Shown one piece after another: positions 1 to 64,000 of a stretch of 64,000 bases of DNA. This DNA comes from an uncultured Candidatus Saccharibacteria bacterium (GTDB lineage: Bacteria > Patescibacteriota > Doudnabacteria > UBA920), in assembly GCA_964483665.1 (NCBI GenBank), contig CAZACP010000001.1:6358-70357 (forward strand), given 5' to 3'. Both the position numbers and the translations under genes were made by a program. How positions within the stretch are numbered: position 1 is the stretch's first letter; the number at the start of each line of letters is the position of its first letter. The notes under the pieces are model-generated. The model was not told the origin of the DNA, made no database searches, and saw only the letters and a list, made by a program, of their open reading frames with translations.

Positions 1-318
1 AAAGCAAAACAGTATACTCAAAAAAAATTTACGGACTATTTAACGGGCATTGGAAAAAAAATCTTTTTGGACAAAGAGGCTTGGCCCGCGGCGCAGCAAT
101 TGGTATTGCAAATTATTGACAATAATTGGAGCGCGAATTTGGAGTTAATGGATGTTTTAAAAGAAGAGTCGAGCCTGTTTTCTTACGCAACGCAGGATCC
201 GCTTATGGATTTTATTTCCGAGGGGCGTAAGCTATTTACAGAAATGGGAAAGAATATAGAAAAGCAATTTGTCGCGGCAATTTTTTTAAGACTCGCCCAG
301 CAGGGAAAGATTGAGTAA
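1..318 (+). CDS. 3' part of a gene that starts upstream of the window; hypothetical protein
   Basis: Frame 1 is open from nt 1 into the listed 67..318 ORF; no recognisable family. Confidence 0.4.
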   Translation, partial: KAKQYTQKKFTDYLTGIGKKIFLDKEAWPAAQQLVLQIIDNNWSANLELMDVLKEESSLFSYATQDPLMDFISEGRKLFTEMGKNIEKQFVAAIFLRLAQQGKIE

Positions 319-469
319 AAAATGACAAAAATACAAATGCACTTGCAACTATACTTTTTTCATTTATGTCATTTTCGCCGTTTTTGTCATTAAGTCCGTT
401 AAGTAAATTGCTGTGTGGAAGAAAGGAGCAAATGTTGCAAAAGCAGCATTTTTTTTATATAATCCCTTT

Positions 470-754
470 ATGCTTACAAAAGAAGAAGTAGAGAAAATTG
501 CTGTTTTAGCCAGAATTGAACTTACCGAAAACGAGGTGGAAAAGTTTCAAAAAGACCTTTCCGCTGTTTTAGATTACGTGGAAGAGTTAAAAGAGGTGAA
601 TGTGGAAGGTTTGGAAGAGGTAAGCCAGGTAACTGGCTTAGTAAATGTCCAGAGAATGGACGTAGTGGTTGACCATGGAAATAGGGAAGAAATTTTTTCA
701 CAAGCGCCGGAAATGAAAGACGGGTATTTCAAAGTTAAAGCGATTTTGAATTAA
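470..754 (+). CDS. gatC: Asp/Glu-tRNA(Asn/Gln) amidotransferase subunit C
   Basis: MLTKEEVEKIAVLARIELTENEVEKFQKDLSAVLDYVEEL matches GatC; ~94 aa from the internal ATG at 470 (the listed ORF starts at 413); directly upstream of gatA and gatB. Confidence 0.8.
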   Translation: MLTKEEVEKIAVLARIELTENEVEKFQKDLSAVLDYVEELKEVNVEGLEEVSQVTGLVNVQRMDVVVDHGNREEIFSQAPEMKDGYFKVKAILN

Positions 755-856
755 ATAAAATTTGGAAATTAAGTAAAATTAAGTAAAATTTCAGTGCAGT
801 AATTTTTATTTAATTTTACTTAATTATGTTCAATTTTATTTAATATATTTTTAAAA
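755..856. repeat. Conserved AT-rich intergenic element, copy 1 (see 31355..31456); contains the inverted repeat aattaagtaaaatt / aattttacttaatt
   Basis: About 44 nt near-identical to the ftsE|ftsX spacer; ends immediately 5' of the gatA ATG. Confidence 0.7.
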
Positions 857-2347
857 ATGTCTGGCTTTGAATATAAAACTTTAAAAGAGTTACGTGCTTT
901 ATTAGATAGTAAGATGGTTTCGTCTGTAGAACTGACGAAATATTTTTTGTCGCGTATAAAAAATTTAGACAAAGACTTAAACAGTTTTGTTACGGTGTCC
1001 GAAGAAGAAGCTTTAAAAAATGCCAAGGAAGCAGACGAATTCATAAATTCGCCGGGTGAGAATCCTTTTTTATGCGGAATACCATATGCCAGTAAGGACT
1101 TGTTTAATACCAAAGGCATACGGACAACTGCCAGCAGTAAAATTTTAGACAATTTTTTACCGCCATTTGACGCGACGGTAACAAAAAAATTAAAAGAACA
1201 AAAATCTGTTTTATTGGGAAAGACTAATTTAGACGAATTTGCCCACGGCTCCAGCACTGAAACTTCCGCTTACGGGGCTTCTCATAACCCGTGGGATAAA
1301 AATCGAATACCGGGCGGAAGCAGCGGAGGCAGTACAGCCGCGGTAGCCGGAGGGCTTACTCCGTGGGCAACAGCCACTGAAACCGGCGGCAGTATTCGCC
1401 AGCCGGCCAGTCTTTGCGGGGTAAGCGGCTGGAAGCCGACTTACGGCCGGGTAAGCCGCTACGGCGTAATTGCTATGGGTTCTTCCCTCGACTGTCCGGG
1501 CGCAGTTGCTTACACTGTGGAAGACTTGGCTCATTTGGCAGAAATTATGTCGGGACACGACGAACAAGATTCAACTACCAGTCCTATACAAGTTCCCGCT
1601 TACCATAAAAATTTAAATAAAGATATTTCAGGTTTAACTTTAGGTGTTCCCAAGCAATATTTTGTTGACGGAATGGAAGACGGCGTGAGGGAAAAAGTTT
1701 TAGACGCTATTAAGCATTTAGAAAAACTCGGAGCTAAAATAAAAGAGGTAGATTTGCCGAATACCAAATACGGCTCTTTGGTATACGCCATAATTTGTCC
1801 TTCAGAAGTTTCTTCCAATTTAGCCCGCTTTGACGGAATACGTTATGGTCATTCTGCCAAGGATGCTAAAACTTTGCTTGAAACTTACCAAAAAAGCCGG
1901 GGCGAGGGTTTTGGCACCGAATCCAAGCGCAGGATTTTAACCGGCACTTATGTGCTTTCCGCCGGATATTTTGACGCTTACTACCGAAAGGCGCAAAAAG
2001 TCAGGAGACTTATTATAAATGAATTTAACAGCGTTTTTAAAGAAGTAGATGCTTTAATATGTCCTTCTTCGCCGAATGTAGCGGTAAAAATTGGCGGCGC
2101 AAAAGAAAATCCGCTTTTTGGCTATATTGCCGACCAGTTAAATATCCCTTCTTCGCTCGCGGGTTTACCCGCTCTTTCGGTTCCTTGCGGTTTTGCTCGT
2201 CCGAGCGATGGCGAGTCGCCAAGTATGGACGGTTTGCCGGTTGGTCTTCAAATAATCGGTCCGCAGTGGGGAGAGCAGACAATATTTAACATAGGCTACG
2301 CTTACCAGCAGGAAACGGATTGGCATAGGAAACACCCTGGGGTTTAA
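857..2347 (+). CDS. gatA: Glu-tRNA(Gln) amidotransferase subunit A (amidase family)
   Basis: Amidase signature GGSSGGSTAAVAGG and the catalytic Ser-cisSer-Lys context; 496 aa; gatCAB order. Confidence 0.95.
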   Translation: MSGFEYKTLKELRALLDSKMVSSVELTKYFLSRIKNLDKDLNSFVTVSEEEALKNAKEADEFINSPGENPFLCGIPYASKDLFNTKGIRTTASSKILDNFLPPFDATVTKKLKEQKSVLLGKTNLDEFAHGSSTETSAYGASHNPWDKNRIPGGSSGGSTAAVAGGLTPWATATETGGSIRQPASLCGVSGWKPTYGRVSRYGVIAMGSSLDCPGAVAYTVEDLAHLAEIMSGHDEQDSTTSPIQVPAYHKNLNKDISGLTLGVPKQYFVDGMEDGVREKVLDAIKHLEKLGAKIKEVDLPNTKYGSLVYAIICPSEVSSNLARFDGIRYGHSAKDAKTLLETYQKSRGEGFGTESKRRILTGTYVLSAGYFDAYYRKAQKVRRLIINEFNSVFKEVDALICPSSPNVAVKIGGAKENPLFGYIADQLNIPSSLAGLPALSVPCGFARPSDGESPSMDGLPVGLQIIGPQWGEQTIFNIGYAYQQETDWHRKHPGV

Positions 2348-2386
2348 TTTTAAATTTTAAATTTAAAATTTTAATTTGGAAACCCA

Positions 2387-2752
2387 ATGAACACTTTAAG
2401 CTATGATTTGGAAGAACGGACAGCAAAGTTTGGAGAAAGTATTTTAAAATTTTGCAAGTTTTTAAAAAGAGATGTTGTTTTAAATCCTCTTATTTCGCAA
2501 ATTGTAAGATCGTCAACTAGCATCGGGGCTAATTACATGGAAGCAAATGGAGCAAGCTCAAAAAAAGATTTTATTAATAAAATTTATATTTGTAAAAAAG
2601 AATTACAAGAGACAAAACATTGGCTTAGGATGATTGTCGCTTATGTTCCTGAAAATAGAAATGAAATTGTAGTATTATGGAAGGAAGCAAATGAACTCTC
2701 TATGATTTTTAGTAAAATTGCTTATACTTCAAGGCAGAATGCAGAAAATTGA
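2387..2752 (+). CDS. Four-helix-bundle protein (formerly 23S rRNA intervening-sequence protein family)
   Basis: 121 aa; the SIGANYMEA...KHWLRM motif pattern is typical of the TIGR02436 family; inserted between gatA and gatB; flanked by tttaaaattt-type word repeats. Confidence 0.7.
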   Translation: MNTLSYDLEERTAKFGESILKFCKFLKRDVVLNPLISQIVRSSTSIGANYMEANGASSKKDFINKIYICKKELQETKHWLRMIVAYVPENRNEIVVLWKEANELSMIFSKIAYTSRQNAEN

Positions 2753-2778
2753 AATTTAAAATTTAGAATTTAAAATTT

Positions 2779-4362
2779 GTGAAAATATTTCCATCATCAG
2801 CCGAATATAGGCCTGTAATTGGATTTGAAATCCATATACAGCTGGCAACTAAGTCTAAAATGTTTGGCCGCGCGGCCAATAATCCCGACCAGAAAGAACC
2901 AAATACAGACATAGACGAGGTTAATACCGGCCAGCCGGGAACTTTGCCGGTGGCCAACAAGGAAGCTATACGCCTTGCGGCCATGGTGGGTCTTGCTTTA
3001 AATTGCCAAATTGATGAATGGAGCAAGTTTGACCGAAAGCACTATTTTTATCCTGACTTGCCCAAAGGCTACCAAATTTCGCAGTATGATAAGCCTATTA
3101 GCAGAGATGGGTATCTTGATCTGGTGATAACCCCCTCATCCGTCCCGACTAAAGTCGGGACACCTTCTCCCTCAAGGGGAGAAGGTGATAATGTTATCCG
3201 CAAGCGGATACATATAACACGTGCTCATTTGGAAGAAGATGCGGGGAAAAATATTCACCCGGAGGGCTTGCCTTATTCATTAGTCGATTATAATAGAGCC
3301 GGCGCTCCGCTTTTAGAAATTGTTACAGAGCCAGAGCTGGAGAGCGGGGAAGACGCAAAAGCTTTTTTAACCGAGCTTAGAAACATTGTCCGGTACCTTG
3401 GCGCCAGCAGCTGCGATATGGAAAAAGGCACAATGCGGGTTGAACCGAACATTAGCGTTAGAAAACCCGGCGAAACCGGTTTGCCAAATTATAAAGTTGA
3501 AGTAAAAAATATTAACAGCATAAAATTTGCCCAGGCTGCCATAGACTACGAAATTGCCCGGCAGATAGAAATTTTAAAAGAAGGCGGCACACCCAAGCAG
3601 GTAACTATGGGTTGGGACGAAAAAAATAGCCGCACGGTTGAGCAGCGTTCTAAAGAAGAAGCCAATGACTATAGGTATTTTCCGGATCCGGATTTGCCGG
3701 TTTTGCAGTTTACTAAAGAGTATTTGGAAGACTTAAAAAATAGAATGCCCGAATTGCCCGCGCAAAAAAGAGCTAGGTTTTTAGAAGAGTTTGGTTTGCC
3801 ACAAGCCGATGTAGAGAATTTAATAAATTGGAAAGAACTTGCCAGCTATTTTGAAGATGTGGTTAGTGAAATAGATGAATGGTGGTCTCAGTTTTATCCT
3901 ATGAATTTATCAACAAAAGAAGTTCATAAACAGAACCGTGAGACTTATATAAAAAGAGCTGCTAATTGGTGTCTGCAAGATTTTAGCGCGCTATTGAATG
4001 AAAAAGGTATTAATCCGATGGATAGCAAGATAACTCCGGAAAATTTTGCAGAATTAATTTTTATGTTCCAGGGAAATAAGATATCTATTACTGCTGCCAA
4101 ACAAGTATTTAAAGTAATGTTTGAAAAAGGCGGTGAGCCGGATAATATTGTTGCGGATTTAGGTTTAGAGCAAACTTCAGACGAAGGCGCTATTTCGGCA
4201 GCAATAGACAAGGTCATCACCGCAAATTCAAAAGCAGTGGCAGACTATAAAGCTGGGCAGGAAAAGAGCTTTGGCTTTTTAGTCGGACAGGCTATGAAAG
4301 AACTTAAAGGCAAAGGGAACCCGGGGGTTATAAACGACATTCTAAAAAAGAAATTGATATAG
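2779..4362 (+). CDS. gatB: Asp/Glu-tRNA amidotransferase subunit B, carrying an in-frame repeat-element insertion
   Basis: GTG start; VIGFEIHIQL...RAHLEEDAGK...DYRYFPDPDLP are GatB hallmarks; about 19 extra residues (TPSSVPTKVGTPSPSRGEG) relative to the usual loop. Confidence 0.95.
   Translation: MKIFPSSAEYRPVIGFEIHIQLATKSKMFGRAANNPDQKEPNTDIDEVNTGQPGTLPVANKEAIRLAAMVGLALNCQIDEWSKFDRKHYFYPDLPKGYQISQYDKPISRDGYLDLVITPSSVPTKVGTPSPSRGEGDNVIRKRIHITRAHLEEDAGKNIHPEGLPYSLVDYNRAGAPLLEIVTEPELESGEDAKAFLTELRNIVRYLGASSCDMEKGTMRVEPNISVRKPGETGLPNYKVEVKNINSIKFAQAAIDYEIARQIEILKEGGTPKQVTMGWDEKNSRTVEQRSKEEANDYRYFPDPDLPVLQFTKEYLEDLKNRMPELPAQKRARFLEEFGLPQADVENLINWKELASYFEDVVSEIDEWWSQFYPMNLSTKEVHKQNRETYIKRAANWCLQDFSALLNEKGINPMDSKITPENFAELIFMFQGNKISITAAKQVFKVMFEKGGEPDNIVADLGLEQTSDEGAISAAIDKVITANSKAVADYKAGQEKSFGFLVGQAMKELKGKGNPGVINDILKKKLI
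3130..3186 (+). repeat. MITE-like hairpin element inside the gatB coding sequence, in frame
   Basis: ccccctcatccg + gtcccgac-taaa-gtcgggac + caccttctccc-tcaa-ggggagaagg; same architecture as the copies at 33136 and 33537. Confidence 0.8.
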
Positions 4363-4500
4363 TGTCGTCCCGGAATTTTTAAGGGCTGTTAAAATATCCG
4401 GGATCTAGATATTAGAAATTAAACAATAAAATTTAAAGGCTCACTCGAGTGAGCCTTTAAAAATGGCAAAATAAAACCCCTAGTTTAGGGTGGGGTAAAA

Positions 4501-4537
4501 AAAATGTGCCGCCCCGGAAATGCTCGTCGGGGCGGCT
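4501..4537 (-). terminator. Rho-independent terminator for the minus-strand orphan gene
   Basis: gccgccccg...cggggcggc stem followed by a T-run on the minus strand. Confidence 0.6.
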
Positions 4538-4542
4538 GGTGG

Positions 4543-4881
4543 TTATTCGCGTGGCCTGCGAGGCCGGTTAGGCGGTTGATAGCGGCGATCCTTGTATGGA
4601 TCGTCTTTATGCAGCCAGCCGTGAAAGCCTTCTAACCCGTAAATTGAAGGGGGACTGACGTCTTGAGGGTACGACGGGGTTGCGGTTTCGGAAGAACCGC
4701 CGAAGAGCTCAGTTGTCTCTTCTGCGCCGGTCATGAACGGAATTCCTTGGCTTGGGTCGGGTACGAACCCTAACCCTCCAGAAAAAGGCATATTGTGGCT
4801 TGTTCGAGTTGGCGGGTTTCCTAGACCCATAAACCCTTCCATAATTTCATCATGGTTTGCGATAGTTAAACAGTGTGCCAT
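4543..4881 (-). CDS. Orphan G+C-rich small protein (Pro/Gly/Ser-rich, basic C-terminal tail)
   Basis: Only long ORF in a visibly GC-rich patch; perfect SD ggaggaaagtgATG; no family recognised. Confidence 0.45.
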   Translation of the reverse strand: MAHCLTIANHDEIMEGFMGLGNPPTRTSHNMPFSGGLGFVPDPSQGIPFMTGAEETTELFGGSSETATPSYPQDVSPPSIYGLEGFHGWLHKDDPYKDRRYQPPNRPRRPRE

Positions 4882-5175
4882 CACTTTCCTCCTCTCCGGG
4901 GAAGTATAAAAAATTACAGAGAGAGAGTCAACTATTCACAGATACACAGATAATATGCAGATTGCACAGATAAGCATATTGTCATTCCGAGCGGAGCGAG
5001 GAATCGCTTCGCGATTGTTTATTAACAAGTTTTAGTATTACCGAAAGTTAAGGGATCCTTCGACTCCTCGACAATTTTAATCTAAAAATTGTCTCGTTGC
5101 TCAGGATTACAAAACATGTTGAGATTGGTTATATTTTTACCTATTTTATACCTTAATTTTTTGATTAGAAATAAC

Positions 5176-5218
5176 AAACGCCGCGGTGTAAACCTCCAGG
5201 TTCCGCAGCGTTTTTTTG
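5176..5218. terminator. Bidirectional hairpin terminator
   Basis: aaacgccgcgg...ccgcagcgttt stem with T-runs on both sides. Confidence 0.5.
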
Positions 5219-5233
5219 TTGTTCAAGGACAAG

Positions 5234-5452
5234 TTAATCCTCATCTTCATCATCGCTTTCATCGAGAGGGCAGTCGGTGCACCGGCCGCTTCCACAACAC
5301 CCGTGAGCTTCGAGGTATTCGTTATAAAGTTTGAGAATTTTATCTATATGGTAGGTACCATCTTTTAACCTTCCTTCTGCTAAGGCTTTCTTTGCCCAAG
5401 CTTCTGCCATGAAGTGGCTACCACCGGTAATGATCATGAGCCTCCTTTTCAT
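5234..5452 (-). CDS. Small Cys-rich protein with acidic tail (HGCCGSGRCTDCPLDESDDEDED); unknown function
   Basis: Starts 9 nt after the miaA stop on the same strand, so probably co-transcribed; aaggaggctcATG SD at the second Met. Confidence 0.5.
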   Translation of the reverse strand: MKRRLMIITGGSHFMAEAWAKKALAEGRLKDGTYHIDKILKLYNEYLEAHGCCGSGRCTDCPLDESDDEDED

Positions 5453-5461
5453 GATACCTTA

Positions 5462-6472
5462 TCATTTTCCTAAAAATTTTTCAACCGGCTTTGCGGTTTT
5501 TGAAAAGTCGGGCGGAAGCCAAATTATTTGTTTACTCTTTCTCCACCACGTAAGTTGGCGTTTTGAATAATGTTTTATGGCGAAAAGCAATTGCGTGAAC
5601 ATTTCATCGTAAGTTAGCTTTTTTTGCAGATACAAAGAAATAAATCGGTATTCAAGGCCAAAACTATTTAAACGTTTCCAAGATAAACCTCTCCCACCTC
5701 TCGCATTCGCTCGAGGCACCCTCTCCATGCTTTGGAGAGGGTGATTGTGTAGGTCTGCGACTTCTTTTATTATTCCTTGCTTAAAGCGCTCTTTAAGGCG
5801 TTTTTCTATTTTTTTATATAAATCTTTTTGATTGGTTTTTATGCCGAGCCATAAAGTAGGGTAGAGGGTAGAGGGCTGGGGCTTGAGTGGGGAAATGGGT
5901 TTTTTTGTTGCCTCGATGATTTCTAACGCGCGGATTAAGCGTCGTTTGTTGAATCTATCAGTGGTACTTGCCCGAGCTGGATCAAGTTTTGCAAGCTGTT
6001 TGTAAAGTTCTTCAGCAGATTTTTTTTCTAAAGCTGCGCGGAGTTTTTTGTTGGGTTTAACATCCGGGAGTTTTTGGTTATAAACGACCGCGTCTATCCA
6101 ATGAGCGGTTCCGCCACATAGAATAGGCAGTTTGCCTCTTTTTAAAACAGCAGAAATTGCTTTTTGCGCGTCCTTCTTAAAAAGCGCGGCAGAGAATTGT
6201 TTTTTTGGGTTTACGTAGTCTATGCAGTGGTGAAAAACGCCTTTGTATCTGTAAAACGCACGGCCGTGTGTTTTTACGGAAATCCATTTGCCCGGGATCT
6301 TGCCCGTGCCTAAATTAAGTCCTTTATAAATTTGCCGGCTGTCTGCGGAAATTATTTCACCGTTAAAACGCTTTGCTAGTTTTACTGCCAGTTCACTTTT
6401 GCCCGAAGAGGTAGGGCCAACAAGTACTAAAATTTTAGATTTTAGATTTAAGATTTTAGATTTTGAAAACAT
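5462..6472 (-). CDS. miaA: tRNA dimethylallyltransferase
   Basis: P-loop GPTSSGKSELAVKLA...IISADSRQIYKGL; the N-terminal SKSKILNLKSKIL is encoded by the tttagattttag word repeat. Confidence 0.9.
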   Translation of the reverse strand: MFSKSKILNLKSKILVLVGPTSSGKSELAVKLAKRFNGEIISADSRQIYKGLNLGTGKIPGKWISVKTHGRAFYRYKGVFHHCIDYVNPKKQFSAALFKKDAQKAISAVLKRGKLPILCGGTAHWIDAVVYNQKLPDVKPNKKLRAALEKKSAEELYKQLAKLDPARASTTDRFNKRRLIRALEIIEATKKPISPLKPQPSTLYPTLWLGIKTNQKDLYKKIEKRLKERFKQGIIKEVADLHNHPLQSMERVPRANARGGRGLSWKRLNSFGLEYRFISLYLQKKLTYDEMFTQLLFAIKHYSKRQLTWWRKSKQIIWLPPDFSKTAKPVEKFLGK

Positions 6473-6659
6473 TACTAAATCAGTTGCTAAAATTCGACAT
6501 GTTACTTATAGAGTTTTTGTTCAATAAAAGTTTAATGTTTTTTTGTTGTCAATTTTTTACCCGCGTGCTTAGTTTGTAATATTAAAGAACGGCTGTGAAC
6601 GCGCATGCGTGGGCGCTTTTTTTGTTCTCGTTTTTTGGCTTTGGTTAGATACTCGTCTA

Positions 6660-6691
6660 AAATTCGTTTTTTCATGGTTTTGTGGTATAAT
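6660..6691 (+). promoter_or_regulatory. Candidate extended -10 promoter (tgg-tataat)
   Basis: tgtggtataat at 6681-6691, about 100 nt upstream of the 6799 start. Confidence 0.35.
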
Positions 6692-6798
6692 TTAGCTACA
6701 GAATAATAAATTTATACACTACCGATACCTACAGAAACTTTAAAGCATTGACATTGCATAATATTGTAAATTTATCTCTAAAATTAAAAATTACACTT

Positions 6799-7314
6799 AT
6801 GAAAAAATTCACATACATTATTCTTGCCTTAATAATTATAGCAGGGGGCTACTATTTTTACGATACGTACAGGAAAGCAGATTTTGTAAAAGTTGAAGAT
6901 TTGCAGCAATCTCCCACAACGCCCAACGCACCAACACCGACTCCCACAAAAGAGTCTGTAGCAACTCCGACACCTAAAACTAACCAAGGCGGCGGGACTT
7001 TTTCCTCGGGTGAGGAGAATGTAGACGGAGGTTCAAGCGTCCAGGTTTTAGAGGTGGTTTTTGACGGCAATGCTTTTAGCCCTAGTTCGTTAAATATAAA
7101 TGTTAATGACTGGGTATTTTTTAAAAACGCTTCAGATTCAGATTTATGGGTAGCCTCCGACACTCACCCCAGCCATACCGGCTACGCGGGGTTTGATTCT
7201 AAGAAAAAAATAGCCAAGGGCGGGACTTACAAATTTGAATTTACCAAAGCAGGAACTTTTGGTTTTCATAATAATTTAAATCACGAGCAAAAAGGTAGTA
7301 TAAACGTTAAATAG
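6799..7314 (+). CDS. Membrane-anchored secreted protein with a Pro/Thr-rich linker and a cupredoxin-like beta-sandwich domain
   Basis: MKKFTYIILALIIIAGG signal/anchor; PTTPNAPTPTPT linker; C-terminal FEFTKAGTFGFHNNLNH resembles a plastocyanin-like fold but lacks the Cys ligand. Confidence 0.5.
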   Translation: MKKFTYIILALIIIAGGYYFYDTYRKADFVKVEDLQQSPTTPNAPTPTPTKESVATPTPKTNQGGGTFSSGEENVDGGSSVQVLEVVFDGNAFSPSSLNINVNDWVFFKNASDSDLWVASDTHPSHTGYAGFDSKKKIAKGGTYKFEFTKAGTFGFHNNLNHEQKGSINVK

Positions 7315-7320
7315 AAATTA

Positions 7321-8130
7321 ATGCACTGGAATATTTTTGGCCATAATCATGTAAAAAGAATTTTAGAACTACAAATAAAGTCCGGGGTTTTTTCCCATAC
7401 CTATTTATTTTTAGGCTCGGAAAGTTTGGGCAAGAAAAGTTTGGCTTTTGATTTTGCCAAAGAAATTTTAAAAACCGAGAAGCTGGAAAACCATCCGGAT
7501 TTTGTTTTTTTGGACGAAAGCAATATTTCCATAGAAAGGTTAAGGGAGTTTATGGAAAATTTAAGTCTAAGGCCTTTTTTAGGAAACCGCAAAGTGGCGG
7601 TTATAAATAACGCCGAGAATTTAAATATTCAAAGTCAGAACGCGCTGTTAAAAACGCTGGAAGAGCCTTCCAAATCTACTGTGGTTATTTTAATTTCTTC
7701 AAAGCCGCTTTTGCCCACAATTATGTCTAGGTGCCAAATTTTTAGGTTTAACAGGTTTAGCGAAAGGCAGATGAGCGAATTCTTAGCCGACTTAAAGCTA
7801 ACTCCTAGCCAGGAAAGTTTACATAGTGCGTTTGGCATGCCGGGAAAAGTTATTTCTCCCGACGCCAATTTTGCTGAAGGGGAAAATTCCTGGCAGGAAG
7901 TTAAAACTTTAACCAGAGCGGAAAAATTAGCCCGTATAACGAAATGGTCGGAGAATGAAAGCGAAGATTTGGTTAAAATGTTTGAAATGTTTTCGCGCGT
8001 CGAAATATTGAGCTTAAAGCAAGAGCCAAAAAATTTTCGCAATGTGAATCTGCTTTTACAGGCCGCAGGGGCTTTAAAAAAGAATTTTAACAAAAAATTA
8101 GTTTTGCAAACCCTTTTTTTAAATTTATAA
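7321..8130 (+). CDS. holB: DNA polymerase III delta-prime subunit
   Basis: AAA+ clamp-loader features HTYLFLGSESLGKKSLA, ...LKTLEEP... and the SRC motif. Confidence 0.8.
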   Translation: MHWNIFGHNHVKRILELQIKSGVFSHTYLFLGSESLGKKSLAFDFAKEILKTEKLENHPDFVFLDESNISIERLREFMENLSLRPFLGNRKVAVINNAENLNIQSQNALLKTLEEPSKSTVVILISSKPLLPTIMSRCQIFRFNRFSERQMSEFLADLKLTPSQESLHSAFGMPGKVISPDANFAEGENSWQEVKTLTRAEKLARITKWSENESEDLVKMFEMFSRVEILSLKQEPKNFRNVNLLLQAAGALKKNFNKKLVLQTLFLNL

Positions 8131-8147
8131 AATTTTAAAATAAAAAC

Positions 8148-9209
8148 ATGAAAAAATTTTTTATTTTTCTAATCCCTGCGCTTTTGTTGTCAGCGGGTTG
8201 CGACGTTTTTTCCAAAGGAGGCAGCGCGGGGCTTTCAAAAACTATAAATGGCGGAGTTGACTGGATTTTAGCCAACAAGCAGGATGGCGGCAGCGGGAGC
8301 ATGCAGGCAGCCAATATTTCCAAGTTGGAAATTGACCCAAATAATCGGGAGAATATTTACGCGGGAAGCTATAACGGCGGGTTGTTTTTGTCTACCGACA
8401 GCGGCGGAACTTGGAAAAATATATTAAGCAACAGCACGGTTTTTGATTTTGCGGTTAATATGGCAAACCCCAAAATTATTTATGCGGCAGGCGACATTGG
8501 GGGGTTGGGAAGAGTGGTTAAAACATCAGACGGCGGAAAAAGTTGGCTTAAAGCTTACAACGAGTCAACGCCCAATAATCCGGTTAGGAGCATTGCCCTA
8601 AACCCCTCAAACCCCGAACATCTGGTTATAGGAACAGACTCGGGGACGGTTATAAAAAGCACTGATGGGGGCTTAAATTGGCAGCTTTTAAAAAATTTTT
8701 CCAGCAAAATTAACAGAATATATTGGACAAACAGCGGGGTCTATGTATTAGTAAGAGAAAAGGGTTTGTTTAAAGGCAGCGGGGTAGGTGATGATTTTAC
8801 CGATTTAACTTCCGGGCTTAGAAGCGAAGGACTGCTTAACCAATTTTCTAAAACCGGTTCGGTAAAAATATTTAACCAGGCGTATGTTGACCCTTTAAGT
8901 AGCAATCTTTTGTATGTAACTACGGATATTGGCTTGTTTAAGTCAATAGATTTAGGAAAAAATTGGACAGCTGTAAAATTGCCGGTAAAACAGGAAGCTT
9001 TAAACGCCAGGCCAATAGTAGTAGCTAAGCAAAATAGTAATACAGTCTTGACCGCCATAGGTTCTATTGTGTATAAATCTACAGACGGGGGAAATAGTTT
9101 TCAAACTCAAAACGTGCCTTTTTTAAACGCTTTTGTAAACTACTTAGTTATGGATCCCGTATTGCCTCAAATAATGTATGTGGGAGGGTATGTAAACCAA
9201 AACAATTAA
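8148..9209 (+). CDS. Lipoprotein with BNR/Asp-box repeats (beta-propeller, Ycf48/sialidase-like)
   Basis: Lipobox LLLSAGC; repeated S/T-x-D-G-G-x-(T/S)-W motifs (TDSGGTWKN, TSDGGKSWL, STDGGLNWQ, STDGGNSFQ). Confidence 0.7.
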   Translation: MKKFFIFLIPALLLSAGCDVFSKGGSAGLSKTINGGVDWILANKQDGGSGSMQAANISKLEIDPNNRENIYAGSYNGGLFLSTDSGGTWKNILSNSTVFDFAVNMANPKIIYAAGDIGGLGRVVKTSDGGKSWLKAYNESTPNNPVRSIALNPSNPEHLVIGTDSGTVIKSTDGGLNWQLLKNFSSKINRIYWTNSGVYVLVREKGLFKGSGVGDDFTDLTSGLRSEGLLNQFSKTGSVKIFNQAYVDPLSSNLLYVTTDIGLFKSIDLGKNWTAVKLPVKQEALNARPIVVAKQNSNTVLTAIGSIVYKSTDGGNSFQTQNVPFLNAFVNYLVMDPVLPQIMYVGGYVNQNN

Positions 9210-9226
9210 CAATTTACGATTAACAA

Positions 9227-9790
9227 TTGACCATGATCGATCAAATTATAAACAATCATAAACCAGAATTTGAAAAAGCTATAGAACACTATTTGCACGA
9301 ACTTTCGTCGGTCCGCACAGGCAGGGCAAACCCGGCTTTGCTTAATACTGTTACAGTAGAAAGCTATGGCGCAAAAATGTCTTTAGAACAGGTAGCCTCT
9401 GTTACCGTGAGTGACGCTAAAACTTTAGTAATAAGCCCGTGGGACAAAAGCCAACTTCAGGCCATAGAAAAAGGCATTCAGCTGGCTAACTTAGGTTTTA
9501 ATCCTTCGAACGACGGTATTGTAATTCGAATTATTTTACCCGCTCTTTCTGAAGAGCGAAGAAAAGAAATGGTAAAAATGGTCGGGCAGATTGCTGAGAA
9601 AGGAAAAATTGCTATTCGAAATGTAAGGGAAAGCGTAATAAAAGAAATGAAAAAAGCGGAAAGCGACGGAAAAATTTCCAAGGACGATTTAACTCACGGG
9701 CAAAAAAAACTGCAGGAGAGCGTGGACAAATATAACGAGGAAATTAAAAAACACGCGGAAAGCAAGGAAAAAGAAGTAATGACTGTTTAA
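9227..9790 (+). CDS. frr: Ribosome recycling factor
   Basis: 187 aa; RRF length and the conserved RTGRANPALL block. Confidence 0.9.
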   Translation: MTMIDQIINNHKPEFEKAIEHYLHELSSVRTGRANPALLNTVTVESYGAKMSLEQVASVTVSDAKTLVISPWDKSQLQAIEKGIQLANLGFNPSNDGIVIRIILPALSEERRKEMVKMVGQIAEKGKIAIRNVRESVIKEMKKAESDGKISKDDLTHGQKKLQESVDKYNEEIKKHAESKEKEVMTV

Positions 9791-9793
9791 TTT

Positions 9794-10234
9794 ATGGCGA
9801 AATTTCCATCTTTCAAAGATGTTGGCAGGGCAATGGGTTTTGAGTTTAGTGAAGGAGAAAATGTTTTAAACAATCTGAATCAGATTTTAAAAAATTTGGA
9901 TTATTATAAAACACAAGTAGGCGAAGATTTTTTGCGCGACAAATGTGAATATTACCCCAAGGTTGCACCTGAGCCTAAAAATGGAGTCCTTTTATTTCTA
10001 CCGGAAGAGAAACGGGGTAAAACTACATCTGAAGATATGTTTCGTTTATCTATTTATGAATTTATTGATCGAGTGGAAGATTTGGCTGAAAATTCAAGAT
10101 TTAAAAAAAATGATTTAATTGGAATTTTGTCTGAGCTTAAAGATTCAATCAACCAAATGACTAATGCCGAGGCTGTTGAAAAATTAAAACATGTAAGACA
10201 GGATATATTTAATTTAGTTGAAGATATTAAATAA
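9794..10234 (+). CDS. Hypothetical protein
   Basis: ORF tightly packed between frr and rseP; no family recognised. Confidence 0.45.
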   Translation: MAKFPSFKDVGRAMGFEFSEGENVLNNLNQILKNLDYYKTQVGEDFLRDKCEYYPKVAPEPKNGVLLFLPEEKRGKTTSEDMFRLSIYEFIDRVEDLAENSRFKKNDLIGILSELKDSINQMTNAEAVEKLKHVRQDIFNLVEDIK

Positions 10235-10239
10235 TTTTT

Positions 10240-11379
10240 ATGGTAGCAACAATACTTATTTTTATATTAATTTTAGGTTTGCTGGTGTTAGTTCACGAGT
10301 TTGGACATTTTATAGTCGCTAAAAAGAGCGGAATGGTTGTGCATGAGTTCGGTTTTGGTTTCCCGCCCAGGCTAATTGGCCTAAAAAAAATTCAGGGTAA
10401 AAGGAAGGTTGTTTGGGGGCATCAAAAAAGCATTTCAGATTCAGAATTAAACCAGGGCGATGAAAATACTCTATATTCAATAAACAGCATACCGCTTGGC
10501 GGTTTTGTTCGTATAATGGGGGAGAACAATGAACACGAAAACAATCCCAAGAGTTTTATAAACAAACCCTTTTGGCCGAGATTTTTTACGCTTGTGGCAG
10601 GCGTGATAATGAACTTTATATTGGCCGTTGTGATTTTTGGGGTTGGTTTTGGCATTGGTTTGCCTGCCGCTTTTGAAAAGTCTAGCGAAATTCCGAAGTA
10701 CGCAGTAATGGAAAATGCAAAGACAGCGATTATAGAAGTTATAAAAGACCAGCCCGCGGACAAAGCGGGAATTAAGTCGGGAGATTTTATAGTAAGCATA
10801 GACAATAACAAATTTACCAAGGCGGAAGAATACAGGAATTACATACGTTCCAATTCCGGCAAGGAGTTTGCTTTTGAAATAGAACGTGGCGGGCAAATTT
10901 TTAATTTTAAATTAGTTTCCGTGTCTAATCCGGCTGAAGGCCAGGGTCCGACCGGAATTGCATTAACAATGCTAGGGAAGCTAAGATACCCTTGGTATTT
11001 AGCACCATACGAAGGTTTGAAAATGGCCATTGTGCAAACCGGCGCTATTTTTTCCGGACTCTATAAGTTGCTTACTTCCGGCCTCGGTCTTTCTTCTTTG
11101 GGCGGGCCGGTAAAAATAGCTCAGCTCACCGGACAAGTGGCTGATATGGGAATTATTTATTTAATGCAGTTTACCGCGTTTTTGTCGTTAAATTTAGCGG
11201 TTTTAAATATTATGCCGTTTCCGGCTTTAGACGGCGGCCGGGTGGTATTTTTAATAATAGAAAAAATTCGGGGCAAAAGGAATAATCAAAAGTTTGAGCA
11301 AATGGCCAATGCCGCGGGTTTTGCGCTACTGCTTTTGCTTATGTTGGTTGTTACAATTAAGGACGTGAAGGGTTTTTAG
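10240..11379 (+). CDS. rseP: RIP zinc metalloprotease (site-2 protease) with PDZ domain
   Basis: HEFGHF zinc motif in TM1; PDZ (GIKSGDFIVSIDN); C-terminal LDGG motif. Confidence 0.9.
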   Translation: MVATILIFILILGLLVLVHEFGHFIVAKKSGMVVHEFGFGFPPRLIGLKKIQGKRKVVWGHQKSISDSELNQGDENTLYSINSIPLGGFVRIMGENNEHENNPKSFINKPFWPRFFTLVAGVIMNFILAVVIFGVGFGIGLPAAFEKSSEIPKYAVMENAKTAIIEVIKDQPADKAGIKSGDFIVSIDNNKFTKAEEYRNYIRSNSGKEFAFEIERGGQIFNFKLVSVSNPAEGQGPTGIALTMLGKLRYPWYLAPYEGLKMAIVQTGAIFSGLYKLLTSGLGLSSLGGPVKIAQLTGQVADMGIIYLMQFTAFLSLNLAVLNIMPFPALDGGRVVFLIIEKIRGKRNNQKFEQMANAAGFALLLLLMLVVTIKDVKGF

Positions 11380-11459
11380 ACCGTAAAAGTTAATTTTAAA
11401 TTTTAAATTCTAAATTTTAATTTACCCTATTTACTCCATATATCTGCGAAACAACAATT

Positions 11460-12698
11460 ATGAGACAATCAAAATATTTTTTAAAGACCAGCAAAACTAA
11501 GCCGGCCGAAGACACATCGGCAAATGCTATTTTGCTCGAGCAGGGCGGGTTTGTTTATAAAGAAATGGCAGGAGTTTACGCTTATTTGCCTTTGGGTTTT
11601 AGAGTTATAGAAAAAATAAAAAATATTATTAGAGAAGAGATGAACGCTATCGGTGGCCAAGAATTGATTATGACTAGCCTGCAGCGCAAGGAGGTTTGGG
11701 AAAAAACTAATCGTTGGGATGATAATAAAGTGGATGTGTGGTTTAAATCTAAACTAAAAAATGGCGCTGACGTAGGATTAGCATGGTCACATGAGGAGCC
11801 AATTACGACTATGATGCTAAATTATATAAGCAGCTATAGAGATTTACCCGCTTATGTTTATCAATTTCAGACGAAACTTAGAAACGAACTCAGGGCAAAA
11901 AGCGGAATTTTAAGAGGCCGAGAGTTTGTGATGAAAGATTTGTATTCATACAGCCTTAGTCCTGAGGCTCATGAAGAATTTTATCAAAAAGCAATTTCAG
12001 CATATTTAAAAATTTTTGAACGGGTTGGTTTGGGAGAATCGACATTTTTAACTTTCGCTTCGGGCGGAGCGTTTACACAGTTCAGCCACGAATTTCAGAC
12101 CGTGCTTGAAGCTGGTGAAGATGTTATTTATTTAGACCGTAAGAAAAAAATAGCGATTAACAAGGAAGTTTTAACCGAGGAAGTATTAAAACAGCTAAAT
12201 TTAAAACGTGAGGAATTAGAAGAAGTAAAAGCCTCAGAAACCGGCAATATTTTTAATTTTGGCACTACTAAATCTGAACAAATAGGTTTGTATTATAAAG
12301 ATCAACAAGGAAGCAGAAAGCCTGTCATTTTAGGTTCGTATGGTATTGGTATTACAAGAGTAATGGGAGTAATTGTAGAAAAATTCCACGACGAAAAAGG
12401 CATAATCTGGCCGGAGAGCGTGGCGCCGTTTAAGGTGCATCTAATTAGTTTAAAAGGTGCCGAGAACGAAGCAGAAAATATCTACCAAGCTTTATTAAAA
12501 GAAGGAATTGAGGTATTATTAGATGATCGGGAAGTAAGCGCGGGGGCTAAATTTGCCGACTCGGATTTAATTGGAATCCCGCATAGGGTGATAGTTTCAC
12601 CTAAGACCATTGAACAATCATCCGTAGAAATTAAAAAACGATCAGATATAGAATCTAAATTAGTTAAAACTAGGGAGTTAGTTAAATACCTACAATAA
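11460..12698 (+). CDS. proS: Prolyl-tRNA synthetase, compact form without the INS editing domain
   Basis: Class II motifs and an anticodon-binding C-terminus; only 412 aa. Confidence 0.8.
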   Translation: MRQSKYFLKTSKTKPAEDTSANAILLEQGGFVYKEMAGVYAYLPLGFRVIEKIKNIIREEMNAIGGQELIMTSLQRKEVWEKTNRWDDNKVDVWFKSKLKNGADVGLAWSHEEPITTMMLNYISSYRDLPAYVYQFQTKLRNELRAKSGILRGREFVMKDLYSYSLSPEAHEEFYQKAISAYLKIFERVGLGESTFLTFASGGAFTQFSHEFQTVLEAGEDVIYLDRKKKIAINKEVLTEEVLKQLNLKREELEEVKASETGNIFNFGTTKSEQIGLYYKDQQGSRKPVILGSYGIGITRVMGVIVEKFHDEKGIIWPESVAPFKVHLISLKGAENEAENIYQALLKEGIEVLLDDREVSAGAKFADSDLIGIPHRVIVSPKTIEQSSVEIKKRSDIESKLVKTRELVKYLQ

Positions 12699-12833
12699 AT
12701 CCGAAATTCGAATATCGAAATTCGAAACAATACAAAAATCTAAAATAAAAAATTCAAAAGTCAGTAAGGGTTTGGGAATTTTTAATTTAGGATTTTTTCG
12801 AATTTCGTATTTAGCATTTCGAATTTTTAATTT

Positions 12834-13886
12834 ATGTTTGAAGGCATTTATAAAAAATTTTCCAGCGACATTGGCATAGATCTTGGCACTGCCAATACTT
12901 TGGTCTATGTAAAAGGCAAGGGCATTGTTATAAACGAGCCCTCTGTTGTCGCAATTAACCAAAGAACAAAGCAGATTTTGGCTATTGGCGATGAGGCAAG
13001 AAGAATGGTCGGCAGAACGCCCCCGCACATTGTAGCGACCAGGCCTTTGGTAGATGGAGTGATTTCTGATTTTGAAGTGACGGAAGCTATGCTTAGGTAC
13101 TTTATAGACAAAGTTCATAACCAAACTTTTGCTTTTTTGCGCCGTCCGCGTGTGGTTATTGGCATACCTTCAGGAGTAACTGAAGTGGAAAAAAGGGCGG
13201 TTATTGACGCGGCGGTAAATGCCGGCGCAGCCCAGGCTTTTTTAATAGAGGAGCCTATGGCCGCAGCTGTAGGCTCAAGGCTGCCTATTTCCGAACCGAC
13301 CGGCAGCATGATAATTGACATAGGAGGCGGCACGGCTGAAATTGCGGTTATTTCGTTGGGCGGGATTGTAATTTCTAAAAGCATACGAGTGGCCGGAGAT
13401 GAAATGAACGACAATATTGTCCAGTACGCAAGAGAAAAATTTAATTTGCTTATTGGTCCTCGCACTGCCGAAGAAATAAAAATTAGAATAGGCAGCGCAT
13501 ATCCGCTTGAATCAGCCTTAACCTTGGAGGTTAGGGGCAGGGATTTAGTGACCGGGCTTCCGAGGGAAATTCTAATGAACGACAGCCAGGTTAGGGACGC
13601 GCTTTCCCACAGTTTGAAAATGATTGTTAACAATACGAAATCCGTTATTGAGGGCATTCCGCCTGAATTAATTTCGGACATAATGCATAGGGGTATTGTT
13701 TTGGCGGGCGGTGGAGCGCTTTTAAGAGGGCTTAATAAGTTAATGCATGAAGCAACCGATATGCCGGTAGTTATAGCCGAAGACCCCCTAACTTGCGTAG
13801 CTAGGGGAGCGGGCGTGGTGGTGGAAGATTTGGAAACGCTCAAAGATGTGCTTTTGCCTAATGAATTTGGGAACGTACCTAGGTAA
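12834..13886 (+). CDS. mreB: Rod-shape protein MreB (actin-like ATPase)
   Basis: IGIDLGTANTLVYV... and IDIGGGTAEIAV are hallmarks. Confidence 0.95.
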   Translation: MFEGIYKKFSSDIGIDLGTANTLVYVKGKGIVINEPSVVAINQRTKQILAIGDEARRMVGRTPPHIVATRPLVDGVISDFEVTEAMLRYFIDKVHNQTFAFLRRPRVVIGIPSGVTEVEKRAVIDAAVNAGAAQAFLIEEPMAAAVGSRLPISEPTGSMIIDIGGGTAEIAVISLGGIVISKSIRVAGDEMNDNIVQYAREKFNLLIGPRTAEEIKIRIGSAYPLESALTLEVRGRDLVTGLPREILMNDSQVRDALSHSLKMIVNNTKSVIEGIPPELISDIMHRGIVLAGGGALLRGLNKLMHEATDMPVVIAEDPLTCVARGAGVVVEDLETLKDVLLPNEFGNVPR

Positions 13887-14000
13887 AAATATTGACAAAA
13901 ACGACGTAAATGACAAAAATAAAAAATAAAATACAGATTTTTGGGTGGTATTTTAAATTTTTGTCATTTTTATTATTTTTGATCATTTTTCATTTCTTCA

Positions 14001-14798
14001 ATGCGGTTTATATACAATAAAACATTCGTAGCCTTTTTTGTTTGCCTGTGCCTGTTGGTATTTTTTATGTTTTTAAACAGTCAAGGGGCGCTAGACCAAA
14101 TAAAACGGTTTTTTTTAAGGCTTCCGCAACCGGTGGTTAATTTTTCAGGAAATTTAGGCAGGAATACGAAGTCTTTTTTTCTGGCGCTCTATGATTTAAA
14201 GGGAATGGTTAAAGAAAACGCCCAACTCAAAGAAAATATTGCCTTGCTAGAAATTGATCTGGCTGCGGCTGAGGCCGATATTAGAGAAAACGAAATTTTG
14301 CGGAAAGAATTGGGGTTTGTTAAGAGTTCCAAACTGGATTTAGAGCCTTGCGAGGTGCTGTCGGCTAACTCGTTAAACTTAACCGACACTTTAATTATTA
14401 ATTGTGGAACTGATCAGGGTCTTTTAGAAGGACAGGTAATAATTTCTCAGGGTCATATAGTCGGGAAAATAATTTACGTCGGGAAAACTACTTCCACTGC
14501 GCAAATTGCAACCTCTTCCAAATTCTTAACAGACGCTCGCATAAGCAAGACCGGCCAGCCTGCGGTTGTACAGGGGTCGTATAACTCAGGTATGGTAATT
14601 GACCAATTACCCCAGTCAACACAACTCGAGCCAGGCTGGTTAATAGTTTCCGGGGGTATTAATTCTAAAATCCCGGCTGATTTGCCTATTGGGGAAGTTG
14701 GTCAGATTATTTCTTCCCAAAATGATTTATTTAAAAAAGCCAGCCTGCTTTCTCCGGTAGATTTTAACGACTTAAGATTTGTGTATGCCGTAAAGTAG
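14001..14798 (+). CDS. mreC: Rod-shape protein MreC
   Basis: N-terminal TM plus coiled coil plus beta domain; position after mreB. Confidence 0.8.
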   Translation: MRFIYNKTFVAFFVCLCLLVFFMFLNSQGALDQIKRFFLRLPQPVVNFSGNLGRNTKSFFLALYDLKGMVKENAQLKENIALLEIDLAAAEADIRENEILRKELGFVKSSKLDLEPCEVLSANSLNLTDTLIINCGTDQGLLEGQVIISQGHIVGKIIYVGKTTSTAQIATSSKFLTDARISKTGQPAVVQGSYNSGMVIDQLPQSTQLEPGWLIVSGGINSKIPADLPIGEVGQIISSQNDLFKKASLLSPVDFNDLRFVYAVK

Positions 14799-14816
14799 GT
14801 TTGGGGGTACGCGTAT

Positions 14817-15344
14817 ATGATTAAGACATTTGGTTTTTATATCTTGGGTCTTTTATTGTTTGCTGTAAGCGCAGGCTTTTTTAAAAATTTTTTATTGTTT
14901 GGAGCGGCGCCTAATTTGTTATTGCTAATTTCAATCTATTTAGCTTTGGAAGAACCCGGAGAAGCATATTTATTTTTTAGTTTTTTTGCCGGGCTTATGC
15001 TAGATTTTTCCACCGGTGCATATTTGGGCAGCTTTTCTTTGTCCTTTTTAATACTTTCTATTACTCTAAGATTTGTTAGTAGGGAGATAGTCGCGCTAGA
15101 AAAAAATTGGAAATATTTGCCGGCAGTTTTACTAGTTTTTCAGAGCTTGTTGCTTTTTTGGCTATTTTTCTTTAACATGGCGGCATCAAAATTGGTTTCT
15201 GCGCCCCAGGTCTTTTCATTCTTTGAAACTTTTAAAAAATTGTTTTGGCAATATTTTTATAATCTAGCTTGTTTGTATCCGATTTGGAAATTGTCTAAAA
15301 TCCCGTCCCTTTTAGAAGATAAAATTTCCCCGAAGACTAAATAG
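14817..15344 (+). CDS. mreD: Rod-shape protein MreD (polytopic membrane)
   Basis: Hydrophobic 175 aa between mreC and the PBP2 gene. Confidence 0.6.
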   Translation: MIKTFGFYILGLLLFAVSAGFFKNFLLFGAAPNLLLLISIYLALEEPGEAYLFFSFFAGLMLDFSTGAYLGSFSLSFLILSITLRFVSREIVALEKNWKYLPAVLLVFQSLLLFWLFFFNMAASKLVSAPQVFSFFETFKKLFWQYFYNLACLYPIWKLSKIPSLLEDKISPKTK

Positions 15345-15364
15345 CAAAAATTACGATTTTTTTT

Positions 15365-17317
15365 ATGAAGGATCCATTTTTAATTGAAACCAAAGTTCCA
15401 AGCAGCGAAAAAAAAGCTTCTTTAGACTGGGATGAGAGCGCTTCGGATATAAACAGCACAGTTACAGATATTCACGATTCGGAAAGAAGGCAACATGAAT
15501 TTTATTTAACAAGGATTTTTTTGTTGCTAATTTTAGTAATTTTTTCTTCGCGTCTTTTTTATTTGCAAATAATTAAAGGGTCCTATTTTCAGCAAATGGC
15601 TGAAAATAACCGTACCCGAAGCCAGGTATTAGAAGCACCTAGAGGCTTAATTTTTGATATTCGGCAAAAGCCCTTGCTGGAAAATATTGCCGGGTATAAT
15701 TTAATTGCTGTGCCTTTTGACTTGCCAAAAGAGAATTTTGAAGCCGAGATCGTTCGGCTAGCTTCCGTCTTGAATATTAGCCAGGAAGAAATTTATGACA
15801 GTTTAAAAAATATTAACAAGCGTTCAATTACGCCGGTGATAGTAAAACAAGATATTTCTCCTGAAATGGCTATTCTGTTTCAAACCCGGGCGTATGATTT
15901 TCCGGGTTTTTCCGTGCAGCAGTCGCCCATTCGAAATTATTTTTTCCCCGAACAATTTTCCGCTTTGTTAGGCTATACTGGCTTGGCCAATAGTCAAGAT
16001 ATACTGCGCTTAAATTTAAGCGATTCTGACACGGCCACGCAAGTTGGCAAGCAGGGGCTTGAGCTTGAGTATGAAAAGTTTTTAAGAGGTTCAGCCGGTC
16101 AAAATCAAGTGGAAATAGACTCCACAGGCAAGATTTTAAAAGTATTGGGTCAAAAACCCAGCAGGCCAGGGGATTCTTTAATATTAAACATTGATTCAGA
16201 ACTGCAAAAAAAACTTTACGAAGAGCTGATAAAAAACAGCGGGGGAAAAGTGCGAGCCGCGGCAGTGGCATTAAACCCTAAGACCGGGCAGGTTTTGGCT
16301 TTGCTTTCGTTGCCGGGTTTTGACACAAATTTGTTTTCGCACGGTATAACCCAAGCCGACTATCAGCTTTTGTTAAACGATCCGAAAAAACCTTTTTTAA
16401 ACAGGGCAATTTCCGGGCAGTACCCGCCTGGTTCCACGGTAAAACCTATGGTTGCGGCCGCAGCTTTGGCGGAAGGGATTGTAAATGAAGATACAATAAT
16501 AAATGACAAAGGGGTTTTGGTTATTCCAAATCAATTTGATCCGACTGTCGCGTATAATTTTGTCGGCTGGAAACTTTCGGGCTTAGGTCCAATGACCGTT
16601 AAAAGCGCTATTGCACAAAGTTCGGATATTTATTTTTATACGGTTGCGGGCGGGCATCCGAATTCCAAAATTGCAGGTTTGGGCGTTTTAAAATTGGCGG
16701 AGTATTACCGCAAATTTCATTTAAGCCAGCCTTTAGGTATAGATCTTCCGGGTGAAAAACCCGGAGTGGTCGCGGATCCTTCTTGGAAGGAAAAAGCTTT
16801 TGCTAATGACCCGATTTTAAAAAAATGGTATTTGGGCGACACCTACCACATTGGCATAGGCCAGGGCGACATGCTAACTACGCCGCTTCAGGTGGCTTAT
16901 TGGACTGCTGTTTTTGCTAACAACGGAGTCGGCATGAAACCGAAAATATTAAACAGCGTAGTTTCTTCGGAAGGTAAAAATGTTTTTGAAAACAAGCCTG
17001 AAATTTTAGCAAATAAATTTTTAAGCGATGAAATCATAAAAGTTGTCCAAGAGGGTATGAGAGAAACTGTTCTTGAAGGCAGCGGCCGGCAGCTTTTAAG
17101 TCTTCCTATTACTTCCGCCGGGAAAACCGGCACTTCGCAATTTGACGGCTCAGACCCCAAAAAAACTCATGCATGGTTTACGGCATACGCGCCTTTTGAA
17201 GACCCTCAAATAGTCATAACTGTGCTGGTTGAAGCTGGAGGCGAGGGGCATGCCGCGGCTGTGCCTGTAGTTAAAGAAGCATTTTCGTGGTGGGCAAAAG
17301 AGAGGTATGGAAAGTAG
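15365..17317 (+). CDS. mrdA: Penicillin-binding protein 2 (transpeptidase)
   Basis: PBP dimerisation domain plus transpeptidase STVKP, SxN and KTGT motifs. Confidence 0.9.
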   Translation: MKDPFLIETKVPSSEKKASLDWDESASDINSTVTDIHDSERRQHEFYLTRIFLLLILVIFSSRLFYLQIIKGSYFQQMAENNRTRSQVLEAPRGLIFDIRQKPLLENIAGYNLIAVPFDLPKENFEAEIVRLASVLNISQEEIYDSLKNINKRSITPVIVKQDISPEMAILFQTRAYDFPGFSVQQSPIRNYFFPEQFSALLGYTGLANSQDILRLNLSDSDTATQVGKQGLELEYEKFLRGSAGQNQVEIDSTGKILKVLGQKPSRPGDSLILNIDSELQKKLYEELIKNSGGKVRAAAVALNPKTGQVLALLSLPGFDTNLFSHGITQADYQLLLNDPKKPFLNRAISGQYPPGSTVKPMVAAAALAEGIVNEDTIINDKGVLVIPNQFDPTVAYNFVGWKLSGLGPMTVKSAIAQSSDIYFYTVAGGHPNSKIAGLGVLKLAEYYRKFHLSQPLGIDLPGEKPGVVADPSWKEKAFANDPILKKWYLGDTYHIGIGQGDMLTTPLQVAYWTAVFANNGVGMKPKILNSVVSSEGKNVFENKPEILANKFLSDEIIKVVQEGMRETVLEGSGRQLLSLPITSAGKTGTSQFDGSDPKKTHAWFTAYAPFEDPQIVITVLVEAGGEGHAAAVPVVKEAFSWWAKERYGK

Positions 17318-17397
17318 TATTATGTACTAGGTATAATGTATAATGTGTGGGGAAGGTATTTTATATATTATACTTAATACTTTATACACAATACGCG

Positions 17398-18228
17398 ATG
17401 CTTATAGACGGAAAAAAAATTGGCCAGGAAATTTTAAATAATTTATATAGCGAAGTAAAAAAGCTTCCCTTTCAGCCGATTTTTTGCGATATTTTGGTTG
17501 GCAAAGACCCTGCTTCCGTGCAGTACGTCAAAATGAAAGGCCAGGCGGCTGAAAAAATCGGCATTGCGGTGCATAAGGCCGAGTATCCGGAAAATATTAC
17601 TACCGAAGAGTTGTTAACAGAAATACACAAGCTGAATCAAATAAAAAATATGTGCGGACTCATAGTCCAACTGCCTTTGCCGCCGCACATTAACCAGGCA
17701 GAGGTTTTAAATTCAATAGACCCGGCAATAGACGTAGATGTGACCGGAGAAGTTAATTCGCAAAAATTTTATTTAGGTGAGCCGAATGCGTTAGAATTTC
17801 CGACCGCAGTCGCTATATTAAATTTACTTGATTCCACCGGCGAAAATTTAAAAGAAAAAAATTTTTTGGTTATGGGTTTTGGTATGCTGGTAGGCAGGCC
17901 GGTGAGCTACTTGCTCGAAAAAAAGGGTTATAAAGTCGCGGTTGCAAGAAGCAAAACGGCTAATACAAATGAGTTATTAAAAAACGCAGATGTGGTCATT
18001 TCAGCGACCGGCAAACCGAACATAGTGACAGGAGAAAAAATAAAGCCCGGGTCTATAATTATAGACGCCGGAACTTCCGAAAGCGAAGGCGGTATAGTGG
18101 GGGATGTTGATTTTGAATCTGTAAATAAAATTGCAAGTTTTGTTTCCCCGGTGCCGGGCGGCGTAGGAGCGGTAACCGTTGCCATGCTTTTAAGCAATGT
18201 TGTCCAAGTTGCAAAAACTATGAACTAA
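17398..18228 (+). CDS. folD: Methylene-THF dehydrogenase/methenyl-THF cyclohydrolase
   Basis: MLIDGKKIGQEIL start; conserved FolD blocks; the upstream 51 nt of the listed ORF are intergenic word repeat. Confidence 0.9.
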   Translation: MLIDGKKIGQEILNNLYSEVKKLPFQPIFCDILVGKDPASVQYVKMKGQAAEKIGIAVHKAEYPENITTEELLTEIHKLNQIKNMCGLIVQLPLPPHINQAEVLNSIDPAIDVDVTGEVNSQKFYLGEPNALEFPTAVAILNLLDSTGENLKEKNFLVMGFGMLVGRPVSYLLEKKGYKVAVARSKTANTNELLKNADVVISATGKPNIVTGEKIKPGSIIIDAGTSESEGGIVGDVDFESVNKIASFVSPVPGGVGAVTVAMLLSNVVQVAKTMN

Positions 18229-18234
18229 AAGTAG

Positions 18235-19152
18235 TTGGAAAATATTATGTCTGAAATTAAAATAAAAAAAAGCTACTTTCAAATTTTCTTGTTGTTTCTA
18301 GTCCGTTGGCTCAACCGGTTTTTTGTCGTACTTTCTTTGCGTAAGTCAAGAAAATTTTGGGGGTTTGTTTATGACAGTGTAACTAAACAGCCGCTTGATC
18401 CCGTAATAGTCAAGCTGGTGTATGCGCAAAGCGGCGAACCCGCTCAAACTTGCGTTACCGACCTCTCCGGTCGCTATGGTTTTTTAGCTCAGCCGGGAAA
18501 ATTTAAAATTTTTGCCAAAAAAAGCAATTACCTTTTTCCCTCGCGGAGAATACAAGGAGGCAGCGACGGAATTTTTACCGATATTTACAAAGGCGAATTT
18601 TTTGAATTATATAACGAGTCCGAAGTTGTCGGACCAAATATTCCTATGGACCCGATAAAAGAAGACTGGAATCAGGTGGCAAAAGCCAAGATTTTAAAGA
18701 CCTATCCTTTTTTAAAATTGTTTTTTAGACGCATACTGCAGGTATTTTTTTGGTTCGGTTTTGTCTGGGCGTTTGTATTTGTACTAAATGACTTTTTTAT
18801 AAGTTATCAAATTAAATTTTCCGGCTGGCCACAGTATATGCTTGCGGCTTATTTAGCCTTATTTCTTCTAAATAGCGCCATTCCAGAATTCAGGCTTTGG
18901 GGAAGGGTGATAGATTTAAAAACCGGCAAACCCGTAACAGAAGCGCAGCTAGAACTTTCTAATCCGGAAATTCAAACGGTTATTTTGGCAAAAGCCAAAA
19001 GTCAAGATGACGGAAGATTTTTATTAAGAGCTAATCCGGGTAAGTATACTTTGCGCATAAGTTTAAAAGGCCTGACTTCAACTATTCCGGTTAAAGTACA
19101 TGGCGAAGGGGTCGTGAATTTGAATTTTAGAATACTGTGGATAAATAACTAA
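18235..19152 (+). CDS. Membrane protein with two carboxypeptidase-regulatory-like beta-sandwich domains
   Basis: VYDSVTKQPLDPVIVKL...TDLSGRYGF pattern occurs twice; central TM helices. Confidence 0.45.
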   Translation: MENIMSEIKIKKSYFQIFLLFLVRWLNRFFVVLSLRKSRKFWGFVYDSVTKQPLDPVIVKLVYAQSGEPAQTCVTDLSGRYGFLAQPGKFKIFAKKSNYLFPSRRIQGGSDGIFTDIYKGEFFELYNESEVVGPNIPMDPIKEDWNQVAKAKILKTYPFLKLFFRRILQVFFWFGFVWAFVFVLNDFFISYQIKFSGWPQYMLAAYLALFLLNSAIPEFRLWGRVIDLKTGKPVTEAQLELSNPEIQTVILAKAKSQDDGRFLLRANPGKYTLRISLKGLTSTIPVKVHGEGVVNLNFRILWINN

Positions 19153-19183
19153 GCAATATTTATTTGTCTTGTATAATAGAGGT

Positions 19184-19570
19184 ATGGACAAAACCCAAAA
19201 GAAAATATTGATTGTGGAAGACGACACATCTTTGCTAAATACTCTGGCCGACAAGCTTGTTTCTCAGGGTTTTTCTGTAATGAAGGCAGAGGACGGAAAA
19301 AGGGCAATAGACAGTATTCTGCATCATAAACCGGGCTTAATTCTGCTTGATTTGCTTATTCCGGAGGTAGACGGCTACCAGGTATTACAAACAGTCAGAA
19401 CTCATGGCGACCCGCACGTTTCGGCCACCCCTGTAATAGTGTTAAGTAATTTGTGGAGCGATAAAGATATATTAAAGGCTAAGGCGCTTAGGGTTAGTGA
19501 GTATTATGTTAAGGCTCATACAAATTTGGAAGACGTTTACAAAAAAATATCTGAACTAATAAGTTCATAG
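19184..19570 (+). CDS. Stand-alone response-regulator receiver domain protein
   Basis: ILIVEDD...LILLDLLIP...D...K REC signature; no output domain. Confidence 0.8.
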   Translation: MDKTQKKILIVEDDTSLLNTLADKLVSQGFSVMKAEDGKRAIDSILHHKPGLILLDLLIPEVDGYQVLQTVRTHGDPHVSATPVIVLSNLWSDKDILKAKALRVSEYYVKAHTNLEDVYKKISELISS

Positions 19571-19612
19571 TTAAAACATATTTTATTTAATTTGTCAAGT
19601 ATATATTGTTGT

Positions 19613-19641
19613 TTGACAATGCTGTAAACTTGTATTACAAT
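19613..19641 (+). promoter_or_regulatory. Sigma-70-type promoter (TTGACA-17-TACAAT)
   Basis: ttgaca atgctgtaaacttgtat tacaat. Confidence 0.5.
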
Positions 19642-19651
19642 ACTCTTAATT

Positions 19652-19671
19652 AAAGGCCGCAAGTGGCCTTT
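19652..19671 (+). terminator. Hairpin aaaggcc-gcaagt-ggccttt plus T-rich tail, directly after the promoter
   Basis: Perfect 7-bp stem; terminator or attenuator between the receiver gene and secE. Confidence 0.45.
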
Positions 19672-19702
19672 TAAAAAAGCCTTTTTGTTTTTAAAGTAAT
19701 TT

Positions 19703-19885
19703 ATGAATATTTTAAATTTTTTCGTTGAAGTCAAAAATGAGTTAGCAAAGGTAGTTTGGCCGACACGCAAACAAACAATCCAGTATACGGCTGTGGTCAT
19801 AGTATTTAGTTTGGTAATTTCCTTAATTTTAGGCGCGGCTGACCTCGGACTCTTTACAATTTTTGAAAAAATAGTCGCCAGATAA
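19703..19885 (+). CDS. secE: Preprotein translocase subunit SecE
   Basis: 60 aa single-TM; VKNELAKVVWPTRKQ conserved; upstream of nusG. Confidence 0.8.
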   Translation: MNILNFFVEVKNELAKVVWPTRKQTIQYTAVVIVFSLVISLILGAADLGLFTIFEKIVAR

Positions 19886-19886
19886 A

Positions 19887-20423
19887 ATGTTGCCACCTGG
19901 ACATATTGCGGCCGGATATTTAACTGCACTGGCAGCCATAAAAATATTCAAGCCGGACTTTGACCAACAACAAATAAACCAGCTTTTAGTTTTAGGTATG
20001 TTTTGGGGCTTTGCTCCGGATTTAGATGTTTTTTATTCGTTTTATAAGCTTAAAAGTTTTACTTCGGACATTAACAAGGCTGATCATAGAAAATTTGTTA
20101 GTCATTCACCCGTTTTATGGTTGGCTGTAGGCGCAATATTTTATTTTTTTGTTAACAGTTCGTTTTTAAAGTTTAACGCTTTAGTGTTTGTAGCCGGAAG
20201 CTTTAGTCATTTTATTTTAGACAGCATTGAGTACGGAATTCCTTGGCTATGGCCGTTTAAAAGCCGTTTGTTCGCAATAATAAATCCGGGCAAGAAAATA
20301 TTTGAGGTAAAGGAAAAAAGTTTTTTTAAGCACTGGACGGCATTTGTTAAGTTTTATATAACCAGGCCGACATTTTATTTTGAACTTTTAATAATTAGTC
20401 TATTTGTAATCATTAGTATTTAG
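19887..20423 (+). CDS. Membrane-bound metal-dependent hydrolase (YdjM/DUF457 family) inserted between secE and nusG
   Basis: HIAAGY...PDLD...H motifs and a multi-TM profile. Confidence 0.55.
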   Translation: MLPPGHIAAGYLTALAAIKIFKPDFDQQQINQLLVLGMFWGFAPDLDVFYSFYKLKSFTSDINKADHRKFVSHSPVLWLAVGAIFYFFVNSSFLKFNALVFVAGSFSHFILDSIEYGIPWLWPFKSRLFAIINPGKKIFEVKEKSFFKHWTAFVKFYITRPTFYFELLIISLFVIISI

Positions 20424-20430
20424 TAAAGCT

Positions 20431-20976
20431 ATGTCACGACAACAAGTTACCGGAGAAAAACATTGGTACGTGCTCCACACCTACTCAGGCTATGAAGACA
20501 GCGTTGCCTTTAACTTAAAGCAGCGTATTGAGTCTTTAAATATGCAGGACAGTATTTTCGATGTTATAGTGCCAAAGGAAAAGAAAATTAAAATTTCCGG
20601 CGGAAAACGCGTTACCGTAGAAGAGAAAATTTTCCCGGGTTATGTTTTGGTAAATATGATAGTAACCGACGATTCCTGGTATGTGGTCAGAAACACGCCC
20701 AATGTAACGGGGTTTGTGGGCAGCGGTACTGTGCCAACGCCTATTGCGCAGGAAGAATGGGATTATTTGCAGAAAAGAATGGGCCAGGAAGAACCGAAAT
20801 TTAAAGTGGATTTTCAGATTGGCGAATTAGTCAGAATTTTTGACGGACCATTTAAAGACTATGAAGGTAAGGTGGGGAATGTGGACGAACAGCACGGCAA
20901 GGTAAAAGTTATGGTCACCATTTTCGGCAGAGAAACACCGGTAGAGCTGGACTTTTTGCAGGTTAAAAAAATATAA
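20431..20976 (+). CDS. nusG: Transcription termination/antitermination factor NusG
   Basis: HWYVLHTYSGYE NGN domain plus C-terminal KOW (GELVRIFDGPFKDYEGKV). Confidence 0.95.
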   Translation: MSRQQVTGEKHWYVLHTYSGYEDSVAFNLKQRIESLNMQDSIFDVIVPKEKKIKISGGKRVTVEEKIFPGYVLVNMIVTDDSWYVVRNTPNVTGFVGSGTVPTPIAQEEWDYLQKRMGQEEPKFKVDFQIGELVRIFDGPFKDYEGKVGNVDEQHGKVKVMVTIFGRETPVELDFLQVKKI

Positions 20977-21070
20977 CTACAGAAGGCTACAGAAAGAATT
21001 CACTACGGATACCTACAGAAAACTACAGAATCTATATATTCAAGTAATCATAATCTATTAATCATATTCT

Positions 21071-21271
21071 ATGAACGAAAAAGATCCACTGAGACTAATT
21101 GAACAAAGTGATGTTAACGTAATTATTGATATGAATAAAGCAATTGCGAATTTTTATAATCTCTCGGATGATGGTAAAGAACGTTATGTTGCAATGTTGT
21201 CAGAAGCCCAAAAGGATAATATTAGGCTAACTTTGCAAAACTGGATGCGATTGATTGAAAAAGAAAAATAA
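21071..21271 (+). CDS. Small hypothetical protein inserted between nusG and rplK
   Basis: 66 aa; flanked by ctacagaa words upstream and gaatttaggatttaata direct repeats downstream. Confidence 0.35.
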   Translation: MNEKDPLRLIEQSDVNVIIDMNKAIANFYNLSDDGKERYVAMLSEAQKDNIRLTLQNWMRLIEKEK

Positions 21272-21377
21272 TTTTATCCCTAATTCATACTTCGCGCTTC
21301 TCGAATTATGAATTTAGGATTTAATAATTAGAATTTGTTTCGGATTTCGATATTCGAATTTAGGATTTAATACGTTT

Positions 21378-21803
21378 ATGGCTAAAAAAGTTAAAGTAGA
21401 ATTAAAACTTACCTTACCCGCGGGCAAGGCAACCCCGGCACCTCCGGTTGGTACCGCCCTTGGACCCCACGGCGTAAACATTGCGCAGTTCGTTAAGGAA
21501 TTTAACGACAGAACCGCTCCCATGGGAGATTTAATGATCCCGGCGGTTTTAACTATTTTTGAAGACCGCTCGTTTACTTTTATTTTAAAGACTCCGCCGG
21601 CTTCCAACTTAATTATGAAGGCGATTGGTCTTGCCAAAGGCAGCGCCAACCCTCTTTCGACAAAAGTGGGAAAAATTACCAAAAAGCAGGTTAGGGAAAT
21701 CGCGGAAAAGAAAATGCCGGATTTAAACGCCGCAAGTTTGGAAGCGGCAGAAAAAATAATTGCCGGAACTGCCCGCAGTATGGGTGTGGAAGTTATAGAT
21801 TAA
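21378..21803 (+). CDS. rplK: 50S ribosomal protein L11
   Basis: [34 protein letters not shown]. Confidence 0.95.
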
Positions 21804-21863
21804 TTTAAAATTTTAATATCAAAAATTTAAAATTAATGAGCCCCTTTCGGGGCAACTAAATCT

Positions 21864-22196
21864 ATGTCACTAAAAAAAGCATACCTATATTTGGTTTCGG
21901 TCATCTCTTTGGTTATTTGGGTAATAGGCGCAATTATGCTCCTAAATATGGCGCTAAAAACCTGGGTCTTCCCAAAAGCAGACCAAGATTTTTATTCCTA
22001 CCCATGCGTAGCAAAGTATAATCCGGACGGTAGTCAAACACAATGCACCCCAGAAGAGGAGGCTAGGCAAAAAAAGCAGTCAGACGAAAACCGCTCTGCG
22101 CAAAAACAGCGCGATGCAGCCCAGGCTTTGGCTATGATAATAGTCGCAGCCCCGGTCTGGTACGGACATTGGAGACTTGCTAAGAAAGAAGTATAA
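21864..22196 (+). CDS. Small two-TM membrane protein inserted between rplK and rplA
   Basis: Two hydrophobic helices; preceded by a gcccc-tttc-ggggc hairpin. Confidence 0.45.
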   Translation: MSLKKAYLYLVSVISLVIWVIGAIMLLNMALKTWVFPKADQDFYSYPCVAKYNPDGSQTQCTPEEEARQKKQSDENRSAQKQRDAAQALAMIIVAAPVWYGHWRLAKKEV

Positions 22197-22278
22197 AGTA
22201 AACAATTAACCATAAACAATTTACAATTAACTCTTGTGGGAGATCTGACAAGATCGTTTACCACGAAAGGAATAGAGT

Positions 22279-22959
22279 ATGAAAATCGCTAAACGCGTAA
22301 AAGCCAATATGGCTTTAGTGGAAAAAGATAAAGTATATAGCCCGGAAGAGGCTATAGAGCTTGCTAAAAAAACCGCTAACACTAAGTTTGTCGGCAGCGT
22401 TGAAGTTCATGTAAAAATGAAAATCGACTCAAAGAAAACCGACCAGGCTGTTCGCGGCACGGTTAGCTTGCCAAACGGCACAGGCAAAAGCAAGAAAGTT
22501 GCGGCTTTTGTTACGGAAAGCAAGGAAAAAGAAGCCAAAGAAGCCGGGGCTTTTGTAGTTGGCGGCGAAGAATTAATAAAGCAAATTAAAGAAACCGGCA
22601 AAGTGGACTTTGAGGTTGCTATTGCCGAACCGGCAATGATGATAAAATTAGCTCCCCTGGCCAAGATTTTAGGACCAAAAGGCGTAATGCCCAACCCTAA
22701 GACCGGCACTGTAGGCGAGAATATTGGCCAAATTGTGAAGGAAATTGCAGGCGGAAAGGTTAACTTTAAGAACGACGACAGCGGCAATATCCACCAAATT
22801 ATTGGCAAAACCAATTTTGAAAGCAAAGCGCTTTTGGAAAATTTAAAGGCTTTTTACTCGGCTTTAGTGGCAGCCAAGCCGGCTACCCTGAAGGGCCAGT
22901 TTATTTCCGGAGTGAGCTTAAATTCCACAATGGGCCCTGGAATAAAGGTGAAGATTTAA
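22279..22959 (+). CDS. rplA: 50S ribosomal protein L1
   Basis: L1 conserved blocks (FVGSVEVHVKM..., GPKGVMPNPKTGTV). Confidence 0.95.
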   Translation: MKIAKRVKANMALVEKDKVYSPEEAIELAKKTANTKFVGSVEVHVKMKIDSKKTDQAVRGTVSLPNGTGKSKKVAAFVTESKEKEAKEAGAFVVGGEELIKQIKETGKVDFEVAIAEPAMMIKLAPLAKILGPKGVMPNPKTGTVGENIGQIVKEIAGGKVNFKNDDSGNIHQIIGKTNFESKALLENLKAFYSALVAAKPATLKGQFISGVSLNSTMGPGIKVKI

Positions 22960-22977
22960 AATTATCAGGCGGTAATA

Positions 22978-23011
22978 AAACAACCTCTGTGTACACAGAG
23001 GTTGTTTTTTG
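22978..23011 (+). terminator. Rho-independent terminator after rplA
   Basis: aacaacctctgtgtacacagaggttgtt followed by tttttt. Confidence 0.85.
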
Positions 23012-23051
23012 CTATATTTAATTTGCATTTACCTATAACTAAAAACTCCTT

Positions 23052-23483
23052 ATGTCTGACGATTCGATGAAAAAAGTTTTAATAGTTGAGGACGACATAG
23101 ATTTTAGAAATCCGCTTAGGGATTTTTTAACCGCCCAGGGTTTTGCCGTGAGCGTGGCCGACGACGGAGAGCAGGCTATAGATAGAATGCTGGTTCACAG
23201 GCCGCATTTAATTATTTTAGATTTGTTATTGCCTAAAATTCACGGTTTTGAAGTTTTAAAAAGGATCCGTGAATATCCTGAGGCGGAAGTTGCCAAAATC
23301 CCGGTGATTATTTTGAGTAATTTAGCCAGCGAAGCCGACGTAAAACAGGGGAATGCTTTGGGCGTTAGCGCGTATTTTATAAAAGCGCATACGTCAAAGG
23401 ACGAAATTTTGGCCAAAATTAAAGAAATTTTATTTGGCAGCGCGGACGCGAAAACCAGTGATGTTTGGGATTTTACGCAATGA
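23052..23483 (+). CDS. Stand-alone response-regulator receiver domain protein (paralog of 19184..19570)
   Basis: VLIVEDD...LIILDLLLP...; C-terminal ILSNLASEAD...YFIKAHT parallels the other copy. Confidence 0.8.
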   Translation: MSDDSMKKVLIVEDDIDFRNPLRDFLTAQGFAVSVADDGEQAIDRMLVHRPHLIILDLLLPKIHGFEVLKRIREYPEAEVAKIPVIILSNLASEADVKQGNALGVSAYFIKAHTSKDEILAKIKEILFGSADAKTSDVWDFTQ

Positions 23484-23530
23484 CCGCAGATACGCAGATT
23501 AAAAACAGATCGCGTATATAAAAAATAAGA

Positions 23531-23566
23531 AAGCCGCCGTTGGTGGTTACCGCGGGCGGCTTTTTG
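23531..23566. terminator. Bidirectional terminator
   Basis: aaagccgccgttggtggttaccgcgggcggcttttt with T-runs on both strands. Confidence 0.75.
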
Positions 23567-23586
23567 CTTTTCGCGCTGGTTGGCGC

Positions 23587-23751
23587 TTATATAGAACAAA
23601 CGCTTGATGTCGACAGGGTTGGGTTTTCCTGAATGATTAGCTGAGCCTCAAGCCAGTCATTCAAATCGTCTGTGCTGGGAATCCAATGGGGGATTTTCAG
23701 ATCCACGCCTTTAAATTCCGCTAACATCATCAGATGCTTTGTATATAACAT
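23587..23751 (-). CDS. Orphan 54-aa protein with a perfect SD (tctggaggataagtATG)
   Basis: Internal ATG of the listed ORF 23587..23814; GGAGG at the ideal spacing. Confidence 0.45.
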   Translation of the reverse strand: MLYTKHLMMLAEFKGVDLKIPHWIPSTDDLNDWLEAQLIIQENPTLSTSSVCSI

Positions 23752-23965
23752 ACTTATCCTCCAGATTTGTAGTTTCACGGACACCCAAGAAATTAGGTAT
23801 CCATCAAAATACAAAAACCCGTCCCGCTAAGCGGGACGGGTTTGTAAAATGTAAGGAATTAATTACTTACATACAAAAACCTCGCCCCAGCGGGGGTAAG
23901 TAGGCTAAGAAGCAAACCTAAGGTTTTTTGTATGAAATTCATAGAAATATTTTAAACCAATTAAA

Positions 23966-24092
23966 AAATTTTGTCAACCCAGTAGAATTACATTACTATT
24001 TGTAAAAAATAATTTTCAATATTTTTAACTAATTTATTTAAGTATAAAACAATTGCGAATAACTAGGTTGTAATGTAGATCTACTGGGTCAA
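23966..24092. repeat. About 25-nt imperfect inverted repeat (tgtcaacccagtagaattacattac / gtaatgtagatctactgggtcaaaa) around a ~55-bp AT-rich spacer
   Basis: Read directly from the sequence; MITE-like or an operator palindrome. Confidence 0.7.
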
Positions 24093-24113
24093 AAGTAAAA
24101 GCAGCTCTGGGGG

Positions 24114-24416
24114 CTAGTATGGGGTCGTTTTGCCCGCGGAGCTGCTTTTTTGTTCGTTACTCGATATTTCCTCCTTGTTATGGGGCCGGTTTGGCCTCGT
24201 AGTCTTTGTCAAAAGTTGGGCCTGAGAGCTCAACTTTGCAACAATACTTTGTTTCGACGCTCTGTTTAATGTTTGGTCCCAGATTTTAAAACTGAGCGTT
24301 AGACAACTATTTCTCTGGACGCAAATTAGGCGTATTTCAGCCTTCTTGCCATCCAAAACCACTTCAATCGGGGCAGGCCTTTCATTATTGAGAGGCTGAA
24401 TAAATCGGATGGTCAT
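24114..24416 (-). CDS. Orphan 100-aa protein with a perfect SD (ccggaggacgcaaaaATG)
   Basis: Starts MTIRFIQPLNNERPAPIEVVLDGKKAEIRL; a faint AbrB/MazE-like N-terminal flavour only. Confidence 0.45.
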   Translation of the reverse strand: MTIRFIQPLNNERPAPIEVVLDGKKAEIRLICVQRNSCLTLSFKIWDQTLNRASKQSIVAKLSSQAQLLTKTTRPNRPHNKEEISSNEQKSSSAGKTTPY

Positions 24417-24457
24417 TTTTGCGTCCTCCGGTCCGCCTTTGGCGGGCCGCAAGATAC

Positions 24458-24482
24458 AAAAAAACTCCCCGGCTTTAGGGAG
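24458..24482 (-). terminator. Minus-strand hairpin terminator upstream of the orphan gene
   Basis: ctccctaaagccggggag followed by ttttttt on the minus strand. Confidence 0.5.
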
Positions 24483-24628
24483 TAAAAGGGTTTAAATTTT
24501 ATAAAATTTATTAAACCATATTTTTTGTCCCAAAGCCAAAGCCAGATGACTTCTTAGTCATCTTAGTGGTCTTGGTTGTAAGGGACAAAATGTTATTCAT
24601 ATAGCAATTTTATGGTTAAAAACTATTT

Positions 24629-24657
24629 TTGTCAAAGACGGTAAATTATAGTAATAT
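24629..24657 (+). promoter_or_regulatory. Sigma-70-type promoter for dcd (TTGTCA-17-TAATAT)
   Basis: ttgtca aagacggtaaattatag taatat, 38 nt before the dcd ATG. Confidence 0.5.
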
Positions 24658-24694
24658 TAAACAGTGCAATTAAACAATCATCAAAATTAAAAAT

Positions 24695-25285
24695 ATGATT
24701 CTTTCTGACAAAGACATAAAAAAAGCCTTAAAAAATGGCCAGATTAGCATAGACCCTTTGTTCCCGGGCAGCATTCAGCCGGCCAGCGTGGACTTGCACT
24801 TGGGCCCGGATTTTTTAGTTTTTTCCACAGACCAGCATACCTGCATAGACCCTAAACAGCCCATAGACGATATGATGAAAGCAGTAAAAATAGACGACAA
24901 GCGCCAATTTATTTTGCACCCGGGTGAATTTGCTTTGGGTATGGTGTATGAAGTTGTGGGCGTGGCAGACAATATGGTAGGCAGGCTCGAAGGCAAATCT
25001 TCCTTAGGCAGAATGGGACTAATAATTCACGCCACAGCCGGGTACTTGGACCCCGGCAACAAGCTAAAAATGACTTTAGAGCTTTCTAATTTGTCTACTT
25101 TGCCAATAAAGCTGTATTACAAAATGCCTATTGCGCAAATGTCGTTTACCCCGCTATCATCACCAGCGGAAAACGCTTATGGCAAAACCAAATTAAATTC
25201 TAAATACTACGGAGCAATGAAGCCTCAGGCCAGCCAGTACTATAAAAATTTTACTAAGAATAATGGTTGGATGAAAATGAAGTAG
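24695..25285 (+). CDS. dcd: dCTP deaminase
   Basis: MILSDKDI...SVDLHLG... motifs of the dCTP deaminase/dUTPase superfamily; 196 aa. Confidence 0.9.
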   Translation: MILSDKDIKKALKNGQISIDPLFPGSIQPASVDLHLGPDFLVFSTDQHTCIDPKQPIDDMMKAVKIDDKRQFILHPGEFALGMVYEVVGVADNMVGRLEGKSSLGRMGLIIHATAGYLDPGNKLKMTLELSNLSTLPIKLYYKMPIAQMSFTPLSSPAENAYGKTKLNSKYYGAMKPQASQYYKNFTKNNGWMKMK

Positions 25286-25370
25286 GCTACGAAAGTACTA
25301 AATGTACCAAAATACTAAAATTGTTTTCGTATTTCGTACTTTCGTAAATTTTCGTAATTTAGTAGCCCAT

Positions 25371-25808
25371 ATGAGAACAAAAATAACCAGGTTAGACAAA
25401 ACAGTAGAGCTTCCTAAATACCACACCAGTGAGTCCGCGGCTTTTGATTTAGCCGCGAATGAAGACGCGGTTATAAAACCAGGGGAAATTGGCAAAATAA
25501 AAACCGGGTTAATAATAGAAGCGCCCAAGGGACATTTTTTGCTTATAGCCGCCCGCAGCAGTTTGGGACTAAAAAAAGGTCTTAAGCTAGTTAACGGAAT
25601 AGGCGTGGTAGACAGAGACTACGCCGGACCCACAGACGAAATTCATATTTTAGTTCATAACTTTACCGCACTGCCGGTAGAAATTAAAAAAGGCGACAGG
25701 CTAGCCCAAGGCATGTTTGTAAAGGTTGATCAAATTGAATGGGAAGAAGTAGATAATATTCGCGAGCAGAGCAGGGGAGGGTACGGAAGCACGGGAGGTT
25801 ACAAATAA
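25371..25808 (+). CDS. dut: dUTP diphosphatase
   Basis: dUTPase motifs (SAAFDL, GLIIEAP, GVVDRDYAG, RGGYGSTG); the upstream part of the listed ORF is ttcgta word repeat. Confidence 0.85.
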   Translation: MRTKITRLDKTVELPKYHTSESAAFDLAANEDAVIKPGEIGKIKTGLIIEAPKGHFLLIAARSSLGLKKGLKLVNGIGVVDRDYAGPTDEIHILVHNFTALPVEIKKGDRLAQGMFVKVDQIEWEEVDNIREQSRGGYGSTGGYK

Positions 25809-25822
25809 ATTTTAAATTTCAA

Positions 25823-26371
25823 ATGTCAAATTTTAAATTAATTATAGGGCTTGTTGGGGAAAAATTAGCCGGAAAAGACACTGTGGCTAACTATTTGGTT
25901 AAATCCAAAGGCGCTTTTCATATTCGTTTTACCCATATTTTAGACGAAATACTAACCTCGCTAGACCTTCCTTTGTCGCGCAGGAATGAAATAGACTTAG
26001 GGCTTGGTTTGAGAAAAGTTTTTGGCGACGGGGTTTTGGGCAAGGCCGTGGTGAAAAGAGCGCTTTCTGCCAACGAAGATTTTATAGTTATAAACGGCAT
26101 ACGAATGGATGAAATGAAGAATGTAAAAGAAATTGGCGCGAAAGTTATTTATGTTACCGCCCCGGTAAATTTAAGGTTTGAGCGTTACAAGCAGCGCCAT
26201 GAAAAAGCAGACGACGGTGTTATGAACCTAGAGCAGTTTGTGCAGCAGGAAAAAGAATTAACCGAAATAGGCATTCCCGAATTAGGCAAACAGGCGGATT
26301 TTAAAATTGAAAATACCGGCAGCGTGGAAGAATTATATAAACAAGTTGAAGAAATATTAGCCAAATTCTAA
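25823..26371 (+). CDS. P-loop nucleotide kinase; the P-loop resembles phage-type dNMP kinases
   Basis: GLVGEKLAGKDTVANYL compares to the T4 dNMP kinase GVKRSGKDTTADF; it sits in a dTTP-pathway cluster. Confidence 0.5.
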   Translation: MSNFKLIIGLVGEKLAGKDTVANYLVKSKGAFHIRFTHILDEILTSLDLPLSRRNEIDLGLGLRKVFGDGVLGKAVVKRALSANEDFIVINGIRMDEMKNVKEIGAKVIYVTAPVNLRFERYKQRHEKADDGVMNLEQFVQQEKELTEIGIPELGKQADFKIENTGSVEELYKQVEEILAKF

Positions 26372-26374
26372 AGT

Positions 26375-27112
26375 ATGGCCATTTTGAGGTTTGGAAAAAC
26401 AAAAAAGAAAGAAGAACCGCAGCGCGGGCGTTTTATAGTTATAGACGGGACTGACGGCAGCGGCAAGGCAACTCAGACTAAAATGCTCATAGAAACTTTG
26501 CGCTTGGAAAATTATCCGGTGGAAATGGTGGACTTTCCCCAATACGGCACCAAGTCCGCAGGCATAATTGAAGAATATTTAAACGGCAAATACGGGCAAG
26601 TGAGTCCTCAGGCAGCCAGTATTTTTTACGCTATAGACAGGTTTGACGCCAGTTACAAAATTCGGGAGTGGCTTTTGCAAGGCAAGATTGTTATTGCTAA
26701 CCGTTATGTAACGGCCAATGCCGGACATCAGGGCGGAAAAATTGAAAGCGACTTTCAACGCCTAAAATTTTTTAAGTGGCTAAATAATTTAGAGTACGAG
26801 GTGTTTAATATCCCAAGGCCGGATTTAAACATAATTCTTCATGTGCCGGCGGAAATAGCTCAAACTTTGGTAGATAAAAAGTCCGTTAGCGACCGGGCTT
26901 ATGTGAACGGAAAAAAGCGCGACTTGCACGAGTCGGATATTGAGCATTTAAAAAACGCGGAAAAAGTCTATTTGGAAATAGCCAAGCTGTTTCCAAATAC
27001 AAAATTAATAGAGTGCGTGGAAGCCGGCAGGCTGCTTGAGCCGAACACTGTACACAACAAAGTTTGGCAACTGGTAAGACGCATAGGTTTAAAAGATTTT
27101 AAAGTAAAGTAG
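26375..27112 (+). CDS. tmk: Thymidylate kinase
   Basis: FIVIDGTDGSGKATQ P-loop; DRY-like motif; 245 aa. Confidence 0.9.
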   Translation: MAILRFGKTKKKEEPQRGRFIVIDGTDGSGKATQTKMLIETLRLENYPVEMVDFPQYGTKSAGIIEEYLNGKYGQVSPQAASIFYAIDRFDASYKIREWLLQGKIVIANRYVTANAGHQGGKIESDFQRLKFFKWLNNLEYEVFNIPRPDLNIILHVPAEIAQTLVDKKSVSDRAYVNGKKRDLHESDIEHLKNAEKVYLEIAKLFPNTKLIECVEAGRLLEPNTVHNKVWQLVRRIGLKDFKVK

Positions 27113-27119
27113 TTTATCT

Positions 27120-27160
27120 CACAGATACGCAGATACTTCAGAGCGCACAGATAAAACACC
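27120..27160. repeat. Left cacagata-type repeat block bracketing the GxxExxY ORF
   Basis: tctcacagatacgcagatac...cacagataaaac; its reverse complement (gtatctgagtatctgtg) lies at 27545..27585. Confidence 0.7.
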
Positions 27161-27169
27161 AGGAATTTT

Positions 27170-27544
27170 ATGGAAGATTTTTTATACAAAGATTTAACAG
27201 AAAAATTAATAAAAGCAATTTTTAATGTTTATAATGAATTAGGATATGGTTATCGGGAAAAAGAATATCAAAATGCTTACGCGGAGGAATTAAAAGATTT
27301 AGGGCTGCTTTTTTCAAGAGAGTTATATTCAAATCTAACATATAAGGGTAAAGTAATTAGAAGATATTTTTTGGACTTTTTGGTTGAAAATAAAGTAGTT
27401 GTTGAGCTTAAAGTTGCAAATGAAGTTTATCACCAGCATTTTACTCAAGTTTTACAGTATTTGAAAAATAATAATTTGCAATTAGGTCTAATTTTAGTTT
27501 TAACCCCAACGAAGGTTCTTATTAAGAGAGTAATAAATCAGTAA
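27170..27544 (+). CDS. GxxExxY family protein (PD-(D/E)XK-like, TIGR04256)
   Basis: ELGYGYREKEYQNA...LDFLVENKVVVELK matches the GxxExxY signature; inserted between tmk and thyA. Confidence 0.75.
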   Translation: MEDFLYKDLTEKLIKAIFNVYNELGYGYREKEYQNAYAEELKDLGLLFSRELYSNLTYKGKVIRRYFLDFLVENKVVVELKVANEVYHQHFTQVLQYLKNNNLQLGLILVLTPTKVLIKRVINQ

Positions 27545-27585
27545 ATCGCGTAATCCGCGTTATCTGAGTATCTGTGAAAGAAACA
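27545..27585. repeat. Right inverted copy of the cacagata words
   Basis: cgcgtaatccgcgttatctgagtatctgtg. Confidence 0.7.
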
Positions 27586-27592
27586 TAAATAT

Positions 27593-28405
27593 ATGCAAGC
27601 ATATTTAGATTTATTAAAAAAAATAAAAGATGAAGGCGTAGAAAAGCATGACCGCACGGGCACCGGAACTAAAAGCATATTTGGCTACCAAATGCGTTTT
27701 GATTTAAGCAAAGGTTTTCCTTTACTAACTACCAAAAAGGTTCATTTAAAGTCCGTAATTTACGAGCTGCTTTGGTTTTTAAAAGGCGATACCAACGTAA
27801 AATGGCTTAATGAGCATGGAGTTACTATTTGGGATGAATGGGCTGACGAAAACGGGGACTTAGGACCCGTTTACGGCAAGCAGTGGCGAGCTTGGAGGGG
27901 TTATAACGGAGAAACTTTTGACCAGATTGCTTATGTTGTAGACCAAATTAAAAATAATCCCGACAATCGCCGTATGATTGTTAGCGGGTGGAACGTGGCA
28001 GATTTGCAATCGCTCATAGCCGGTAAAAAAACCGCGCCTCCGCCGTGCCATACTTTGTTTCAATTTTACGTGGCTAACAACAAGCTTTCTTGCCAGCTGT
28101 ATCAACGCTCAGCCGATGTGTTTTTGGGCGTGCCGTTTAATATAGCGTCTTACAGCCTTTTAACAATGATGATGGCGCAGGTAACAGACAAAGATTTAGG
28201 AGAATTTGTCCATACTTTTGGCGACGCGCATATTTATAACAATCATATGGAGCAGGTGAATTTGCAACTTAGCCGCACTCCCAAAGCCTTGCCGACCATG
28301 AAGTTAAATCCGGAAGTTAAAAGCATTTTTGATTTTAAATATGAAGATTTTACTTTGGAAAATTACAATCCCGATCCGGGCATAAAAGCGCCAATAGCTA
28401 TTTAG
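27593..28405 (+). CDS. thyA: Thymidylate synthase (ThyA type)
   Basis: Active-site PPCH plus [10 protein letters not shown] and the classic ThyA blocks. Confidence 0.95.
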
Positions 28406-28476
28406 TAAGTAGTTAGTAGTAGGTAGTAAGTAGCAAGCAAAGTTAAGAATATTGAAGTATTAACAAATTAATTAAC

Positions 28477-28950
28477 ATGATATCAATTATTGCCGCGGTG
28501 GCGGACAACAATGTAGTTGGGGTGAACAACAAGCTGCCTTGGGATTTACCCGAGGATTTAAAGCATTTTCAAGTTACCACAAAAGGCAAGCCTGTGCTTA
28601 TGGGCGACAGGACTTTTGAGTCCATAGTTTCCATTTTAGGCAAGCCTTTGCCGGGCAGAAAAAATATTGTTGTAACTTTAAACAAAGATTTTAAAGTTCC
28701 AGAAGGGGTGGAGCTGAGTTTTGATTTGTTCGGGGTTTTAGAAAAATATAAAAACGAAGATTTGTTTGTTATTGGCGGGCCCACAATATGGAAACTGAGT
28801 TTGCCAAAAGTAGACAGGCTTTATATAACCCACGTTCATAAAAGCCCGCAAGGTGACGCGTTTTTTCCGGAGGTGAATTGGAGCGAATGGAAAAAAGTTT
28901 CCAGTGACCCCCGCGAAGGCATTGAATTTGCGGTTTACGACAGGCTGTGA
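28477..28950 (+). CDS. folA: Dihydrofolate reductase
   Basis: MISIIAAVADNNVVGVNNKLPWDLPEDLKHF...VIGG. Confidence 0.9.
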   Translation: MISIIAAVADNNVVGVNNKLPWDLPEDLKHFQVTTKGKPVLMGDRTFESIVSILGKPLPGRKNIVVTLNKDFKVPEGVELSFDLFGVLEKYKNEDLFVIGGPTIWKLSLPKVDRLYITHVHKSPQGDAFFPEVNWSEWKKVSSDPREGIEFAVYDRL

Positions 28951-28962
28951 GGAAGGCAAAAT

Positions 28963-28984
28963 AAAATCCCCCTTCTTGGGGGTT
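28963..28984 (+). terminator. Hairpin after folA
   Basis: aaatcccccttcttgggggttt. Confidence 0.6.
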
Positions 28985-29034
28985 TAAAATAAAATTGTGG
29001 CCGCGGGTATAACTTCTACCGTTGGCCGGATGGC

Positions 29035-29241
29035 TTATCTCGTTACCTTAATAAACCACCTATACGCGGCTGCGACGCCTATTGGAGCGGCTGCTAGGAT
29101 CGAGGATCCTAAATGGGCCGCCGCCTTTCGGCTCTCGCCGAAAATTGGTGAATCATCCATGTGCCACATGGTTGGCACAAACCAACCGTACCAAAGATAG
29201 CCGAAAGCGACAGTACATACTAGACAAACCAACTTTTTCAT
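29035..29241 (-). CDS. Small hydrophobic protein (Trp-rich TM), uncertain
   Basis: ORF in a GC-richer patch; gagggtttATG start context. Confidence 0.3.
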   Translation of the reverse strand: MKKLVCLVCTVAFGYLWYGWFVPTMWHMDDSPIFGESRKAAAHLGSSILAAAPIGVAAAYRWFIKVTR

Positions 29242-29423
29242 AAACCCTCTTCTTAGATTGTATTTGCCCACGGTGGTCCGCAGGCAGCAATAGGCAATTT
29301 CTGAAAATAAAAAACGGCCTATTGCCGCATACGAAAGCTTATTTTATTACTTATATTTTCTTATTTTTTAGCCCTTTTGTCAATGCTAGAGGCCTTGACA
29401 AAATGTCAAAAATGTGCATATAA

Positions 29424-30527
29424 ATGAACGAATTAGTTAAACGTTTAGAAAATTTAACAACTGAAATAATAAATTTAAAATCCCATTTACACCTGCCCGA
29501 AAAACAGCAGAAGCTTTTGGAGTTGGCGGACGAAATGCAGAAAACCGGTTTTTGGCAAGACAACCAGCAAGCCCAGAAAGTTTCGCAGGAATACAACCAA
29601 CTGAAATCTTTTGTGGAATTTTGGGAGAGTTTGGAAAAAGAGACGGCTGAGGTTTTAGAGCTTGTTAAAAATAATCACGACGAATCGGAAGAAACGCTTA
29701 GCTATCTTAAGGCCCAAACAGAGGAACTGGAAAATAAGTACAAAAAAAATCGCCTGGTAGCGCTGCTAAATAAAAAATACGACGACCATAACGCTATATT
29801 TAGCATTCATAGCGGAGCTGGGGGGCTTGATGCCCAAGATTGGGCGGAAATGTTGCTGAGGATGTTTATGCGTTATGCAGGCAAAAAGGGCTTTAAAACG
29901 GAAATTTTGGAGCTTAATAAGGGCTCTGAGGGGGGAGTTAAGTCTGCGGTGGTTTCTGTCAGAGGGCCTTTTGCCTACGGCTTTTTTAAAAGTGAGGCCG
30001 GGGTGCATAGGTTAGTTAGGCTTAGTCCTTTTAATCCGGCCCATACCAGGGAAACCTCGTTTGCGCTGCTCGAACTTTTGCCTGAACTGGAAGCCCAGGA
30101 AGAAATGAAAATCGATCCCGGTGATTTAAAAATAGAAGCCAATACCGCAAGCGGCCATGGCGGCCAGTCGGTTAATACCACTTATTCAGCCATTCGCATA
30201 ACCCATATTCCGACAGGCATTAAGGTTAGTATTCAAAACGAACGTTCCCAGCACCAGAACCGCGAACTGGCAATGAAAATTTTAATGTCTAAATTAAAGG
30301 CTTTGGAAGAAGAAAGGCTTCAGAAAGAAAAACAGGAGCTAAGAGGCGAATTTAAATCCGCGGAGTGGGGGAACCAAATTCGTTCTTACGTTATACACCC
30401 CTACAAGCTGGTAAAAGACCACAGAACAGGTTTTGAATCGACTAATCCGGATGATGTGTTAGATGGCGAGTTAGACGAGTTTGTAGAGAAGTATTTAGAA
30501 AAAACAACAGCAGGTACGCAGATTTAA
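29424..30527 (+). CDS. prfB: Peptide chain release factor 2 (single ORF, no programmed frameshift)
   Basis: SPF tripeptide plus the GGQ motif (SGHGGQSVNTT); 367 aa, continuous. Confidence 0.95.
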   Translation: MNELVKRLENLTTEIINLKSHLHLPEKQQKLLELADEMQKTGFWQDNQQAQKVSQEYNQLKSFVEFWESLEKETAEVLELVKNNHDESEETLSYLKAQTEELENKYKKNRLVALLNKKYDDHNAIFSIHSGAGGLDAQDWAEMLLRMFMRYAGKKGFKTEILELNKGSEGGVKSAVVSVRGPFAYGFFKSEAGVHRLVRLSPFNPAHTRETSFALLELLPELEAQEEMKIDPGDLKIEANTASGHGGQSVNTTYSAIRITHIPTGIKVSIQNERSQHQNRELAMKILMSKLKALEEERLQKEKQELRGEFKSAEWGNQIRSYVIHPYKLVKDHRTGFESTNPDDVLDGELDEFVEKYLEKTTAGTQI

Positions 30528-30575
30528 AAGAGATAACACAGATGTTCAAAATAGAAGTTATCTCTTTTTATTTTA
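30527..30575 (+). terminator. Rho-independent terminator after prfB
   Basis: aagagataac...gttatctctt stem followed by a T-run. Confidence 0.75.
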
Positions 30576-30676
30576 ATAAAAATTTGATATAATTAATTTA
30601 TTGAACTCGCATACAGAAATAAATTAATTTCGAAAAAGTATCTGTGGTATCTGTGCGCTGAAAAGATCTGTGATCT

Positions 30677-31354
30677 ATGATTAAATTCCAAAAAGTAACA
30701 AAAAATTATAAAAATTCCAAAGCTTTGGACGGCGTGGATTTAGACATACATCACGGAGAGTTTATTTCTTTGGTGGGCAGGAGCGGAGCTGGGAAATCTA
30801 CTTTGTTAAAACTAATAATTGGCGAGGAAGAAATAGACGGCGGGAGGATTTTAATTGACGACATTGACATCTCCCAAGTTCGAAAGTCTGACCTGCCTTT
30901 CTTAAGAAGAAAGATTGGCGTGGTGTTTCAGGACATGAGGCTTTTGCCCAGGCGGACGGCTTTTGAAAATATTGCTTTTGCAATGGAAGTCTGTGGGCAC
31001 CGGTATGAAAATATTGTTAAGGAAGTTCCCAAAATTTTAGAGCTGGTCGGCCTTCACCATAAGCGCAATAATTTTCCGGACGAAATGTCGGGCGGCGAAA
31101 AGCAGCGCGTGGCTATTGCGCGCGCGCTTTCACACCGGCCTGTGCTGCTTTTGGCCGATGAGCCGACGGGAAATTTAGACGAAGTTAACGCGGCAGAGGT
31201 TTTAGATTTGCTTTTAAAAATCAACAACCTTGGGACAACTGTAATTTTAGCGACCCACGCGGCGGATTTGGTAAACAAAATTAAAAAGCGCGTAATAACC
31301 ATAGAAAACGGAAAAATTACCATTGAGCAGGAGAAGGGAAAATATAAGTTATAA
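30677..31354 (+). CDS. ftsE: Cell-division ABC ATPase FtsE
   Basis: Walker A GRSGAGKST, signature LSGGEKQR, Walker B LLLADEPT. Confidence 0.95.
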   Translation: MIKFQKVTKNYKNSKALDGVDLDIHHGEFISLVGRSGAGKSTLLKLIIGEEEIDGGRILIDDIDISQVRKSDLPFLRRKIGVVFQDMRLLPRRTAFENIAFAMEVCGHRYENIVKEVPKILELVGLHHKRNNFPDEMSGGEKQRVAIARALSHRPVLLLADEPTGNLDEVNAAEVLDLLLKINNLGTTVILATHAADLVNKIKKRVITIENGKITIEQEKGKYKL

Positions 31355-31456
31355 TTAATTAAAAATAAATAAAATTAAGTAAAATTGATCATAATTTATG
31401 TGCAGAAATTTTTATTTAATTTTATTTAATTATGGTCAATCTTATTTAATTTCATA
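31355..31456. repeat. Conserved AT-rich intergenic element, copy 2 (matches 755..856)
   Basis: aaattaagtaaaatt...gtgcagaaatttttatttaattttatttaattatggtcaatcttatttaat. Confidence 0.7.
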
Positions 31457-32374
31457 ATGTTCGATTCCATTTCATTTTTTAGAATAGTTAAGACAGGTTT
31501 CGTCAATTTTTGGCGCAATTTGTCTTTGTCCGCGGCTGCAACCATGGTTATGAGCATAACTTTGGTAATTTTTGCTTCGCTGTTTTTAATTTTTGGCGTT
31601 ACTCAGTATAGTTTAAAAACTATTAAGAATACCGTAGACATAAGTGTGTATTTTAAGTCAGGTCTTGGTGAGGACAAAATAAACAGCATAAAAAGCGAAC
31701 TGGAAACTAATACTAAAATTCAAACAGTCCGCTATACTTCGGCCGCGGAAGCATTTAAGCAATTTAAAGAAAAGCACAATAATGATCCTTTAATTCAGCA
31801 ATCTTTAAACGAGCTGACAGAAAACCCGCTGCCTGCGACTTTAAATGTTAAGGCCTATAATTTAGAAGACTATCCGGAAATAGCAAACCAGCTGTCAGAT
31901 ACAAAATTCAAAGATTTTATAGACAAAATAAATTATGAAGATAACCGGGTCGTAATTGAGCGGTTAAACAAAATTTTAAAATTCGTTATTACTTTTGGTT
32001 TAGGTTTGATTGCGGTTTTTTCACTTATAGCTGTTTTAGTCATTTTTAACACAATTACGCTTACTATTTATAACCGCAAAGAAGAAGTGGAAATTATGCG
32101 GCTGGTGGGGGCGACTAACTGGTATATTCGCGGCCCTTTTTTGGTTGAGAGTTTTTTGTACGGTATTTTTGCCAGCATAATAACCGCAAGCTTGCTTTCC
32201 CCGGTATTTACCAAGTTTTTACCCAAAATTGCTTTTTACGTAAACCCGCAAATTTCGGTGTTTAACCAAAACATATTTAATTTTTGGTTTTTAATGCTTA
32301 TTTTATTGGCTTTAGGCTTGATTTTGTCGGTTGTTTCCACTCTGCTTGCTATAAGGCGGTATTTAAAAATATAG
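31457..32374 (+). CDS. ftsX: Cell-division permease-like FtsX
   Basis: Four-TM FtsX topology with a large extracellular loop; adjacent to ftsE. Confidence 0.85.
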   Translation: MFDSISFFRIVKTGFVNFWRNLSLSAAATMVMSITLVIFASLFLIFGVTQYSLKTIKNTVDISVYFKSGLGEDKINSIKSELETNTKIQTVRYTSAAEAFKQFKEKHNNDPLIQQSLNELTENPLPATLNVKAYNLEDYPEIANQLSDTKFKDFIDKINYEDNRVVIERLNKILKFVITFGLGLIAVFSLIAVLVIFNTITLTIYNRKEEVEIMRLVGATNWYIRGPFLVESFLYGIFASIITASLLSPVFTKFLPKIAFYVNPQISVFNQNIFNFWFLMLILLALGLILSVVSTLLAIRRYLKI

Positions 32375-32685
32375 CTACAGAACTACAGGTCTGTATATTA
32401 CAGAAAACAACAGAAGTTGATAAATATCGGTTTCTAAAATTCTGTAGTTTTCCGTAGATTCGTATATTTGGTAACTTTTGCAGGATTTTTATCCACAAAT
32501 TTGCATTTTTTTTCTACATAAGTATAATAAGAAAGAGCCCTAAAATAGCAGTAAGCATAAAGGGCTAAATGGCTCTCGCGAAAGCGGGATTTTTTTATTA
32601 AGAAAACTGATGGCACGGATCGAGAAACGGATGGACACAGAAGTCCGTGTCCCTCTGTAATTGTCAGTGTAATCGGTTTTATTTT

Positions 32686-33132
32686 ATGAAAGTTATTTTT
32701 ACAAAAGATGCCCCGGGGCATGGCAAAAAAGGTGAAGTCAAAGAAGTGGCGAGTGGCTTTGCCCAGAATTTTTTAATTGCCAAAGGTTTTGCGCAAGTCG
32801 CAACTCAGCAAATAATTGCGAAAGTAGAAAAGGAAAAAAGGGAACACGATCTTAAGGTATTGAAAGATACTAAGATATTGGAAAATCTAAAAGCGGATTT
32901 AGAGAAAAGAGTTTTTACTGTGGGTGTAAAAGTAGGGGACAAGGGGCAAATTTTTGGCGGGGTGCACGAGAAAGAAATAGCGGAAACAATTGCCGAAAAG
33001 AAATTTATGGTAATAAATAGAAATATGGTTGAAATAGAAAAACCAATTAAAGCCCTGGGGGAACATATGGTAAAAGTTAAGTTAGCGCAGGGAATTATCG
33101 CAAGCGTAAAAATTAAAGTACAGCCGATGTAG
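32686..33132 (+). CDS. rplI: 50S ribosomal protein L9
   Basis: [30 protein letters not shown]. Confidence 0.9.
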
Positions 33133-33135
33133 TAG

Positions 33136-33587
33136 AGCCTTCTCCCGGCGGGGAGAAGGTGCCCGAAGGGCGGATGAGGGTGTTATATGCGCAACATAAA
33201 CAAAAGCTTTGTTAATCTTTCTAGGAATTTAAGAAAAAACGAAACACCTTGGGAAATAAAGTTATGGCAAAGGTTAAGGGGAAGGAAATTTTTAGGATTT
33301 AAATTTAAAAAACAATTGGTTATAGGTAATTATATTTACGACTTTGGCTGCTTTGAAAAGAGACTATTAATTGAACTAGATGGCGGACAATATAGTGAAA
33401 ATGATATTAAAGATAAAGATCAAATTAAGGAAGATTTTGCAAAAAACCAGGGCTATAAAATTATCAGGTTTTGGAATAATGAACTAGACAACAATTTTGA
33501 AGGAGTTTTGGAGACAATTAGAAAAAACTTATTATAACCCTCATCCGGCCGTTGGCCACCTTCTCCCCTAAAGGGAGAAGGCAAACT
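33136..33587. mobile_element. Composite miniature element: DUF559 ORF bracketed by inverted copies of the ccctcatccg/ccttctccc hairpin MITE
   Basis: Left copy 33136..33183 (reverse orientation), right copy 33537..33587; the arms are conserved and the small hairpins differ but remain stems. Confidence 0.7.
33187..33537 (+). CDS. DUF559 (Vsr-like endonuclease-fold) domain protein
   Basis: WEIKLWQRLRGRKFLGFKFKKQ...IELDGGQY matches the DUF559 pattern. Confidence 0.7.
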   Translation: MRNINKSFVNLSRNLRKNETPWEIKLWQRLRGRKFLGFKFKKQLVIGNYIYDFGCFEKRLLIELDGGQYSENDIKDKDQIKEDFAKNQGYKIIRFWNNELDNNFEGVLETIRKNLL

Positions 33588-33608
33588 AACATCCGTTTTG
33601 CTAAAATT

Positions 33609-35129
33609 ATGGAATCTTTTCCTCCAATTCATGAAATAGACCACCCGGCAATGCCAAAGTCCAGGCTTAATAGCTTGTTGATTATTTTAATGGTGACTTT
33701 ATTTTTAAGCGGCGGAGCTTTAATAGTTCTAAAGCAAATAGACACTTACCACAGAAAGCAGCTATATATAGCCACTAATGCCGCTTTGCCGGTGCATAAA
33801 GCCAAATTAACAAAATCCAATGTAGAAGTAAAAACTTTTGTGAGTCCTGAGTTTGGTTTTGTTCAGGAGTATACAGAGTTTTATGAGTCATACGAAATAA
33901 GCCCAATCGAAGCTTTTCCGGTTTTAAACTATGAAAAAGGACCAAAAGGCTACAAAAAAGGCTACAGGTTTGCTTCCTCGTTAAGCAGCGTGTTTTGTCC
34001 GGTTTTAGAAGTTTTGGTCTACTCAACCGAAGAAAAAACCGCGGCAAATTGGTTAAAGGTTAATACCGATATAAAAGGAGCTTTTGCAAGTCAGTCCGCA
34101 GAAAATATAAATCAGATTGAGTTTATAAAGCTTACGGGTCCTGGGGGCGATATGGTTCCAAGTGAGGTGTATTTGGCTTTGGCAAATAAGAATTTATACC
34201 AGTTAAATTTAAACTTTGGCCTTAAAGGCGACGCAGTAGACCCTAAATGCGGCAATATACTTTCGGGCTTTAAATTAACCGGTTTAACATCAGCAGAATG
34301 GAAAACATATAAGAATGAGGAATATGGGTTTGAGATGAAAATTCCATCCGAGTGGATAGTTGAAGAAACTCCTTACACGGTAATGTTTAGTACCCCAGAA
34401 AATAAAAAGCTTGCAGAAGAAAACAAAAAGAATTGCGAGACCGGAAAAAATGAATGCAACCCGGAATTTAATTCCCCGCACATGTTTTTTTCAAACAAAG
34501 ATTATTCCAAAACCGATATTATTCAACAGGAATTTAATATTAATGTTAATGGAACAGTTTGGTACAAGTACGCAATACCTAGTTTAGGTGACCCTTGGTA
34601 TTACAAAATTGAACACAATAACAAAATATACAATTTCATAATAAAAAAAGAACAATTCGAGCCTATTTTCTTTCAAATCCTCTCAACCTTAAGATTTACT
34701 GAAAAAGCTGACACCTCAACCTGGAAAACTTATAGGAATGAGGAATATGGATTTGAGTTTAAGTATCCTTTAGATTTTACAATTTTTGAAGGCGATAGCT
34801 ATCAACTACAGGGAGCAAAAAATGAATTAGTAGACGTTTTTTCAGTGCAGATCATAAACAATTCTAACAAAGAAGTGAAGTTAACGTATCTAATTAATAC
34901 TCCAGGTTCAGGATGTGGAGAAGGTGCTGAAAGAATTTCATCAATAAGTATGGAGGCTAGTAGTTTAGGAATAACAAAAGATGTATATTTATGGGGCATT
35001 TCTGGTAGTAAATGTTTTGATTACTCAGGATTTGGAAAAGGTTACATAATTGCTTCAATCCCAAAAAATTATGGTAATTTTGAATCTGTTTTTGACAAAA
35101 TAGTTTTGTCTATTAAATTTACTAAATAA
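33609..35129 (+). CDS. Membrane-anchored extracytoplasmic protein with a duplicated WKTY(K/R)NEEYGFE(M/F)K motif
   Basis: TM LLIILMVTLFLSGGALIVL; two repeat copies about 140 aa apart; the listed ORF start overlaps the MITE, so I trimmed it to MESFPP. Confidence 0.55.
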   Translation: MESFPPIHEIDHPAMPKSRLNSLLIILMVTLFLSGGALIVLKQIDTYHRKQLYIATNAALPVHKAKLTKSNVEVKTFVSPEFGFVQEYTEFYESYEISPIEAFPVLNYEKGPKGYKKGYRFASSLSSVFCPVLEVLVYSTEEKTAANWLKVNTDIKGAFASQSAENINQIEFIKLTGPGGDMVPSEVYLALANKNLYQLNLNFGLKGDAVDPKCGNILSGFKLTGLTSAEWKTYKNEEYGFEMKIPSEWIVEETPYTVMFSTPENKKLAEENKKNCETGKNECNPEFNSPHMFFSNKDYSKTDIIQQEFNINVNGTVWYKYAIPSLGDPWYYKIEHNNKIYNFIIKKEQFEPIFFQILSTLRFTEKADTSTWKTYRNEEYGFEFKYPLDFTIFEGDSYQLQGAKNELVDVFSVQIINNSNKEVKLTYLINTPGSGCGEGAERISSISMEASSLGITKDVYLWGISGSKCFDYSGFGKGYIIASIPKNYGNFESVFDKIVLSIKFTK

Positions 35130-35218
35130 TATTTTAGATTCCGGATATCCGCCAGAAGCGGATTCCGGGATGACATCATTTCAATCTAAAATCATCAATC
35201 TTAAACCTTAAATTTCTT

Positions 35219-36919
35219 ATGTCCTACCACATAAAAGCCCGTAAGGCGAAAAAGTTAAATACCAAGTTTATATTCGTTTCCGGCGGGGTTATATCCTCAG
35301 TAGGAAAAGGTATTACCACCGCATCTTTGTCCGCACTGCTTGAAAGCCGGGGGTATAAAGTCGCTCCGGTTAAAATGGATATGTATTTAAACGTGGACGC
35401 GGGCACCATAAGGCCTCAGGAACACGGCGAAGTATTTGTAACTAAAGACGGCGTGGAAACAGACCAGGACGTAGGAAATTACGAACGCTTTTTAAATGCC
35501 GATTTGTCATCTTCCAATTATGTAACTAACGGCCAAATATACCAAACCATAATTCAAAAAGAAAGAAATTTTGAATACGACGGCGAAGACGTGGAAATTG
35601 TGCCGCATGTGCCGGAAGAAATTATTCGCCGAATGGAAAAAGCCGCTCAGGAGCGAAAAGCGGATTTTGTAATAGCGGAAATTGGCGGAACTGTTGGCGA
35701 ATACCAGAATGTCTTGTTTATAGAGGCTAACCGTATAATGAAGTATAGAGACGGCAGAGACGTAATTCATATTCACGTGGGTTATTTGCCAACCCCGCCA
35801 AGCGTAGGGGAAATGAAGTCTAAGCCCATGCAAACCAGCGTTAGGATTTTAAACGGCAGCGGTATTCAGCCTGACTTTTTAATTTGCCGCGCGGAAAAAG
35901 CCGTAGACGACAGGCGCAAAGAAACCCTAGCCTGGATAACCAGCGTACCGGCTTCGCATATAATTTCCGCTCCAAATTTAGACACTATTTATAGAGTGCC
36001 ATTGAATTTTGACCAACAAAAACTGACAGACAAAATTTTGGAAAAATTTAAGTTAAAGCCAAAAAAGAGCGGAATGAAAGAATGGAATAATTTGCTTTCC
36101 AAAATTACCAGACTAAACAGTTCTGAAAAAACAGTAGATATAGCCGTGGTCGGAAAGTATTACGAAACAGGGGACTATAAATTAGCTGACGTGTATATTT
36201 CGGTTGTAGAAGCTATTAAGCACGCCTCCTGGAACAACGGAGTTAGGGCAAACCTTCACTGGGTTTCGAGTTTAGATGTAGAAAAGCACGGTGCGGCCAA
36301 AGTATTAAAGGAATTTGACGGAATTGTGGTGCCGGGCGGGTTTGGCAGCAGGGGAACGGAAGGGATGATAGAAACTATAAAGTATGCTCGGGAAAGTAAA
36401 GTTCCATATTTGGGACTTTGTTATGGCATGCAAATGGCAACAATAGAGTTTGCTAGAAACGTAGCCGGGCTTAAAGGCGCAAATACAACTGAGGTGGACG
36501 ACGGCAATCCGCATCCGGTTATACATATTATGCCTGACCAGGAAAAAAAGCTCTTAAACAGGGAATACGGCGCCACTATGCGCCTTGGGGCTTGGGACTG
36601 CGTAATTCAAAGAGGTACGCACACAGAAAGTGCTTATTTATCATCATCTGTAATTAAAAAAACCGGCACCGCCAAGATTTCAGAACGCCATCGCCATCGT
36701 TACGAATTTAACAACGCTTACCGAGAACAGCTTGTAAACGCGGGGCTTACTATTGCCGGCACCACGCCAGACGGCAAGTTAGTAGAAATTGTTGAAATAA
36801 AAGACCATCCGTTTTTTGTAGGTTCCCAGTTTCACCCGGAATTTCTTTCAAGGCCCCTAAGCCCGCACCCGCTGTTTAAAGGTTTTATGAAAGCGGTTAT
36901 TAAGCTAAAAACCAAGTAA
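35219..36919 (+). CDS. pyrG: CTP synthase
   Basis: FIFVSGGVISSVGKG...; GATase C-terminus with GLCYGMQ and HRHRYEFN. Confidence 0.95.
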   Translation: MSYHIKARKAKKLNTKFIFVSGGVISSVGKGITTASLSALLESRGYKVAPVKMDMYLNVDAGTIRPQEHGEVFVTKDGVETDQDVGNYERFLNADLSSSNYVTNGQIYQTIIQKERNFEYDGEDVEIVPHVPEEIIRRMEKAAQERKADFVIAEIGGTVGEYQNVLFIEANRIMKYRDGRDVIHIHVGYLPTPPSVGEMKSKPMQTSVRILNGSGIQPDFLICRAEKAVDDRRKETLAWITSVPASHIISAPNLDTIYRVPLNFDQQKLTDKILEKFKLKPKKSGMKEWNNLLSKITRLNSSEKTVDIAVVGKYYETGDYKLADVYISVVEAIKHASWNNGVRANLHWVSSLDVEKHGAAKVLKEFDGIVVPGGFGSRGTEGMIETIKYARESKVPYLGLCYGMQMATIEFARNVAGLKGANTTEVDDGNPHPVIHIMPDQEKKLLNREYGATMRLGAWDCVIQRGTHTESAYLSSSVIKKTGTAKISERHRHRYEFNNAYREQLVNAGLTIAGTTPDGKLVEIVEIKDHPFFVGSQFHPEFLSRPLSPHPLFKGFMKAVIKLKTK

Positions 36920-36933
36920 GTCGTTACAACTAT

Positions 36934-36958
36934 AAAACCCCTCAGTAGAGGGGTTTTT
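36934..36958. terminator. Bidirectional terminator between convergent pyrG and the anti-sigma gene
   Basis: aaaacccctcagtagaggggttttt. Confidence 0.8.
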
Positions 36959-36962
36959 ACAT

Positions 36963-37793
36963 TTAGTCTTCAAATAAAGGCGGTTTGCCGGTTTTTTTGT
37001 TTTCAACTTTTTTAATTTCCAGGTCTTGTTTTTGTCTGCCGGGAATTTCTTTTTCATTGTTTTCCGGTTTTTTGTCTTTTATAAATTCACCTTTAACTCT
37101 GTCTTCTTCTTTGTTAGGGTTTTCTTTTTTCAGTTCTTCAGTTTTTATTTTTACTTCTGTTGGGCTGGCTGAAGAAGCGCCTGTAAAGTTAATTTCTATT
37201 TCCACACCGCCTTCATGTTTGCCTTGCAATTTGAGTAAAGTTTCGGAAACCGAAGAAGCGGCTTGAGTATGTCCTTTGGCTTCCAGTTGTGCTTTTACAT
37301 CTGTTAAAATTTCCACCGCGTTTTGTAAGTTATTTTTGGCTTCGTTTTCGTAATTCTGTCGATTTGAATAATTTTCTGTTGGTTTTTCTACAGTTTGTAT
37401 GCGAAGCCTGCTTAATTCTTTTAAGCGCTCTTCGGCAAAATGCGACCTAAGCTTTGCCTTTCGTTCAGTAGATGTGCTTAGGCTAACCTCAATTTTTTCT
37501 TTGACTTGTTTTACCGGGTAAAGCAAGTCCCCGGGCACAGAGGAATTTGAAGCAAAAGCTGTTCCACCTATAAAAAATATTCCAACCATACCGGCTAAGG
37601 CAAAGCGTATAAAATGCGTATGCTGGTTATACCAAAATACTCCCTCAGGTTTGGTACTTTCCTGTGGTTCTTTAATTTTTTCTAAAATAGCCTGCTTAAT
37701 TTGCTCTTTTCGTAAACTGGGTAAAGAACTTTTATCCGCTAATTTTTTTAGTTTGGCTATTTCAGTATTAAATTTTTTAGTGTCCCATAGCAT
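36963..37793 (-). CDS. Putative anti-sigma factor (single TM, extracytoplasmic coiled region)
   Basis: Overlaps the upstream ECF sigma stop by 17 nt; TM FALAGMVGIFFIGGTAFA. Confidence 0.5.
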   Translation of the reverse strand: MLWDTKKFNTEIAKLKKLADKSSLPSLRKEQIKQAILEKIKEPQESTKPEGVFWYNQHTHFIRFALAGMVGIFFIGGTAFASNSSVPGDLLYPVKQVKEKIEVSLSTSTERKAKLRSHFAEERLKELSRLRIQTVEKPTENYSNRQNYENEAKNNLQNAVEILTDVKAQLEAKGHTQAASSVSETLLKLQGKHEGGVEIEINFTGASSASPTEVKIKTEELKKENPNKEEDRVKGEFIKDKKPENNEKEIPGRQKQDLEIKKVENKKTGKPPLFED

Positions 37794-38331
37794 TGTTTTG
37801 CCTTAAAATTTTTCTTAGCTTGTTAAGCGCCCTATACTGCAGAACTCTTATGCTCACAGAATTTTTATTCAAAATTTTCGCGCAATCTTTTAATTCAATG
37901 TCTTGCACGAACCTTAGCTCAATAATTTCCCTATATTTTTCCGGCAGCAAAGCAACGGCTTTTTTTATTATTTCAATGTCTGAATATATAACGAGTTCTT
38001 CCGCCGGTGTTCTGCCTGAAGAAACGTTTAAATTTTCGTCTAATTCCAAATTTTCCGGGCGCCTGTAAATTTTGCGAAAGTGGTCATTAACCGTGTTGGC
38101 CGCAATAGTGTAGAGCCATGACTTAAACTTTAAACCCTTGTCAATTTTTAAGCGGGGGAGCGCCTTGTGGGCTTTTATAAAAACTTCTTGCAGTAGATCC
38201 TCAGCCTCTTGCTGGTTTTGAACTTTGGTTTTTATATACCGAAAGAGCAGTTCTGAGTAAGCGTCGTAAAGTTTTCCAAAGGCTTTGTCGTCGCCGTTTT
38301 GCGCATGTTTAATGAGTTCTGTTGTTTCCAT
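37777..38331 (-). CDS. ECF-type sigma-70 family factor
   Basis: Region 2 (LLQEVFIKAHKAL...FKSWLYTIAANTVNDHFRK) and region 4 HTH (DCAKILNKNSVSIRVLQYRALNKLR). Confidence 0.8.
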   Translation of the reverse strand: METTELIKHAQNGDDKAFGKLYDAYSELLFRYIKTKVQNQQEAEDLLQEVFIKAHKALPRLKIDKGLKFKSWLYTIAANTVNDHFRKIYRRPENLELDENLNVSSGRTPAEELVIYSDIEIIKKAVALLPEKYREIIELRFVQDIELKDCAKILNKNSVSIRVLQYRALNKLRKILRQNNAMGH

Positions 38332-38427
38332 GCGGTTATTATAACGCATTTTGGCACTTAATGTTACAAATCAAAATCCCGCCCTTTCGCCGGTTGGCGG
38401 ATTAAGGACGGGACAAATTTACCGAAA

Positions 38428-38712
38428 TTATTTTTTAGCGGTTTCTACGCTTACAACCCTGGTTCTGCTTAAGTTGCCGTGAAATTTTTTTACCATCTTG
38501 CTTTGGAATTTTACAACGCCATTCGCAAGAGAGTAGAGGGTAGAGTCGCTGCCTTGTCGGACGTTCTTGCCAGCGTGATATTTGCTGCCTTTTTGTCTGA
38601 CAATAACCTGGCCGGTTTTAACCGCCTGATTACCGAATATTTTTACGCCTAAGCGTTTGGAGACACTGTCGCGGCCTAGCGCTGTTGAGCCTCCGGCTTT
38701 TTTATGGGCCAT
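38428..38712 (-). CDS. rpmA: 50S ribosomal protein L27
   Basis: [16 protein letters not shown]... Confidence 0.95.
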
Positions 38713-38808
38713 ATGTTTTTACTTCGTAAAAAAACAATTAATGATTAACTAAATAACAATTAACTGCGAGTGCAGTCCTGTTAATCGTGAATTGTAAATT
38801 GTTAATTG

Positions 38809-40167
38809 TTATATTTTTTTAAATATTACTATTTCCCTGGCAACTATTTGGTCTTTACGGTCGTAAATAGCTGTTCCTCTGGCTGTGAGCTTTAAAAATT
38901 TGTATTTTTTAGCCTCAGAGGAGGGGATTAAGCTTATAGAATTATATCCTAAAGCCGAGGCAAAGTCAAGACTAGGCAGCATTTCGTACTCGTGCCTGCC
39001 TTTTTTATAAGCCGGTATGCACATAACTATTTTTGCGCCGGAGGGTAAAAATTTGGTGAATTCTTGAAAGGTTTTAGAATAAAGTTCTGTTAAATCGGCG
39101 AAATTTTTCTTAATTTCGTGCTCTTTTGGATAGTTGCCGTATATTGGCCCTAAAGTGCATTCCGTCACTATGCTACTTATTTTTTCTTTGCCAATAAGCT
39201 CTGCAACTTTTGTGGCGTCGGAGGTATTTAAAATATATTTTCCCGGGGCGATTTTATAGCGGTTTCTAAACCATTCCAAATTTTGTTCACTGCCTCTTAC
39301 AGCCACCCTGTTAATGTCTGACCCGAACATTCTGTAGCCCAAAAGCAGACCTTCCTGAATAATAGTGCCGATTCCGCAGAAAGGGTCAAGTATGGTGCTG
39401 CCTGGCTTGCAGCCGCTTAAATTTAGCATGACTTGCGCGACTTTTGGCGGGATCATGCCTTGCTTGTCGTCGCGTACCGGGCGCTGGTAGTCTCTTCGCC
39501 CGTAGTCTTCAAAGTCCTGGACTGTCAAAGTTTTGCCCACATAAACTTTTTCTTTGCCGGCTATAAGGCAAACCTCGGCTCCTTTTTGTAAAAGCAAATT
39601 GCCGGTAACGGCCACAGAGGCCAAAGAAAGGGAATTTATTTCGGGTAATACCAGTCTCACGCTGGCTCCGGTTTCGGTTAGGGTTTTCTTTATCATCATG
39701 CCAATTTTCTTGGGTTCGATGAATATATTGTTAGTTCGCTGGCCGGCAGAATTGTTTTGATTTTGGTTATAGCCGCCATTTTGAAAAGCGGGACGTTTTG
39801 CCAATTCTTCGTCGAGCAAATAAATACTGACTCCAAACTGAATTTTGCCTTTGTAATCTTTTAGAAATTGTTTTTTTAGCACGCTAGGCTTGAAGTAGTG
39901 CTGTAGAGTAAAGTTAACCGAATCAAACTCTCTTTTTTTAAGTTCCTCGCAAATTTGAATTATTTTTATGCAGCCGCCCAAAAACTTTTGCAGCTTTTCC
40001 ACTTGCAAAGGTTTTTGGGTTTCTATAATTAAAACTTCAAATGAAGCGTCTACTATTGAAACGGGGTTGTCTAAAAGCCCCAAAGACGCATCTGCCCTTT
40101 CTAAAACAGCCAAAATTTCGGCCATTGAAAGAGTATAAACCCTCCCTAATATGAATCCGTAGCGCAT
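38809..40167 (-). CDS. THUMP-domain RNA methyltransferase (Trm11/RlmL-like N2-guanine MTase family)
   Basis: SAM motif I DPFCGIGTI; UPF0020-like; trimmed to MRYGFILG because the upstream 80 codons overlap a divergent gene. Confidence 0.65.
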   Translation of the reverse strand: MRYGFILGRVYTLSMAEILAVLERADASLGLLDNPVSIVDASFEVLIIETQKPLQVEKLQKFLGGCIKIIQICEELKKREFDSVNFTLQHYFKPSVLKKQFLKDYKGKIQFGVSIYLLDEELAKRPAFQNGGYNQNQNNSAGQRTNNIFIEPKKIGMMIKKTLTETGASVRLVLPEINSLSLASVAVTGNLLLQKGAEVCLIAGKEKVYVGKTLTVQDFEDYGRRDYQRPVRDDKQGMIPPKVAQVMLNLSGCKPGSTILDPFCGIGTIIQEGLLLGYRMFGSDINRVAVRGSEQNLEWFRNRYKIAPGKYILNTSDATKVAELIGKEKISSIVTECTLGPIYGNYPKEHEIKKNFADLTELYSKTFQEFTKFLPSGAKIVMCIPAYKKGRHEYEMLPSLDFASALGYNSISLIPSSEAKKYKFLKLTARGTAIYDRKDQIVAREIVIFKKI

Positions 40168-40278
40168 TGGATAGTTATCGGTTGATATAATTATAGTCCC
40201 GATGCTTTTTGGTCGGGGCTCCGACTTTACGTCGGAGTTGATAGTACAAACAGATAATGTTACGATTAAGCTAAAGAT

Positions 40279-40692
40279 ATGCTTACTTACCAAGAATTTA
40301 AGGACTGGTGCGAAACCCACAAGCAAAAATTTGTAATAGCCGCCTGTTTTTTGCTGGTGTTTTTGGCAGGAATAGGGGTGGGCAGATATGAAAAAAACAA
40401 CCGGCAAAGCAACATAAATTTAAATAATTATAGCACAAATAATTCAAAAGAGCAAAAAATTAACCAACAAGCAGGGGAGCAGGCGGTTTTGGGAACAGAG
40501 GCGGTAAAGGCTACGACGACTTTGCCGACGGTTATAAACACAGATGCCTGTAAAATAAAAGGCAACATAGGTACAGGCGGGAAAATTTACCATATGCCGG
40601 GCGGCGCTTCCTACAAAATTGTTAAGCCGGAAATGTGTTTTAATACTGAAGCCGAAGCTGTGGCTGCAGGGTTTAGGAAGGCTGGGAGGTAG
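40279..40692 (+). CDS. Membrane-anchored small secreted protein with a C-terminal Cys-pair domain (CKIKGNI...GKIYHMPGG...CFNTEAEAVAAGFRKA)
   Basis: TM VIAACFLLVFLAGIGV; the C-terminal motif is common in small extracellular proteins of Gram-positives. Confidence 0.5.
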   Translation: MLTYQEFKDWCETHKQKFVIAACFLLVFLAGIGVGRYEKNNRQSNINLNNYSTNNSKEQKINQQAGEQAVLGTEAVKATTTLPTVINTDACKIKGNIGTGGKIYHMPGGASYKIVKPEMCFNTEAEAVAAGFRKAGR

Positions 40693-40728
40693 GGTGGGAA
40701 AACAATTAACAATTAACAATTAACTACA

Positions 40729-40762
40729 ACCTGCTCGCGGTATTGACGGGCAGGCTTTTTTT
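40729..40762 (+). terminator. Rho-independent terminator
   Basis: cctgctcgcggtattgacgggcagg followed by ctttttttt. Confidence 0.75.
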
Positions 40763-40779
40763 TGATAACTTATATTAAC

Positions 40780-41050
40780 TTTGCCCTGGCCGAAATACCA
40801 GGGAAAATGGCTCATATTTACCACCTCATCCCGCGTGAGCCATAAAGTCGTCAACCTTCAAAAATGTCCCCGCAAGCTGTTAAAAAATTTTTGAAGGAAA
40901 TGGCGGCGTGTTGTTGTTAGCCAAGGAGGAACTGTCTATAGGGCATGCGTGAGCTTGCTTACAAACCTGAGACTTTATACAGCCTCTGGTTTTGACTTTT
41001 GTCCTCCTTGGCCGGCTGGTTGATGCAGCCGGTCTTTTTATTTGTTTAAC
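40780..41050 (+). other. GC-rich structured non-coding region upstream of iscS; candidate cis-regulatory RNA or sRNA
   Basis: Several hairpins; 11-nt long-range complementarity gccaaggagga / tcctccttggc; ends in the ccggctg...cagccgg hairpin plus T-run. Confidence 0.3.
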
Positions 41051-41079
41051 GAAAAGATTTTAGCTATAATCCCTGTAAT

Positions 41080-42285
41080 ATGCAAAAAGAAATTTATTTA
41101 GACTACGCGGCCACAACCCCGCTTGATACAAAAGTTAAAGCCTCAATGCTGCCATATTTAGGCAGCGCTTTTGGCAACCCTTCCGCTTTGTATAAAAAGG
41201 GGAGAGAGGCAAAACAAGCAGTCGAAAGTTCTAGAAAAAGTATTGCCGGTTTAATAGGCAGCAGGCCGGAGGAAATAATTTTTACCGCCGGAGGAACGGA
41301 AAGTAACAACCTAGCTATTTTTGGCATTTTAAGAGCGGCTTTGGGGCAGAGTAAAAAAAAGTTTCCGCACATAATTACCACCAGCATTGAACATGCTTCT
41401 GTTTTAGAGCCTATAAAGTCGCTTCAAGGGGAAGGTTTTTTGGCGAGTTTGGTAAAGGTAGATTCGGAAGGAATTGTCAGTCCTGAAAATATAAAAAAAC
41501 AAATTCGGCCGGAAACGGTTTTAGTTTCGGTTATGTATGCTAACAACGAAATAGGTTCTATTCAGCCCATAGCCGAAATAGGGAAGCTTATAAGACAAGA
41601 AAACCAAAAACGGGCGGCCAAAAAATTACCTGTAATATATTTTCATACAGACGCCTGCCAAGCAGCCGGTCTGTTGGATATTAACGTACAAAAGCTGGGT
41701 GTGGATTTAATGACCATTAACGGGAGTAAAATATATGGTCCGAAACAGTCAGGCTTTTTATTTGTAAGGAACGGACTGAATATAAAGCCTTTAATGTATG
41801 GCGGGGGGCAGGAAAAGGCTTTGCGCAGCGGAACAGAAAATGTGGCTAATATTGTTGGTTTTTCTACAGCTCTCAAATTGGCTCAAGAAAATAAATTAAA
41901 AGAAAGTAAAAGGCTTGTAGCCCTGCGCGATTATTTTTTTGAAAAACTTAACAAAAATATTTCCGAAATTAGTTTAAACGGACCTGGTCTTAAGTCAGCA
42001 AAACGTTTGGCCAATAATCTTAATATAAGTGTTATGGGCGTTGAAGGCGAAGCCTTACTTCTATATTTAGACGCCCAAGGGGTGTATGTGAGTACCGGCA
42101 GTTCATGTGATTCAAGCTCAGGGCAAGAATCGCACGTTTTAAGGGCAATAGGCTTAAATGCCAAAATGTCCGAATCGGCCATTAGAATTACTTTAGGCAA
42201 AATTACAAATAAAAAAGATATAGATTACGCGTTGCAAGTTCTGGTAAGGGCAGTGAGTCTGTTAAGAAAATCCAAAACCACATAA
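41080..42285 (+). CDS. iscS: Cysteine desulfurase (class V aminotransferase, IscS/NifS-like)
   Basis: PLP-lysine context (SKIYGPKQSG...) and the SSGQESHV cysteine-loop region. Confidence 0.85.
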   Translation: MQKEIYLDYAATTPLDTKVKASMLPYLGSAFGNPSALYKKGREAKQAVESSRKSIAGLIGSRPEEIIFTAGGTESNNLAIFGILRAALGQSKKKFPHIITTSIEHASVLEPIKSLQGEGFLASLVKVDSEGIVSPENIKKQIRPETVLVSVMYANNEIGSIQPIAEIGKLIRQENQKRAAKKLPVIYFHTDACQAAGLLDINVQKLGVDLMTINGSKIYGPKQSGFLFVRNGLNIKPLMYGGGQEKALRSGTENVANIVGFSTALKLAQENKLKESKRLVALRDYFFEKLNKNISEISLNGPGLKSAKRLANNLNISVMGVEGEALLLYLDAQGVYVSTGSSCDSSSGQESHVLRAIGLNAKMSESAIRITLGKITNKKDIDYALQVLVRAVSLLRKSKTT

Positions 42286-42292
42286 GCAGACA

Positions 42293-42318
42293 AAAACCGC
42301 TGGGGAACAGCGGTTTTT
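42293..42318 (+). terminator. Rho-independent terminator after iscS
   Basis: aaaaccgctggggaacagcggttttt. Confidence 0.85.
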
Positions 42319-42381
42319 GAAATACCTACTATGTCGCACAATGTATCTTATGCGACATTGAATATATAAATAAAGCTTTGT

Positions 42382-42410
42382 AAAACCGCCAATCTGTTAA
42401 AGGCGGTTTT
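42382..42410 (-). terminator. Terminator closing the minus-strand hydrolase operon
   Basis: aaaaccgcc...ggcggtttt. Confidence 0.7.
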
Positions 42411-42436
42411 ATTTGGTAATCAGTTAGTTATTTTTT

Positions 42437-42724
42437 TTATGGTTGTTTATTTTGATTTTGTAATAATATATCAATTTTATAATTTTGTTCTCTAATCTTA
42501 TCAATAAGTTGATTTTCTATGTCTGCCCTATCGTTTGACTCGGTAATGACGAACTGTATATAGGCAAAAGCTAAAGCAATAAAAACAGTAAAGAATGCAA
42601 CAATGACACCTGTCATCATTAGTTGCAAAAAATTTAGTTGACTATCAGGAACTTGAGTTCCAAAAGCACCAGAGGTAGAAGCTGTTGTTGTCGTGCTTTT
42701 TTTGCTTTTTTCATTCTCAGTCAT
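42437..42724 (-). CDS. Small single-TM protein (Thr/Ser-rich N-terminus), last gene of the hydrolase operon
   Basis: TM LMMTGVIVAFFTVFIALAFAYIQFV; 7-nt gap to the upstream gene. Confidence 0.45.
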   Translation of the reverse strand: MTENEKSKKSTTTTASTSGAFGTQVPDSQLNFLQLMMTGVIVAFFTVFIALAFAYIQFVITESNDRADIENQLIDKIREQNYKIDILLQNQNKQP

Positions 42725-42730
42725 TTTATT

Positions 42731-42973
42731 TTATTCAAAAATCTTAGCTGGAAAAGTTTTTAGTTCACCAGTAACTTTATTAGCAAATAGCTTTACAGGC
42801 AAACCAGAAGGCATCAGCTTAATGCCACTTGATGGTGTTCCATTAGGAACAGTTGGGGTTGCTTCTGTATACCAAAACCAACCAACAACTTCATCCCAGT
42901 CGCCATCAGTATTATTATTGTTTAATTCAAGTATCTTTTGCTGAATTTTTTCTTTGCTTAAACCGTAAGACAT
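42731..42973 (-). CDS. Small Trp-rich hypothetical protein
   Basis: 80-aa ORF in operon context. Confidence 0.35.
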   Translation of the reverse strand: MSYGLSKEKIQQKILELNNNNTDGDWDEVVGWFWYTEATPTVPNGTPSSGIKLMPSGLPVKLFANKVTGELKTFPAKIFE

Positions 42974-43132
42974 TTTTTACTATTATTTAATTAAATCTAC
43001 GTCAATTTTACCACAAAACCACAACCACGCAAAGAGCTAGAACTTGATATAAAAATTCTGGCTCTCCTACTAAAATTAAGCTGGGATTTATCAACCTATG
43101 TATCTTCAAAAATTTATTACCCTAACTAAACA

Positions 43133-43567
43133 TTAAGGTGTTTTGCTGCAAATAAAGCTTATACTGTTTTGCTGTCCTTTATTTAAATTCATGCTGGCGC
43201 TTGTTGAGCCGATTTCGATTGCTACATTGTTATTGGTTGGACTGACTGCATTTTTTATAAATCTTTCATTCGGACAAATTACACCCAATCGTTCTTTGGT
43301 GTTTGTAAAACCAACTAAAACATATTGGCTTATGTTATTTATGTCTAAGTCTACGGTCTTATCCCCCACTGTTGCTTTTGAGTAAATGTTTCCGTCAAAT
43401 TCGGTTAAGGAAATAAAGTAAAAATCTGAGGCATTAATTTCTGCCGGACTTAGCGAGGTTGAAGGCAGGGTATTTTTTGGTGCAGTTGTTAAAAAGTAAA
43501 ATATCCAGCCAAGTCCTATGACTATTAAACCAACCAGCGAGTATATAATTATTTTGTTTTGATTCAT
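43133..43567 (-). CDS. N-terminally anchored periplasmic-type protein with two Cys; candidate inhibitor/immunity partner of the adjacent hydrolases
   Basis: TM IIIYSLVGLIVIGLGWIFYFL; 7-nt gap after the hydrolase gene. Confidence 0.45.
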   Translation of the reverse strand: MNQNKIIIYSLVGLIVIGLGWIFYFLTTAPKNTLPSTSLSPAEINASDFYFISLTEFDGNIYSKATVGDKTVDLDINNISQYVLVGFTNTKERLGVICPNERFIKNAVSPTNNNVAIEIGSTSASMNLNKGQQNSISFICSKTP

Positions 43568-43573
43568 AAATTT

Positions 43574-44542
43574 TTATGTTCTATTATTGTTTAGCCAATT
43601 AGCTACTGCTTCAACGCCTGCAGCCCAATTCGGACAAAAGCTACGTCTTTGTCCGCTGTCTGTATTTCCATAATTTCCCGGATTGCAAGTATCTACCGCC
43701 ACACCATCAACCCCGTAATGACTGTCGACTTCCATAATTGCCATTAGCACCCTAATGTCGATATTTCTTGCCGCGTTAACAACCATATCACCAGTAAGTG
43801 GGCTTCTTATATTTCCGCCTTTAAAAATTTGAGCTGACCTGTCCATATATGACTTTACTTTTTCAGGGGTGCTTAAATCTTGTCTAAGTAAATTATTATA
43901 TCTGTCCTTAACTAGGTTTTCATGATTAGCATCGGTCGCATAACGGCGAATGTTGTAGCCGGCTAAAATAAATGGAGTACCGTTATTTCCGTTTGCTCCC
44001 GGCAAGCTTGAGCCTGGCACAAAACCAGGAATATAAGCAGGCTGCAGCGTCACACTCGGCGGCTGTATAGGCCTAAACTTAATCAGGTCTGGGTTTAAAG
44101 CTTTAAGTAGAATATAGCCGGCAAACAAAATAACTAAAGAAGTAACTGTGCTGGCTAATATGCTTTTAGCTTTGTCTACAGATTCCTGGTTGCCACCGGC
44201 TCCAATATACAAATATCCGGCAATCACTATAAAAAATACGCCGACTACAGCAGCTGTCACTATGGCAAACCTATACAGCCTGTTTATGCAGTTATATAAA
44301 TCACCGCTGGAAACGTTATTAGCGCCCGATGAATCCAAATGGCCTCCAAAAGCATTTGTAGCAAGATTAGTTTGGCTTTTCTCCGGATCCGAAGGAGCGC
44401 ATAAATATTGTTTTATTTGAGCTCCAACTCCGGCTGTAGTGTAATCTGCGCTGCCGGAAGTGGTGTTTTGGGCAAAGGCAAGGTTTAAAAAACCTATTGC
44501 CAAATAAAAACAAATCGAAATAAGTAAGAGTTTTTTAGGCAT
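43574..44542 (-). CDS. Fusion protein: TrbC/VirB2-like pilin-type N-terminal module (signal peptide, Cys pair, two TM helices) plus a lysozyme/lytic-transglycosylase-like C-terminal domain
   Basis: N-terminal 150 aa nearly identical to the paralog at 44574..45548; C-terminus LMAIMEVDSHYG...CNPGNYG resembles the SLT E-S...NP catalytic region. Confidence 0.6.
   Translation of the reverse strand: MPKKLLLISICFYLAIGFLNLAFAQNTTSGSADYTTAGVGAQIKQYLCAPSDPEKSQTNLATNAFGGHLDSSGANNVSSGDLYNCINRLYRFAIVTAAVVGVFFIVIAGYLYIGAGGNQESVDKAKSILASTVTSLVILFAGYILLKALNPDLIKFRPIQPPSVTLQPAYIPGFVPGSSLPGANGNNGTPFILAGYNIRRYATDANHENLVKDRYNNLLRQDLSTPEKVKSYMDRSAQIFKGGNIRSPLTGDMVVNAARNIDIRVLMAIMEVDSHYGVDGVAVDTCNPGNYGNTDSGQRRSFCPNWAAGVEAVANWLNNNRT
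44052..44310. repeat. Direct repeat, copy B (identical to 45070..45328); a second block 44385..44486 matches 45390..45491
   Basis: 259 bp identical by eye; encodes the shared TM-hairpin module. Confidence 0.85.
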
Positions 44543-44573
44543 TAAAATATTATAAAGATATTGGGATATTAAA

Positions 44574-45548
44574 TTATGGGCACTTGCCTTTTAAATCTAT
44601 GTGCAAATGAAAACTTTGGTCTCTGTCTCTGCCCGGGTTTATGCGATCCTCGGTAATACCAGCCTGTTTTGCTGCGTTATAAATAGCTTCACCAACCGGA
44701 CGGCCTTTGTGAGCTTTAATGTCATAAAAACCGCTTCCCAGCCTGTCGCTAAAGTCTACGGCGCAGCCAAGTTGGTGCTGAGAGCCTTTTGATTCTCTCC
44801 TTACAGTTGAACTAACCTGAGGCTTGCTTCCGCTTTGCGAAGCCACGGAACAAATTTGCAAAAGTTTTTGCCACATAGGCGCGGCCAAATTAGGCAGCTC
44901 GTTGCGCGGCCTGTCTTCGCTGGTTATAGTACAGCCCGCGGCTTCTAATTGCGCAATGCTTCCGCCGGCTGAACCGGTTATAGGGGTTGTAACCTGGGCT
45001 GAAGCTGGGATTTGGGCTGCCGGAGGTTCTCCGGTTTCTGCTTCCGGCGGCTCTGCCGTATCTAAAACTACACTCGGCGGCTGTATAGGCCTAAACTTAA
45101 TCAGGTCTGGGTTTAAAGCTTTAAGTAGAATATAGCCGGCAAACAAAATAACTAAAGAAGTAACTGTGCTGGCTAATATGCTTTTAGCTTTGTCTACAGA
45201 TTCCTGGTTGCCACCGGCTCCAATATACAAATATCCGGCAATCACTATAAAAAATACGCCGACTACAGCAGCTGTCACTATGGCAAACCTATACAGCCTG
45301 TTTATGCAGTTATATAAATCACCGCTGGCTTTGTTGTTATTAGCTGAATACTCGACCTGGCTGCCGGTAAAATTTGTTTGTTTTGGGTCGGGATCCGAAG
45401 GAGCACATAAATATTGTTTTATTTGAGCTCCAACTCCGGCTGTGGTGTAATCTGCGCTGCCGGAAGTAGTGTTTTGGGCAAAGGCAAGGTTAACCCAAGC
45501 CGTAAGGGTGTAAAAGAATATTGTTACAACAAGAATCTTTTTAAGCAT
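44574..45548 (-). CDS. Fusion protein: the same pilin-type N-terminal module plus a peptidase M15A (YcbK/MepK-like, LAS zinc peptidase) C-terminal domain
   Basis: SQHQLGCAVDFS ... DQSFHLHID matches the HxxGxAxD / HxH zinc-binding motifs of M15 peptidases. Confidence 0.65.
   Translation of the reverse strand: MLKKILVVTIFFYTLTAWVNLAFAQNTTSGSADYTTAGVGAQIKQYLCAPSDPDPKQTNFTGSQVEYSANNNKASGDLYNCINRLYRFAIVTAAVVGVFFIVIAGYLYIGAGGNQESVDKAKSILASTVTSLVILFAGYILLKALNPDLIKFRPIQPPSVVLDTAEPPEAETGEPPAAQIPASAQVTTPITGSAGGSIAQLEAAGCTITSEDRPRNELPNLAAPMWQKLLQICSVASQSGSKPQVSSTVRRESKGSQHQLGCAVDFSDRLGSGFYDIKAHKGRPVGEAIYNAAKQAGITEDRINPGRDRDQSFHLHIDLKGKCP
45070..45328. repeat. Direct repeat, copy A
   Basis: See 44052..44310. 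Confidence 0.85.
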
Positions 45549-45587
45549 TATTTATTGCGCTGAAAGATACGAAATTATAGCTAAAAA

Positions 45588-46955
45588 TTACTCTAAAAAG
45601 TTTAAAGGATTATAGGTATAGCCGTAAGGCAAACGATATGAGCCATAAATATTTTGGTATGCGCCGTCTTTAACCCCAAAACCTTCCTGGTCATATACGC
45701 CAAAGTGCAAGTGGTATCCCCTCTCTGGGCCGTAAAGTTTTTTGGTAGTATTGCCGGTATTGCCCTCGTAACCTATAAGGTCGCCTTGGCTGACTTTTTG
45801 TCCTGGGCTGACTTTAATTGTGCGCAAATGGGCGTAAACCGTAATTATTCCGGCAGAGCCGTTTTTAGTTGAAATATTGTGCTTTATCGCCACCCAGTTA
45901 CCATAAGAAGCGTCCGATTTGTCGGTATAAGCCACTTCCCCGCCGGCTGCCGCGTATATTGGCGAACCTGCCGGCGCGGCTATGTCTATGCCGTTGTGGA
46001 AGTTGTAGCCTAAAGCGCGAAACCCGGTATTGCCGTATTTTTGGGTTAATATGCCGTCCAGCGGCCAGGCCAATACGCCTTTTTTAGCCGCAATAGTTTT
46101 GTTTCCAAGTTTTGCTCTTACCTGTTCGTCTAGCTTGGAAATTTCCTCTTCTAACTTGTCGGCCTCGTTTTTGCTGACGGCTAAAAGTTTTTGGAAGTTG
46201 CTTTCAATGCCTCTGGTTTGGTTTAAAAGTTTTTGTTTGTCGTTTCGCTGCTGGGTAAGCGAATTTTGAACCTGTTCAAGCTCTAATTTTAATTCGTTTA
46301 AGCTGGCTAATTGAGCTTGCAAGTCTTTTTGTTGAGCTTCTAAGCGAGCCTTAAGCTGCTTAATTTTTTGCATGATTTGATAGACTTTGTCGTTATAGCT
46401 TTGGGTGTACTGAACCTGGTCTAAGAAACTCGAAAAACTGTCCGCTCCGACTGTGGTTTTTAAAAGATACTCGTTGTCAAACTCGTTTAACTGCCTTATA
46501 AGCTCTGAAAGTATTTTTTTGTTGTCGGAAATTTCTTTAATTTTTTGCTCTATAAGCTTTTGCAGAATTTCTATTTGGGTTTGGGTGTCGTCTATTTGGG
46601 TTTGTTTGGCTTCTATTTGCAGTTCCGTTTGCGCGATTTCTTTTTCAAAAATGCTAATTTCGCTTTTTAAAGTGTTGGATTTGTTGCGGGCATCAGAAAT
46701 TTGCTGGGTAAAACTTTTGATTTGCGAGTTTATTAACTCCAGCTTTTTTTGAGTTTCGCTTTTTTTGGTGTTTAACTGGTCAACCTCTGCCTTGCTTTGT
46801 TCCTGAGCGTTTAGCTCTGTATTTTCCGGAGTTTGGGCATAGGAAAAACTTGCTGCCAACAAAAAAATAATTGCCAAAAAAATTGATTTTGTATTTTTAT
46901 TTTTTTGAGTCAAAATCATTGAAGATATTATACCAGATTTATAAATAAAAAGCAT
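45588..46955 (-). CDS. M23/LytM peptidoglycan endopeptidase with a long N-terminal coiled coil (EnvC-like architecture, active-site residues present)
   Basis: HNGIDIAAPAGSPIYAAAGG...YAHL...GYHLHFGVY; about 250 aa of Q/E/K-rich heptad sequence. Confidence 0.85.
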   Translation of the reverse strand: MLFIYKSGIISSMILTQKNKNTKSIFLAIIFLLAASFSYAQTPENTELNAQEQSKAEVDQLNTKKSETQKKLELINSQIKSFTQQISDARNKSNTLKSEISIFEKEIAQTELQIEAKQTQIDDTQTQIEILQKLIEQKIKEISDNKKILSELIRQLNEFDNEYLLKTTVGADSFSSFLDQVQYTQSYNDKVYQIMQKIKQLKARLEAQQKDLQAQLASLNELKLELEQVQNSLTQQRNDKQKLLNQTRGIESNFQKLLAVSKNEADKLEEEISKLDEQVRAKLGNKTIAAKKGVLAWPLDGILTQKYGNTGFRALGYNFHNGIDIAAPAGSPIYAAAGGEVAYTDKSDASYGNWVAIKHNISTKNGSAGIITVYAHLRTIKVSPGQKVSQGDLIGYEGNTGNTTKKLYGPERGYHLHFGVYDQEGFGVKDGAYQNIYGSYRLPYGYTYNPLNFLE

Positions 46956-46996
46956 CTTTTTTCAAAAATGCTTTTTAAATAATTTGTTTTATTTTC

Positions 46997-48493
46997 TTAA
47001 AGTTTTTCTGCTGCAAACTTAAGCCTTTTTATAATTTCTGCCTTACCCAGGCCAATAAACATTGCGCTTAAAACTTCGAACGGGCTGGGGCTTTTTTCAG
47101 CCCCGGTTAAAGCAGCTCTTAGGGGCCACAAAACTGAGCCGTTATCGTAATTGTTTGTTGTTATAAATTCCTTAATTTTTATTTCCGCGTTTGCTTGTTT
47201 AAAATCTTCATCTGTAAAGGAACTTATTAATTCCACTAATTTTCCTAATACAGCCTTGGTTTTTTCTTTGTCAGACTTTTTCCAAACTAAGAGTCCGCCG
47301 TCGTAATCGGGCGCTGCAAAAAAATACCGAGTCCTTTCCCCTATTTCTGAAAGTTTTTTTAAGCGTTCTTTTTCTAAGTTTGCCACTGCTTCCAGATAAC
47401 CCGGAGGGTATTTTTCTGTTTCTACTCCGGCTGTTTGCCAGTAAGGTAATAAATTTTTTACCAAACTTTCGTTGTTTAAATTTTTTATATATTGCCCGTT
47501 AAGCCAGTCCAGTTTGGCGGTGTCAAAAACCGCGCCTGATTTGTTTACTTTGCTTAAATCAAACTGCTGAATTAAATCTTCCAGGCTAAAAATTTCCTGC
47601 TCGGTTTTTGGGTTCCAGCCCAAGAAAGCTACAAAATTTAAAAGCGCTTCTTTTAAATAGCCTTTTTGCAAAAAGTCTTCTACGCTTACATCGCCTTGGC
47701 GCTTGGAAAGTTTAGATTTGTCCGGGTTTAAAATTAAGGGCAAATGCGCAAAGGCCGTTGGCTTGTAGCCTAATGCCTGGTAAATTAGCAAATGTTTTGG
47801 AGTTGAGGGCAGCCATTCCTCGCCCCTTATAACGTGAGTAATTTGCATTTCGTGGTCGTCAACCACCACGGCTAAATGGTAAGTCGGAAACCCGTCGGAT
47901 TTTATAATTACCTGGTCGTCTAAAATTTTATGATCGTATTTTACGTCGCCGTAAATTAAGTCATTTACCACGGTTTCGCCTTCTAAGGGTATGGCAAAAC
48001 GAACCACTGGTTTTTTGCCCAAGGCGTTAAATTCGTCGGTCTGTTTTTTTATTTCTTCTTCGCTTAAATTTCTGCAGTGCCTGTCATACATCGGCGGTTT
48101 TTTTAGCGCGGTTTGTTCTTTGCGCAAATCTTCTAAGCGGGCTTCGCTGCAAAAACAATAGTAAGCTTTTTTTTCGGTAATTAATTTTTGCGCTGCCTCT
48201 TGGTATTTTTTTAAACGTTTAGATTGCAAATACGGCCCAAACTCTCCCCTCTCGCCCAGGCTGCCGTCTTCTTTTAAATAAAAACCTTCGTCAAATTCTA
48301 TTCCTACCTCTTTCATTACCTTCAGTAAATTTTCCACGGCGCCTTGTACTTGCCTGCTTTGGTCGGTGTCTTCAATTCTTAAAACGTGCGTTCCGTTGTT
48401 ATGCCTGGCAAAGAGGTAGGAAAAAAGCGCGGTTCTTAAAGAACCTATGTGTACAAAACCGGTTGGACTGGGAGCGAAACGAGTGCGAACCAT
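46997..48493 (-). CDS. gltX: Glutamyl-tRNA synthetase
   Basis: MVRTRFAPSPTGFVHIGSLRTALF... HIGH-type; KLSKR (KMSKS) motif. Confidence 0.95.
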   Translation of the reverse strand: MVRTRFAPSPTGFVHIGSLRTALFSYLFARHNNGTHVLRIEDTDQSRQVQGAVENLLKVMKEVGIEFDEGFYLKEDGSLGERGEFGPYLQSKRLKKYQEAAQKLITEKKAYYCFCSEARLEDLRKEQTALKKPPMYDRHCRNLSEEEIKKQTDEFNALGKKPVVRFAIPLEGETVVNDLIYGDVKYDHKILDDQVIIKSDGFPTYHLAVVVDDHEMQITHVIRGEEWLPSTPKHLLIYQALGYKPTAFAHLPLILNPDKSKLSKRQGDVSVEDFLQKGYLKEALLNFVAFLGWNPKTEQEIFSLEDLIQQFDLSKVNKSGAVFDTAKLDWLNGQYIKNLNNESLVKNLLPYWQTAGVETEKYPPGYLEAVANLEKERLKKLSEIGERTRYFFAAPDYDGGLLVWKKSDKEKTKAVLGKLVELISSFTDEDFKQANAEIKIKEFITTNNYDNGSVLWPLRAALTGAEKSPSPFEVLSAMFIGLGKAEIIKRLKFAAEKL

Positions 48494-48536
48494 AAAGTAA
48501 ATGACAAAAATTAAATAATTGACAAAAATGACAAAA

Positions 48537-48890
48537 TTATTCCCAAACTAAAGTTAATATTAGACCAATAAATCCTAAAATTAAACCGGCTATTGCGCCT
48601 TTAGTTGGGAGTTGGTGGGAAACGTAATAAGTCATTAGTGGTTCGGCAACCAAAATTGAGGTTATGGAAATTACTGTTACTATCCAAATATTTTTAAATG
48701 CTCTTAATCCAAACATATAGCCGCACAAAAGCATAAAGGTGCTAACTAAAGCAAAAAGCACGACTTTCCCGATTACCGGCCAAAAAGGTTTTTGTTCTGT
48801 ATAAAATAAACGAGCTGAAAGAACCTCAGCGTAAATTATAAGAGCTTCGCCAACAAACAGTACCAGACTGGAAATAATTTTTTGATACAT
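48537..48890 (-). CDS. Small 4-TM membrane protein (SMR/ArnE-ArnF-like fold?)
   Basis: 117 aa with four hydrophobic segments; next to the TagA-like glycosyltransferase. Confidence 0.4.
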   Translation of the reverse strand: MYQKIISSLVLFVGEALIIYAEVLSARLFYTEQKPFWPVIGKVVLFALVSTFMLLCGYMFGLRAFKNIWIVTVISITSILVAEPLMTYYVSHQLPTKGAIAGLILGFIGLILTLVWE

Positions 48891-48899
48891 ATTTTGCCA

Positions 48900-50243
48900 T
48901 TATATTATAGCTTTTTCGAGCATTTCTTTCAAATCATTTTGTACAATTTTGGCCAAAGTTTCTCTTTCGGGATGTACTTGTGAATTGAGTTCTTGGATAC
49001 TCGCCCATTTAAAACCTATAAACTCTTTTTGATCCATTTGAATTTCAGTGTCTGAACCTAAAAATTTTAAATAAACTATGGTTTGTTTTTGCCCGCAGTT
49101 TTTATGGTTTCTGTTTTTAAACAGTTTGCGAAGCGCGTTGTTCCAATAATAGATGTTTGTTTTGTCGGAAATTTTAATTAGGTCTAAATTTTTTATACCT
49201 GTTTCTTCAAAAGCTTCCCGCTTGGCCGCGGCAGTTGTCTCCTCTCCTTTGTCTATACCGCCTTGTGGCAACTGCCAGTAGTTTTTTTGTTTAAGTCTTT
49301 CTTCGGAATTAATCAGATCTATATAAAAATCTTTGGGGCTTCTTTCGCCGATTAAAACTTTATTTTCTTTATTTAAAATTACCACAGCCACGTTTTGCCT
49401 AAGCGGGTAGCTGTTAAAAATTTTATACCTCATTAGCATGGCTATAAGCCCAAAAGTCGCGTTAAAAATGCGCCTTAGCCTATATGGCTGGGTTATTAGC
49501 CTAAATAGCCATTCTAAACCCATTTTACGCACAAATTTGGGCGGATTTAGGCGCTTTTTGGCAATATAGTCAAAAGTACCGCCCAGGCCAATTGCCAATT
49601 TTACGGGCAAATTTTTAAGGTTGGCCTGTATCCAGGCCTCCTGTTTAATTGGCCCGTAGGCTACAAATAATATGTCAGGTGAAGCTTTTTTTATGTCTTC
49701 GTATATGGTAGGATCTTCCGGATTCTTACCCGAGAAACCGGCAATACGGAGGCCGGGATATTTTGTTATTAAAATATTCGAAACTAGTTTTGGAGTATTT
49801 CCAAAACCGCCTAAAAGGTAAATTGAAAAATTATTTTCTTCAGCCATTTTGGCAATATCCCAAATCAGCTCTGAACCCGGAATGGTTTCAAAATCCCTTT
49901 TTTTAAATAAAAGTTTTAATAGAGTTAGCTTTATTTGCCAAAGGCTTTGTAAAATTTTTCCCAAATACGATTTTGCGGTAAGCGGCAAATTTAAAAATTT
50001 ATGCGCCCAAAAAATTCCTATGCCGTCTGGCACGGCAATATCCGCCTGGTTTAGCATTGTCATAACCCTAGGGTCCTTTAGGGCCGCATACAAAAATTCC
50101 GAGTAAACAGTGGTTACCCAGGTTTGTTGATTTAAAGCTATACGATTTTTTAACTTATCGATAAGTTCTGATTTGGGCAGAGTATCGATTTTAAGTCCCG
50201 CAACGTCTATTTTATGCATAAGAAAATTATACCTATTTACCAT
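48900..50243 (-). CDS. WecB/TagA/CpsF-family glycosyltransferase fused to a C-terminal Nudix hydrolase domain
   Basis: N-terminal TagA-like fold; C-terminal Nudix box GGIDKGEETTAAAKREAFEETGI. Confidence 0.7.
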   Translation of the reverse strand: MVNRYNFLMHKIDVAGLKIDTLPKSELIDKLKNRIALNQQTWVTTVYSEFLYAALKDPRVMTMLNQADIAVPDGIGIFWAHKFLNLPLTAKSYLGKILQSLWQIKLTLLKLLFKKRDFETIPGSELIWDIAKMAEENNFSIYLLGGFGNTPKLVSNILITKYPGLRIAGFSGKNPEDPTIYEDIKKASPDILFVAYGPIKQEAWIQANLKNLPVKLAIGLGGTFDYIAKKRLNPPKFVRKMGLEWLFRLITQPYRLRRIFNATFGLIAMLMRYKIFNSYPLRQNVAVVILNKENKVLIGERSPKDFYIDLINSEERLKQKNYWQLPQGGIDKGEETTAAAKREAFEETGIKNLDLIKISDKTNIYYWNNALRKLFKNRNHKNCGQKQTIVYLKFLGSDTEIQMDQKEFIGFKWASIQELNSQVHPERETLAKIVQNDLKEMLEKAII

Positions 50244-50353
50244 TGACTTTTCAATACAAATAAGGTATATTTAGGTGTTTTCTGTCTGAAGCTTGCTTTA
50301 GGTAAAAAACCGTACGATGAATTTCGTTACGAACCTATGTTGGAGGAAAAACT

Positions 50354-50737
50354 GTGACTTCAAAAAGAGTTCTAACAGCTCTTGAGTCTCAACAGGTTAG
50401 TGCAATGGCTCAAGCTATTGTTACTATTCGTTCAATCAACTTCAGCTTACTACTACAAGTAGGAACTGAATTTGACCTCATGCTTGCATCGCTGTATCCT
50501 TTTGGTATCTTGGGGGTTATGGCTGTGATGCAAAGCTCGATGTCGGGTGAAAGTCGTAAGGCTTTTTACGTGCACCTGATGTCCGGACTGCCGTATTACT
50601 ATACCAGTTTTGGCGACATCGTAAGGTGCGTATTCGGTGGAGACGAAATAGCGGCAAGGCAGGCCTTGGCAATAGGTCAGGAAATTCTGGAACTTGCCCC
50701 ACAGCATTTTCCGGAATTACGTAGGATTGGGTTGTAG
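50354..50737 (+). CDS. Orphan GC-richer protein, GTG start with perfect SD (ggaggaaaaactGTG)
   Basis: 127 aa; no family recognised. Confidence 0.4.
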   Translation: MTSKRVLTALESQQVSAMAQAIVTIRSINFSLLLQVGTEFDLMLASLYPFGILGVMAVMQSSMSGESRKAFYVHLMSGLPYYYTSFGDIVRCVFGGDEIAARQALAIGQEILELAPQHFPELRRIGL

Positions 50738-50807
50738 TAATAGAATAAGATCCTGTTTTAGATTTATGTCCGGTATAAAATATAATAAAATTATTAGGTA
50801 AAAATAT

Positions 50808-50850
50808 AAAACCGCTACGGGACCAGCGGTAAGCAAGTTAAGGTCCTTTT
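50808..50850 (+). terminator. Alternative hairpins (ccgct...agcgg / ggacc...ggtcc) plus T-rich tail
   Basis: Read from the sequence. Confidence 0.4.
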
Positions 50851-50898
50851 AAATTTGCCAAATTATTCAAAAGTGCTAAAATCAGCTATAATATTTGT

Positions 50899-51177
50899 AT
50901 GGAAAGTTTAGGAAATATTGCTAAATTTAGCAAAAAAACATCTGCGAAAGTAAAACCAAATAGTCACCTCCACTCCCCCGCCCACTTGCTCGCAGACGAA
51001 CTGTGCCAGAAATTTAACGACAAAAAGCATTTTGCTTTTTATTTAAAAATGGCCGTACTTTACGACCATAATTATTTAAGAAACCTCGCGGGGCAAATTT
51101 TGGAAAGCAAGACTGTTCAAACCCCGGGCAAACTTTTTGCTTATTTGATTAAGAAAAACAACTTGGAAATGAAATAA
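50899..51177 (+). CDS. Hypothetical protein
   Basis: 92-aa ORF; an acidic ~52-aa ORF follows at 51181. Confidence 0.35.
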   Translation: MESLGNIAKFSKKTSAKVKPNSHLHSPAHLLADELCQKFNDKKHFAFYLKMAVLYDHNYLRNLAGQILESKTVQTPGKLFAYLIKKNNLEMK

Positions 51178-51401
51178 TTTATGGAAAAACAGGGTAATAA
51201 AGAATCTGAAAACCGAGAGACGAAAGGGCATAATTATGAATCTGACATGGATTTTGCCGATCCGTTTGAAGAAGAATTTTCGGCTCCTTCTGACCCATTC
51301 AGCCCACCTGATCTAGAAATTAAAGGAAAAAAAGAGTAACTGCAGTCGGTAGTATGTTGCATGTTAACGCAAAATTTTACTACTTACTACTTACTACTAC
51401 C

Positions 51402-51887
51402 ATGATTTTGCCAATAAAAAAACACCCGGATCCAGTGCTTAGGGCTAAAACAGAGCCAGTGGTTTTTCCTTTGTCTCCACAAATAGAGAAATTAACCAAA
51501 GATATGTTTGACACAGTAAAGGCCGCAGACGGTATCGGGCTTGCCGCGCCGCAGGTCGGCAAGAGTGTAAAATTAATTGTCATAAACTTGGAAAAATCCG
51601 GCGTTCCTTTGTTCGCGCTTTACAACCCGCGCATTAAGTCAAAAGGATTTAGAAAAGTGGAAATAGAAGAAGGCTGTCTTTCTTTGCCGGGAATTTACGG
51701 TATGGTTAAGCGGCCAAAAAAAGTTATTATAGAAGCCCAAAACCACAAGGGAGAAAAAATTCTAATTCGCGACGACGGCTGGGTTTCCAGGGTTGCCCAG
51801 CATGAAATAGACCACATAAACGGAATTTTAATAATAGACCTTATAAAGAAATACACAAAGGGAGAAAATTTACTAAATACGAATTAA
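51402..51887 (+). CDS. def: Peptide deformylase
   Basis: GIGLAAPQVG, EGCLSLPG and HEIDHING motifs; the upstream tacttactac words are intergenic. Confidence 0.9.
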   Translation: MILPIKKHPDPVLRAKTEPVVFPLSPQIEKLTKDMFDTVKAADGIGLAAPQVGKSVKLIVINLEKSGVPLFALYNPRIKSKGFRKVEIEEGCLSLPGIYGMVKRPKKVIIEAQNHKGEKILIRDDGWVSRVAQHEIDHINGILIIDLIKKYTKGENLLNTN

Positions 51888-51950
51888 TACGAATATACTA
51901 ATTTTGTTCCCATTCGTATATTAGTAAGTATTAGTATTTTGGTAAAAAAT

Positions 51951-52490
51951 ATGAAGTTTATAAAAGACCTTTTATTTTTCGAAATTAGCACTACCGGGCC
52001 GGATTTAGACAAAGACAACATTATTCAGCTTTCCGCCGTGCTTATAGACAAAGACAACCTTTTGGAAAAGGATTTTTTTAATTCCTATATCCGCATAAGC
52101 TATTTAGACAGTTTGCTTTTGGCGCATTCAAAGTTGCTAAATATAGACTATGAAAAAATGAAGAAAAGCCCAAAGCCACCCGAGGCTTTAAAGGCTTTTC
52201 ACAACAAGTTTAACCCGGCTTTAATTTTACTGGCCACCCAGAGCACCAGCAATATTTTGTTTTTAAAATCGGCTTTTAGAAAAGTCCTTTTGCCTTTTGA
52301 CTACAACCAGCACTCCTTAGACCTGTGGACTTTGGGCTACGTTTACACTTTAAATTACGGTCTTAAAAAAATGCCTTCTTTACATACTTTTGTCGAGTAT
52401 TTTAAACTTAAGCAGCACTACCCTTACGACGCGCTTGAAAAAGCCCGTCTTGAGGCGGAAATTTTTAGAAAAATAATTAAAGAAGTGTAA
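51951..52490 (+). CDS. DnaQ-like 3'-5' exonuclease paralog with degenerate catalytic motifs
   Basis: Exo I FFEISTTG (D and E not conserved) and Y instead of H in Exo III (YDALEKAR). Confidence 0.55.
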   Translation: MKFIKDLLFFEISTTGPDLDKDNIIQLSAVLIDKDNLLEKDFFNSYIRISYLDSLLLAHSKLLNIDYEKMKKSPKPPEALKAFHNKFNPALILLATQSTSNILFLKSAFRKVLLPFDYNQHSLDLWTLGYVYTLNYGLKKMPSLHTFVEYFKLKQHYPYDALEKARLEAEIFRKIIKEV

Positions 52491-52586
52491 CCCATTCGAA
52501 CCTGCGAATTAATCCGAATAATCCTTATACTTATGTATTTAGACTTCGGGTCATTCGGATGTTGTTCGGATATTAGGAGCGCTACT

Positions 52587-53141
52587 ATGAATTTTCACAA
52601 AGATTTATTACTCATTGATCTAGAAACCACCGGACTTGATGCGTCTCGTCAGGAAATTATTCAGTTGTCCGCTATACTGCTGGACAAGAAAACTTTAAAG
52701 GAAAAAAGTTTTTTTAATGCTTATGCAAAACCTGTTAAATGGGCGCAAAGAAACAAAGAGTCTATGAGAATAAACGGCATAAAAAAGGAATGGCTTAACG
52801 CCGCTCCGTCGCTTAGCAGCGTTTTAAAGGAATTTAACAAAAAGTTTAATGCCTCAGAAGTTATTTTGAGTTACTATGGCGGGCCGGTGGATATGGATTT
52901 TTTGCGCGCCGCATACTATAAGCACAAAATAAAATGGCAGTTCGATTACCATTATTTTAACCTTTGGGCGTATTTTTACGCGGTACTGGCTGGAAAAAAT
53001 CAACTTAAAAACAAAAAAAAGTTTACCGGTTTTAGTTTGGAAGATTTAATGAAGAAATTTAAAATAAAGTCCCAAAGCCGGCATGACGGCTTAGAGGATT
53101 GTCGGATTGAGGCGGAGGTTTTGAGAAAATTAATAAAATAA
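52587..53141 (+). CDS. DnaQ-like DEDDh 3'-5' exonuclease (intact motifs)
   Basis: Exo I IDLETTG; Exo III HDGLEDC. Confidence 0.7.
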   Translation: MNFHKDLLLIDLETTGLDASRQEIIQLSAILLDKKTLKEKSFFNAYAKPVKWAQRNKESMRINGIKKEWLNAAPSLSSVLKEFNKKFNASEVILSYYGGPVDMDFLRAAYYKHKIKWQFDYHYFNLWAYFYAVLAGKNQLKNKKKFTGFSLEDLMKKFKIKSQSRHDGLEDCRIEAEVLRKLIK

Positions 53142-53251
53142 TTTTGTCTACTTGTATTTTTTATTTCTGTAGATATTTGGATAAAAAAATATTCGGGATC
53201 CAGAAGCCTAGGGGTTTAGGCTGTCGGATCCCGAAATTAGCATGGTCGAGC

Positions 53252-53587
53252 TTATTTTAAGTCTTTCCCGAACAGCCACTCGACTGGCAGTGTCCAATCT
53301 TGCGGCCTATCATCTTCTGGAACCGCCCCTTCTTCCGGCTGGAATTGTCCAACAGTGAATCCCAGACCTTTCGTGTATTCCTCGATAGCGTTTGCCTCCT
53401 CTGGTGTCAGAGCTTCCAACTCTACATTTGCGTGCATATACCCTAGGGCTGCTGCTTCGCGAAGTTGGGGGCGGACCACGGTTCGGTAATACTTGCTTGG
53501 ATTTTTGCTGAACGCTTCTTCTCTAGCTTTCAATGATTTGTATCCGCGCAAGCTGAGTCCGCGTATACTTCTCAGCTGATTTGTCAT
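53252..53587 (-). CDS. Orphan GC-rich small protein with a perfect SD (aaggagtgagtgATG)
   Basis: Sits between the exonuclease pair and fmt; no family recognised. Confidence 0.45.
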   Translation of the reverse strand: MTNQLRSIRGLSLRGYKSLKAREEAFSKNPSKYYRTVVRPQLREAAALGYMHANVELEALTPEEANAIEEYTKGLGFTVGQFQPEEGAVPEDDRPQDWTLPVEWLFGKDLK

Positions 53588-53729
53588 CACTCACTCCTTT
53601 ATTTCGGACTAAAGAAAAATATCAGAGAGAGTTTTGTCAATAATCTACGGAATATGTATACTGCACTACAGATGTCTATAGAGTTTTTGTAGGTATCTGT
53701 AGATTCGTATAATTTGTAGTTTTGTAGAT

Positions 53730-54662
53730 ATGAAAATTGTATTTTTTGGAACATCTAACGTGGCTTTGCCAATTTTAGAAGCGCTGTCTAAGCAGCACGA
53801 AATTTTGGCAGTGGTTACCAGACCCGACGTTAAAGTAGGGAGAAAACAGGAAATACAGGATTCGCCTGTCAGTGTTTTGGCTACGGAAATGAAGTTAAAA
53901 ATTTTAAAACCGCAAAAGGTTAAGGGCAATAAAGAGTTTTACGAAGAACTTAAAAATTTTGGCGCAGATATTTTTGTGGTAGTTTCTTACGGCCAAATTA
54001 TGCCGTCGGAAATTATTAATATGCCAAAATATAAAACCATTAACGTGCATTTTTCGGTTTTGCCAAAATATAGAGGCCCCTCCCCTATTCAGTTTGCATT
54101 GCTTAACGGTGAATCATATACCGGCACATCGGTTTTTATTTTAGACGAAAAAGTTGACCACGGCCCCTTGCTTGCGACCGAACAAATACAAATAGACGCG
54201 GACGATAATTTTTTAACTCTTTCTCAAAAGTTGGCTTATAAGTCAGCTGCTGTAATTAACGAAGTCATTGCTAATTACGTTTTAGGTAAAATTACTCCCC
54301 TGCCCCAAAACGAAGCACTTGCCACTTACACCAAAATAATTACCAAAGCCGACGGCAAGGTAGACTGGAGCAAAACCGCTGGGGAAATTTATAACCAGTT
54401 TCGAGCTTTTTACCCTTGGCCAGGGCTTTGGACTACCTGGCAGGGAAAAATTTTAAAAATTACAGATGTATCAGTAATTCCCAATGTTGTCGAATCCCCT
54501 CTTATACAAAAAGGCGGCGGTGTCTTAGAAAATGGCGTAGTCGTTTGCGCGAAAAATACTTTTTTACAAATAAAAACCCTCCAAATGGAGGGTAAAAAGG
54601 AAATGACAGTTTCAGATTTTGTTAATGGTAACAGAAATTTTCTTGGTTCACTACTCGGTTAG
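53730..54662 (+). CDS. fmt: Methionyl-tRNA formyltransferase
   Basis: MKIVFFGTS...; formyl-transferase N- and C-terminal domains; HFSVLPKYRG. Confidence 0.9.
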   Translation: MKIVFFGTSNVALPILEALSKQHEILAVVTRPDVKVGRKQEIQDSPVSVLATEMKLKILKPQKVKGNKEFYEELKNFGADIFVVVSYGQIMPSEIINMPKYKTINVHFSVLPKYRGPSPIQFALLNGESYTGTSVFILDEKVDHGPLLATEQIQIDADDNFLTLSQKLAYKSAAVINEVIANYVLGKITPLPQNEALATYTKIITKADGKVDWSKTAGEIYNQFRAFYPWPGLWTTWQGKILKITDVSVIPNVVESPLIQKGGGVLENGVVVCAKNTFLQIKTLQMEGKKEMTVSDFVNGNRNFLGSLLG

Positions 54663-54860
54663 ATTCTCCAATTTTTGTCCATGAGATAGTAAAAAAAGAT
54701 TTATTTCCGCTAAAGCAGCATTTTGTTGGTTTTCGGTTAATTCCATTACAGCATGGTTAATTTCTGAGCGTGTGATTGTTTTTTGTTCTTCGTATTTTCG
54801 TTTAATTAGGTTGACTGCGTGGCTTATAGAGTCAAAATTTTGTTCTGTTTCATTTTTCAT
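54651..54860 (-). CDS. Small hypothetical protein
   Basis: 69 aa, AT-typical; precedes mltG on the same strand. Confidence 0.3.
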   Translation of the reverse strand: MKNETEQNFDSISHAVNLIKRKYEEQKTITRSEINHAVMELTENQQNAALAEINLFLLSHGQKLENLTE

Positions 54861-54865
54861 ATAAT

Positions 54866-55717
54866 TTATTTTAAATATTTAAACTTATTTTGTACGTGTT
54901 CTTCGTGGGTTTTGGCATAGTATGGCTGGCCGGTTTTTTGGTCGTGTAAATAATATAAATATTCGGTATCCGCCGGGTTTAAAACCGCTTCTATAGATTT
55001 TACAGAAGGGTTGGAAATTGGGGTTGGGGGCAGGCCTTTGTGCTTATAAGTATTATAGGGTGAATTAACTTCCAAATCAACCAAACTTGGGCTGGCTTCG
55101 CTCTTGCCTGTCGCGTAATTCACTGTGGCGTCGCTCTGAAGCGGCATACCGATTTTAAGTCGGTTTAAAAAAATGCCGGCAATTGTTGCTTTTTCGTTCG
55201 GAAAATTATTGGCTTCTTTTTCCACAATTGAAGCAAGAATAATTGCTTCATAAAGACTTAGCTTGTGTTGTTGTGCCAAATTTTCCGCGTCTTTGGGAAG
55301 CTTGTTTTCGAAATTTTGAAGCATTTTTTTAATTACTACCTCGCTGGCTTCCTTAGGAGTTGTTAGTGTGCGGTCGGTAATGCTTTTAAAGAAACGGTAA
55401 GTATCCGGGTACAAAAAGCCCTGCAAATTTCCGTTCGCTTGCGCCGGTAAAAATTTAAAGTTAGAAATACTAAAATTTTTTATAGCCAATTTAAAGTCTT
55501 CCTTTTTTACAACCCCTTGCTTTTCCAAATAATCGGCAATTTCGTTATTGTGCCAGCCTTCTAAAATTGTCAGATTTATTTCCTCCGCTTTTTTGTTTTT
55601 TGCCTCTTGGTATTGCTTTTGCCTTAACTTCCTGGCTTGTAGTTTTGAAACAACGTAAAAACTGCCGAAAAAACCAACAGCAGTAATTAATAAAAAAATT
55701 AGAAACTTTTTTGACAT
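54866..55717 (-). CDS. mltG: Endolytic murein transglycosylase (YceG-like)
   Basis: N-terminal TM plus YceG domain (…LQSDATVNYATG…). Confidence 0.85.
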   Translation of the reverse strand: MSKKFLIFLLITAVGFFGSFYVVSKLQARKLRQKQYQEAKNKKAEEINLTILEGWHNNEIADYLEKQGVVKKEDFKLAIKNFSISNFKFLPAQANGNLQGFLYPDTYRFFKSITDRTLTTPKEASEVVIKKMLQNFENKLPKDAENLAQQHKLSLYEAIILASIVEKEANNFPNEKATIAGIFLNRLKIGMPLQSDATVNYATGKSEASPSLVDLEVNSPYNTYKHKGLPPTPISNPSVKSIEAVLNPADTEYLYYLHDQKTGQPYYAKTHEEHVQNKFKYLK

Positions 55718-55883
55718 CTTTAAAATCTGGTTTTTATACCAGTTGATTATACCATATTACTTTCGCAGATACACAGATGAAGAAAATAGCACAGATTAGT
55801 ACCTATTACTGCTGCTCAAGAATTGTAGCCCCCTATTTATAAAGACATACGTGTAATCTGTGTTAAATTTGTGTATCTGCGAT

Positions 55884-56576
55884 CTACATTTTTTTAGTTA
55901 AGCCGTTTTCAACCTCATCGAGAATCTTTTTAGCGTGTTCTTTGCCGCCAAGACCAAAGGCAATGCCGCCGGCAATGGCTATCATGGCTACAATAGCTCT
56001 AAATAAGTCTATTAAGAAGTCCGTGGCAATTTGGAGTTGGGAAAGCGAAGCAATAAGCGCAAAAATTACAATTGCCCATTTGGTAATGCTGGCCAGCGCA
56101 GAAGCTGAAGCGTTAAGCCCGCTGGCTTTAACCGAAGATCCGACAATTCCTGAGAAAAAGTTTGCAGCTAAAATTCCCAAAAGCAAAATTGCCATGGCTA
56201 TTATGACCTGGCCGCCGTAAGCGAGCACGCTGTCGTAAAAGAAGCGACTTACTTCATTAAGTCCTAAAATTTCAGCGGTTGCAATAAAGCTGCCTAAGAA
56301 AAAGAACCACTTTATTATCCAGGCGCCTAAAGCGGAAAGGCTGAGTTTTTTTCCAACCTTCTCACCTAAAGAAGCAAGTCCTAGCGAATTGGCAAGCTGG
56401 TCTATTTTTATCGCGTTTAAGATTTTTTCAACAAAGTTAGAAAGCAGGCTGCCCAAAAGCCAGCCGAAAATTATTACAATAATCGCCGCAAGTAAATTTG
56501 GTAAAAACCAAAGTACTCTCTCGTAGAGGTCGCCAAGCGATGTTAATACAGTTGATTGATATGTCATTAGATTCAC
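55884..56576 (-). CDS. Polytopic membrane protein with conserved TM-helix repeats (MscS-N-terminal-like)
   Basis: Repeated Ala/Gly/Ile-rich helices. Confidence 0.5.
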   Translation of the reverse strand: MNLMTYQSTVLTSLGDLYERVLWFLPNLLAAIIVIIFGWLLGSLLSNFVEKILNAIKIDQLANSLGLASLGEKVGKKLSLSALGAWIIKWFFFLGSFIATAEILGLNEVSRFFYDSVLAYGGQVIIAMAILLLGILAANFFSGIVGSSVKASGLNASASALASITKWAIVIFALIASLSQLQIATDFLIDLFRAIVAMIAIAGGIAFGLGGKEHAKKILDEVENGLTKKM

Positions 56577-56775
56577 AGATACACGGATAACACAGATAAC
56601 ACAGATTTTGTGTTAGTGAGATCCGTGAGATTAATTTATTATTTATTATTATCTTTGTTTCGTTAAGGTTTCCGGTATCGACCTTAACCGGGTTGTTTAA
56701 TTTTAGATTTTTGATTACAGATTTTAGATTGTGTTAGAATCTAAAATCCAAAATTTTTAATTTGCGATTATAATT

Positions 56776-57216
56776 TTATTCGCCCACAATTTTTACCCAC
56801 GCTTCCCTGCTTCTACCGCCGTCCAGTTCTACAAAAAAGACGCTTTGTTTAGGACCTAAGAAAAGTTCGCCACGCTGAACTATGACACTTTCCGAGGCAC
56901 CTAAGAAAAAGGCTTTTACATGGGCATGGCCGTTGCTTCGTTCGTTGGGCGCAATATTTTGCCTAACCTCGAATAAGTCGTGGCTGTAGCTGGCATCAAG
57001 CGGAAATAGTTTGTATAAAGTTTTCATAAAGTCCTGCATAAGCAGCGGCTCGTTATGATTTATTTTTATAGTTGCCGTTGTATGGGGGCTAAAAATAGTA
57101 ATTAAGCCTTCCTTTATGCCGCTTTCAACAACCGCAGTTCTAATGTGCGTGGTTATGTCGAGCATCTCGAATTGTTTTTTGGTTTCTAAAAGCAGTTTTT
57201 TTTGATAGATTTTCAT
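56776..57216 (-). CDS. yjbQ: YjbQ/UPF0047 family protein (secondary thiamine-phosphate synthase)
   Basis: HTTATIKINHNEP...GHAHVKAFFLG. Confidence 0.8.
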   Translation of the reverse strand: MKIYQKKLLLETKKQFEMLDITTHIRTAVVESGIKEGLITIFSPHTTATIKINHNEPLLMQDFMKTLYKLFPLDASYSHDLFEVRQNIAPNERSNGHAHVKAFFLGASESVIVQRGELFLGPKQSVFFVELDGGRSREAWVKIVGE

Positions 57217-57427
57217 AAAGCTACAGAACTATTTGTTATACGAATCTACAGAAAACTACAGAATCGCAAAATTAAAACCTTTTATATTTAAAATGGCGGA
57301 TAATGCTTAAAATTATTTCCCACCCAAATAAATTTTTCTTAGTTTCCAAACTAAAGATTTTCATTTTTGTTTCTACTTTTCTCTAAGCACTATTCGTTAA
57401 TCTCTAAATATATTATACCACAAATTT

Positions 57428-57454
57428 AAAACCCCCGCAAAAAGCGGGGGTTTT
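57428..57454. terminator. Bidirectional terminator after hup
   Basis: aaaacccccgcaaaaagcgggggtttt. Confidence 0.8.
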
Positions 57455-57494
57455 GTTTCTGTGGTATCGGTAAATTTCCGTGGATATCTGTGAA

Positions 57495-57788
57495 TTAAAG
57501 GATAGCGTCTTTTGCGGCTTTTAATACGCGGAATTTAATAACAGTTTTAGCCGGAATTTGAATTGAAGCTCCGGTTGCCGGGTTTCTGCCCATTCTAGCG
57601 TCGCGGTGCTTTTTTAAAAGCTTGCCAAGACCCGGAATGGTGAACTCGCCTTCTTTTTTTGTCGTGGCATAAGCCATGGCAACTAAAGCGTCTATAAATT
57701 CACTAACTTCTTTGCGGGTTTTGCCTAATTTGTCGGCTAAAGCCTGCAGGATTTCTGACTTGGTCATTGTTTGGTTTCCTTTTGCCAT
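57495..57788 (-). CDS. hup: HU family DNA-binding protein
   Basis: MTKSEILQALADK...; the arm motif RNPATG. Confidence 0.9.
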   Translation of the reverse strand: MAKGNQTMTKSEILQALADKLGKTRKEVSEFIDALVAMAYATTKKEGEFTIPGLGKLLKKHRDARMGRNPATGASIQIPAKTVIKFRVLKAAKDAIL

Positions 57789-58209
57789 CTTTCCCCTTCT
57801 TGACCTTTTTTGGTCTAAGGCAAGATGGCGATTATTGATGACTTATTAATTGATAATTTAATATTAGCAAAAAACCCAATAAAATCAAGGGATTTTTACA
57901 CAGTTGTCAAGGATATGGGCGATATTAAGATATTGGATTTTAGGATATTAAATAATTTGGCTTATTTAAAAGGTAAAAGCGACGAGCCTGGCTCATCGCT
58001 TTTTGCGAGATTTTGAAACGCGGCGGACCAGAATCCAATCCCAAAATTTGCATTTGCTAAAAATTATGAGCGCTGCAAGTAGTGCGAATAAATCGCACCG
58101 ACTGCTTTTGGTTATTTGCCAGCGGTCTTTCAGGCCGGCGAAAAAAAATTCCGACAGCGGCAAGTCGTACTGCCTGTACATATCGCGCTTGGAAAGCATT
58201 ACCCACTCC

Positions 58210-59250
58210 TTATAAAACTAGCATTCCGTCGCCAAAAGAAAAGAACCGAAATTCTTTTTCTATGGCTAGTGAGTAAAGTTTAAGCAATTTTTCCTTTTCG
58301 GTCAAAGCAGATACTAGCATCATTAAGCTGCTTTTTGGTACATGAAAATTCGTTATCATTCCGTCAATTAATTTAAACTTAAACCCCGGTTGTATAAAGA
58401 GGTCTGTGCTGCCGGATAGCTTGTTATTTTTTGCAAAGCTTTCTAAGGTTCTGGTTACTGTTGTGCCAACCGCAATTATTGGCCTGCCTTGTTTTTTTGC
58501 TTTTGTTATATAATTAGCGGTTTTTGCGTCTATATAATAATTTTCTTTATGCAATTTGCCGGTTTTTATTTGTTCTTCTGTTAGTTTTGCAAAAGTGCCT
58601 AAGTTAACATCTAAGCGTACAAATTTTATTGCTATGCTTTTTTTGCGCAATTTATTTAGCAACCTTTCTGTAAAGTGTAAGCTTGCCGTAGGCGCCGCGA
58701 CCGACTCCCCTGTTTTTGCAAAAATTGTTTGGTAAGCTTCGCGTCTTTGTTTTTCCGTAAGCTTAGAATGCTTAATGTAGGGAGGTAGCGGAGTAAAGCC
58801 GTGTTTAGAAATTAGCGATAGTATTTCAGAAGTTGGAAAATTAGGCTTTAAATAGTAAATACCTTTATTTTTTTTAAAAACCTTAAAAGTTTCTTTTAAA
58901 ATACGGCCGTCAGTTAAAAGAAACTCTTGATCAGATGATAGCTTTTTATTTGCCAGTACTTGTATTAATCCGCCGGATTGTCTAATGTAAAGCGCTTCTA
59001 CTTTCCCTCCGGTTTTTTTATATAGAGTTAGTCGAGCGGGAATTACCTTAGTTTGGTTAAAAACTAAAACCGAATTTTTAGGCAAATACTTCGGCAGATT
59101 TAAAAATGTATCAAAACTGATTATTTCAGTCTTGCGGTTGTATATCAAAAGCCGCGCGTTGTCGCGCGGACTTATGGGTTTTTGCGCAATTAACTTTGGG
59201 GGTAAGGCGTAATCGTAATCTTGTGTAAGTTTAGCTAAGCTTGATTCCAT
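58210..59250 (-). CDS. queA: S-adenosylmethionine:tRNA ribosyltransferase-isomerase
   Basis: DYDYALPPKLIAQKP N-terminus and QueA blocks. Confidence 0.9.
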   Translation of the reverse strand: MESSLAKLTQDYDYALPPKLIAQKPISPRDNARLLIYNRKTEIISFDTFLNLPKYLPKNSVLVFNQTKVIPARLTLYKKTGGKVEALYIRQSGGLIQVLANKKLSSDQEFLLTDGRILKETFKVFKKNKGIYYLKPNFPTSEILSLISKHGFTPLPPYIKHSKLTEKQRREAYQTIFAKTGESVAAPTASLHFTERLLNKLRKKSIAIKFVRLDVNLGTFAKLTEEQIKTGKLHKENYYIDAKTANYITKAKKQGRPIIAVGTTVTRTLESFAKNNKLSGSTDLFIQPGFKFKLIDGMITNFHVPKSSLMMLVSALTEKEKLLKLYSLAIEKEFRFFSFGDGMLVL

Positions 59251-60163
59251 TGCTGTTAAATTTTACTGATTTGACAAAAAAATAACCGACAATCACAAAA
59301 GTTGTTACCGGAGAAACCCAAGTGTCTATATGCATACCAAAGGCATCGGCTACCATTATGCCGCCCAAAGCCAAAATGGAATACATAGCCCCATTTTTTA
59401 TAAACGCATACTTTTTAATTCTGTCTATATTGTGCAAGGTAAATTCTCTGACCACAAAAGCGCCCAAAGAATTGCCCAGCAGAATTAAAGGCACGGAAAG
59501 CGTAAAGGCAAACGCGCCTAAGACGCCGTCTATGGAAAAGGTTGCGTCTATAACTTCTAAATATAAAATTTTGCTTATATCGGACAGATTGCCTGAGCCG
59601 GACAAAAGATCTTTTTCCCTTGCCGCGGCGTTTTCTTTAAAGCCGTGGGTAATAAAAAAGGCAGTGGAACCGACCACGGCGGAAAAAGCTAAGAAAGGGT
59701 CAAGTTTAAGAGACTGCCAGACAACCACAGACAGAATTATAGAAACAACCGCGTAAAACCATACCCCTTGTTTGTGGAAAAATTTTTCGCCCCATAGCCC
59801 GTAGTTTTTGGGTTCCAAAAACAGCCAGTGAAAAAATAAAAATACTAAAAATATTCCGCCGGCCATAAGCAGCAAGGGGGCGGACTTTTCCACCGCCGCA
59901 ATAACCGAAGGGTCGGAAGAAAACGCCGCGGTTACGGCTTGCCAAGGGCCTAATCCAGGTGTTGAAAGCCAGACTATTAGCCAGGGTAAAAGTCCCCGTA
60001 TTGCAAAAACCGCGAACAGCATGCCCCAGACCAAAAACCAGCGCCTGGCTTTTTGTCCCATAGTGCTTAAAACCTCGGCGTTAATAATGGCATTGTCTAT
60101 GCTGGAAACCGTTTCAAAAAGACAAAGCCCCAAAATAATTAAGATTAAAGAAAAAATGTCCAT
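59231..60163 (-). CDS. TerC/DUF475-like integral membrane protein
   Basis: SIDNAIINA motif; multi-TM; overlaps the queA start by 20 nt. Confidence 0.55.
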   Translation of the reverse strand: MDIFSLILIILGLCLFETVSSIDNAIINAEVLSTMGQKARRWFLVWGMLFAVFAIRGLLPWLIVWLSTPGLGPWQAVTAAFSSDPSVIAAVEKSAPLLLMAGGIFLVFLFFHWLFLEPKNYGLWGEKFFHKQGVWFYAVVSIILSVVVWQSLKLDPFLAFSAVVGSTAFFITHGFKENAAAREKDLLSGSGNLSDISKILYLEVIDATFSIDGVLGAFAFTLSVPLILLGNSLGAFVVREFTLHNIDRIKKYAFIKNGAMYSILALGGIMVADAFGMHIDTWVSPVTTFVIVGYFFVKSVKFNSNGIKLS

Positions 60164-60269
60164 ATATAGTTTAAATAATTTGTTACTCTTTAAGAATTTT
60201 ACCGTATAATACAGTGTCTGCACAAGGAGAAATGAGCTATAATACTTGCAAGTAAAATTTACTCAAAAT

Positions 60270-60836
60270 ATGGAAAAAACATTGGAATCGGCAATTAACG
60301 CCTGCCAAAAAGGCCAGCTAGAACAGTTTGCGGTAATATATGACAGTTATGTAAAGAAAATTTATGACTTTCTTTTTTACCGTTTAAGGCACAAAGAAAC
60401 AGCCGAAGACTTAACCAGCGCAGTTTTTATGAAGGCTTTGGAGAAAATTCAAAGCTATAACCAGCAAAAGAGCGCCTTTAATACCTGGCTTTACACCATA
60501 GCCCGCAATACCCTCTTTGACCACTTTCGTTCCCACAAAGACCAGTCCCCCATTGACGAGGCTTTAGAACATTCTTCAAACCAAAATGTTTCTAAGGAAG
60601 TAGGACTTAAGATGGAGCTGCAAAAAGTAGAGCAGCTTTTAAATAAGCTCGATGCTGAGCAAAGGGACTTGGTTGTAATGCGAGTTTGGGACGGCTTAAG
60701 CTTTAAGGAAATTGCCGAAATTTTGGGCAAAACCGAAGCCGCCAGCAAAATGCAGTTTGGTAGGACTTTAAAACTTTTGCAGGCTCAGGTGCCAATGGCC
60801 TTACTTTATTTGTTGCTAGTAAAACCGACAACCTAA
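60270..60836 (+). CDS. ECF-type sigma-70 family factor
   Basis: Region 2 (FNTWLYTIARNTLFDHFR) and region 4 (LSFKEIAEILGKTEAASKMQFGRTLKLL). Confidence 0.8.
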   Translation: MEKTLESAINACQKGQLEQFAVIYDSYVKKIYDFLFYRLRHKETAEDLTSAVFMKALEKIQSYNQQKSAFNTWLYTIARNTLFDHFRSHKDQSPIDEALEHSSNQNVSKEVGLKMELQKVEQLLNKLDAEQRDLVVMRVWDGLSFKEIAEILGKTEAASKMQFGRTLKLLQAQVPMALLYLLLVKPTT

Positions 60837-60973
60837 ATATTAATTTAATTTAAATCATAAAACCATTCAGAGCGAAGCGAATAAGCGCTTTTGTAAGGGA
60901 CTCCTCACTCCGTTCGGAGTGGTTAAAATTAAGAAGTCATAGGTTTTATAATTCAAAATAACTAAACAATTTT

Positions 60974-62458
60974 ATGAACGAACAAATTAATCAAATATTG
61001 CAGGAATTGTATAAGTACGATCCTGAATTTATGAAGCACGAAAAAGAATTAAAAGAAATATTAGGCCAAATGCTACAAAGCGCGCCAAATACCAAATTTG
61101 ACCCTTTGTTTGCGGAAAGCTTAAGGAAAAAAATCTTAATTAGGGCGGAAGAAATATCTTCCGAATCAGGGTTAGTAAAAGACAGACCCATGTGGCAATT
61201 TGCGCTTCCTGCTTTTGCGGTTATGGCGATTGCTGTTTTAGTAGGCGCTAACTATTGGAAAAATTTAAACAATACTCAAATTGCCAGTATAAAAGAATCT
61301 AAATTACAGCCTTTGGCTTTTGGGTCTTTGTCAGGCATTGTCCCCGGGGGTTTTGGCAGAGGCGGCGGCGGGGGTATGGGCGGAGGCGATGGGTCAGCCC
61401 AAAATACCGCTGTAATTACAGATGAAGCAATGAAAGCCAGGCCGCAAAGCGGCGGAGGCGGAGATATGTCCATTTTGCCGGTTTTTGAAAACTACAAATT
61501 TGTTTATGCCGGTGAAAATTTGGATTTGAAAGAAGAAAACTTACCGGTATTTAGGCGAGTTAAGGGTTTTGGCAAAACTTTAAATTTAAGCAGTATTATT
61601 AAGAATTTTTCTGTGCCGGTTTTTAATCTAAAAAATCTTCAAAATCCTTATGTAGAAATGTTGACTTTAACTGAAGATAGGGATTTCGGCTATATGGTTA
61701 ACTTGAATTTCAAGGAAGGAAGCTTGAATATAAATGAAAACTGGTTTAAATGGCAGACTCCGGACAGAATGTGCCAGGACGAAGCCTGCTATAACCGTTA
61801 TCGCCTTAAGATTTCTGACTTACCTTCAGACGAAGAAGTAATATCAATTGCAGATAATTTTTTAGAGCAATATGGTGTTAATAAAAATATTTATGCAGAG
61901 CCTGTAGTTCAAAAGCAATGGTTTAGGGATTATCAGGTAGCTTCCGATAAATCTATGGCCTGGGTACCGGATGTATTAACTATAGTTTATCCATATCAAA
62001 TTCAAGGACAGACTGTTTATGATCAGTCAGGTTCTCAAAGCGGTCTTATGGTTAGCGTAAATGCCAGAGTAAAAAAAGTTTCCGGGCTTTATGAGTTAAC
62101 TAACCAGGTTTACGAATCATCTGATTATTCTGCTGAAACTTCTTTTGACCGCATTAAAAAAATTGCCGAAGCCGGTGGTAACCAAGTTTTTTATCCGGCC
62201 TACGAGCCTAATATTCCTTCAGTTCAGGTAAAGCTCGGTACTCCAAGCAGGTCTTTAATGCGCATGTGGAAGAACGAAGCCGGCAAAGAAGGCTATGAAA
62301 TTTTTGTGCCCGCATTAGTGTTTCCAATAATTGACCCCCCGGCAAATTTTCCTAGCTACCGCTCGGCGGTAACTATTCCTTTAATTAAAGAATTAATTAC
62401 AGAACCCTCTGTAATAGATCCGGGCCAGCCTATGCCTTTAACAGCGCCCAAGGGTTAA
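60974..62458 (+). CDS. Putative anti-sigma factor / membrane-anchored extracytoplasmic protein
   Basis: Cytoplasmic N-terminus, TM FALPAFAVMAIAVLVGA, Gly-rich linker GGFGRGGGGGMGGGDGS. Confidence 0.45.
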   Translation: MNEQINQILQELYKYDPEFMKHEKELKEILGQMLQSAPNTKFDPLFAESLRKKILIRAEEISSESGLVKDRPMWQFALPAFAVMAIAVLVGANYWKNLNNTQIASIKESKLQPLAFGSLSGIVPGGFGRGGGGGMGGGDGSAQNTAVITDEAMKARPQSGGGGDMSILPVFENYKFVYAGENLDLKEENLPVFRRVKGFGKTLNLSSIIKNFSVPVFNLKNLQNPYVEMLTLTEDRDFGYMVNLNFKEGSLNINENWFKWQTPDRMCQDEACYNRYRLKISDLPSDEEVISIADNFLEQYGVNKNIYAEPVVQKQWFRDYQVASDKSMAWVPDVLTIVYPYQIQGQTVYDQSGSQSGLMVSVNARVKKVSGLYELTNQVYESSDYSAETSFDRIKKIAEAGGNQVFYPAYEPNIPSVQVKLGTPSRSLMRMWKNEAGKEGYEIFVPALVFPIIDPPANFPSYRSAVTIPLIKELITEPSVIDPGQPMPLTAPKG

Positions 62459-62462
62459 AATT

Positions 62463-62692
62463 TTAAAATCCCCTCTTTTTTTAAAAGAGGGGCTGGGGTG
62501 AGGTTGTAAGTTAATTTATAACCTCGCCCCGGAAAACTTTTAGTCCGGATTTAAAAACAAAACGCCCTTTATGTCTAGAGCATAAGCGGGGCGTTTTAAT
62601 TTGTTTAAATTTTCGACAGGACAATTCGCGCCGTGCCCCGTACCCTTCTTCGTGGTACTGGGGCGAATTGTCCAGTCAAATTAAATGCCGAG
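62463..62692. other. GC-rich nested-hairpin region between convergent genes (terminators and/or a small structured RNA)
   Basis: Four stems including ggacaattcgc...gcgaattgtcc and cccctct...agagggg. Confidence 0.35.
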
Positions 62693-62693
62693 T

Positions 62694-63830
62694 TTAAGGT
62701 TTTAAATACTTTTTTTCCTTCAGTTTTTCTGGTAGATAATTATCATCGGAAGGATATTTTTCATAGCCTTTGCCATAGCCTAAGTCTTTCATAAGCTTGG
62801 TCGGGGCGTTTCTAATGTTTAGGGGTACAGGCAGGTTACCGTATTTTTTTACATCATCTAAAGCTTTGAAATAAGCCTCGTAAGACGAGCGGTCTTTTTT
62901 GCAGTTTGCAAGGTATGAAACGCCATGCGCTAAATTTATGGCGCATTCGGGGTAGCCAATTTTTTGGCAGGCTTCAAACACCGCGTTGGCCACAACCAAA
63001 GCCGTGGGTTGGGCAAGGCCAATGTCTTCGCTGGCGAAAATAACCATCCTCCGGGCTATAAACAAAGGGTCTTCGCCAGCTTCCACCATACGAGCGAGAT
63101 AATAAAGGGCAGCGTCGGGCTGGCTCGCGCGCATGCTTTTTATGAACGCGGAAATAGTGTTATAGTGTTCTTCGCCTGTTTTGTCGTAACGCAGGAATTT
63201 GGATTGCAGAGTGTTTTTTAAATTATCCAAAGTTATTTCGCCATAAAGTTCTCTGCAGTTGTCTAACATAGTAAGCGCTTGGCGTGCGTCGCCATTAGCC
63301 ATGCTAACCAGCCATTCCTTTGATTCTTTATTAAGCTTTAGATTGGCGGACTCTATGACTTTTTTTATTTCTTCATCACCCAGCTCGTTTAACACAAACA
63401 CCCGGCAGCGTGAAAGCAAAGCCGGGATAACTTCAAAACTGGGGTTTTCCGTGGTTGCGCCAATTAAAGTTAATTCCCCTTTTTCCACAAATGGCAATAA
63501 AAAATCCTGCTGGGCTTTGTTAAAGCGGTGAATTTCGTCTAAGAACAGAATTTTTGGCTGACCTAACATCGAAGGTTTATCGGTGATAGCCCGTATATCA
63601 TCTTTTCCTGCCGATACGGCTGATAGTTCGTGGTATTCCGCGTTAACAGCCTTCGCATAAATGCGTGCCAAGGTGGTCTTCCCTACTCCGGGCGGACCCC
63701 ACAGAATAAAACTGAACAAATGTTTTTGTTCAATGGCAAGCCGCAAAGGTTTACCTTCCCCTACCAAGTGCTTTTGGCCAATGTAGGTTTCCAAAGACGA
63801 GGGGCGAATTTTATTCGCTAGCGGTTCCAT
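62694..63830 (-). CDS. rarA: Replication-associated recombination protein A (MgsA/RarA, AAA+)
   Basis: [13 protein letters not shown] Walker A; MgsA C-terminal helical domain. Confidence 0.9.
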
Positions 63831-64000
63831 ATATTTAAGTATACGATTGTATACCTTAATAGTATACAAAAATAAACAGCGTGTCAAATTTAGTATAACA
63901 ATCCTTCCTCGCCAAGGCTATGGAGGATCTACGAAAAAGCTCGCTTTACAGCGAGCTTAGGTCTAGGTTGGTGTCTATGCGTATTTGGCTGACAAAGTCA

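Follow-up and report, generated by a model that had tools for sequence, protein, structure and literature searches.

The spacers between the genes of a Doudnabacteria-like genome, analyzed here over a stretch of 64,000 nt (the window), carry short words repeated in direct and inverted orientation, which raises the question of what these arrays are and how they came to lie between unrelated genes. An earlier note on this DNA had listed many such words, all of which were recovered where it placed them, and had claimed that every spacer is built from a private word of its own. Repeat statistics were computed for the 50 spacers of ≥40 nt (6,582 nt in total), in which 1,409 nt lie in 8-mers repeated locally on either strand, versus 382 ± 80 nt in dinucleotide shuffles and 416 ± 77 nt in length-matched coding segments. 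A k-mer comparison of the kind that the note had proposed, made within the window, also found the words far more common in spacers than in coding DNA, with intergenic-to-coding counts of 16:1 for CACAGAT, 12:1 for CTACAGAA, 13:2 for TGACAAAA, and 6:0 for AAATTCGA. The claim is nevertheless too broad, since only 16 of the 50 spacers are individually significant (p ≤ 0.01) and 19 contain no repeated 8-mer, and about seven word families recur among the spacers of the window, a sharing already visible in the note's own list.

The distances between same-strand repeats peak at 7 to 10 nt, at 6 to 8 times the shuffle level. Inverted repeats cover nearly equal fractions of the window spacers (13.5%) and of an Escherichia coli control (10.4%), whereas direct repeats cover 10.8% versus 2.5%, about fourfold more; the unusual feature of these spacers is therefore direct iteration with a period of 7 to 10 nt. 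Folded as RNA or DNA, the spacers have a mean z of −2.9, compared with −0.6 for coding segments, and 60% of them fall below −2, compared with 17% of the coding segments. The spacers of this tiny-genome member of the Patescibacteria consist largely of small, dispersed hairpin repeats in which each arm is a series of 7- to 10-base words. The note had not recognized them as a described repeat class, and no earlier description of word-array hairpin elements was found in the literature searched.

The commonest layout is a dispersed hairpin in which a run of words is followed by a loop and a run of the reverse words. A complete element of this kind, built from ATTAAGTAAA words, lies between gatC and gatA (755 to 856; fold z, −4.9), and a second full-length copy at 31355 to 31456 (fold z, −5.0) is about 87% identical to it over 79 nt, including the loop. 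Most pairs of window spacers share only 15 to 35 nt in blastn comparisons. The CTACAGAA family includes a forward array in a 5' leader, downstream of a TGGTATAAT box (6695 to 6745), a forward array of five direct words just past the nusG stop and lacking an inverted partner (20977 to 21035; RNA z, +1.6), a hairpin of forward words, loop, and TTCTGTAG..CCGTAGATTCGTATA (32375 to 32482), forward CTACGGAA/CTACAGAT and reverse TTTGTAG/ATCTGTAG words in the spacer of two divergent genes (53650 to 53727), and a forward array that includes ACGAATCTACAGAAAACTACAGAAT (57220 to 57271). Words of the TGACAAAAAT family occur at 319 to 400 (one forward and three reverse) and in arrays at 13887 to 13990, 29370 to 29415, and 48494 to 48536; the family is also present in sister genome L008 and in replacement spacers of strain L002. 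A TTCGAAT/ATTTCGAA hairpin (12699 to 12833; RNA fold z, −6.3) has related arrays at 21280 to 21375, 25286 to 25364, 51871 to 51944, and 52491 to 52532, and a AACAATTAAC hairpin (38713 to 38808) has relatives at 9205 to 9235, 22197 to 22232, and 40700 to 40730. Direct TAAGTAGT words follow the thyA stop on the forward strand (28405 to 28445), and their reverse complement lies in the def leader (51371 to 51401). The TGACAAAA, AACAATTAAC, and similar families have no associated gene in the available data.

Three array pairs in the window bracket small selfish-type genes, an arrangement that had escaped the earlier note. It had, however, correctly pointed to an inverted pair around 27170 to 27544, and the gene there, which it left unnamed, encodes a GxxExxY protein, a minimal PD-(D/E)XK nuclease (forward strand; PF13366, 98.5 bits; TIGR04256, 99.6 bits), inserted between tmk and thyA. 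The left arm, CACAGATA-CGCAGATA...CACAGATA, occupies 27118 to 27154 on the forward strand (inverted-repeat z, 7.5), and the right arm, TTATCTGAG-TATCTGTGA, carries the inverted words at 27545 to 27578 on the reverse strand. Residues D69, E79, and K81 are invariant among 28 homologs, and the AF2 model (pLDDT, 95.5) has a Cas4/lambda-exo-like fold; on this invariant D..ExK motif and confident model, nuclease activity is likely. The tmk-thyA spacer measures 480 nt with the cassette and 17 to 88 nt in sister genomes, where the site is empty (L016 and others), and the one available comparison of empty and filled sites yielded no definable target-site duplication or excision footprint. P0002, at 89% identity, occupies the same tmk/thyA site, which shows vertical persistence rather than frequent movement. 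In L157 and L088, GxxExxY cassettes lie between RNase_T genes, at a place where the window has a 42-nt word spacer only.

This bracketing is not confined to the window. Of 47 GxxExxY genes, taken from contigs with GC contents of 33 to 67%, 41 are surrounded by inverted arrays of three to four [CT]RCNRAT words (z > 3 for the inverted repeats in the flanks), with words oriented 126:27 upstream and 119:50 downstream and a modal spacing of 9 nt. Several cultured bacteria of other phyla have the same bracketing: it is present in Bacteroides finegoldii and in Sphingomonas parapaucimobilis, and it accompanies the genes of Gemmatirosa and Fusobacteria ZRK30; the Treponema gene has a single word per arm, some high-GC loci (L123, L125, and L142) have arms in other arrangements, and two of seven plasmid matches (Persicobacter and Prevotella) lack it. 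The CACAGATA family belongs to the ends of GxxExxY cassettes, kept from Patescibacteria to Bacteroidota, Alphaproteobacteria, Gemmatimonadota, and Fusobacteriota, and the CTACAGAA and xCGAAT words are probably such ends as well. That the CACAGATA family is retained across phyla as a flank of these genes had likewise gone unremarked.

The same ends also occur in the window without an ORF. Single arms are found at 4937 to 4971 (TTCACAGATACACAGATAA..GCAGAT..CACAGATAA, forward), 23484 to 23517 (CCGCAGATACGCAGATT..ACAGAT, forward), and 57455 to 57494 (reverse). A hairpin with CACAGAT-type arms spans 30518 to 30676 (forward arm, 30518 to 30546; reverse arm, 30638 to 30676), and another, with CGCAGATACACAGAT..CACAGAT forward and ATCTGTG..TATCTGCGATCT reverse, spans 55768 to 55883 in a spacer with an RNA fold z of −4.1. 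In a CACAGATA/CACGGATA array at 56573 to 56640, degenerate reverse words come after four forward copies. Ends common to ORF-carrying and ORF-less copies are present both in the window and in L087. In Gemmatirosa, the hairpin occurs at 16 places and the GxxExxY gene at only 2, and the hairpin is absent from the remaining 72,554 plasmids.

A second cassette interrupts the gatC-gatA-gatB operon with a 23S_rRNA_IVP four-helix-bundle gene (2387 to 2752, forward; PF05635, 61.3 bits), which shares 46% identity with the IVP genes in L078 and L087. Its left arm, a TTTAAATTTT-type array that separates the IVP gene from gatA (2343 to 2377, forward), and its right arm of inverted TTTAAATTT words (2753 to 2778, reverse) have an inverted-repeat score of 49 (z = 10.4). 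ORF-less copies of the IVP-type TTTAAATTTTAAAT array lie at 11385 to 11430 and 21805 to 21840, and the spacers at 2338 to 2396 and 11370 to 11469 are 94% identical over 34 nt (blastn). Since the IVP-flanking words differ between genomes, with complementarity kept, a conserved pairing of word and protein is shown only for GxxExxY. A DUF559 (Vsr-like endonuclease) small gene (33187 to 33537, forward; NCBIfam DUF559, 94.9 bits; Pfam DUF559/MTES_1575) lies between rplI and the next gene. It has a GC-rich left repeat, GCCTTCTCCC..GGGAGAAGG..., that overlaps the start codon (33137 to 33187, forward) and, by alignment, a right inverted repeat (33533 to 33582, reverse), with a score of 51 and z of about 15; in L008 and L105, the DUF559 genes are flanked by inverted repeats of the same style.

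Comparisons between close relatives reveal turnover of whole spacers. The genes of strain L002 are 93 to 99% identical to those of the window, yet its spacers corresponding to 6695 to 6796, 9209 to 9230, and 22961 to 23048 carry other word families, with a TTCGGAT-word hairpin in place of the 6695 to 6745 array and TGACAAAA words in place of the 9209 to 9230 array. Such wholesale swaps, together with recurring whole elements and the empty tmk-thyA site, support the suggestion of the earlier note that tiny elements are inserted or excised. In L065, one element of about 120 nt is present five times, and L088 and L008 also contain duplicated elements. Because the arms of the L065 copies are conserved and their loops often are not, and because most window spacer pairs have so little in common, the elements are atypical for copy-paste MITEs.

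These data are best read as a selfish system, either REPIN/RAYT-like or homing-like. Several families of short, dispersed hairpin repeats have colonized the spacers, each arm holding 2 to 5 copies of a family-specific 7- to 9-nt word with a period of 7 to 10 nt. What the two inverted arms enclose is either a short loop, so that the whole is a REPIN/MITE-like unit of 60 to 150 nt without an ORF, or a small selfish-type gene for a GxxExxY nuclease or an IVP four-helix-bundle protein, with the GC-rich inverted repeat replacing words in the DUF559 variant. The iterated words may give the nuclease encoded by a cassette several places to bind at each end of the element, as in transposon ends with several transposase sites, and the word arms flanking the nuclease gene resemble the REP sequences flanking a RAYT gene. 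By binding or cutting the words, the GxxExxY protein might promote the copying of its cassette, and of ORF-less arm pairs in trans, into spacers by a transposition-like or a homing/gene-conversion-like route, and decay of ORF and arm would leave solo direct arrays; word families other than those of GxxExxY could work likewise. We are highly confident in the description (word arrays with their enrichment and periodicity, arm-loop-arm hairpins, dispersal, spacer turnover between strains, the GxxExxY association across many lineages, and the ends common to copies with and without an ORF), and the action of the nuclease on the words is proposed tentatively, the protein being a 124-amino-acid minimal nuclease core without a separate DNA-binding domain, which counts against it. 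For description and mechanism together, our estimate is a probability of roughly 0.55. The most frequent type of word forms the conserved end of a widespread, uncharacterized nuclease gene cassette (GxxExxY), and this suggests selfish DNA of a kind not yet described.

The arms could instead act at the RNA level, pairing in the transcript as long stems that RNase III would process, in the manner of 23S rRNA intervening sequences, or that would work as terminators or mRNA stabilizers and insulate host operons from inserted genes; the words would then be no more than a convenient means of building and lengthening stems. The folding of the spacers far beyond shuffles agrees with this, as do the varying but complementary IVP-flanking words, the known occurrence of the IVP family in RNase III-excised rRNA intervening sequences (PMC11270868), the L065 word arrays that appear by eye to flank insertions in a putative 23S rRNA gene, and the position of cassettes within operons (gatA|IVP|gatB, fabD|GxxExxY|fabG, and tmk|GxxExxY|thyA). 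However, arm mismatches have no sense-strand G-U bias (49 versus 39; p = 0.34), and transversions predominate among them (185 of 273), so arrays of sites fit better than precise RNA stems. Direct arrays without a partner (20977, 48494, and 319) are unstructured as RNA (z, +1.6 to −0.9), arrays also lie between divergent genes (4885 to 5088 and 53591 to 53729), and structure alone does not require a GxxExxY word sequence kept across phyla and GC contents. Taken jointly, the two RNA variants are unlikely. Local mutation, in which replication slips or switches templates within AT-rich spacers and so makes tandem words and quasi-palindromes in situ, without mobility or a protein partner, is improbable as the whole account. 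Perfect period-8 tandem arrays in sister genomes (L024, CTAACTGC ×8; L054, AACTTAGA ×9) indicate that slippage contributes as well, and small indels between strains inside the 13887 to 14000 array and the differing words of different genomes are in keeping with it. Against it are the same words and the same 15- to 35-nt arms in many unlinked spacers, ends and flanking bases shared beyond the word itself, full-length element copies, and the same word type beside GxxExxY genes in several phyla; collinear spacers are no more mutated between strains than genes.

The earlier note had also thought of binding-site arrays, which remain plausible only as sites for small element-encoded nucleases, not for a family of host regulators. 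As operators of host transcription factors or nucleoid proteins, serving regulons or chromosome structure, the word families are still harder to credit: the short words have a roughly helical spacing (7 to 10 nt), are strongly excluded from coding DNA, and often lie near promoters (for example, 6680 to 6745, downstream of TGGTATAAT), and a −35-like TTGACA occurs within TGACAAAA, but close strains carry different families in orthologous spacers despite their near-identical genes, and the corresponding sites of sister species are occupied by different words. Positions downstream and upstream of genes are equally frequent, arrays run in both orientations, and no family of DNA-binding proteins is seen to be expanded in the window. 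Word identity, which the note had proposed to compare with operon type, is unrelated to operon function, a common word being shared by functionally unrelated housekeeping genes. An assembly or contamination artifact, which the note had named as a possible refutation, is virtually excluded, and nothing was found in its favor: over more than 40 kb, independent assemblies from ENA and JGI agree completely, those from different samples are 100% or 99.6 to 99.99% identical over stretches of 9 to 22 kb, spacers included, and the same architecture is found in finished genomes of cultured bacteria.

The observation that the words run into the N termini of miaA, folD, dut, and def is correct, and its cause is start-codon over-extension (miaA, 6437 to 6466; folD, 17300 to 17397; dut, 25286 to 25364; def, 51354 to 51401); a shorter folD, among other genes, is called in other assemblies.

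Every one of the word occurrences that an earlier note had listed for the spacers is present in the window. Spacers were defined from a greedy set of non-overlapping ORFs, which gave 50 spacers of ≥40 nt with a total length of 6582 nt. 8-mers repeated inside the same spacer, on either strand, cover 1409 of the 6582 nt, compared with 382 ± 80 nt in dinucleotide shuffles and 416 ± 77 nt in length-matched coding segments. A k-mer comparison of intergenic and coding DNA revealed that the words are strongly excluded from genes, with intergenic:coding counts of 16:1 for CACAGAT, 12:1 for CTACAGAA, 13:2 for TGACAAAA, and 6:0 for AAATTCGA, coding DNA being eight times larger. The distances between same-strand repeats peak at 7 to 10 nt, at 6 to 8 times the shuffle level. 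Inverted repeats cover similar proportions of the spacers in the window (13.5%) and in a 50-kb Escherichia coli control (10.4%), which terminators and REPs would lead one to expect; the unusual part is the coverage by direct repeats, which reaches 10.8% in the window versus 2.5% in the control. The words do not build every spacer, as had been claimed, since only 16 of the 50 are individually significant and 19 have no repeated 8-mer; nor is each word private to one spacer, since about seven families recur across spacers. The N termini of miaA, folD, dut, and def, which had been described as word derived, are indeed so, their starts being over-extensions of the ORFs into word arrays, and shorter versions of the word-extended ORFs are called in other assemblies. 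Independent ENA and JGI assemblies match the window exactly or at 99.6 to 99.99% identity, which excludes the assembly artifact that the earlier note had named as a possible refutation. The observation of that note is partly confirmed, standing for the repeated words and not for their universality or privacy, and its interpretation as a process that generates or marks spacers is partly supported.

Arrays in the window contain 2 to 5 imperfect units with linkers and are mostly paired in inverted orientation. The majority consist of several copies of a word, a loop, and several copies of the reverse-complement word, which yields long AT-rich imperfect hairpins (755-856, 12699-12833, 30518-30676, 32375-32482, 38713-38808, and 55768-55883). 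The mean folding z-score against shuffles was -2.9 for spacers, a figure that includes ordinary terminators, and -0.6 for coding DNA. Direct-only arrays, at 20977, 48494, and 319, are unstructured. The hairpins at 755-856 and 31355-31456 share about 87% identity over 79 nt, loop included; other spacer pairs have only arms of 15 to 35 nt in common. Loops vary and are poorly conserved between copies. The arms, which are AT-rich and 25 to 45 nt long without T-runs, differ from the short GC-rich stem and T-run of intrinsic terminators, and classical terminators are present separately in the same spacers, e.g., at 22985-23010 and 23540-23575. Among 80 Patescibacteria loci, this architecture, built from other words, is common; in locus L065, for example, an element of about 120 nt with arms TCTCTACGAATTACGAAT..ATACGAATGAAT is present five times. 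In two other loci, spacers contain perfect period-8 microsatellites, CTAACTGC repeated 8 times (L024, 2937-3061) and AACTTAGA repeated 9 times (L054, 7367-7534), suggesting that slippage is active on words of this kind.

In the window, three pairs of arrays enclose small genes. One is a GxxExxY gene (PF13366/TIGR04256; 27170-27544) located between tmk and thyA and flanked by CACAGATA/CGCAGATA words. The tmk-thyA distance in sister genomes is 17 to 88 nt. An 89%-identical copy at the same site, P0002, reveals vertical persistence, and no target-site duplication was evident in the one filled/empty pair compared, that with the empty tmk-thyA site of the sister genome L016. The protein matches TIGR04256 with 99.6 bits (cutoff, 35) and PF13366 with 98.5 bits (cutoff, 22). 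Residues D69, E79, and K81 do not vary among 28 homologs, and the PD-(D/E)XK catalytic motif is intact. The AlphaFold model (pLDDT, 95.5) is a minimal PD-(D/E)XK core that is nearest to Cas4 SSO0001, lambda-exonuclease-like enzymes, tRNA-splicing endonuclease, and Hjc, and a sequence search of the PDB returned no homolog. GxxExxY is a large and widely distributed nuclease family whose function is listed as "unknown" (PMC3424549), and no description of flanking arrays was found in the literature on GxxExxY, PF13366, TIGR04256, and CPR intergenic repeats.

Inverted repeats between the flanks were significant (z > 3) for 41 of 47 GxxExxY genes from other contigs, with G+C contents ranging from 33 to 67%. 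The arms comprise 3 to 4 words fitting [CT]RCNRAT, including CACAGATA, CGCAGATA, CGCGGATA, CACGGAT, CACTGAT, CACTAAT/CACGAAT, TACAGAT, and CGCAGAG, spaced 8 to 10 nt apart with a mode of 9. The words keep a consistent orientation on each side (upstream, 126:27; downstream, 119:50), and the arms have sharp outer ends, e.g., AGACCRCRGATAC...GTATCYGYGGTCT. Finished genomes of cultured bacteria have the same layout, as in Bacteroides finegoldii beside radA (TTCACCACAGAGGACGCAGAGG...CCTCTGTGTCCTCTGTGGTGAA), Sphingomonas parapaucimobilis between fabD and fabG (TTCACGCGAAGG...CTTCGCGTGAA), Fusobacteria ZRK30, and Gemmatirosa kalamazoonensis, with a weaker form in Treponema saccharophilum (a single word per arm). 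The layout is missing in two of the seven plasmid matches, those of Persicobacter, whose GxxExxY flanks have no evident arrays, and Prevotella nigrescens. The P. nigrescens gene lies between copies of a 17-nt direct repeat, AGGATTTGGAAAGATTT (L155, 195-220 and 780-800), without inverted word arrays, and this repeat may reflect duplication of either a target or a leader. The phage collection contained no match to GxxExxY.

Elements consisting of arm, loop, and arm without an ORF outnumber the genes. The window contains one GxxExxY gene and at least six ORF-less CACAGAT-type arrays, and these arms have the end TTCACAGATACNCAGATAA in common with the GxxExxY cassette, as is also the case in locus L087. 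On two megaplasmids of Gemmatirosa, a hairpin of 3+3 words occurs at 16 places versus 2 places with the gene, and for one copy no gene lies within 700 nt; the hairpin was not found in any other plasmid of the collection. A regex scan for words over 50 kb of the Gemmatirosa plasmid gave no information, as the word occurs close to background frequency at 74% G+C. The CTACAGAA and xCGAAT families of the window lie inside the range of words that flank GxxExxY genes in L098, L059, and L106-L115, and may therefore come from paralogous cassettes located beyond the window. No gene partner was present for TGACAAAA, AACAATTAAC, and other families among the data compared. In loci L157 (2458-2916) and L088 (3987-4443), a pair of RNase_T-like genes close to def and fmt encloses a GxxExxY cassette; the equivalent position of the window (52491-52532) has only a 42-nt spacer of xCGAAT words, possibly a remnant or a target site.

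The second enclosed gene, located between gatA and gatB at 2387-2752, encodes a 23S_rRNA_IVP four-helix bundle (PF05635) and is flanked by TTTAAATTT arrays, of which ORF-less copies occur at 11385 and 21805. The IVP words are not conserved and differ from genome to genome, and a search of viral contigs for IVP gave no matches. The third is a DUF559 endonuclease gene (33187-33537) inside a 50-nt GC-rich inverted repeat, and the DUF559 genes of L008 and L105 have flanks of the same style. In the sister genome L008 (NusG 88% identical), a DUF559 cassette (17833-18180) follows tmk, where the window has GxxExxY; thyA was not found in that locus, and the two tmk sites are thus only putatively orthologous. 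In L157 (3470-3950), a small ORF judged by eye to be GIY-YIG-like lies between TTTTGTCATTCCGAGCGAAGC...GGTCGGGATGACAAAA, and the window segment 4975-5075 (TTGTCATTCCGAGCGGAGCGAGGAATC...CCTCGACAA) resembles a relic of this cassette type that has no ORF. GC-rich motifs similar to those of 4975-5075 were also present at 53195-53245 and 60880-60935 of the window and at 17640-17700 of L002.

L002 is a close strain whose genes are 93 to 99% identical to those of the window, and its spacers at the positions of window 6695-6796, 9209-9230, and 22961-23048 carry different word families. The replacement runs from gene edge to gene edge. The divergence of collinear spacers is no higher than that of genes, which indicates that spacers turn over by replacement and leads to the rejection of spacer hypermutation. 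Loci L145-L147 are ≥99.6% identical to the window and too close to inform on turnover.

In the best-supported reading, selfish hairpin elements occupy the spacers, and arrays of short sites form their arms. Elements with an ORF would code for small nucleases or for the IVP protein, and those without an ORF would descend from them or be their targets. We rate the elements as REPIN/MITE-like or homing-like, with iterated-word ends and a putative PD-(D/E)XK partner. The fullest form of this reading is tentative, with a probability of about one in three (0.35): GxxExxY proteins would be the mobilizing or homing enzymes of an unrecognized multi-phylum class of selfish elements with ends of 8- to 9-nt word arrays, ORF-less arm pairs would spread in trans, making the whole a PD-(D/E)XK analogue of REPIN-RAYT, IVP, DUF559, and GIY-YIG genes would have parallel systems of their own, and these elements would be the main builders of intergenic DNA in reduced Patescibacteria genomes.

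That the arms act as paired stems in the transcript has real support in the good folding of the spacers, in the precedent of the 23S rRNA intervening sequences (IVSs), which carry IVP genes and are excised by RNase III (PMC11270868), and in the arrays that appear by eye to flank rRNA insertions in L065. However, the complementary flanks showed no G-U bias when tested and their mismatches are mostly transversions, arrays are also present between divergent genes, solo direct arrays do not fold, and the sequence of the GxxExxY word itself is conserved. Stems in RNA and selfish elements are not exclusive, and both readings can hold. Array lengths are due in part to local slippage, which cannot account for ends shared across loci and phyla. 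Binding sites of a host regulator are unlikely because the alleles are swapped between near-identical strains.

The closest analogue of the elements is REPIN-RAYT (PMC3116915, PMC3337134), with which they share a single small gene between inverted repeats, more numerous ORF-less inverted doublets that have the same ends and are dispersed extragenically (at least six to one in the window and 16 to 2 in Gemmatirosa), genome-specific repeat types, and vertical inheritance of at least some sites. Two inverted repeats with a short spacer, the form of a REPIN, occur at 755-856, 30518-30676, 55768-55883, and 38713-38808 and in L159. According to PMC3733652, the REP unit is an imperfect palindrome of 20 to 40 nt whose conserved head is GTAG or CGTC, whereas the units here are non-palindromic words of 7 to 9 nt in 2 to 5 copies, and the arm alignment shows neither head. 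The genes flanked here are PF13366, PF05635, and DUF559 rather than RAYTs, the GxxExxY partner being a PD-(D/E)XK nuclease and not an HUH/Y1 IS200-like transposase. No Y1 transposase was present in the Pfam matches for genes at ~5.4 to 61.8 kb or among those ORFs that were scanned, of which several small ones had no match. The elements do not qualify as members of REPIN-RAYT because two of the traits that define it differ, namely the class of enzyme and the repeat unit; copy numbers here are also modest.

The other close analogue is free-standing homing endonuclease genes. These include seg/mob of T-even phages and also PD-(D/E)XK, GIY-YIG, or Vsr-like types. The likeness lies in small nuclease genes (PD-(D/E)XK, DUF559/Vsr-like, and the GIY-YIG-like ORF of L157) between conserved housekeeping genes, in presence or absence that varies among close relatives, and in cassette types that differ between genomes. 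Such genes are not known to bear inverted repeats of iterated words or to leave hairpin copies without an ORF. As in MITEs, there are terminal inverted repeats (TIRs) around segments without coding capacity, in dispersed intergenic copies. The ends of Tn7, Mu, Ac/Ds, and En/Spm consist of several short direct repeats that bind transposase, and each end here also has several short direct repeats. However, the elements are much shorter, their loops are poorly conserved, and there is no DDE transposase partner; the ORF-carrying relatives encode only GxxExxY, IVP, or DUF559 and no known transposase sharing the TIRs.

Cyanobacterial STRRs are short tandemly repeated repetitive heptamers in long head-to-tail arrays. 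Like the tandem repeats of Borgs (PMC9879509), they resemble the word arrays in having fast-evolving tandem units of 7 to 8 nt concentrated in intergenic DNA and differ in running head to tail over long arrays, with no systematic inverted partners or bracketed genes. IVSs likewise have a PF05635 family gene between complementary flanks, but the IVP cassette here lies in a protein-coding operon, its arms are iterated words, and the cassettes are all located between protein genes. In L065 (12553-14598), AATTTCTA/ATTAGAAA word arrays appear, by eye, to flank inserted segments in an apparent 23S rRNA gene, and these segments contain small ORFs of 74 and 92 amino acids with no Pfam match. In CRISPR arrays, which adjoin cas genes, and in TIGR arrays, regular repeats alternate with unique spacers. 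TIGR arrays have 36-nt units with box C/D and adjoin Tas (Nop-domain) genes (PMC12045711). CRISPR and TIGR arrays were rejected on the period of 7 to 10 nt with 2 to 5 units (versus 24 to 48 nt in CRISPR) and on the wrong partner genes, and no cas or Nop-domain families were present among the Pfam matches on record or the ORFs scanned. DnaA boxes were rejected as the identity of the words (CACAGATAA differs from TGTGGATAA), as were promoter -35 repeats for TGACAAAA, which occurs on both strands and downstream of genes, and stop-codon padding, the words not being consistently stop-rich across all frames.

If the selfish-element reading is true, it provides a first functional context for GxxExxY (PF13366/TIGR04256), and may do so too for the small IVP and DUF559 genes, as well as a non-HUH, non-DDE counterpart to REPIN-RAYT and an explanation for the origin and turnover of intergenic DNA in the ultra-small genomes of Patescibacteria. 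Since the same architecture is present in cultured Bacteroides, Sphingomonas, and Gemmatirosa, the hypothesis is directly testable. For annotation, word arrays are routinely absorbed into predicted N termini, as in miaA, folD, dut, and def here, and yield spurious small ORFs.

The window has a G+C content of 39% and carries the housekeeping operons gatCAB, miaA, mreBCD-PBP2, secE-nusG-rplKA, dcd-dut-tmk-thyA-folA, prfA, pyrG, gltX, and def-fmt. Its nearest relatives among NusG-anchored loci are Patescibacteria MAGs labeled Candidatus Doudnabacteria or Patescibacteria, the highest NusG identity being 93%, and the species of the window is present in many samples. Scans of the window gave zero matches to tRNAs, Rfam families, and rRNA. 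A 66-amino-acid ORF between nusG and rplK (21071-21271) has no family match, is called in all strain assemblies, and has two different word families on its flanks. Upstream of rplK, a hairpin CATACTTCGCGCTTCTCGAAKTATG followed by TTTxGGAT is kept in four related genomes (window 21285-21335; L007, ~10650; L008, ~10680; L010, 10883-10930); it had no Rfam match at the gathering threshold and is probably the L11/L1 operon leader. Cumulative GC skew over window 1-64000 climbs steadily to ~42 kb and is flat beyond, and this change coincides with a switch from mostly plus- to mostly minus-strand genes. A perfect DnaA box, TTATCCACA, is present at ~32490 (window 32485-32500), and a 517-nt spacer in L054 (7967-8483) contains a cluster of TTATCCACA-like boxes and is probably the oriC of that genome.

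Follow-up and report, generated by a model that had tools for sequence, protein, structure and literature searches.

The DNA analysed here is a 64,000-nt stretch, referred to throughout as the window, from a member of Candidatus Doudnabacteria (Patescibacteria / CPR), as identified by its FtsX and GatA homologues. On its + strand the window carries gatC (470..754; Pfam GatC; 94 aa as called in L002, with the likely start at ATG 470) followed by gatA (857..2347; Pfam Amidase, 1.8e-139, full length from residue 25), and ftsE (30677..31354; Pfam ABC_tran) followed by ftsX (31457..32374; Pfam FtsX_ECD and FtsX); GatB was also confirmed by Pfam. The mechanically called gatC ORF spans 413-754. The gaps between the members of each pair, gatC|gatA at 755-856 and ftsE|ftsX at 31355-31456, were each read in the sequence as exactly 102 nt long, and they are occupied by two copies of one AT-rich, palindromic element.

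A shared element in two operon junctions

The two gaps could be matched without interruption over 79 nt (766-844 against 31372-31450) at 87% identity, and a gapped alignment extended weaker similarity beyond this block across both whole 102-nt gaps. The Smith-Waterman score of the pair was 54.5, against 12.1 +/- 1.9 for shuffled sequences, and was the highest of all spacer-to-spacer matches in the window. Within the block lies a 51-nt core, GTGCAGWAATTTTTATTTAATTTTAYTTAATTATGKTCAATYTTATTTAAT, at 794-844 and 31400-31450 with four variable positions; no other match to this core with up to three mismatches was present in the window, and none was obtained in 100 dinucleotide shuffles. The copies have in common an uninterrupted identical run of 18 nt, and 24 of 25 nt are identical across GTGCAG-N-AATTTTTATTTAATTTTA. 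A preliminary description of this DNA had drawn attention to the shared sequence, which proved to be real and to lie where it had been placed; the 44-nt part quoted there has three variable positions, as claimed, and the element, said to end about 10 nt before the ATGs of gatA (857) and ftsX (31457), was measured to stop 12 nt before the former and 6 nt before the latter. An assembly artefact was ruled out, as independent assemblies from ENA, JGI and Logan contain both copies in unaltered form, and an independent convergent origin of the copies was ruled out by the identical blocks in common together with an alignment z-score of ~23.

Each copy is a quasi-palindrome of ~100 nt and 12% G+C, in which two ~45-nt arms surround a 9-nt, GTGCAG-containing loop; this loop is the centre of symmetry in both copies. 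Copy 1 (749..844, + strand) comprises a 5' arm at 749-791, a loop at 792-800 (CAGTGCAGT) and a 3' arm at 801-844, and copy 2 (31353..31451, + strand) a 5' arm at 31353-31397, a loop at 31398-31406 (ATGTGCAGA) and a 3' arm at 31407-31451. The palindrome begins at the stop codon of the upstream gene and reaches to within 6-12 nt of the ATG of the downstream one: the gatC stop codon (752-754) falls within the first unit of copy 1, and that of ftsE (31352-31354) directly adjoins the first unit of copy 2. In copy 1 the palindrome is separated from the gatA ATG by an A/T tail (845..856, + strand), which is not found in copy 2 and is unpaired in the predicted fold; a -10-like hexamer, TATATT, at 844-849 (the last palindrome base included) lies 7 nt before this ATG.

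The arms are composed of 10-nt units (AATTAAGTAA / TTAYTTAATT). In copy 1 (+ strand; TRF period 10), the 5' arm is made up of AATTAAATAAAATT and two occurrences of AATTAAGTAAAATT, and the 3' arm of four TTTTATTTAA-type units; Tandem Repeats Finder reported AAATTAAGTA 2.5 times and then the opposite-sense TTTTATTTAA ~4 times. Inverted repeats were found in copy 1 at 767-791/801-825 (25 nt, 92%) and 750-762/832-844 (13 nt, 100%), and in copy 2 at 31353-31397/31407-31451 (45 nt, 71%) and 31369-31396/31428-31455 (28 nt, 86%). Both copies have terminal inverted repeats, with an arm complementarity of 71-92% for arm lengths of 25-45 nt. When up to two mismatches are allowed, the 14-mer AATTAAGTAAAATT occurs six times per element in 10-nt phase (three forward and three reverse). 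The internal inverted repeat AATTAAGTAAAATT / AATTTTACTTAATT of the preliminary description was recovered as a perfect one in copy 1 (767-780 and 777-790 with 812-825) and as one of 13/14 with a G·T in copy 2 (31373-31386 with 31418-31431).

As RNA, the + strand was predicted to fold at -21.6 kcal/mol (z -3.4) for copy 1 and -20.1 kcal/mol (z -3.3) for copy 2, with the downstream ATG unpaired in both predicted structures. As DNA, copy 1 gave a z of -5.5 and copy 2 one of only -1.7, because the arms of copy 2 rely on G·U pairs. The - strand of the element folds as well, and no consistent bias between sense and antisense folding was detected over all spacers. The preferred pairing register differs between the copies, and their stems contain 0-2 G·C pairs. 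A consensus stem of 16 pairs showed zero compensatory changes, covariation being impossible with two sequences only, and the arm mismatches, counted in the arm sequences as three G·U against two A·C, were uninformative.

Transcription and translation signals

A promoter-like site, TTGCAA-17-TATAAT (435..463, + strand), matches the consensus at 10 of 12 positions and lies 6 nt before the gatC ATG at 470; from its sequence and placement, it is likely the promoter of a unit made up of gatC, the element and gatA. Upstream of ftsE, an extended -10, TGATATAAT, was read in the sequence. A consensus scan of the + strand found no sigma-70-type -35/-10 pair (16-18 nt spacing) common to both copies of the element, and neither gap contained an intrinsic terminator called by a terminator scan. 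Several TATAAT boxes of the window are separated from an ATG by only 6-9 nt, a spacing of the leaderless type. Comparison with Rfam 15 gave no match in the window at gathering thresholds and none at E <= 1 on either gap. Only 9 of the 79 ORFs have a Shine-Dalgarno (SD) motif before them, and gatA and ftsX, which have none, are typical of the genome in this respect.

A coding function of the element was set aside. No ORF of at least 20 aa is common to the two gaps, and ORFs of this length were found only antisense, extending into the downstream genes. Copy 2 has a 19-codon ORF whose stop overlaps the ftsX ATG (TAATG); the corresponding frame of copy 1 is closed after two codons.

Search for further copies

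The part of the source genome that could be searched amounted to ~81 kb, namely the window, ~8 kb to its left (L024) and 8.4 kb to its right (L039). Using a two-copy profile, nhmmer returned no third copy in the window, in L024 or L039, or in ~90 kb of sequence from relatives, and within this sequence the search for additional copies called for in the preliminary description ended with the original two. Pattern scans of genome, metagenome and viral collections, in which the source genome is not included, produced matches within coding sequence only, all attributable to chance; several came from copies of a single gene on Saccharibacteria-type contigs. Six independent Logan contigs, from SRR23702481-3, SRR23702459, SRR12487045 and SRR6837555, begin exactly at 31411, inside copy 2, a hint of a variant or further copy.

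Signs of mobility were also sought. No direct repeat that could represent a target-site duplication lies beside either copy, the flanks being AT-rich and the ends not sharply defined with two copies. The genes of the window with a Pfam annotation include no transposase, its annotated part has no RAYT (IS200/IS605-like) gene, and neither copy contains a GTAG or CGTC tag.

The same junctions in related genomes

In a strain with 99% GatA identity the gatC|gatA junction carries an identical element, although the strain differs in the adjacent coding sequence and in what is inserted at gatA|gatB. At greater distances the same junction is filled in other ways: by another palindromic array, at least 102 nt long and containing GATTGACAAGAT-type units, in L030 (89% GatA), by a perfect (GGTATTA)x4 followed by its partial inverse in L033 (85%), and by a 25-nt gap in both L031 and L032 (84%), with three AAGAATYA units in L031. 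The ftsE|ftsX junction holds a 70-nt palindrome of unrelated 7-nt units running from stop to start in L019 (80% FtsX), 84 nt with an inverted repeat of another kind in L023 (74%), and gaps of 50 nt in L020 and 17 nt in L022 (both 76%). Among seven orthologous spacers (74-89% protein identity), no significant similarity to the element was obtained except for a stretch of 21/23 nt, TTATTTAATTcTTGGTCAATCTT, between the L030 spacer and copy 2 (p = 0.006 before any correction for 28 tests). Clean empty sites were not found, since the junctions of relatives carry other sequence (17-102 nt or more) and the flanks are not joined cleanly. As a positive control, the adjacent ftsX|rplI spacer was alignable in five of these genomes; in it a TTATCCACA box is followed by a promoter-like TTTGCA-17-TATAAT, then by a short segment that is transcribed and lastly by a terminator.

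The element, termed conserved in the preliminary description, therefore deserves this name when the two loci or nearly identical strains are compared, but not across related genomes. Judging from the sequences compared, what is recurrent at these junctions is architecture, not sequence. From its absence at orthologous junctions we infer that the element is dispensable for expression of the gatA and ftsX operons. Within reachable sequence there were no more copies and no orthologous conservation, the outcome that the preliminary description had associated with a one-off event, and the two results together point to a single duplication, in a genome with many spacer modules of this sort.

A class of tandem-unit palindromic spacers

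Many gaps of the window, as defined by a greedy ORF map, are built up from tandem units of 7-10 nt, and frequently an array is succeeded by its own reverse complement. Tandem arrays fell in spacers in 26 of 39 cases, spacers making up 10.8% of the bases. Arrays were present in 0/9 convergent spacers versus 17/44 others (Fisher p = 0.044); the convergent spacers hold G+C-rich hairpins with short loops, and hairpins resembling terminators in other parts of the window combine a G+C-rich composition with short loops and T runs. Further spacer modules are common to several loci, with 24-51 aligned nt (most 26-44) at ~75-96% identity.

The position of these structures between genes is regular. When 14 AT-rich palindromic spacers taken from the window and from relatives were folded, the main hairpin began no more than 17 nt after the stop codon in all 14 and ended 0-20 nt before the start codon in 12. 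TGCA was seen in eight loops of AT-rich palindromes versus 1.06 expected (post hoc P ~1.5e-5). T-rich sense-strand arrays directly before start codons were not significantly enriched (11 vs 4). The element is a member of this class of tandem-unit palindromic spacers, which fills many non-convergent gaps of the genome, and the gatA and ftsX copies are its most AT-rich (12% G+C) and longest shared example.

Origin and proposed working of the element

We consider the element to be a recently duplicated palindromic spacer, similar in kind to REP, MITE and Correia elements and probably transcribed as a long A·U hairpin, and not a conserved operator, and assign this reading a probability of roughly 0.5. 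The copies resemble each other far more than they resemble orthologous spacers, and recent copying within the genome is therefore indicated; the route may have been ectopic gene conversion or a MITE-like insertion. Among the readings offered in the preliminary description, a mobile or copied insertion is the best fit to the resemblance of the copies, while the presence of two copies only and the lack of a target-site duplication and of a clean empty site speak against it.

In each pair the element would follow a promoter-proximal gene and precede the partner of that gene, and would have neither a promoter nor a terminator of its own. Given the promoter-like sites upstream and the lack of promoters and terminators in the gaps, its transcription within the gatCAB and ftsEX mRNAs is most likely, and we infer co-transcription from these features. 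Once transcribed, it may fold into a long A·U hairpin whose base would juxtapose the upstream stop and downstream start codons, and an unpaired A/U tail of 4-17 nt and the ATG would stay accessible in a genome that seldom uses Shine-Dalgarno sites. A terminating ribosome might open the outermost pairs of the hairpin and stay near the next start; an insertion between genes for subunits of one complex would be tolerable for this reason. RNase III might also plausibly cut the predicted duplex, which is at least 25 bp long. The role in translational coupling or processing that had been proposed in the preliminary description is possible on the predicted structures, in which the palindrome spans the distance from stop to start and leaves the ATG unpaired.

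Alternative explanations

The preliminary description had also raised a common promoter or operator, in which a shared DNA site would drive or regulate gatA and ftsX, the phased A/T units serving as an UP-element or as curved DNA. Such a site would suit the very AT-rich sequence with its 10-bp phasing, the convergent spacers without tandem arrays, and the -10-like hexamers found at leaderless distance from both genes (TATATT-N7-ATG for gatA, TTTAAT-N6-ATG for ftsX); the occurrence of TATAAT-N6-9-ATG elsewhere in the window suggests that leaderless mRNAs exist in this genome. We nevertheless consider it very unlikely. The sole + strand match of the promoter scan within the element, TTGGAA-16-TAAAAT at 762-789, belongs to copy 1 only; the candidate leaderless -10 of copy 1 falls outside the common block; the other promoter-like sites of the window have a canonical (aGC)TATAAT, a box which the common core does not contain. 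Moreover, the element is missing at orthologous junctions, where gaps of 17-25 nt suffice, whereas the promoter-bearing ftsX|rplI spacer next to one of them is conserved. An action at the DNA level was also considered, with six to seven 14-bp AATTAAGTAAAATT-like sites at 10-bp spacing (three forward and three to four reverse) either forming a cruciform or bound by a protein, for which a dimeric or nucleoid-associated protein is the candidate. In keeping with it, the 14-mer with up to two mismatches occurs 20 times in the window versus 6.7 expected, 12 of these being in phase in the two elements, both strands fold, and the DNA fold of copy 1 is strong (z -5.5); that of copy 2 is weak (z -1.7), however, the sites cluster nowhere else in the window or in relatives, and the wholly different units at orthologous junctions imply no conserved protein-site pair, so that we give this possibility only a slim chance. 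An intrinsic terminator or attenuator reducing read-through into gatA and ftsX is less probable still. Although the 3' arm of the long hairpin (-20 to -22 kcal/mol) is rich in U and copy 1 is followed by a T5 run, copy 2 has no U run after its stem, the terminator scan called neither copy, the terminator-like hairpins of the window are of the different, G+C-rich kind with short loops and T runs, and polarity would have no obvious rationale where each gene pair encodes subunits of one complex.

That the structure is a by-product without function, its units built by slippage, mirrored by quasi-palindrome template switching and the spacer then copied by one ectopic conversion, with an RNA or DNA hairpin that has no effect on expression, is unlikely. 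The fast turnover of units at the same junctions (L033, L031, L019 and L030), the dispensability of the element in relatives and the many different unit families within one genome would all be accounted for in this way. Pure drift is harder to reconcile with the absence of arrays from 9/9 convergent spacers (p = 0.044), with hairpins lying within 17 nt of the stop and, in 12/14 of those checked, within 20 nt of the start, and with the enrichment of TGCA in loops; avoidance of convergent spacers, the fit between stop and start, and the TGCA loops suggest some constraint or directed process. A relay mini-ORF of five codons in the 3' arm, which would hand ribosomes to the downstream start, is scarcely credible. 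It is present in both copies (826-843, ATG TTC AAT TTT ATT TAA; 31432-31449, ATG GTC AAT CTT ATT TAA) with F>V and F>L as the only differences, and a related ORF in L030, TTG GTC AAT CTT..., ends 3 nt before the gatA ATG. Yet the comparison involves two or three sequences only, each of the two substitutions changes the amino acid, 88% A+T makes short ATG...TAA frames an expected occurrence, and the ATG of the mini-ORF lies within the predicted stem.

Comparison with known systems

Our preferred reading, a recently copied palindromic spacer, invites comparison with several families of repeats and hairpins, of which the Correia and REP / REPIN elements and the RNase III hairpins between cistrons or in rRNA intervening sequences come nearest to it in behaviour. 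The Correia elements (CREE / NEMIS) of Neisseria are likewise non-coding, ~100-150 bp long and built on long inverted repeats, and they are often situated between co-transcribed genes and transcribed as hairpins, as would be the element. Unlike the element, of which two copies were found, with arms of 10-nt tandem units and no visible target duplication, CREE exist in hundreds of copies, end in a terminal repeat with a defined length of 26 bp and have a TA target duplication; they also contain an IHF site, and their ends can form promoters. The element showed no recognisable promoter or IHF consensus. RNase III can bind or cleave CREE and neighbouring genes can be affected (PMC2649163).

The REP / BIME / REPIN sequences of proteobacteria are similar to the element in being extragenic palindromes, often located in operons right after a stop codon. 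They differ in being 20-40 nt long, G+C-rich and high-copy, with a GTAG or CGTC tag and mobilisation by RAYT transposases, whereas the element is ~100 nt long, 12% G+C, low-copy and untagged with 45-nt arms, and was not classed as a REP. For REP-type hairpins in mRNA, roles in mRNA stabilization and transcription termination have been proposed (PMC3733652; also PMC3116915). The AT-rich spacer repeats of organelles and Mycoplasma (PMC5179023) are comparable as tandem or palindromic intergenic sequences that lie close to gene starts, turn over fast and are of uncertain function; the element differs from these in filling the gap from stop to start and in constituting a ~100-nt module common to two unlinked operon junctions.

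A further likeness is to structures cut out of longer transcripts. The element lies in mRNA gaps, not in rRNA helices, and its cleavage is only proposed here; it has no sequence similarity to any known rRNA intervening sequence (IVS) or phage T7 site and no Rfam match. The RNase III hairpins of the T7 early region and the IVSs of rRNA are long, near-continuous duplexes between the units of one transcript, and IVSs are sporadic among close strains, sometimes with a PF05635 ORF in the loop.

Inverted repeats around small genes

Three small genes of the window, which belong to PF05635 (2387-2752), PDDEXK_3 (27170-27544) and DUF559 (33187-33537), are each enclosed by inverted repeats of 24-32 nt; the three sites are gatA|gatB, tmk|thyA and the position after rplI. 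The PF05635 gene lies between gatA and gatB with AT-rich inverted arrays around it, and its arms are the same as a palindrome without cargo at 11392-11421. In the 99% strain, the gatA|gatB junction carries another gene. The PF05635, PDDEXK_3 and DUF559 families have been linked to rRNA intervening sequences or homing. A search of the literature returned nothing specific on intergenic repeats of CPR or Doudnabacteria, or on PF05635, PDDEXK_3 or DUF559 genes flanked by inverted repeats.

These arrangements raise the idea, which we rate as quite unlikely, that the element is the cargo-less form of IVS-like hairpin cassettes colonising the intercistronic gaps of Doudnabacteria and perhaps of other CPR. 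The cassettes would have long A/U-rich stems composed of tandem units, with TGCA or GTGCAG as a frequent loop, and would be excised by RNase III; by spanning exactly the distance from stop to start codon, they would allow translational coupling to survive, and these stems would also surround small selfish genes (the PF05635 IVS protein, PDDEXK_3 and DUF559). If this were true, it would constitute an undescribed route by which mobile hairpins and their cargo pass through essential operons without breaking them.

For the locus itself the result is mainly corrective, in that the shared sequence is best regarded as a recently copied palindromic spacer and not as a conserved control element of two essential operons. 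The wider pattern is one in which junctions of a CPR lineage are filled, from stop to start, by fast-evolving palindromes of tandem units, which tend toward TGCA loops and sometimes enclose small selfish genes. Such palindromes also explain breaks in assemblies at these gaps. If they are transcribed as hairpins, they would bear on how the genes of an operon are co-expressed despite insertions in the SD-poor, streamlined genomes of the CPR.

Intergenic repeats and shared spacer modules

Tandem units of 7–10 nt make up many of the intergenic gaps of the window, frequently laid out as an array followed by its own reverse complement. Examples are the spacers at 319–412, 2346–2378, 9201–9228, 11392–11421, 12699–12833, 13887–14000, 25806–25839, 28403–28437, 32375–32470, 38733–38811, 48494–48536, 55718–55883 and 56577–56775. 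The unit families that recurred in these arrays were CACAGATA, CTACAGAA, TGACAAAAA, AACAATT, AAATTCG, AATTTTA and TAGTAAG. No convergent spacer carried an array (0/9), versus 17 of the 44 spacers in other orientations.

Of 20 AT-rich spacer palindromes, 7 had the tetramer TGCA in their loop, often as GTGCAG or CAGTGC, with eight loop occurrences observed versus 1.06 expected (Poisson P ∼1.5e-5 in a post hoc test). These sites include 340–350, 792–800, 31398–31406 and 38760–38775 in the window and, among contigs of relatives compared through GatA (L030, 45–55; L031, 2425–2435) or FtsX (L019, 413–422; L023, 9955–9965 and 11675–11690). Besides the element shared by gatA and ftsX, unlinked gaps of the window had modules of 24–51 aligned nt in common at ∼75–96% identity, such as 12699–12730 with 21335–21377 (reverse), and 32439–32466 with both 57237–57264 (reverse) and 53685–53727. 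One common module includes CTGTAGATTCGTATAA(T/C), which resembles a -10 box.

Inverted repeats of 24–32 nt (88–91% complementarity) also surrounded each of three small selfish-type genes, encoding a PF05635 23S-rRNA-IVS protein, PDDEXK_3 and DUF559, that lie between housekeeping genes (regions 2346–2777, 27112–27584 and 33150–33568). Spacer comparison within the window matched the arms flanking the PF05635 gene to a palindrome without cargo at 11392–11421. At the position of this gene, the gatA-gatB gap of the strain with 99% GatA identity (L024–L027; e.g. 1645–2170 of L026) contains a different ORF of 140 aa, to which no Pfam family was assigned; the spacer flanking that ORF also differed from the window, and the gatC-gatA element was unchanged.

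Possible sequence variation and coding potential within the two copies

Six independent Logan contigs (L005, L006, L009, L010, L034 and L035) share the same first base, window position 31411, which lies within the ftsE-ftsX copy, 46 nt 5′ of the ftsX ATG. No 31-mer at this position is repeated elsewhere in the window. The pattern suggests that a variant co-occurs, or that there is an additional copy, with a different sequence 5′ of 31411.

The 3′ arm of each copy contains a five-codon mini-ORF with its stop codon (MFNFI at 826–843 in the gatC-gatA copy; MVNLI at 31432–31449 in the ftsE-ftsX copy), and the relative with 89% GatA identity (L030, 71–100) has a related ORF that starts with TTG and ends 3 nt 5′ of gatA. 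The mini-ORF could well be a chance product of AT-rich sequence.

Start signals, paralogous genes and the ftsX-rplI unit

Canonical TATAAT boxes were located 6–9 nt 5′ of start codons at several window sites (458–472, 17331–17349, 41059–41082 and 50881–50901; on the minus strand, 43574–43600, with the ATG at 44542, and 48890–48915), and this proximity suggests that the corresponding mRNAs are leaderless. Shine-Dalgarno-like motifs preceded only 9 of the 79 ORFs in the window. Two neighbouring minus-strand genes (43574–44542, 322 aa; 44574–45548, 324 aa) are paralogues, with a 300-nt stretch (93% identity) and a 123-nt stretch (91% identity) in common (repeat families D1 and D5).

A non-coding unit between ftsX and rplI was conserved and alignable across five Doudnabacteria genomes (window 32489–32597; relatives' loci L019 1395–1487, L020 1231–1331, L022 10925–11075 and L023 10990–11110). 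It opens with a DnaA-box-like TTATCCACA and TTTGCA-17-TATAAT, followed by a short predicted transcript beginning AAGAAAGAGCC and a terminator (TCTCGCGAAAGCGGGA plus T7). The unit matched no Rfam family, and may represent a small RNA or an rplI leader.

Follow-up and report, generated by a model that had tools for sequence, protein, structure and literature searches.

Triplex-motif repeats, which go under the names BoxC, PIT and TM, have been known since the 1990s and form very stable triplexes in vitro. BoxC and PIT (potential intrastrand triplex) repeats were reportedly described by Bergler in 1992 and by Hoyne, Maher and colleagues in 2000, and we know of no function, mobility mechanism or associated protein that has been found for these motifs so far. 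MITEs, another kind of short repeat, are non-autonomous derivatives of IS elements. In E. coli the triplex motifs were reported to be always intergenic, with no mobility genes nearby, and were tied to local instability, replication stalling and repair (Holder et al., 2015, PMC4666352). The ITxF search of that study allowed loops of 1-6 nt and its TM-ECO pattern a second loop ("loop 2") of 3 nt, while the CD and NMR evidence for a triplex concerns only the E. coli motif with its 3-nt loop 2 and was not obtained in vivo (Holder et al., 2015, PMC4666352). Repeats inside genes are known from Rickettsia, where the selfish Rickettsia palindromic elements (RPE) lie in frame in unrelated housekeeping genes and add peptide segments with which the products keep fold and function (Ogata et al., 2000, 2002, in PMC10969869).

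A comparable arrangement is evident in the window (the whole stretch of 64,000 nucleotides analysed here), in which gatB (2779..4362, plus strand) encodes the 527-aa subunit B of the Asp/Glu-tRNA amidotransferase. The product matches Pfam GatB_N (E 8.5e-108) and GatB_Yqey and is 99-70% identical to Doudnabacteria GatB. Within this gene a triplex-motif (BoxC/PIT/TM-like) repeat occupies positions 3133..3187 in frame, its C-rich strand being the sense strand. It consists of box A (CCCTCATCC, 3133-3141), an inner hairpin (GTCCCGAC-TAAA-GTCGGGAC, 3142-3161), box B (CCTTCTCCC, 3163-3171), a TCAAG loop (3172-3176) and box C (GGGAGAAGG, 3177-3185), followed by TG (3186-3187). The 55 bases code for residues P119 to about G136 and are read as ...VITPSSVPTKVGTPSPSRGEGDNV... 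in the translation, with the stretches ...VITPSSVPTK... and ...SPSRGEGDNVIR... at the insert, and they fold into a GC-rich double hairpin (-33.6 kcal/mol) in a genome of 39% GC. In the ortholog alignment 24 residues separate two beta strands in this protein versus 4 in insert-free orthologs, so that the tip of a beta-hairpin, a surface loop, is longer by a net 20 residues (60 nt), and the alignment with Thermotoga GatB (3AL0_B) opens a gap of 19 residues precisely at the insert site. The initial annotation, which had described a three-part segment in frame inside gatB and an insertion of about 57 nt, is borne out on both points, and its expectation that close orthologs would not share the loop agrees with the GatB of P0003/L002, which is 85% identical and has no insert. 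A structure model, which it had proposed for locating the loop, places residues 121-137 at pLDDT <50 between strands 108-117 and 140-153 (AF2). The same insert is present in two independent assemblies, P0001 (99% identity) and P0002/L001 (90%), which excludes an assembly artefact. We infer that the insert is a predicted disordered loop of about 20 residues, rich in Pro, Ser and Gly, that is tolerated by the enzyme; its stop-free frame is weak evidence for translation, given that the element is GC-rich.

Two further copies lie near 33 kb. The pattern CCTTCTCCC-N3-6-GGGAGAAGG has three matches in the window as opposed to 0.00 expected from 100 shuffles, and exact matches to CCCTCATCCG occur in the window at those same three places only. 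The sequence of the inner hairpin is different in each of the three copies while its pairing is kept in all, and the energies of their two-hairpin folds lie between -22 and -34 kcal/mol (z -4.1 to -5.9, C-rich strand). Copy 2 (33138..33180) has its C-rich strand on the minus strand and reads CCTTCTCCC-GGCG-GGGAGAAGG-TG-CCCGAAGGG-C-GGATGAGGG on the plus strand; it starts 5 nt past the rplI stop and ends 6 nt ahead of the start codon of a DUF559 gene. Copy 3 (33538..33581, plus strand) begins with the first base after the TAA stop codon of that gene and reads CCCTCATCC-G-GCCGTTGGC-CA-CCTTCTCCC-CTAAA-GGGAGAAGG. The two additional copies at 33.1-33.6 kb, the arms common to all three, the inner hairpin that pairs despite its changing sequence and the exclusion of chance similarity had all been put forward in the initial annotation and stand. 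It had missed the inverted placement of copies 2 and 3 around the DUF559 gene, as well as two other elements of the window. One of these, at 5688..5742 (plus strand), is a second in-frame copy, antisense to its host miaA (5462..6472, minus strand), the tRNA dimethylallyltransferase gene of the IPPT family, identified from its ORF, from orthologous genes matching Pfam IPPT and from PDB MiaA (E 7e-44). It reads ACCTCTCCC - hairpin - CA - CCCTCTCCA - TGCTT - TGGAGAGGG - TG, which is the architecture of the gatB copy, and is translated as ...HPLQSMERVPRANARGGRG...; at this site the MiaA proteins of L003 and L126 have no insert, those of L124, L125, L127 and L132 have other inserts, and PDB MiaA 2QGN aligns with gaps. 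The other is a degenerate relative at 62468..62505 (minus strand), intergenic between convergent genes, which reads CAACCTCACCCC-AG-CCCCTCTTTT-AAA-AAAAGAGGGG, has no inner hairpin and retains 7/8 triads. The triplex-motif detector built for this analysis finds exactly five elements in the window, two inside genes (gatB and miaA) and three intergenic, and beyond the miaA copy no additional in-frame element emerged when the window was searched for GC-rich islands and inverted repeats.

The same architecture recurs in at least 120 genome contigs from Alpha- and Gammaproteobacteria, Geobacter, Planctomycetes and Acidobacteria, and IMG/VR likewise has it in at least 120 contigs. The 145 copies collected from other bacteria have 103 distinct inner-hairpin sequences between them, and a perfectly paired stem of 4 bp or longer is present in 62% of the 103 distinct linkers between box A and box B (hairpin plus one flanking base, 8-24 nt) versus 7% of shuffles. 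Inverted motif pairs 50-180 nt apart and without an ORF between them are common among the genome matches listed. Rfam returned no family match for the window element or for six proteobacterial loci (gathering scores; E up to 10), and a literature search by sequence strings gave nothing relevant.

Judged by its sequence, the gatB segment is a member of the BoxC/PIT/"TM" class of intrastrand-triplex-motif repeats. Read on the G-rich strand, the order is C-rich arm, loop, G-rich arm, loop 2 and G-rich third block, box A (CCCTCATCC) being the complement of the third-strand block. The Watson-Crick hairpin CCTTCTCCC/GGGAGAAGG is present in all three copies with loops of 4-5 nt, and on the minus strand GGATGAGGG set against GGGAGAAGG gives 9/9 allowed purine-motif triads when the sequence is read against the purine-motif rules of PMC4666352. 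Sequence variants of the motif obey the same triad rule. Position 7 of box A changes together with the b3-c7 pair in 141/145 copies (TTA 94, CCG 47, other 4), and the antiparallel third-strand fit yields 269 detector matches versus 124 for a parallel decoy. A triplex of the pyrimidine motif (C+.GC), formed by the C-rich strand, was considered and dropped: protonated cytosines would be required and an "A where T is expected" would have no explanation, two problems that disappear when the G-rich strand is read by the published purine motif. An alternative hairpin between box A and box C was also rejected, as position 3 of box A remains C where c7 = A.

The turn of GatB that carries the insert is variable throughout the relatives. 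Among 121 GatB sequences, 49 have no insert there, 9 have a short one and 63 have 10-48 extra residues; the claim of the initial annotation that tolerance of such an insertion by GatB is unusual does not hold for this lineage. The inserts comprise triplex motifs and at least four other repeat families, at least six families being counted in total, and the families are scattered across the GatB tree. At the DNA level the insert-free gatB of L002 was compared with the triplex-inserted genes of the window (W), L001, L124, L125 and L126, and with those of L003 and L127, which have a different palindrome in the same turn. The loop is identical in W and L001; altogether the triplex-type inserts begin 24, 33, 32 and 28 nt past the GYLD glycine codon, and their occurrence in three reading frames indicates independent origins. 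All seven of the seven gatB inserts in this loop that were examined at the DNA level are in frame. A second variable site exists in GatB and three in MiaA. The four-residue turn of GatB is a permissive site that relatives among the Doudnabacteria have filled independently many times, and the repeated recolonisation of the same GatB and MiaA loops provides a natural map of insertion-tolerant sites.

The gene between the inverted copies 2 and 3 (33187..33537, plus strand) encodes a DUF559 protein of 116 aa with a Vsr-like PD-(D/E)xK endonuclease fold (Pfam PF04480, E 1e-33; PDB 3HRL, E 8e-19). It has Tyr in place of a His that is invariant in 20 other DUF559 proteins (ELDGxxH), so the window protein may be inactive. 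A DUF559 gene adjoins 5 of the 120 pattern-selected loci listed. Conversely, when 20 DUF559 loci were picked by protein similarity alone (tblastn against plasmid records), a strict motif lay within 250 nt of the gene in 17 of them and on both sides in 9, set against a background of 102 in 1000 tiles even in motif-rich loci; the 20 loci come from E. coli ycjD, Azospirillum, Sinorhizobium, Deinococcus, Synechocystis, Shinella, Sphingomonas and Neisseria, and are not fully independent (close pairs L130/L131, L134/L147 and L136/L138). A metagenome scan for DUF559 relatives gave 4 loci only, and in viral contigs DUF559 genes are mostly away from exact-pattern copies, which adds little. The motifs are far more numerous than DUF559 genes, and there may be many genomes that contain the motifs but no DUF559. 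To our knowledge DUF559 is not a known transposase. We put forward, tentatively and as something short of our expectation, that DUF559 proteins (E. coli YcjD and its relatives) are dedicated nucleases of the BoxC/PIT motifs, mobilising or copying them via recognition of the triplex or hairpin. If true, this would be a partnership like that of REP and RAYT with another enzyme and another DNA structure, and it would explain both why the motif is nearly identical across phyla and how it came to enter coding loops in reduced CPR genomes. DUF559, to which E. coli ycjD belongs, is a small nuclease family, uncharacterised and found very widely, mostly with motifs nearby, and through this link the spread of the motifs becomes a question that can be put to a direct test in E. 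coli.

The scenario that we consider likely is that of a structure-forming selfish DNA repeat of the BoxC/PIT/TM class that came to lie in the four-residue beta-hairpin turn of GatB, where it is kept in frame, and that would be translated as a disordered loop tolerated by the enzyme. The less certain part is the partner: the small DUF559 nuclease may recognise the motifs and mobilise or maintain them, as RAYT does with REP. That the insert is absent from the mature protein, through ribosome skipping or RNA removal, might be proposed from its GC-rich double hairpin in a genome of low GC and from the 8-nt direct repeat GGTGATAA on both sides (starts 3123 and 3184). We hold this to be very unlikely, as the insert keeps the reading frame exactly and contains no stop codon, the other gatB inserts examined in this loop are likewise in frame, and a translational hop between the GGTGATAA copies, which start 61 nt apart, would put the ribosome out of frame and bring it to an early stop codon. 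It is scarcely credible that the loop is a lineage-specific functional part of GatB resembling intergenic repeats by chance or convergence: the loops of W and L001 are identical and such loops are frequent in the clade, yet CCCTCATCCG and CACCTTCTCCC...GGGAGAAGG stand in the same order in intergenic copies here and in distant phyla, close orthologs have no loop or unrelated sequence in it, and the AF2 model gives it no structure.

We take frequent insertion, followed by selection for loop-tolerant sites and with no precise target, to be the best explanation of the recurrence at one turn. Site-specific targeting, a homing nuclease or a resident palindrome attracting the next element could also bring at least six families into the same four residues, and some orthologs (P0035, P0044, P0109) fit such a process in having composite inserts of 40-48 residues that resemble two adjoining elements, as does the unusual right flank VIRKRIHIT shared by W and L124, whose inner hairpins are wholly different, suggesting overwriting by conversion. 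We nevertheless judge targeting improbable, since the triplex-type inserts start at four offsets in three frames, the second GatB site and the three MiaA sites are what would be expected if any permissive loop were hit, and the comparison of L002 with the inserted gatB alleles revealed no shared target sequence or duplication at the junctions. The role of DUF559 can be read differently as well, namely as a free-standing homing-type nuclease that lands at inverted pairs, with the motifs spreading by replication or repair errors (template switching at non-B structures). The many inverted pairs without an ORF are in keeping with this, as are the reported ties of the motifs to instability, stalling and repair with no mobility genes nearby (Holder et al., 2015), and the orientation of the motifs around the ORF is not fixed, being reversed in Deinococcus. 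Box identity across phyla would however be hard to keep without a protein that reads the sequence, and a stop codon that abuts one motif with a start codon 6 nt from the other looks like one unit; we regard this reading as doubtful, if worth keeping in mind.

How this element relates to known systems can be stated for each in turn. The initial annotation had named it a mobile MITE, of which the repeated, structured element inserted in frame stands and the MITE does not. Like true MITEs it is small, multicopy, structured and sometimes intragenic, but the unit starts with box A and closes with hairpin 2, which makes it asymmetric, and it lacks terminal inverted repeats. Neither a consistent target-site duplication nor defined ends could be recognised: the GGTGATAA repeat on both sides of the gatB copy consists in part of conserved-stem sequence, and no such repeat is present at copies 2 and 3 or in L124-L126. 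Among the genes bracketed by copies no parent IS or transposase came to light, DUF559, with a nuclease fold, being the sole protein gene there. With REP, BIME and REPIN sequences and their RAYT (TnpA-REP, "REPtron") it shares short structured repeats, single or in inverted pairs, an enzyme gene between inverted copies, and repeats far more numerous than that gene. RAYT, in contrast, is an HUH Y1 transposase, and REPs have a GTAG-type head and a simple hairpin, whereas here the bracketed gene is DUF559 (PF04480) rather than Y1_Tnp, with a Vsr-like PD-(D/E)xK nuclease fold, and the repeat is a triplex motif; membership of REP/RAYT was rejected, as were Bradyrhizobium Br-REP1 and Br-REP2, whose sequences are different. 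T4 gene 60 and the mitochondrial "byp" elements likewise are GC-rich hairpin inserts in coding sequences of AT-rich genomes, but those are out of frame and hopped over, unlike the in-frame and stop-free insert of gatB. The likeness to RPEs is one of behaviour only, a palindromic repeat in frame in housekeeping genes (gatB, miaA) and absent from orthologs: RPEs are about 100-150 bp long, confined to Rickettsia and of other sequence, and size (about 55 nt here) and host, a CPR lineage, argue against family membership. Descriptions of RPEs in that account mention neither a triplex motif nor a nuclease partner, and the GatB loop has been the site of repeated insertion by several families. The Doudnabacteria inserts are nonetheless a CPR counterpart to the "selfish DNA in genes" of Rickettsia.

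The closest relatives are the BoxC/PIT/TM repeats themselves, with which the element shares the three-block layout of the G-rich strand, a first loop of 3-6 nt, purine-motif triads and block sequences that are nearly alike (CCCTCNCCC / GGGNGAGGG versus CCYTCTCCC / GGGAGARGG / GGRTGAGGG), both being multicopy, often in inverted pairs and widespread in bacteria. The differences from that literature are what is new here: a loop 2 of 12-23 nt in the window copies, forming a hypervariable hairpin, in place of the published 3 nt, so that a search with loops of 1-6 nt would miss such copies; two copies in frame in coding genes (gatB and miaA), whereas the E. coli motifs are reported to be always intergenic; and inverted copies that bracket a DUF559 nuclease gene, together with the wider association of DUF559 with the motif, where no mobility genes are reported near the E. 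coli motifs. Triplex motifs can sit inside essential genes as predicted translated loops.

A triplex-motif repeat lies in frame within gatB, in a beta-turn of the encoded protein, and close orthologs are without it. The gatB ORF (2779-4362, 527 codons; GatB_N E 8.5e-108, GatB_Yqey E 1.3e-44), preceded by gatA (857-2347), contains the element at 3133-3187 on the plus strand as CCCTCATCC-G-TCCCGAC-TAAA-GTCGGGA-CA-CCTTCTCCC-TCAAG-GGGAGAAGG-TG, comprising box A, an inner hairpin, box B, a loop and box C. The initial annotation had described a three-part structured element recurring twice more, and this is confirmed: the hairpin pattern CCTTCTCCC-N3-6-GGGAGAAGG has three matches in the 64 kb window vs 0.00 expected, and CCCTCATCCG is present at exactly these three sites, the others being copy 2 (33138-33180, in opposite orientation to the gatB copy) and copy 3 (33538-33581). 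The inner hairpin differs in sequence in all three copies and yet keeps its pairing in each (3/3), again as first described; on the C-rich strand the two-hairpin folds have z of -4.1 to -5.9, and the element is GC-rich against a genome GC content of ~39%. A detector for the triplex architecture returned exactly five elements in the window. A degenerate motif without inner hairpin at 62468-62505 on the minus strand (CAACCTCACCCC-AG-CCCCTCTTTT-AAA-AAAAGAGGGG) separates two convergent genes and could have an additional role as a terminator-like hairpin. The mechanical TTG start of ORF 33552-35129 (MATFSPKGRRQTN...) falls within copy 3, so that its first residues are translated repeat only; the true start is probably further downstream, e.g., the ATG of MESFPP.

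The motif to which we compare the element was named BoxC, later PIT elements and later 'TM' or TM-ECO; its published pattern, CCCTCNCCC-N3-6-GGGNGAGGG-N3-GGGNGAGGG, with 3610 occurrences in 262 proteobacterial genomes, forms a purine-motif intrastrand triplex with in vitro stability by CD and NMR, and in E. coli it is 'always intergenic' and associated with local genome instability, with no nearby mobility genes seen (PMC4666352). A degenerate pattern of our element matched at least 120 loci in a species-representative genome collection; the listed matches, from Rhizobium, Bradyrhizobium, Caulobacter, Xanthomonas, Dyella, Geobacter, Planctomycetes, Acidobacteria and others, are frequently close inverted pairs. 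In 145 copies parsed, all from these listed loci, boxes A, B and C are near-invariant and the inner hairpin takes 103 different sequences, 62% of them with a perfect stem of ≥4 bp vs 7% of shuffles. Box A mirrors box B, a rule kept in variant families, and covariation links its position 7 to the b3-c7 pair (TTA in 94 copies, CCG in 47, other in 4) under a search pattern that permitted every combination; mirror and covariation are both explained by a purine-motif intrastrand triplex (PMC4666352). On its G-rich strand the gatB copy reads CCTTCTCCC-loop-GGGAGAAGG-TG-hairpin-C-GGATGAGGG, with 9/9 triads of allowed kinds (G.GC, A.AT, T.AT). Rfam holds no model for the element. In IMG/VR the hairpin-loop triplex motif was found on at least 120 viral or proviral contigs (L148-L267); six of these listed loci have DUF559 genes, mostly not adjoining exact-pattern copies.

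The GatB turn has received many independent insertions. The closest matches to the window protein come from Candidatus Doudnabacteria and other Patescibacteria, and in an alignment of the query with 120 orthologs (69-99% identity) the segment from GYLDI-x-V to KRIGIT has 4-5 residues in 49 of the 121 proteins, 8-9 in 9 and 14-52 in 63, which bears out the insertion proposed in the initial annotation. In an AlphaFold model this loop forms the tip of a beta-hairpin made by strands 108-117 and 140-153, with pLDDT <50 for residues 121-137, and at precisely this place 19 residues are missing from Thermotoga GatB (3AL0_B). The long inserts include the window type, PSS..PSPxRGEG, with two relatives (PHPADAGHPLPEGEG and LSASSDSASPPEGE), and a long palindrome, PVIARSAADEAI..IASDALAMT; further families are FAKASSDKF, TPPLQGG../..GGGG and GKMxSSP, and all are intermixed with insert-free GatB throughout a neighbour-joining tree. 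Among related loci compared at the DNA level, L001 (90% GatB identity) shares the insert unchanged, L002 (85%) has no insert, L003 and L127 have GTCATTGCGAG...CTCGCGATGAC in its place, and in L124, L125 and L126 the place is taken by triplex-type elements that differ in their inner hairpins. The triplex-type inserts start 24, 33, 32 and 28 nt past the GYLD glycine codon, in three reading frames, and are therefore independent insertions into one turn; judged from these sequences, they reflect neither a single event nor a single precise target. Directly 3' of the gatB insert, at 3196-3215, coding GTTATCCGCAAGCGGATA (VIRKRI) forms a small palindrome, ATCCGC-AA-GCGGAT, common to the window and L124 (10406-10425), with NGKxKRIGIT instead in insert-free orthologs; the inserted unit may be longer and include it. 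A second variable GatB site lies between the catalytic and helical parts (query residues ~372-386, region 3892-3936). Orthologs have repeat-like peptides there (SFDSAALAQDG, SGTPRRAG, GADIIRPQEGKMVSSP, SSRSAGLARDD), and the window protein a non-repeat 10-residue segment, PMNLSTKEVH.

The architecture scan placed a further copy in miaA (5462-6472, minus strand), at 5688-5742 and antisense to the gene, as ACCTCTCCC-hairpin-CA-CCCTCTCCA-TGCTT-TGGAGAGGG-TG, read in frame as HPLQSMERVPRANARGGRG. At this position MiaA has nothing in L003 and L126 and other inserts in L124, L125, L127 and L132, and the alignment to the solved MiaA 2QGN is gapped; two further sites in the protein carry variable inserts (e.g., SHPERSEGSHHPERACLSGRQVHPSEGSLK in L125). 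Nine of the 11 strict motif matches in the fetched Doudnabacteria loci lie within gatB or miaA, and the other two flank the DUF559 gene.

Other elements are found nearby. Between gatA and gatB lies a 23S_rRNA_IVP gene (2387-2752; PF05635, four-helix-bundle), with AT-rich AAATTTTAAATTT-type repeats on both flanks (2347-2386, 2753-2778); in relatives this spacer holds a GIY-YIG gene (L127), nothing (L003, L126) or unrelated small ORFs (L001, L002, L124, L125, L132), and in L124 and L125 PDDEXK_3 and GIY-YIG genes are dispersed among conserved genes. Perfect loop-less palindromes occur at 4432-4461, ~70 nt past the gatB stop (15+15 nt, TTTAAAGGCTCACTC/GAGTGAGCCTTTAAA), and at 22977-23008 (16+16 nt, AAAACAACCTCTGTGT/ACACAGAGGTTGTTTT).

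Inverted copies bracket DUF559 genes in the window and across bacteria. Copies 2 and 3 enclose a 116-codon ORF (33187-33537; PF04480 E 1e-33, closest solved structure 3HRL), its ATG 6 nt from the end of copy 2 and its TAA followed directly by copy 3. Of the 120 listed pattern-selected loci, five have a DUF559 gene directly beside a copy. An unbiased set chosen by protein similarity only comprised 4 metagenome loci and 15 from plasmid or mislabelled chromosome records (E. coli ycjD, Azospirillum, Sinorhizobium, four Deinococcus, two Synechocystis plasmids, Shinella, Sphingomonas, Picosynechococcus, Neisseria). With the window counted, a strict detector (perfect 7-bp stem, 7/7 triads) found the motif within 250 nt of DUF559 in 17 of 20 loci, on both sides in 9, and imperfect motifs are visible by eye in the remaining three; the background, 102 of 1000 tiles of the listed pattern-selected loci, is inflated since these are motif-rich. 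The two flanks of one locus mostly carry like variants, and the third block is mostly proximal to the ORF, with the reverse in Deinococcus. At ≥80% coverage, 3332 of 5426 complete genomes contain E. coli ycjD together with the two motifs downstream of it. Several PLSDB records >2 Mb are whole chromosomes labelled plasmids (E. coli, N. gonorrhoeae, Sinorhizobium, Shinella), among them the E. coli 'plasmid' NZ_CP141089.1 (L133, 4.9 Mb). The window DUF559 has Tyr (ELDGGQY) at a position that is invariably His (ELDGxxH) in 20 other DUF559 proteins of many phyla, and this copy may be catalytically dead. Our literature search returned no paper on a DUF559-repeat link; most subscription journals lay outside it, and this absence is therefore not proof of novelty.

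We suggest that the gatB insert would be translated as a disordered loop, because it is in frame and stop-free and shares its frame with HLEEDAGK, a catalytic motif further downstream, and because 7/7 gatB inserts examined at the DNA level are in frame; the main alternative here is that the insert is skipped. The hot spot would reflect frequent insertion followed by filtering for tolerance, given several sites per protein, different offsets and different frames, the principal competing explanation being targeting, or replacement where the site is already occupied. As RAYT is to REP, DUF559 would be the partner enzyme of the motif; the main rival scenario is that it only homes into motif pairs.

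The initial annotation had called the element a MITE, a label that does not hold in the strict sense. By its architecture the element is instead a member of the BoxC/PIT/TM class in an extended sense: loop 2, the G-rich-strand spacer before the third G-rich block, is 3 nt in the published motif and was searched at 1-6 nt, whereas here it is a hairpin of 12-23 nt and so outside that range, and the reported intergenic habit is not shared. In-frame selfish palindromes have a known precedent in the Rickettsia palindromic elements (PMC10969869), and our element behaves likewise. Taken alone, the gatB insert is of moderate interest; that the same loops have been colonised repeatedly within a CPR lineage, together with the apparently undescribed DUF559 association, gives it added weight.
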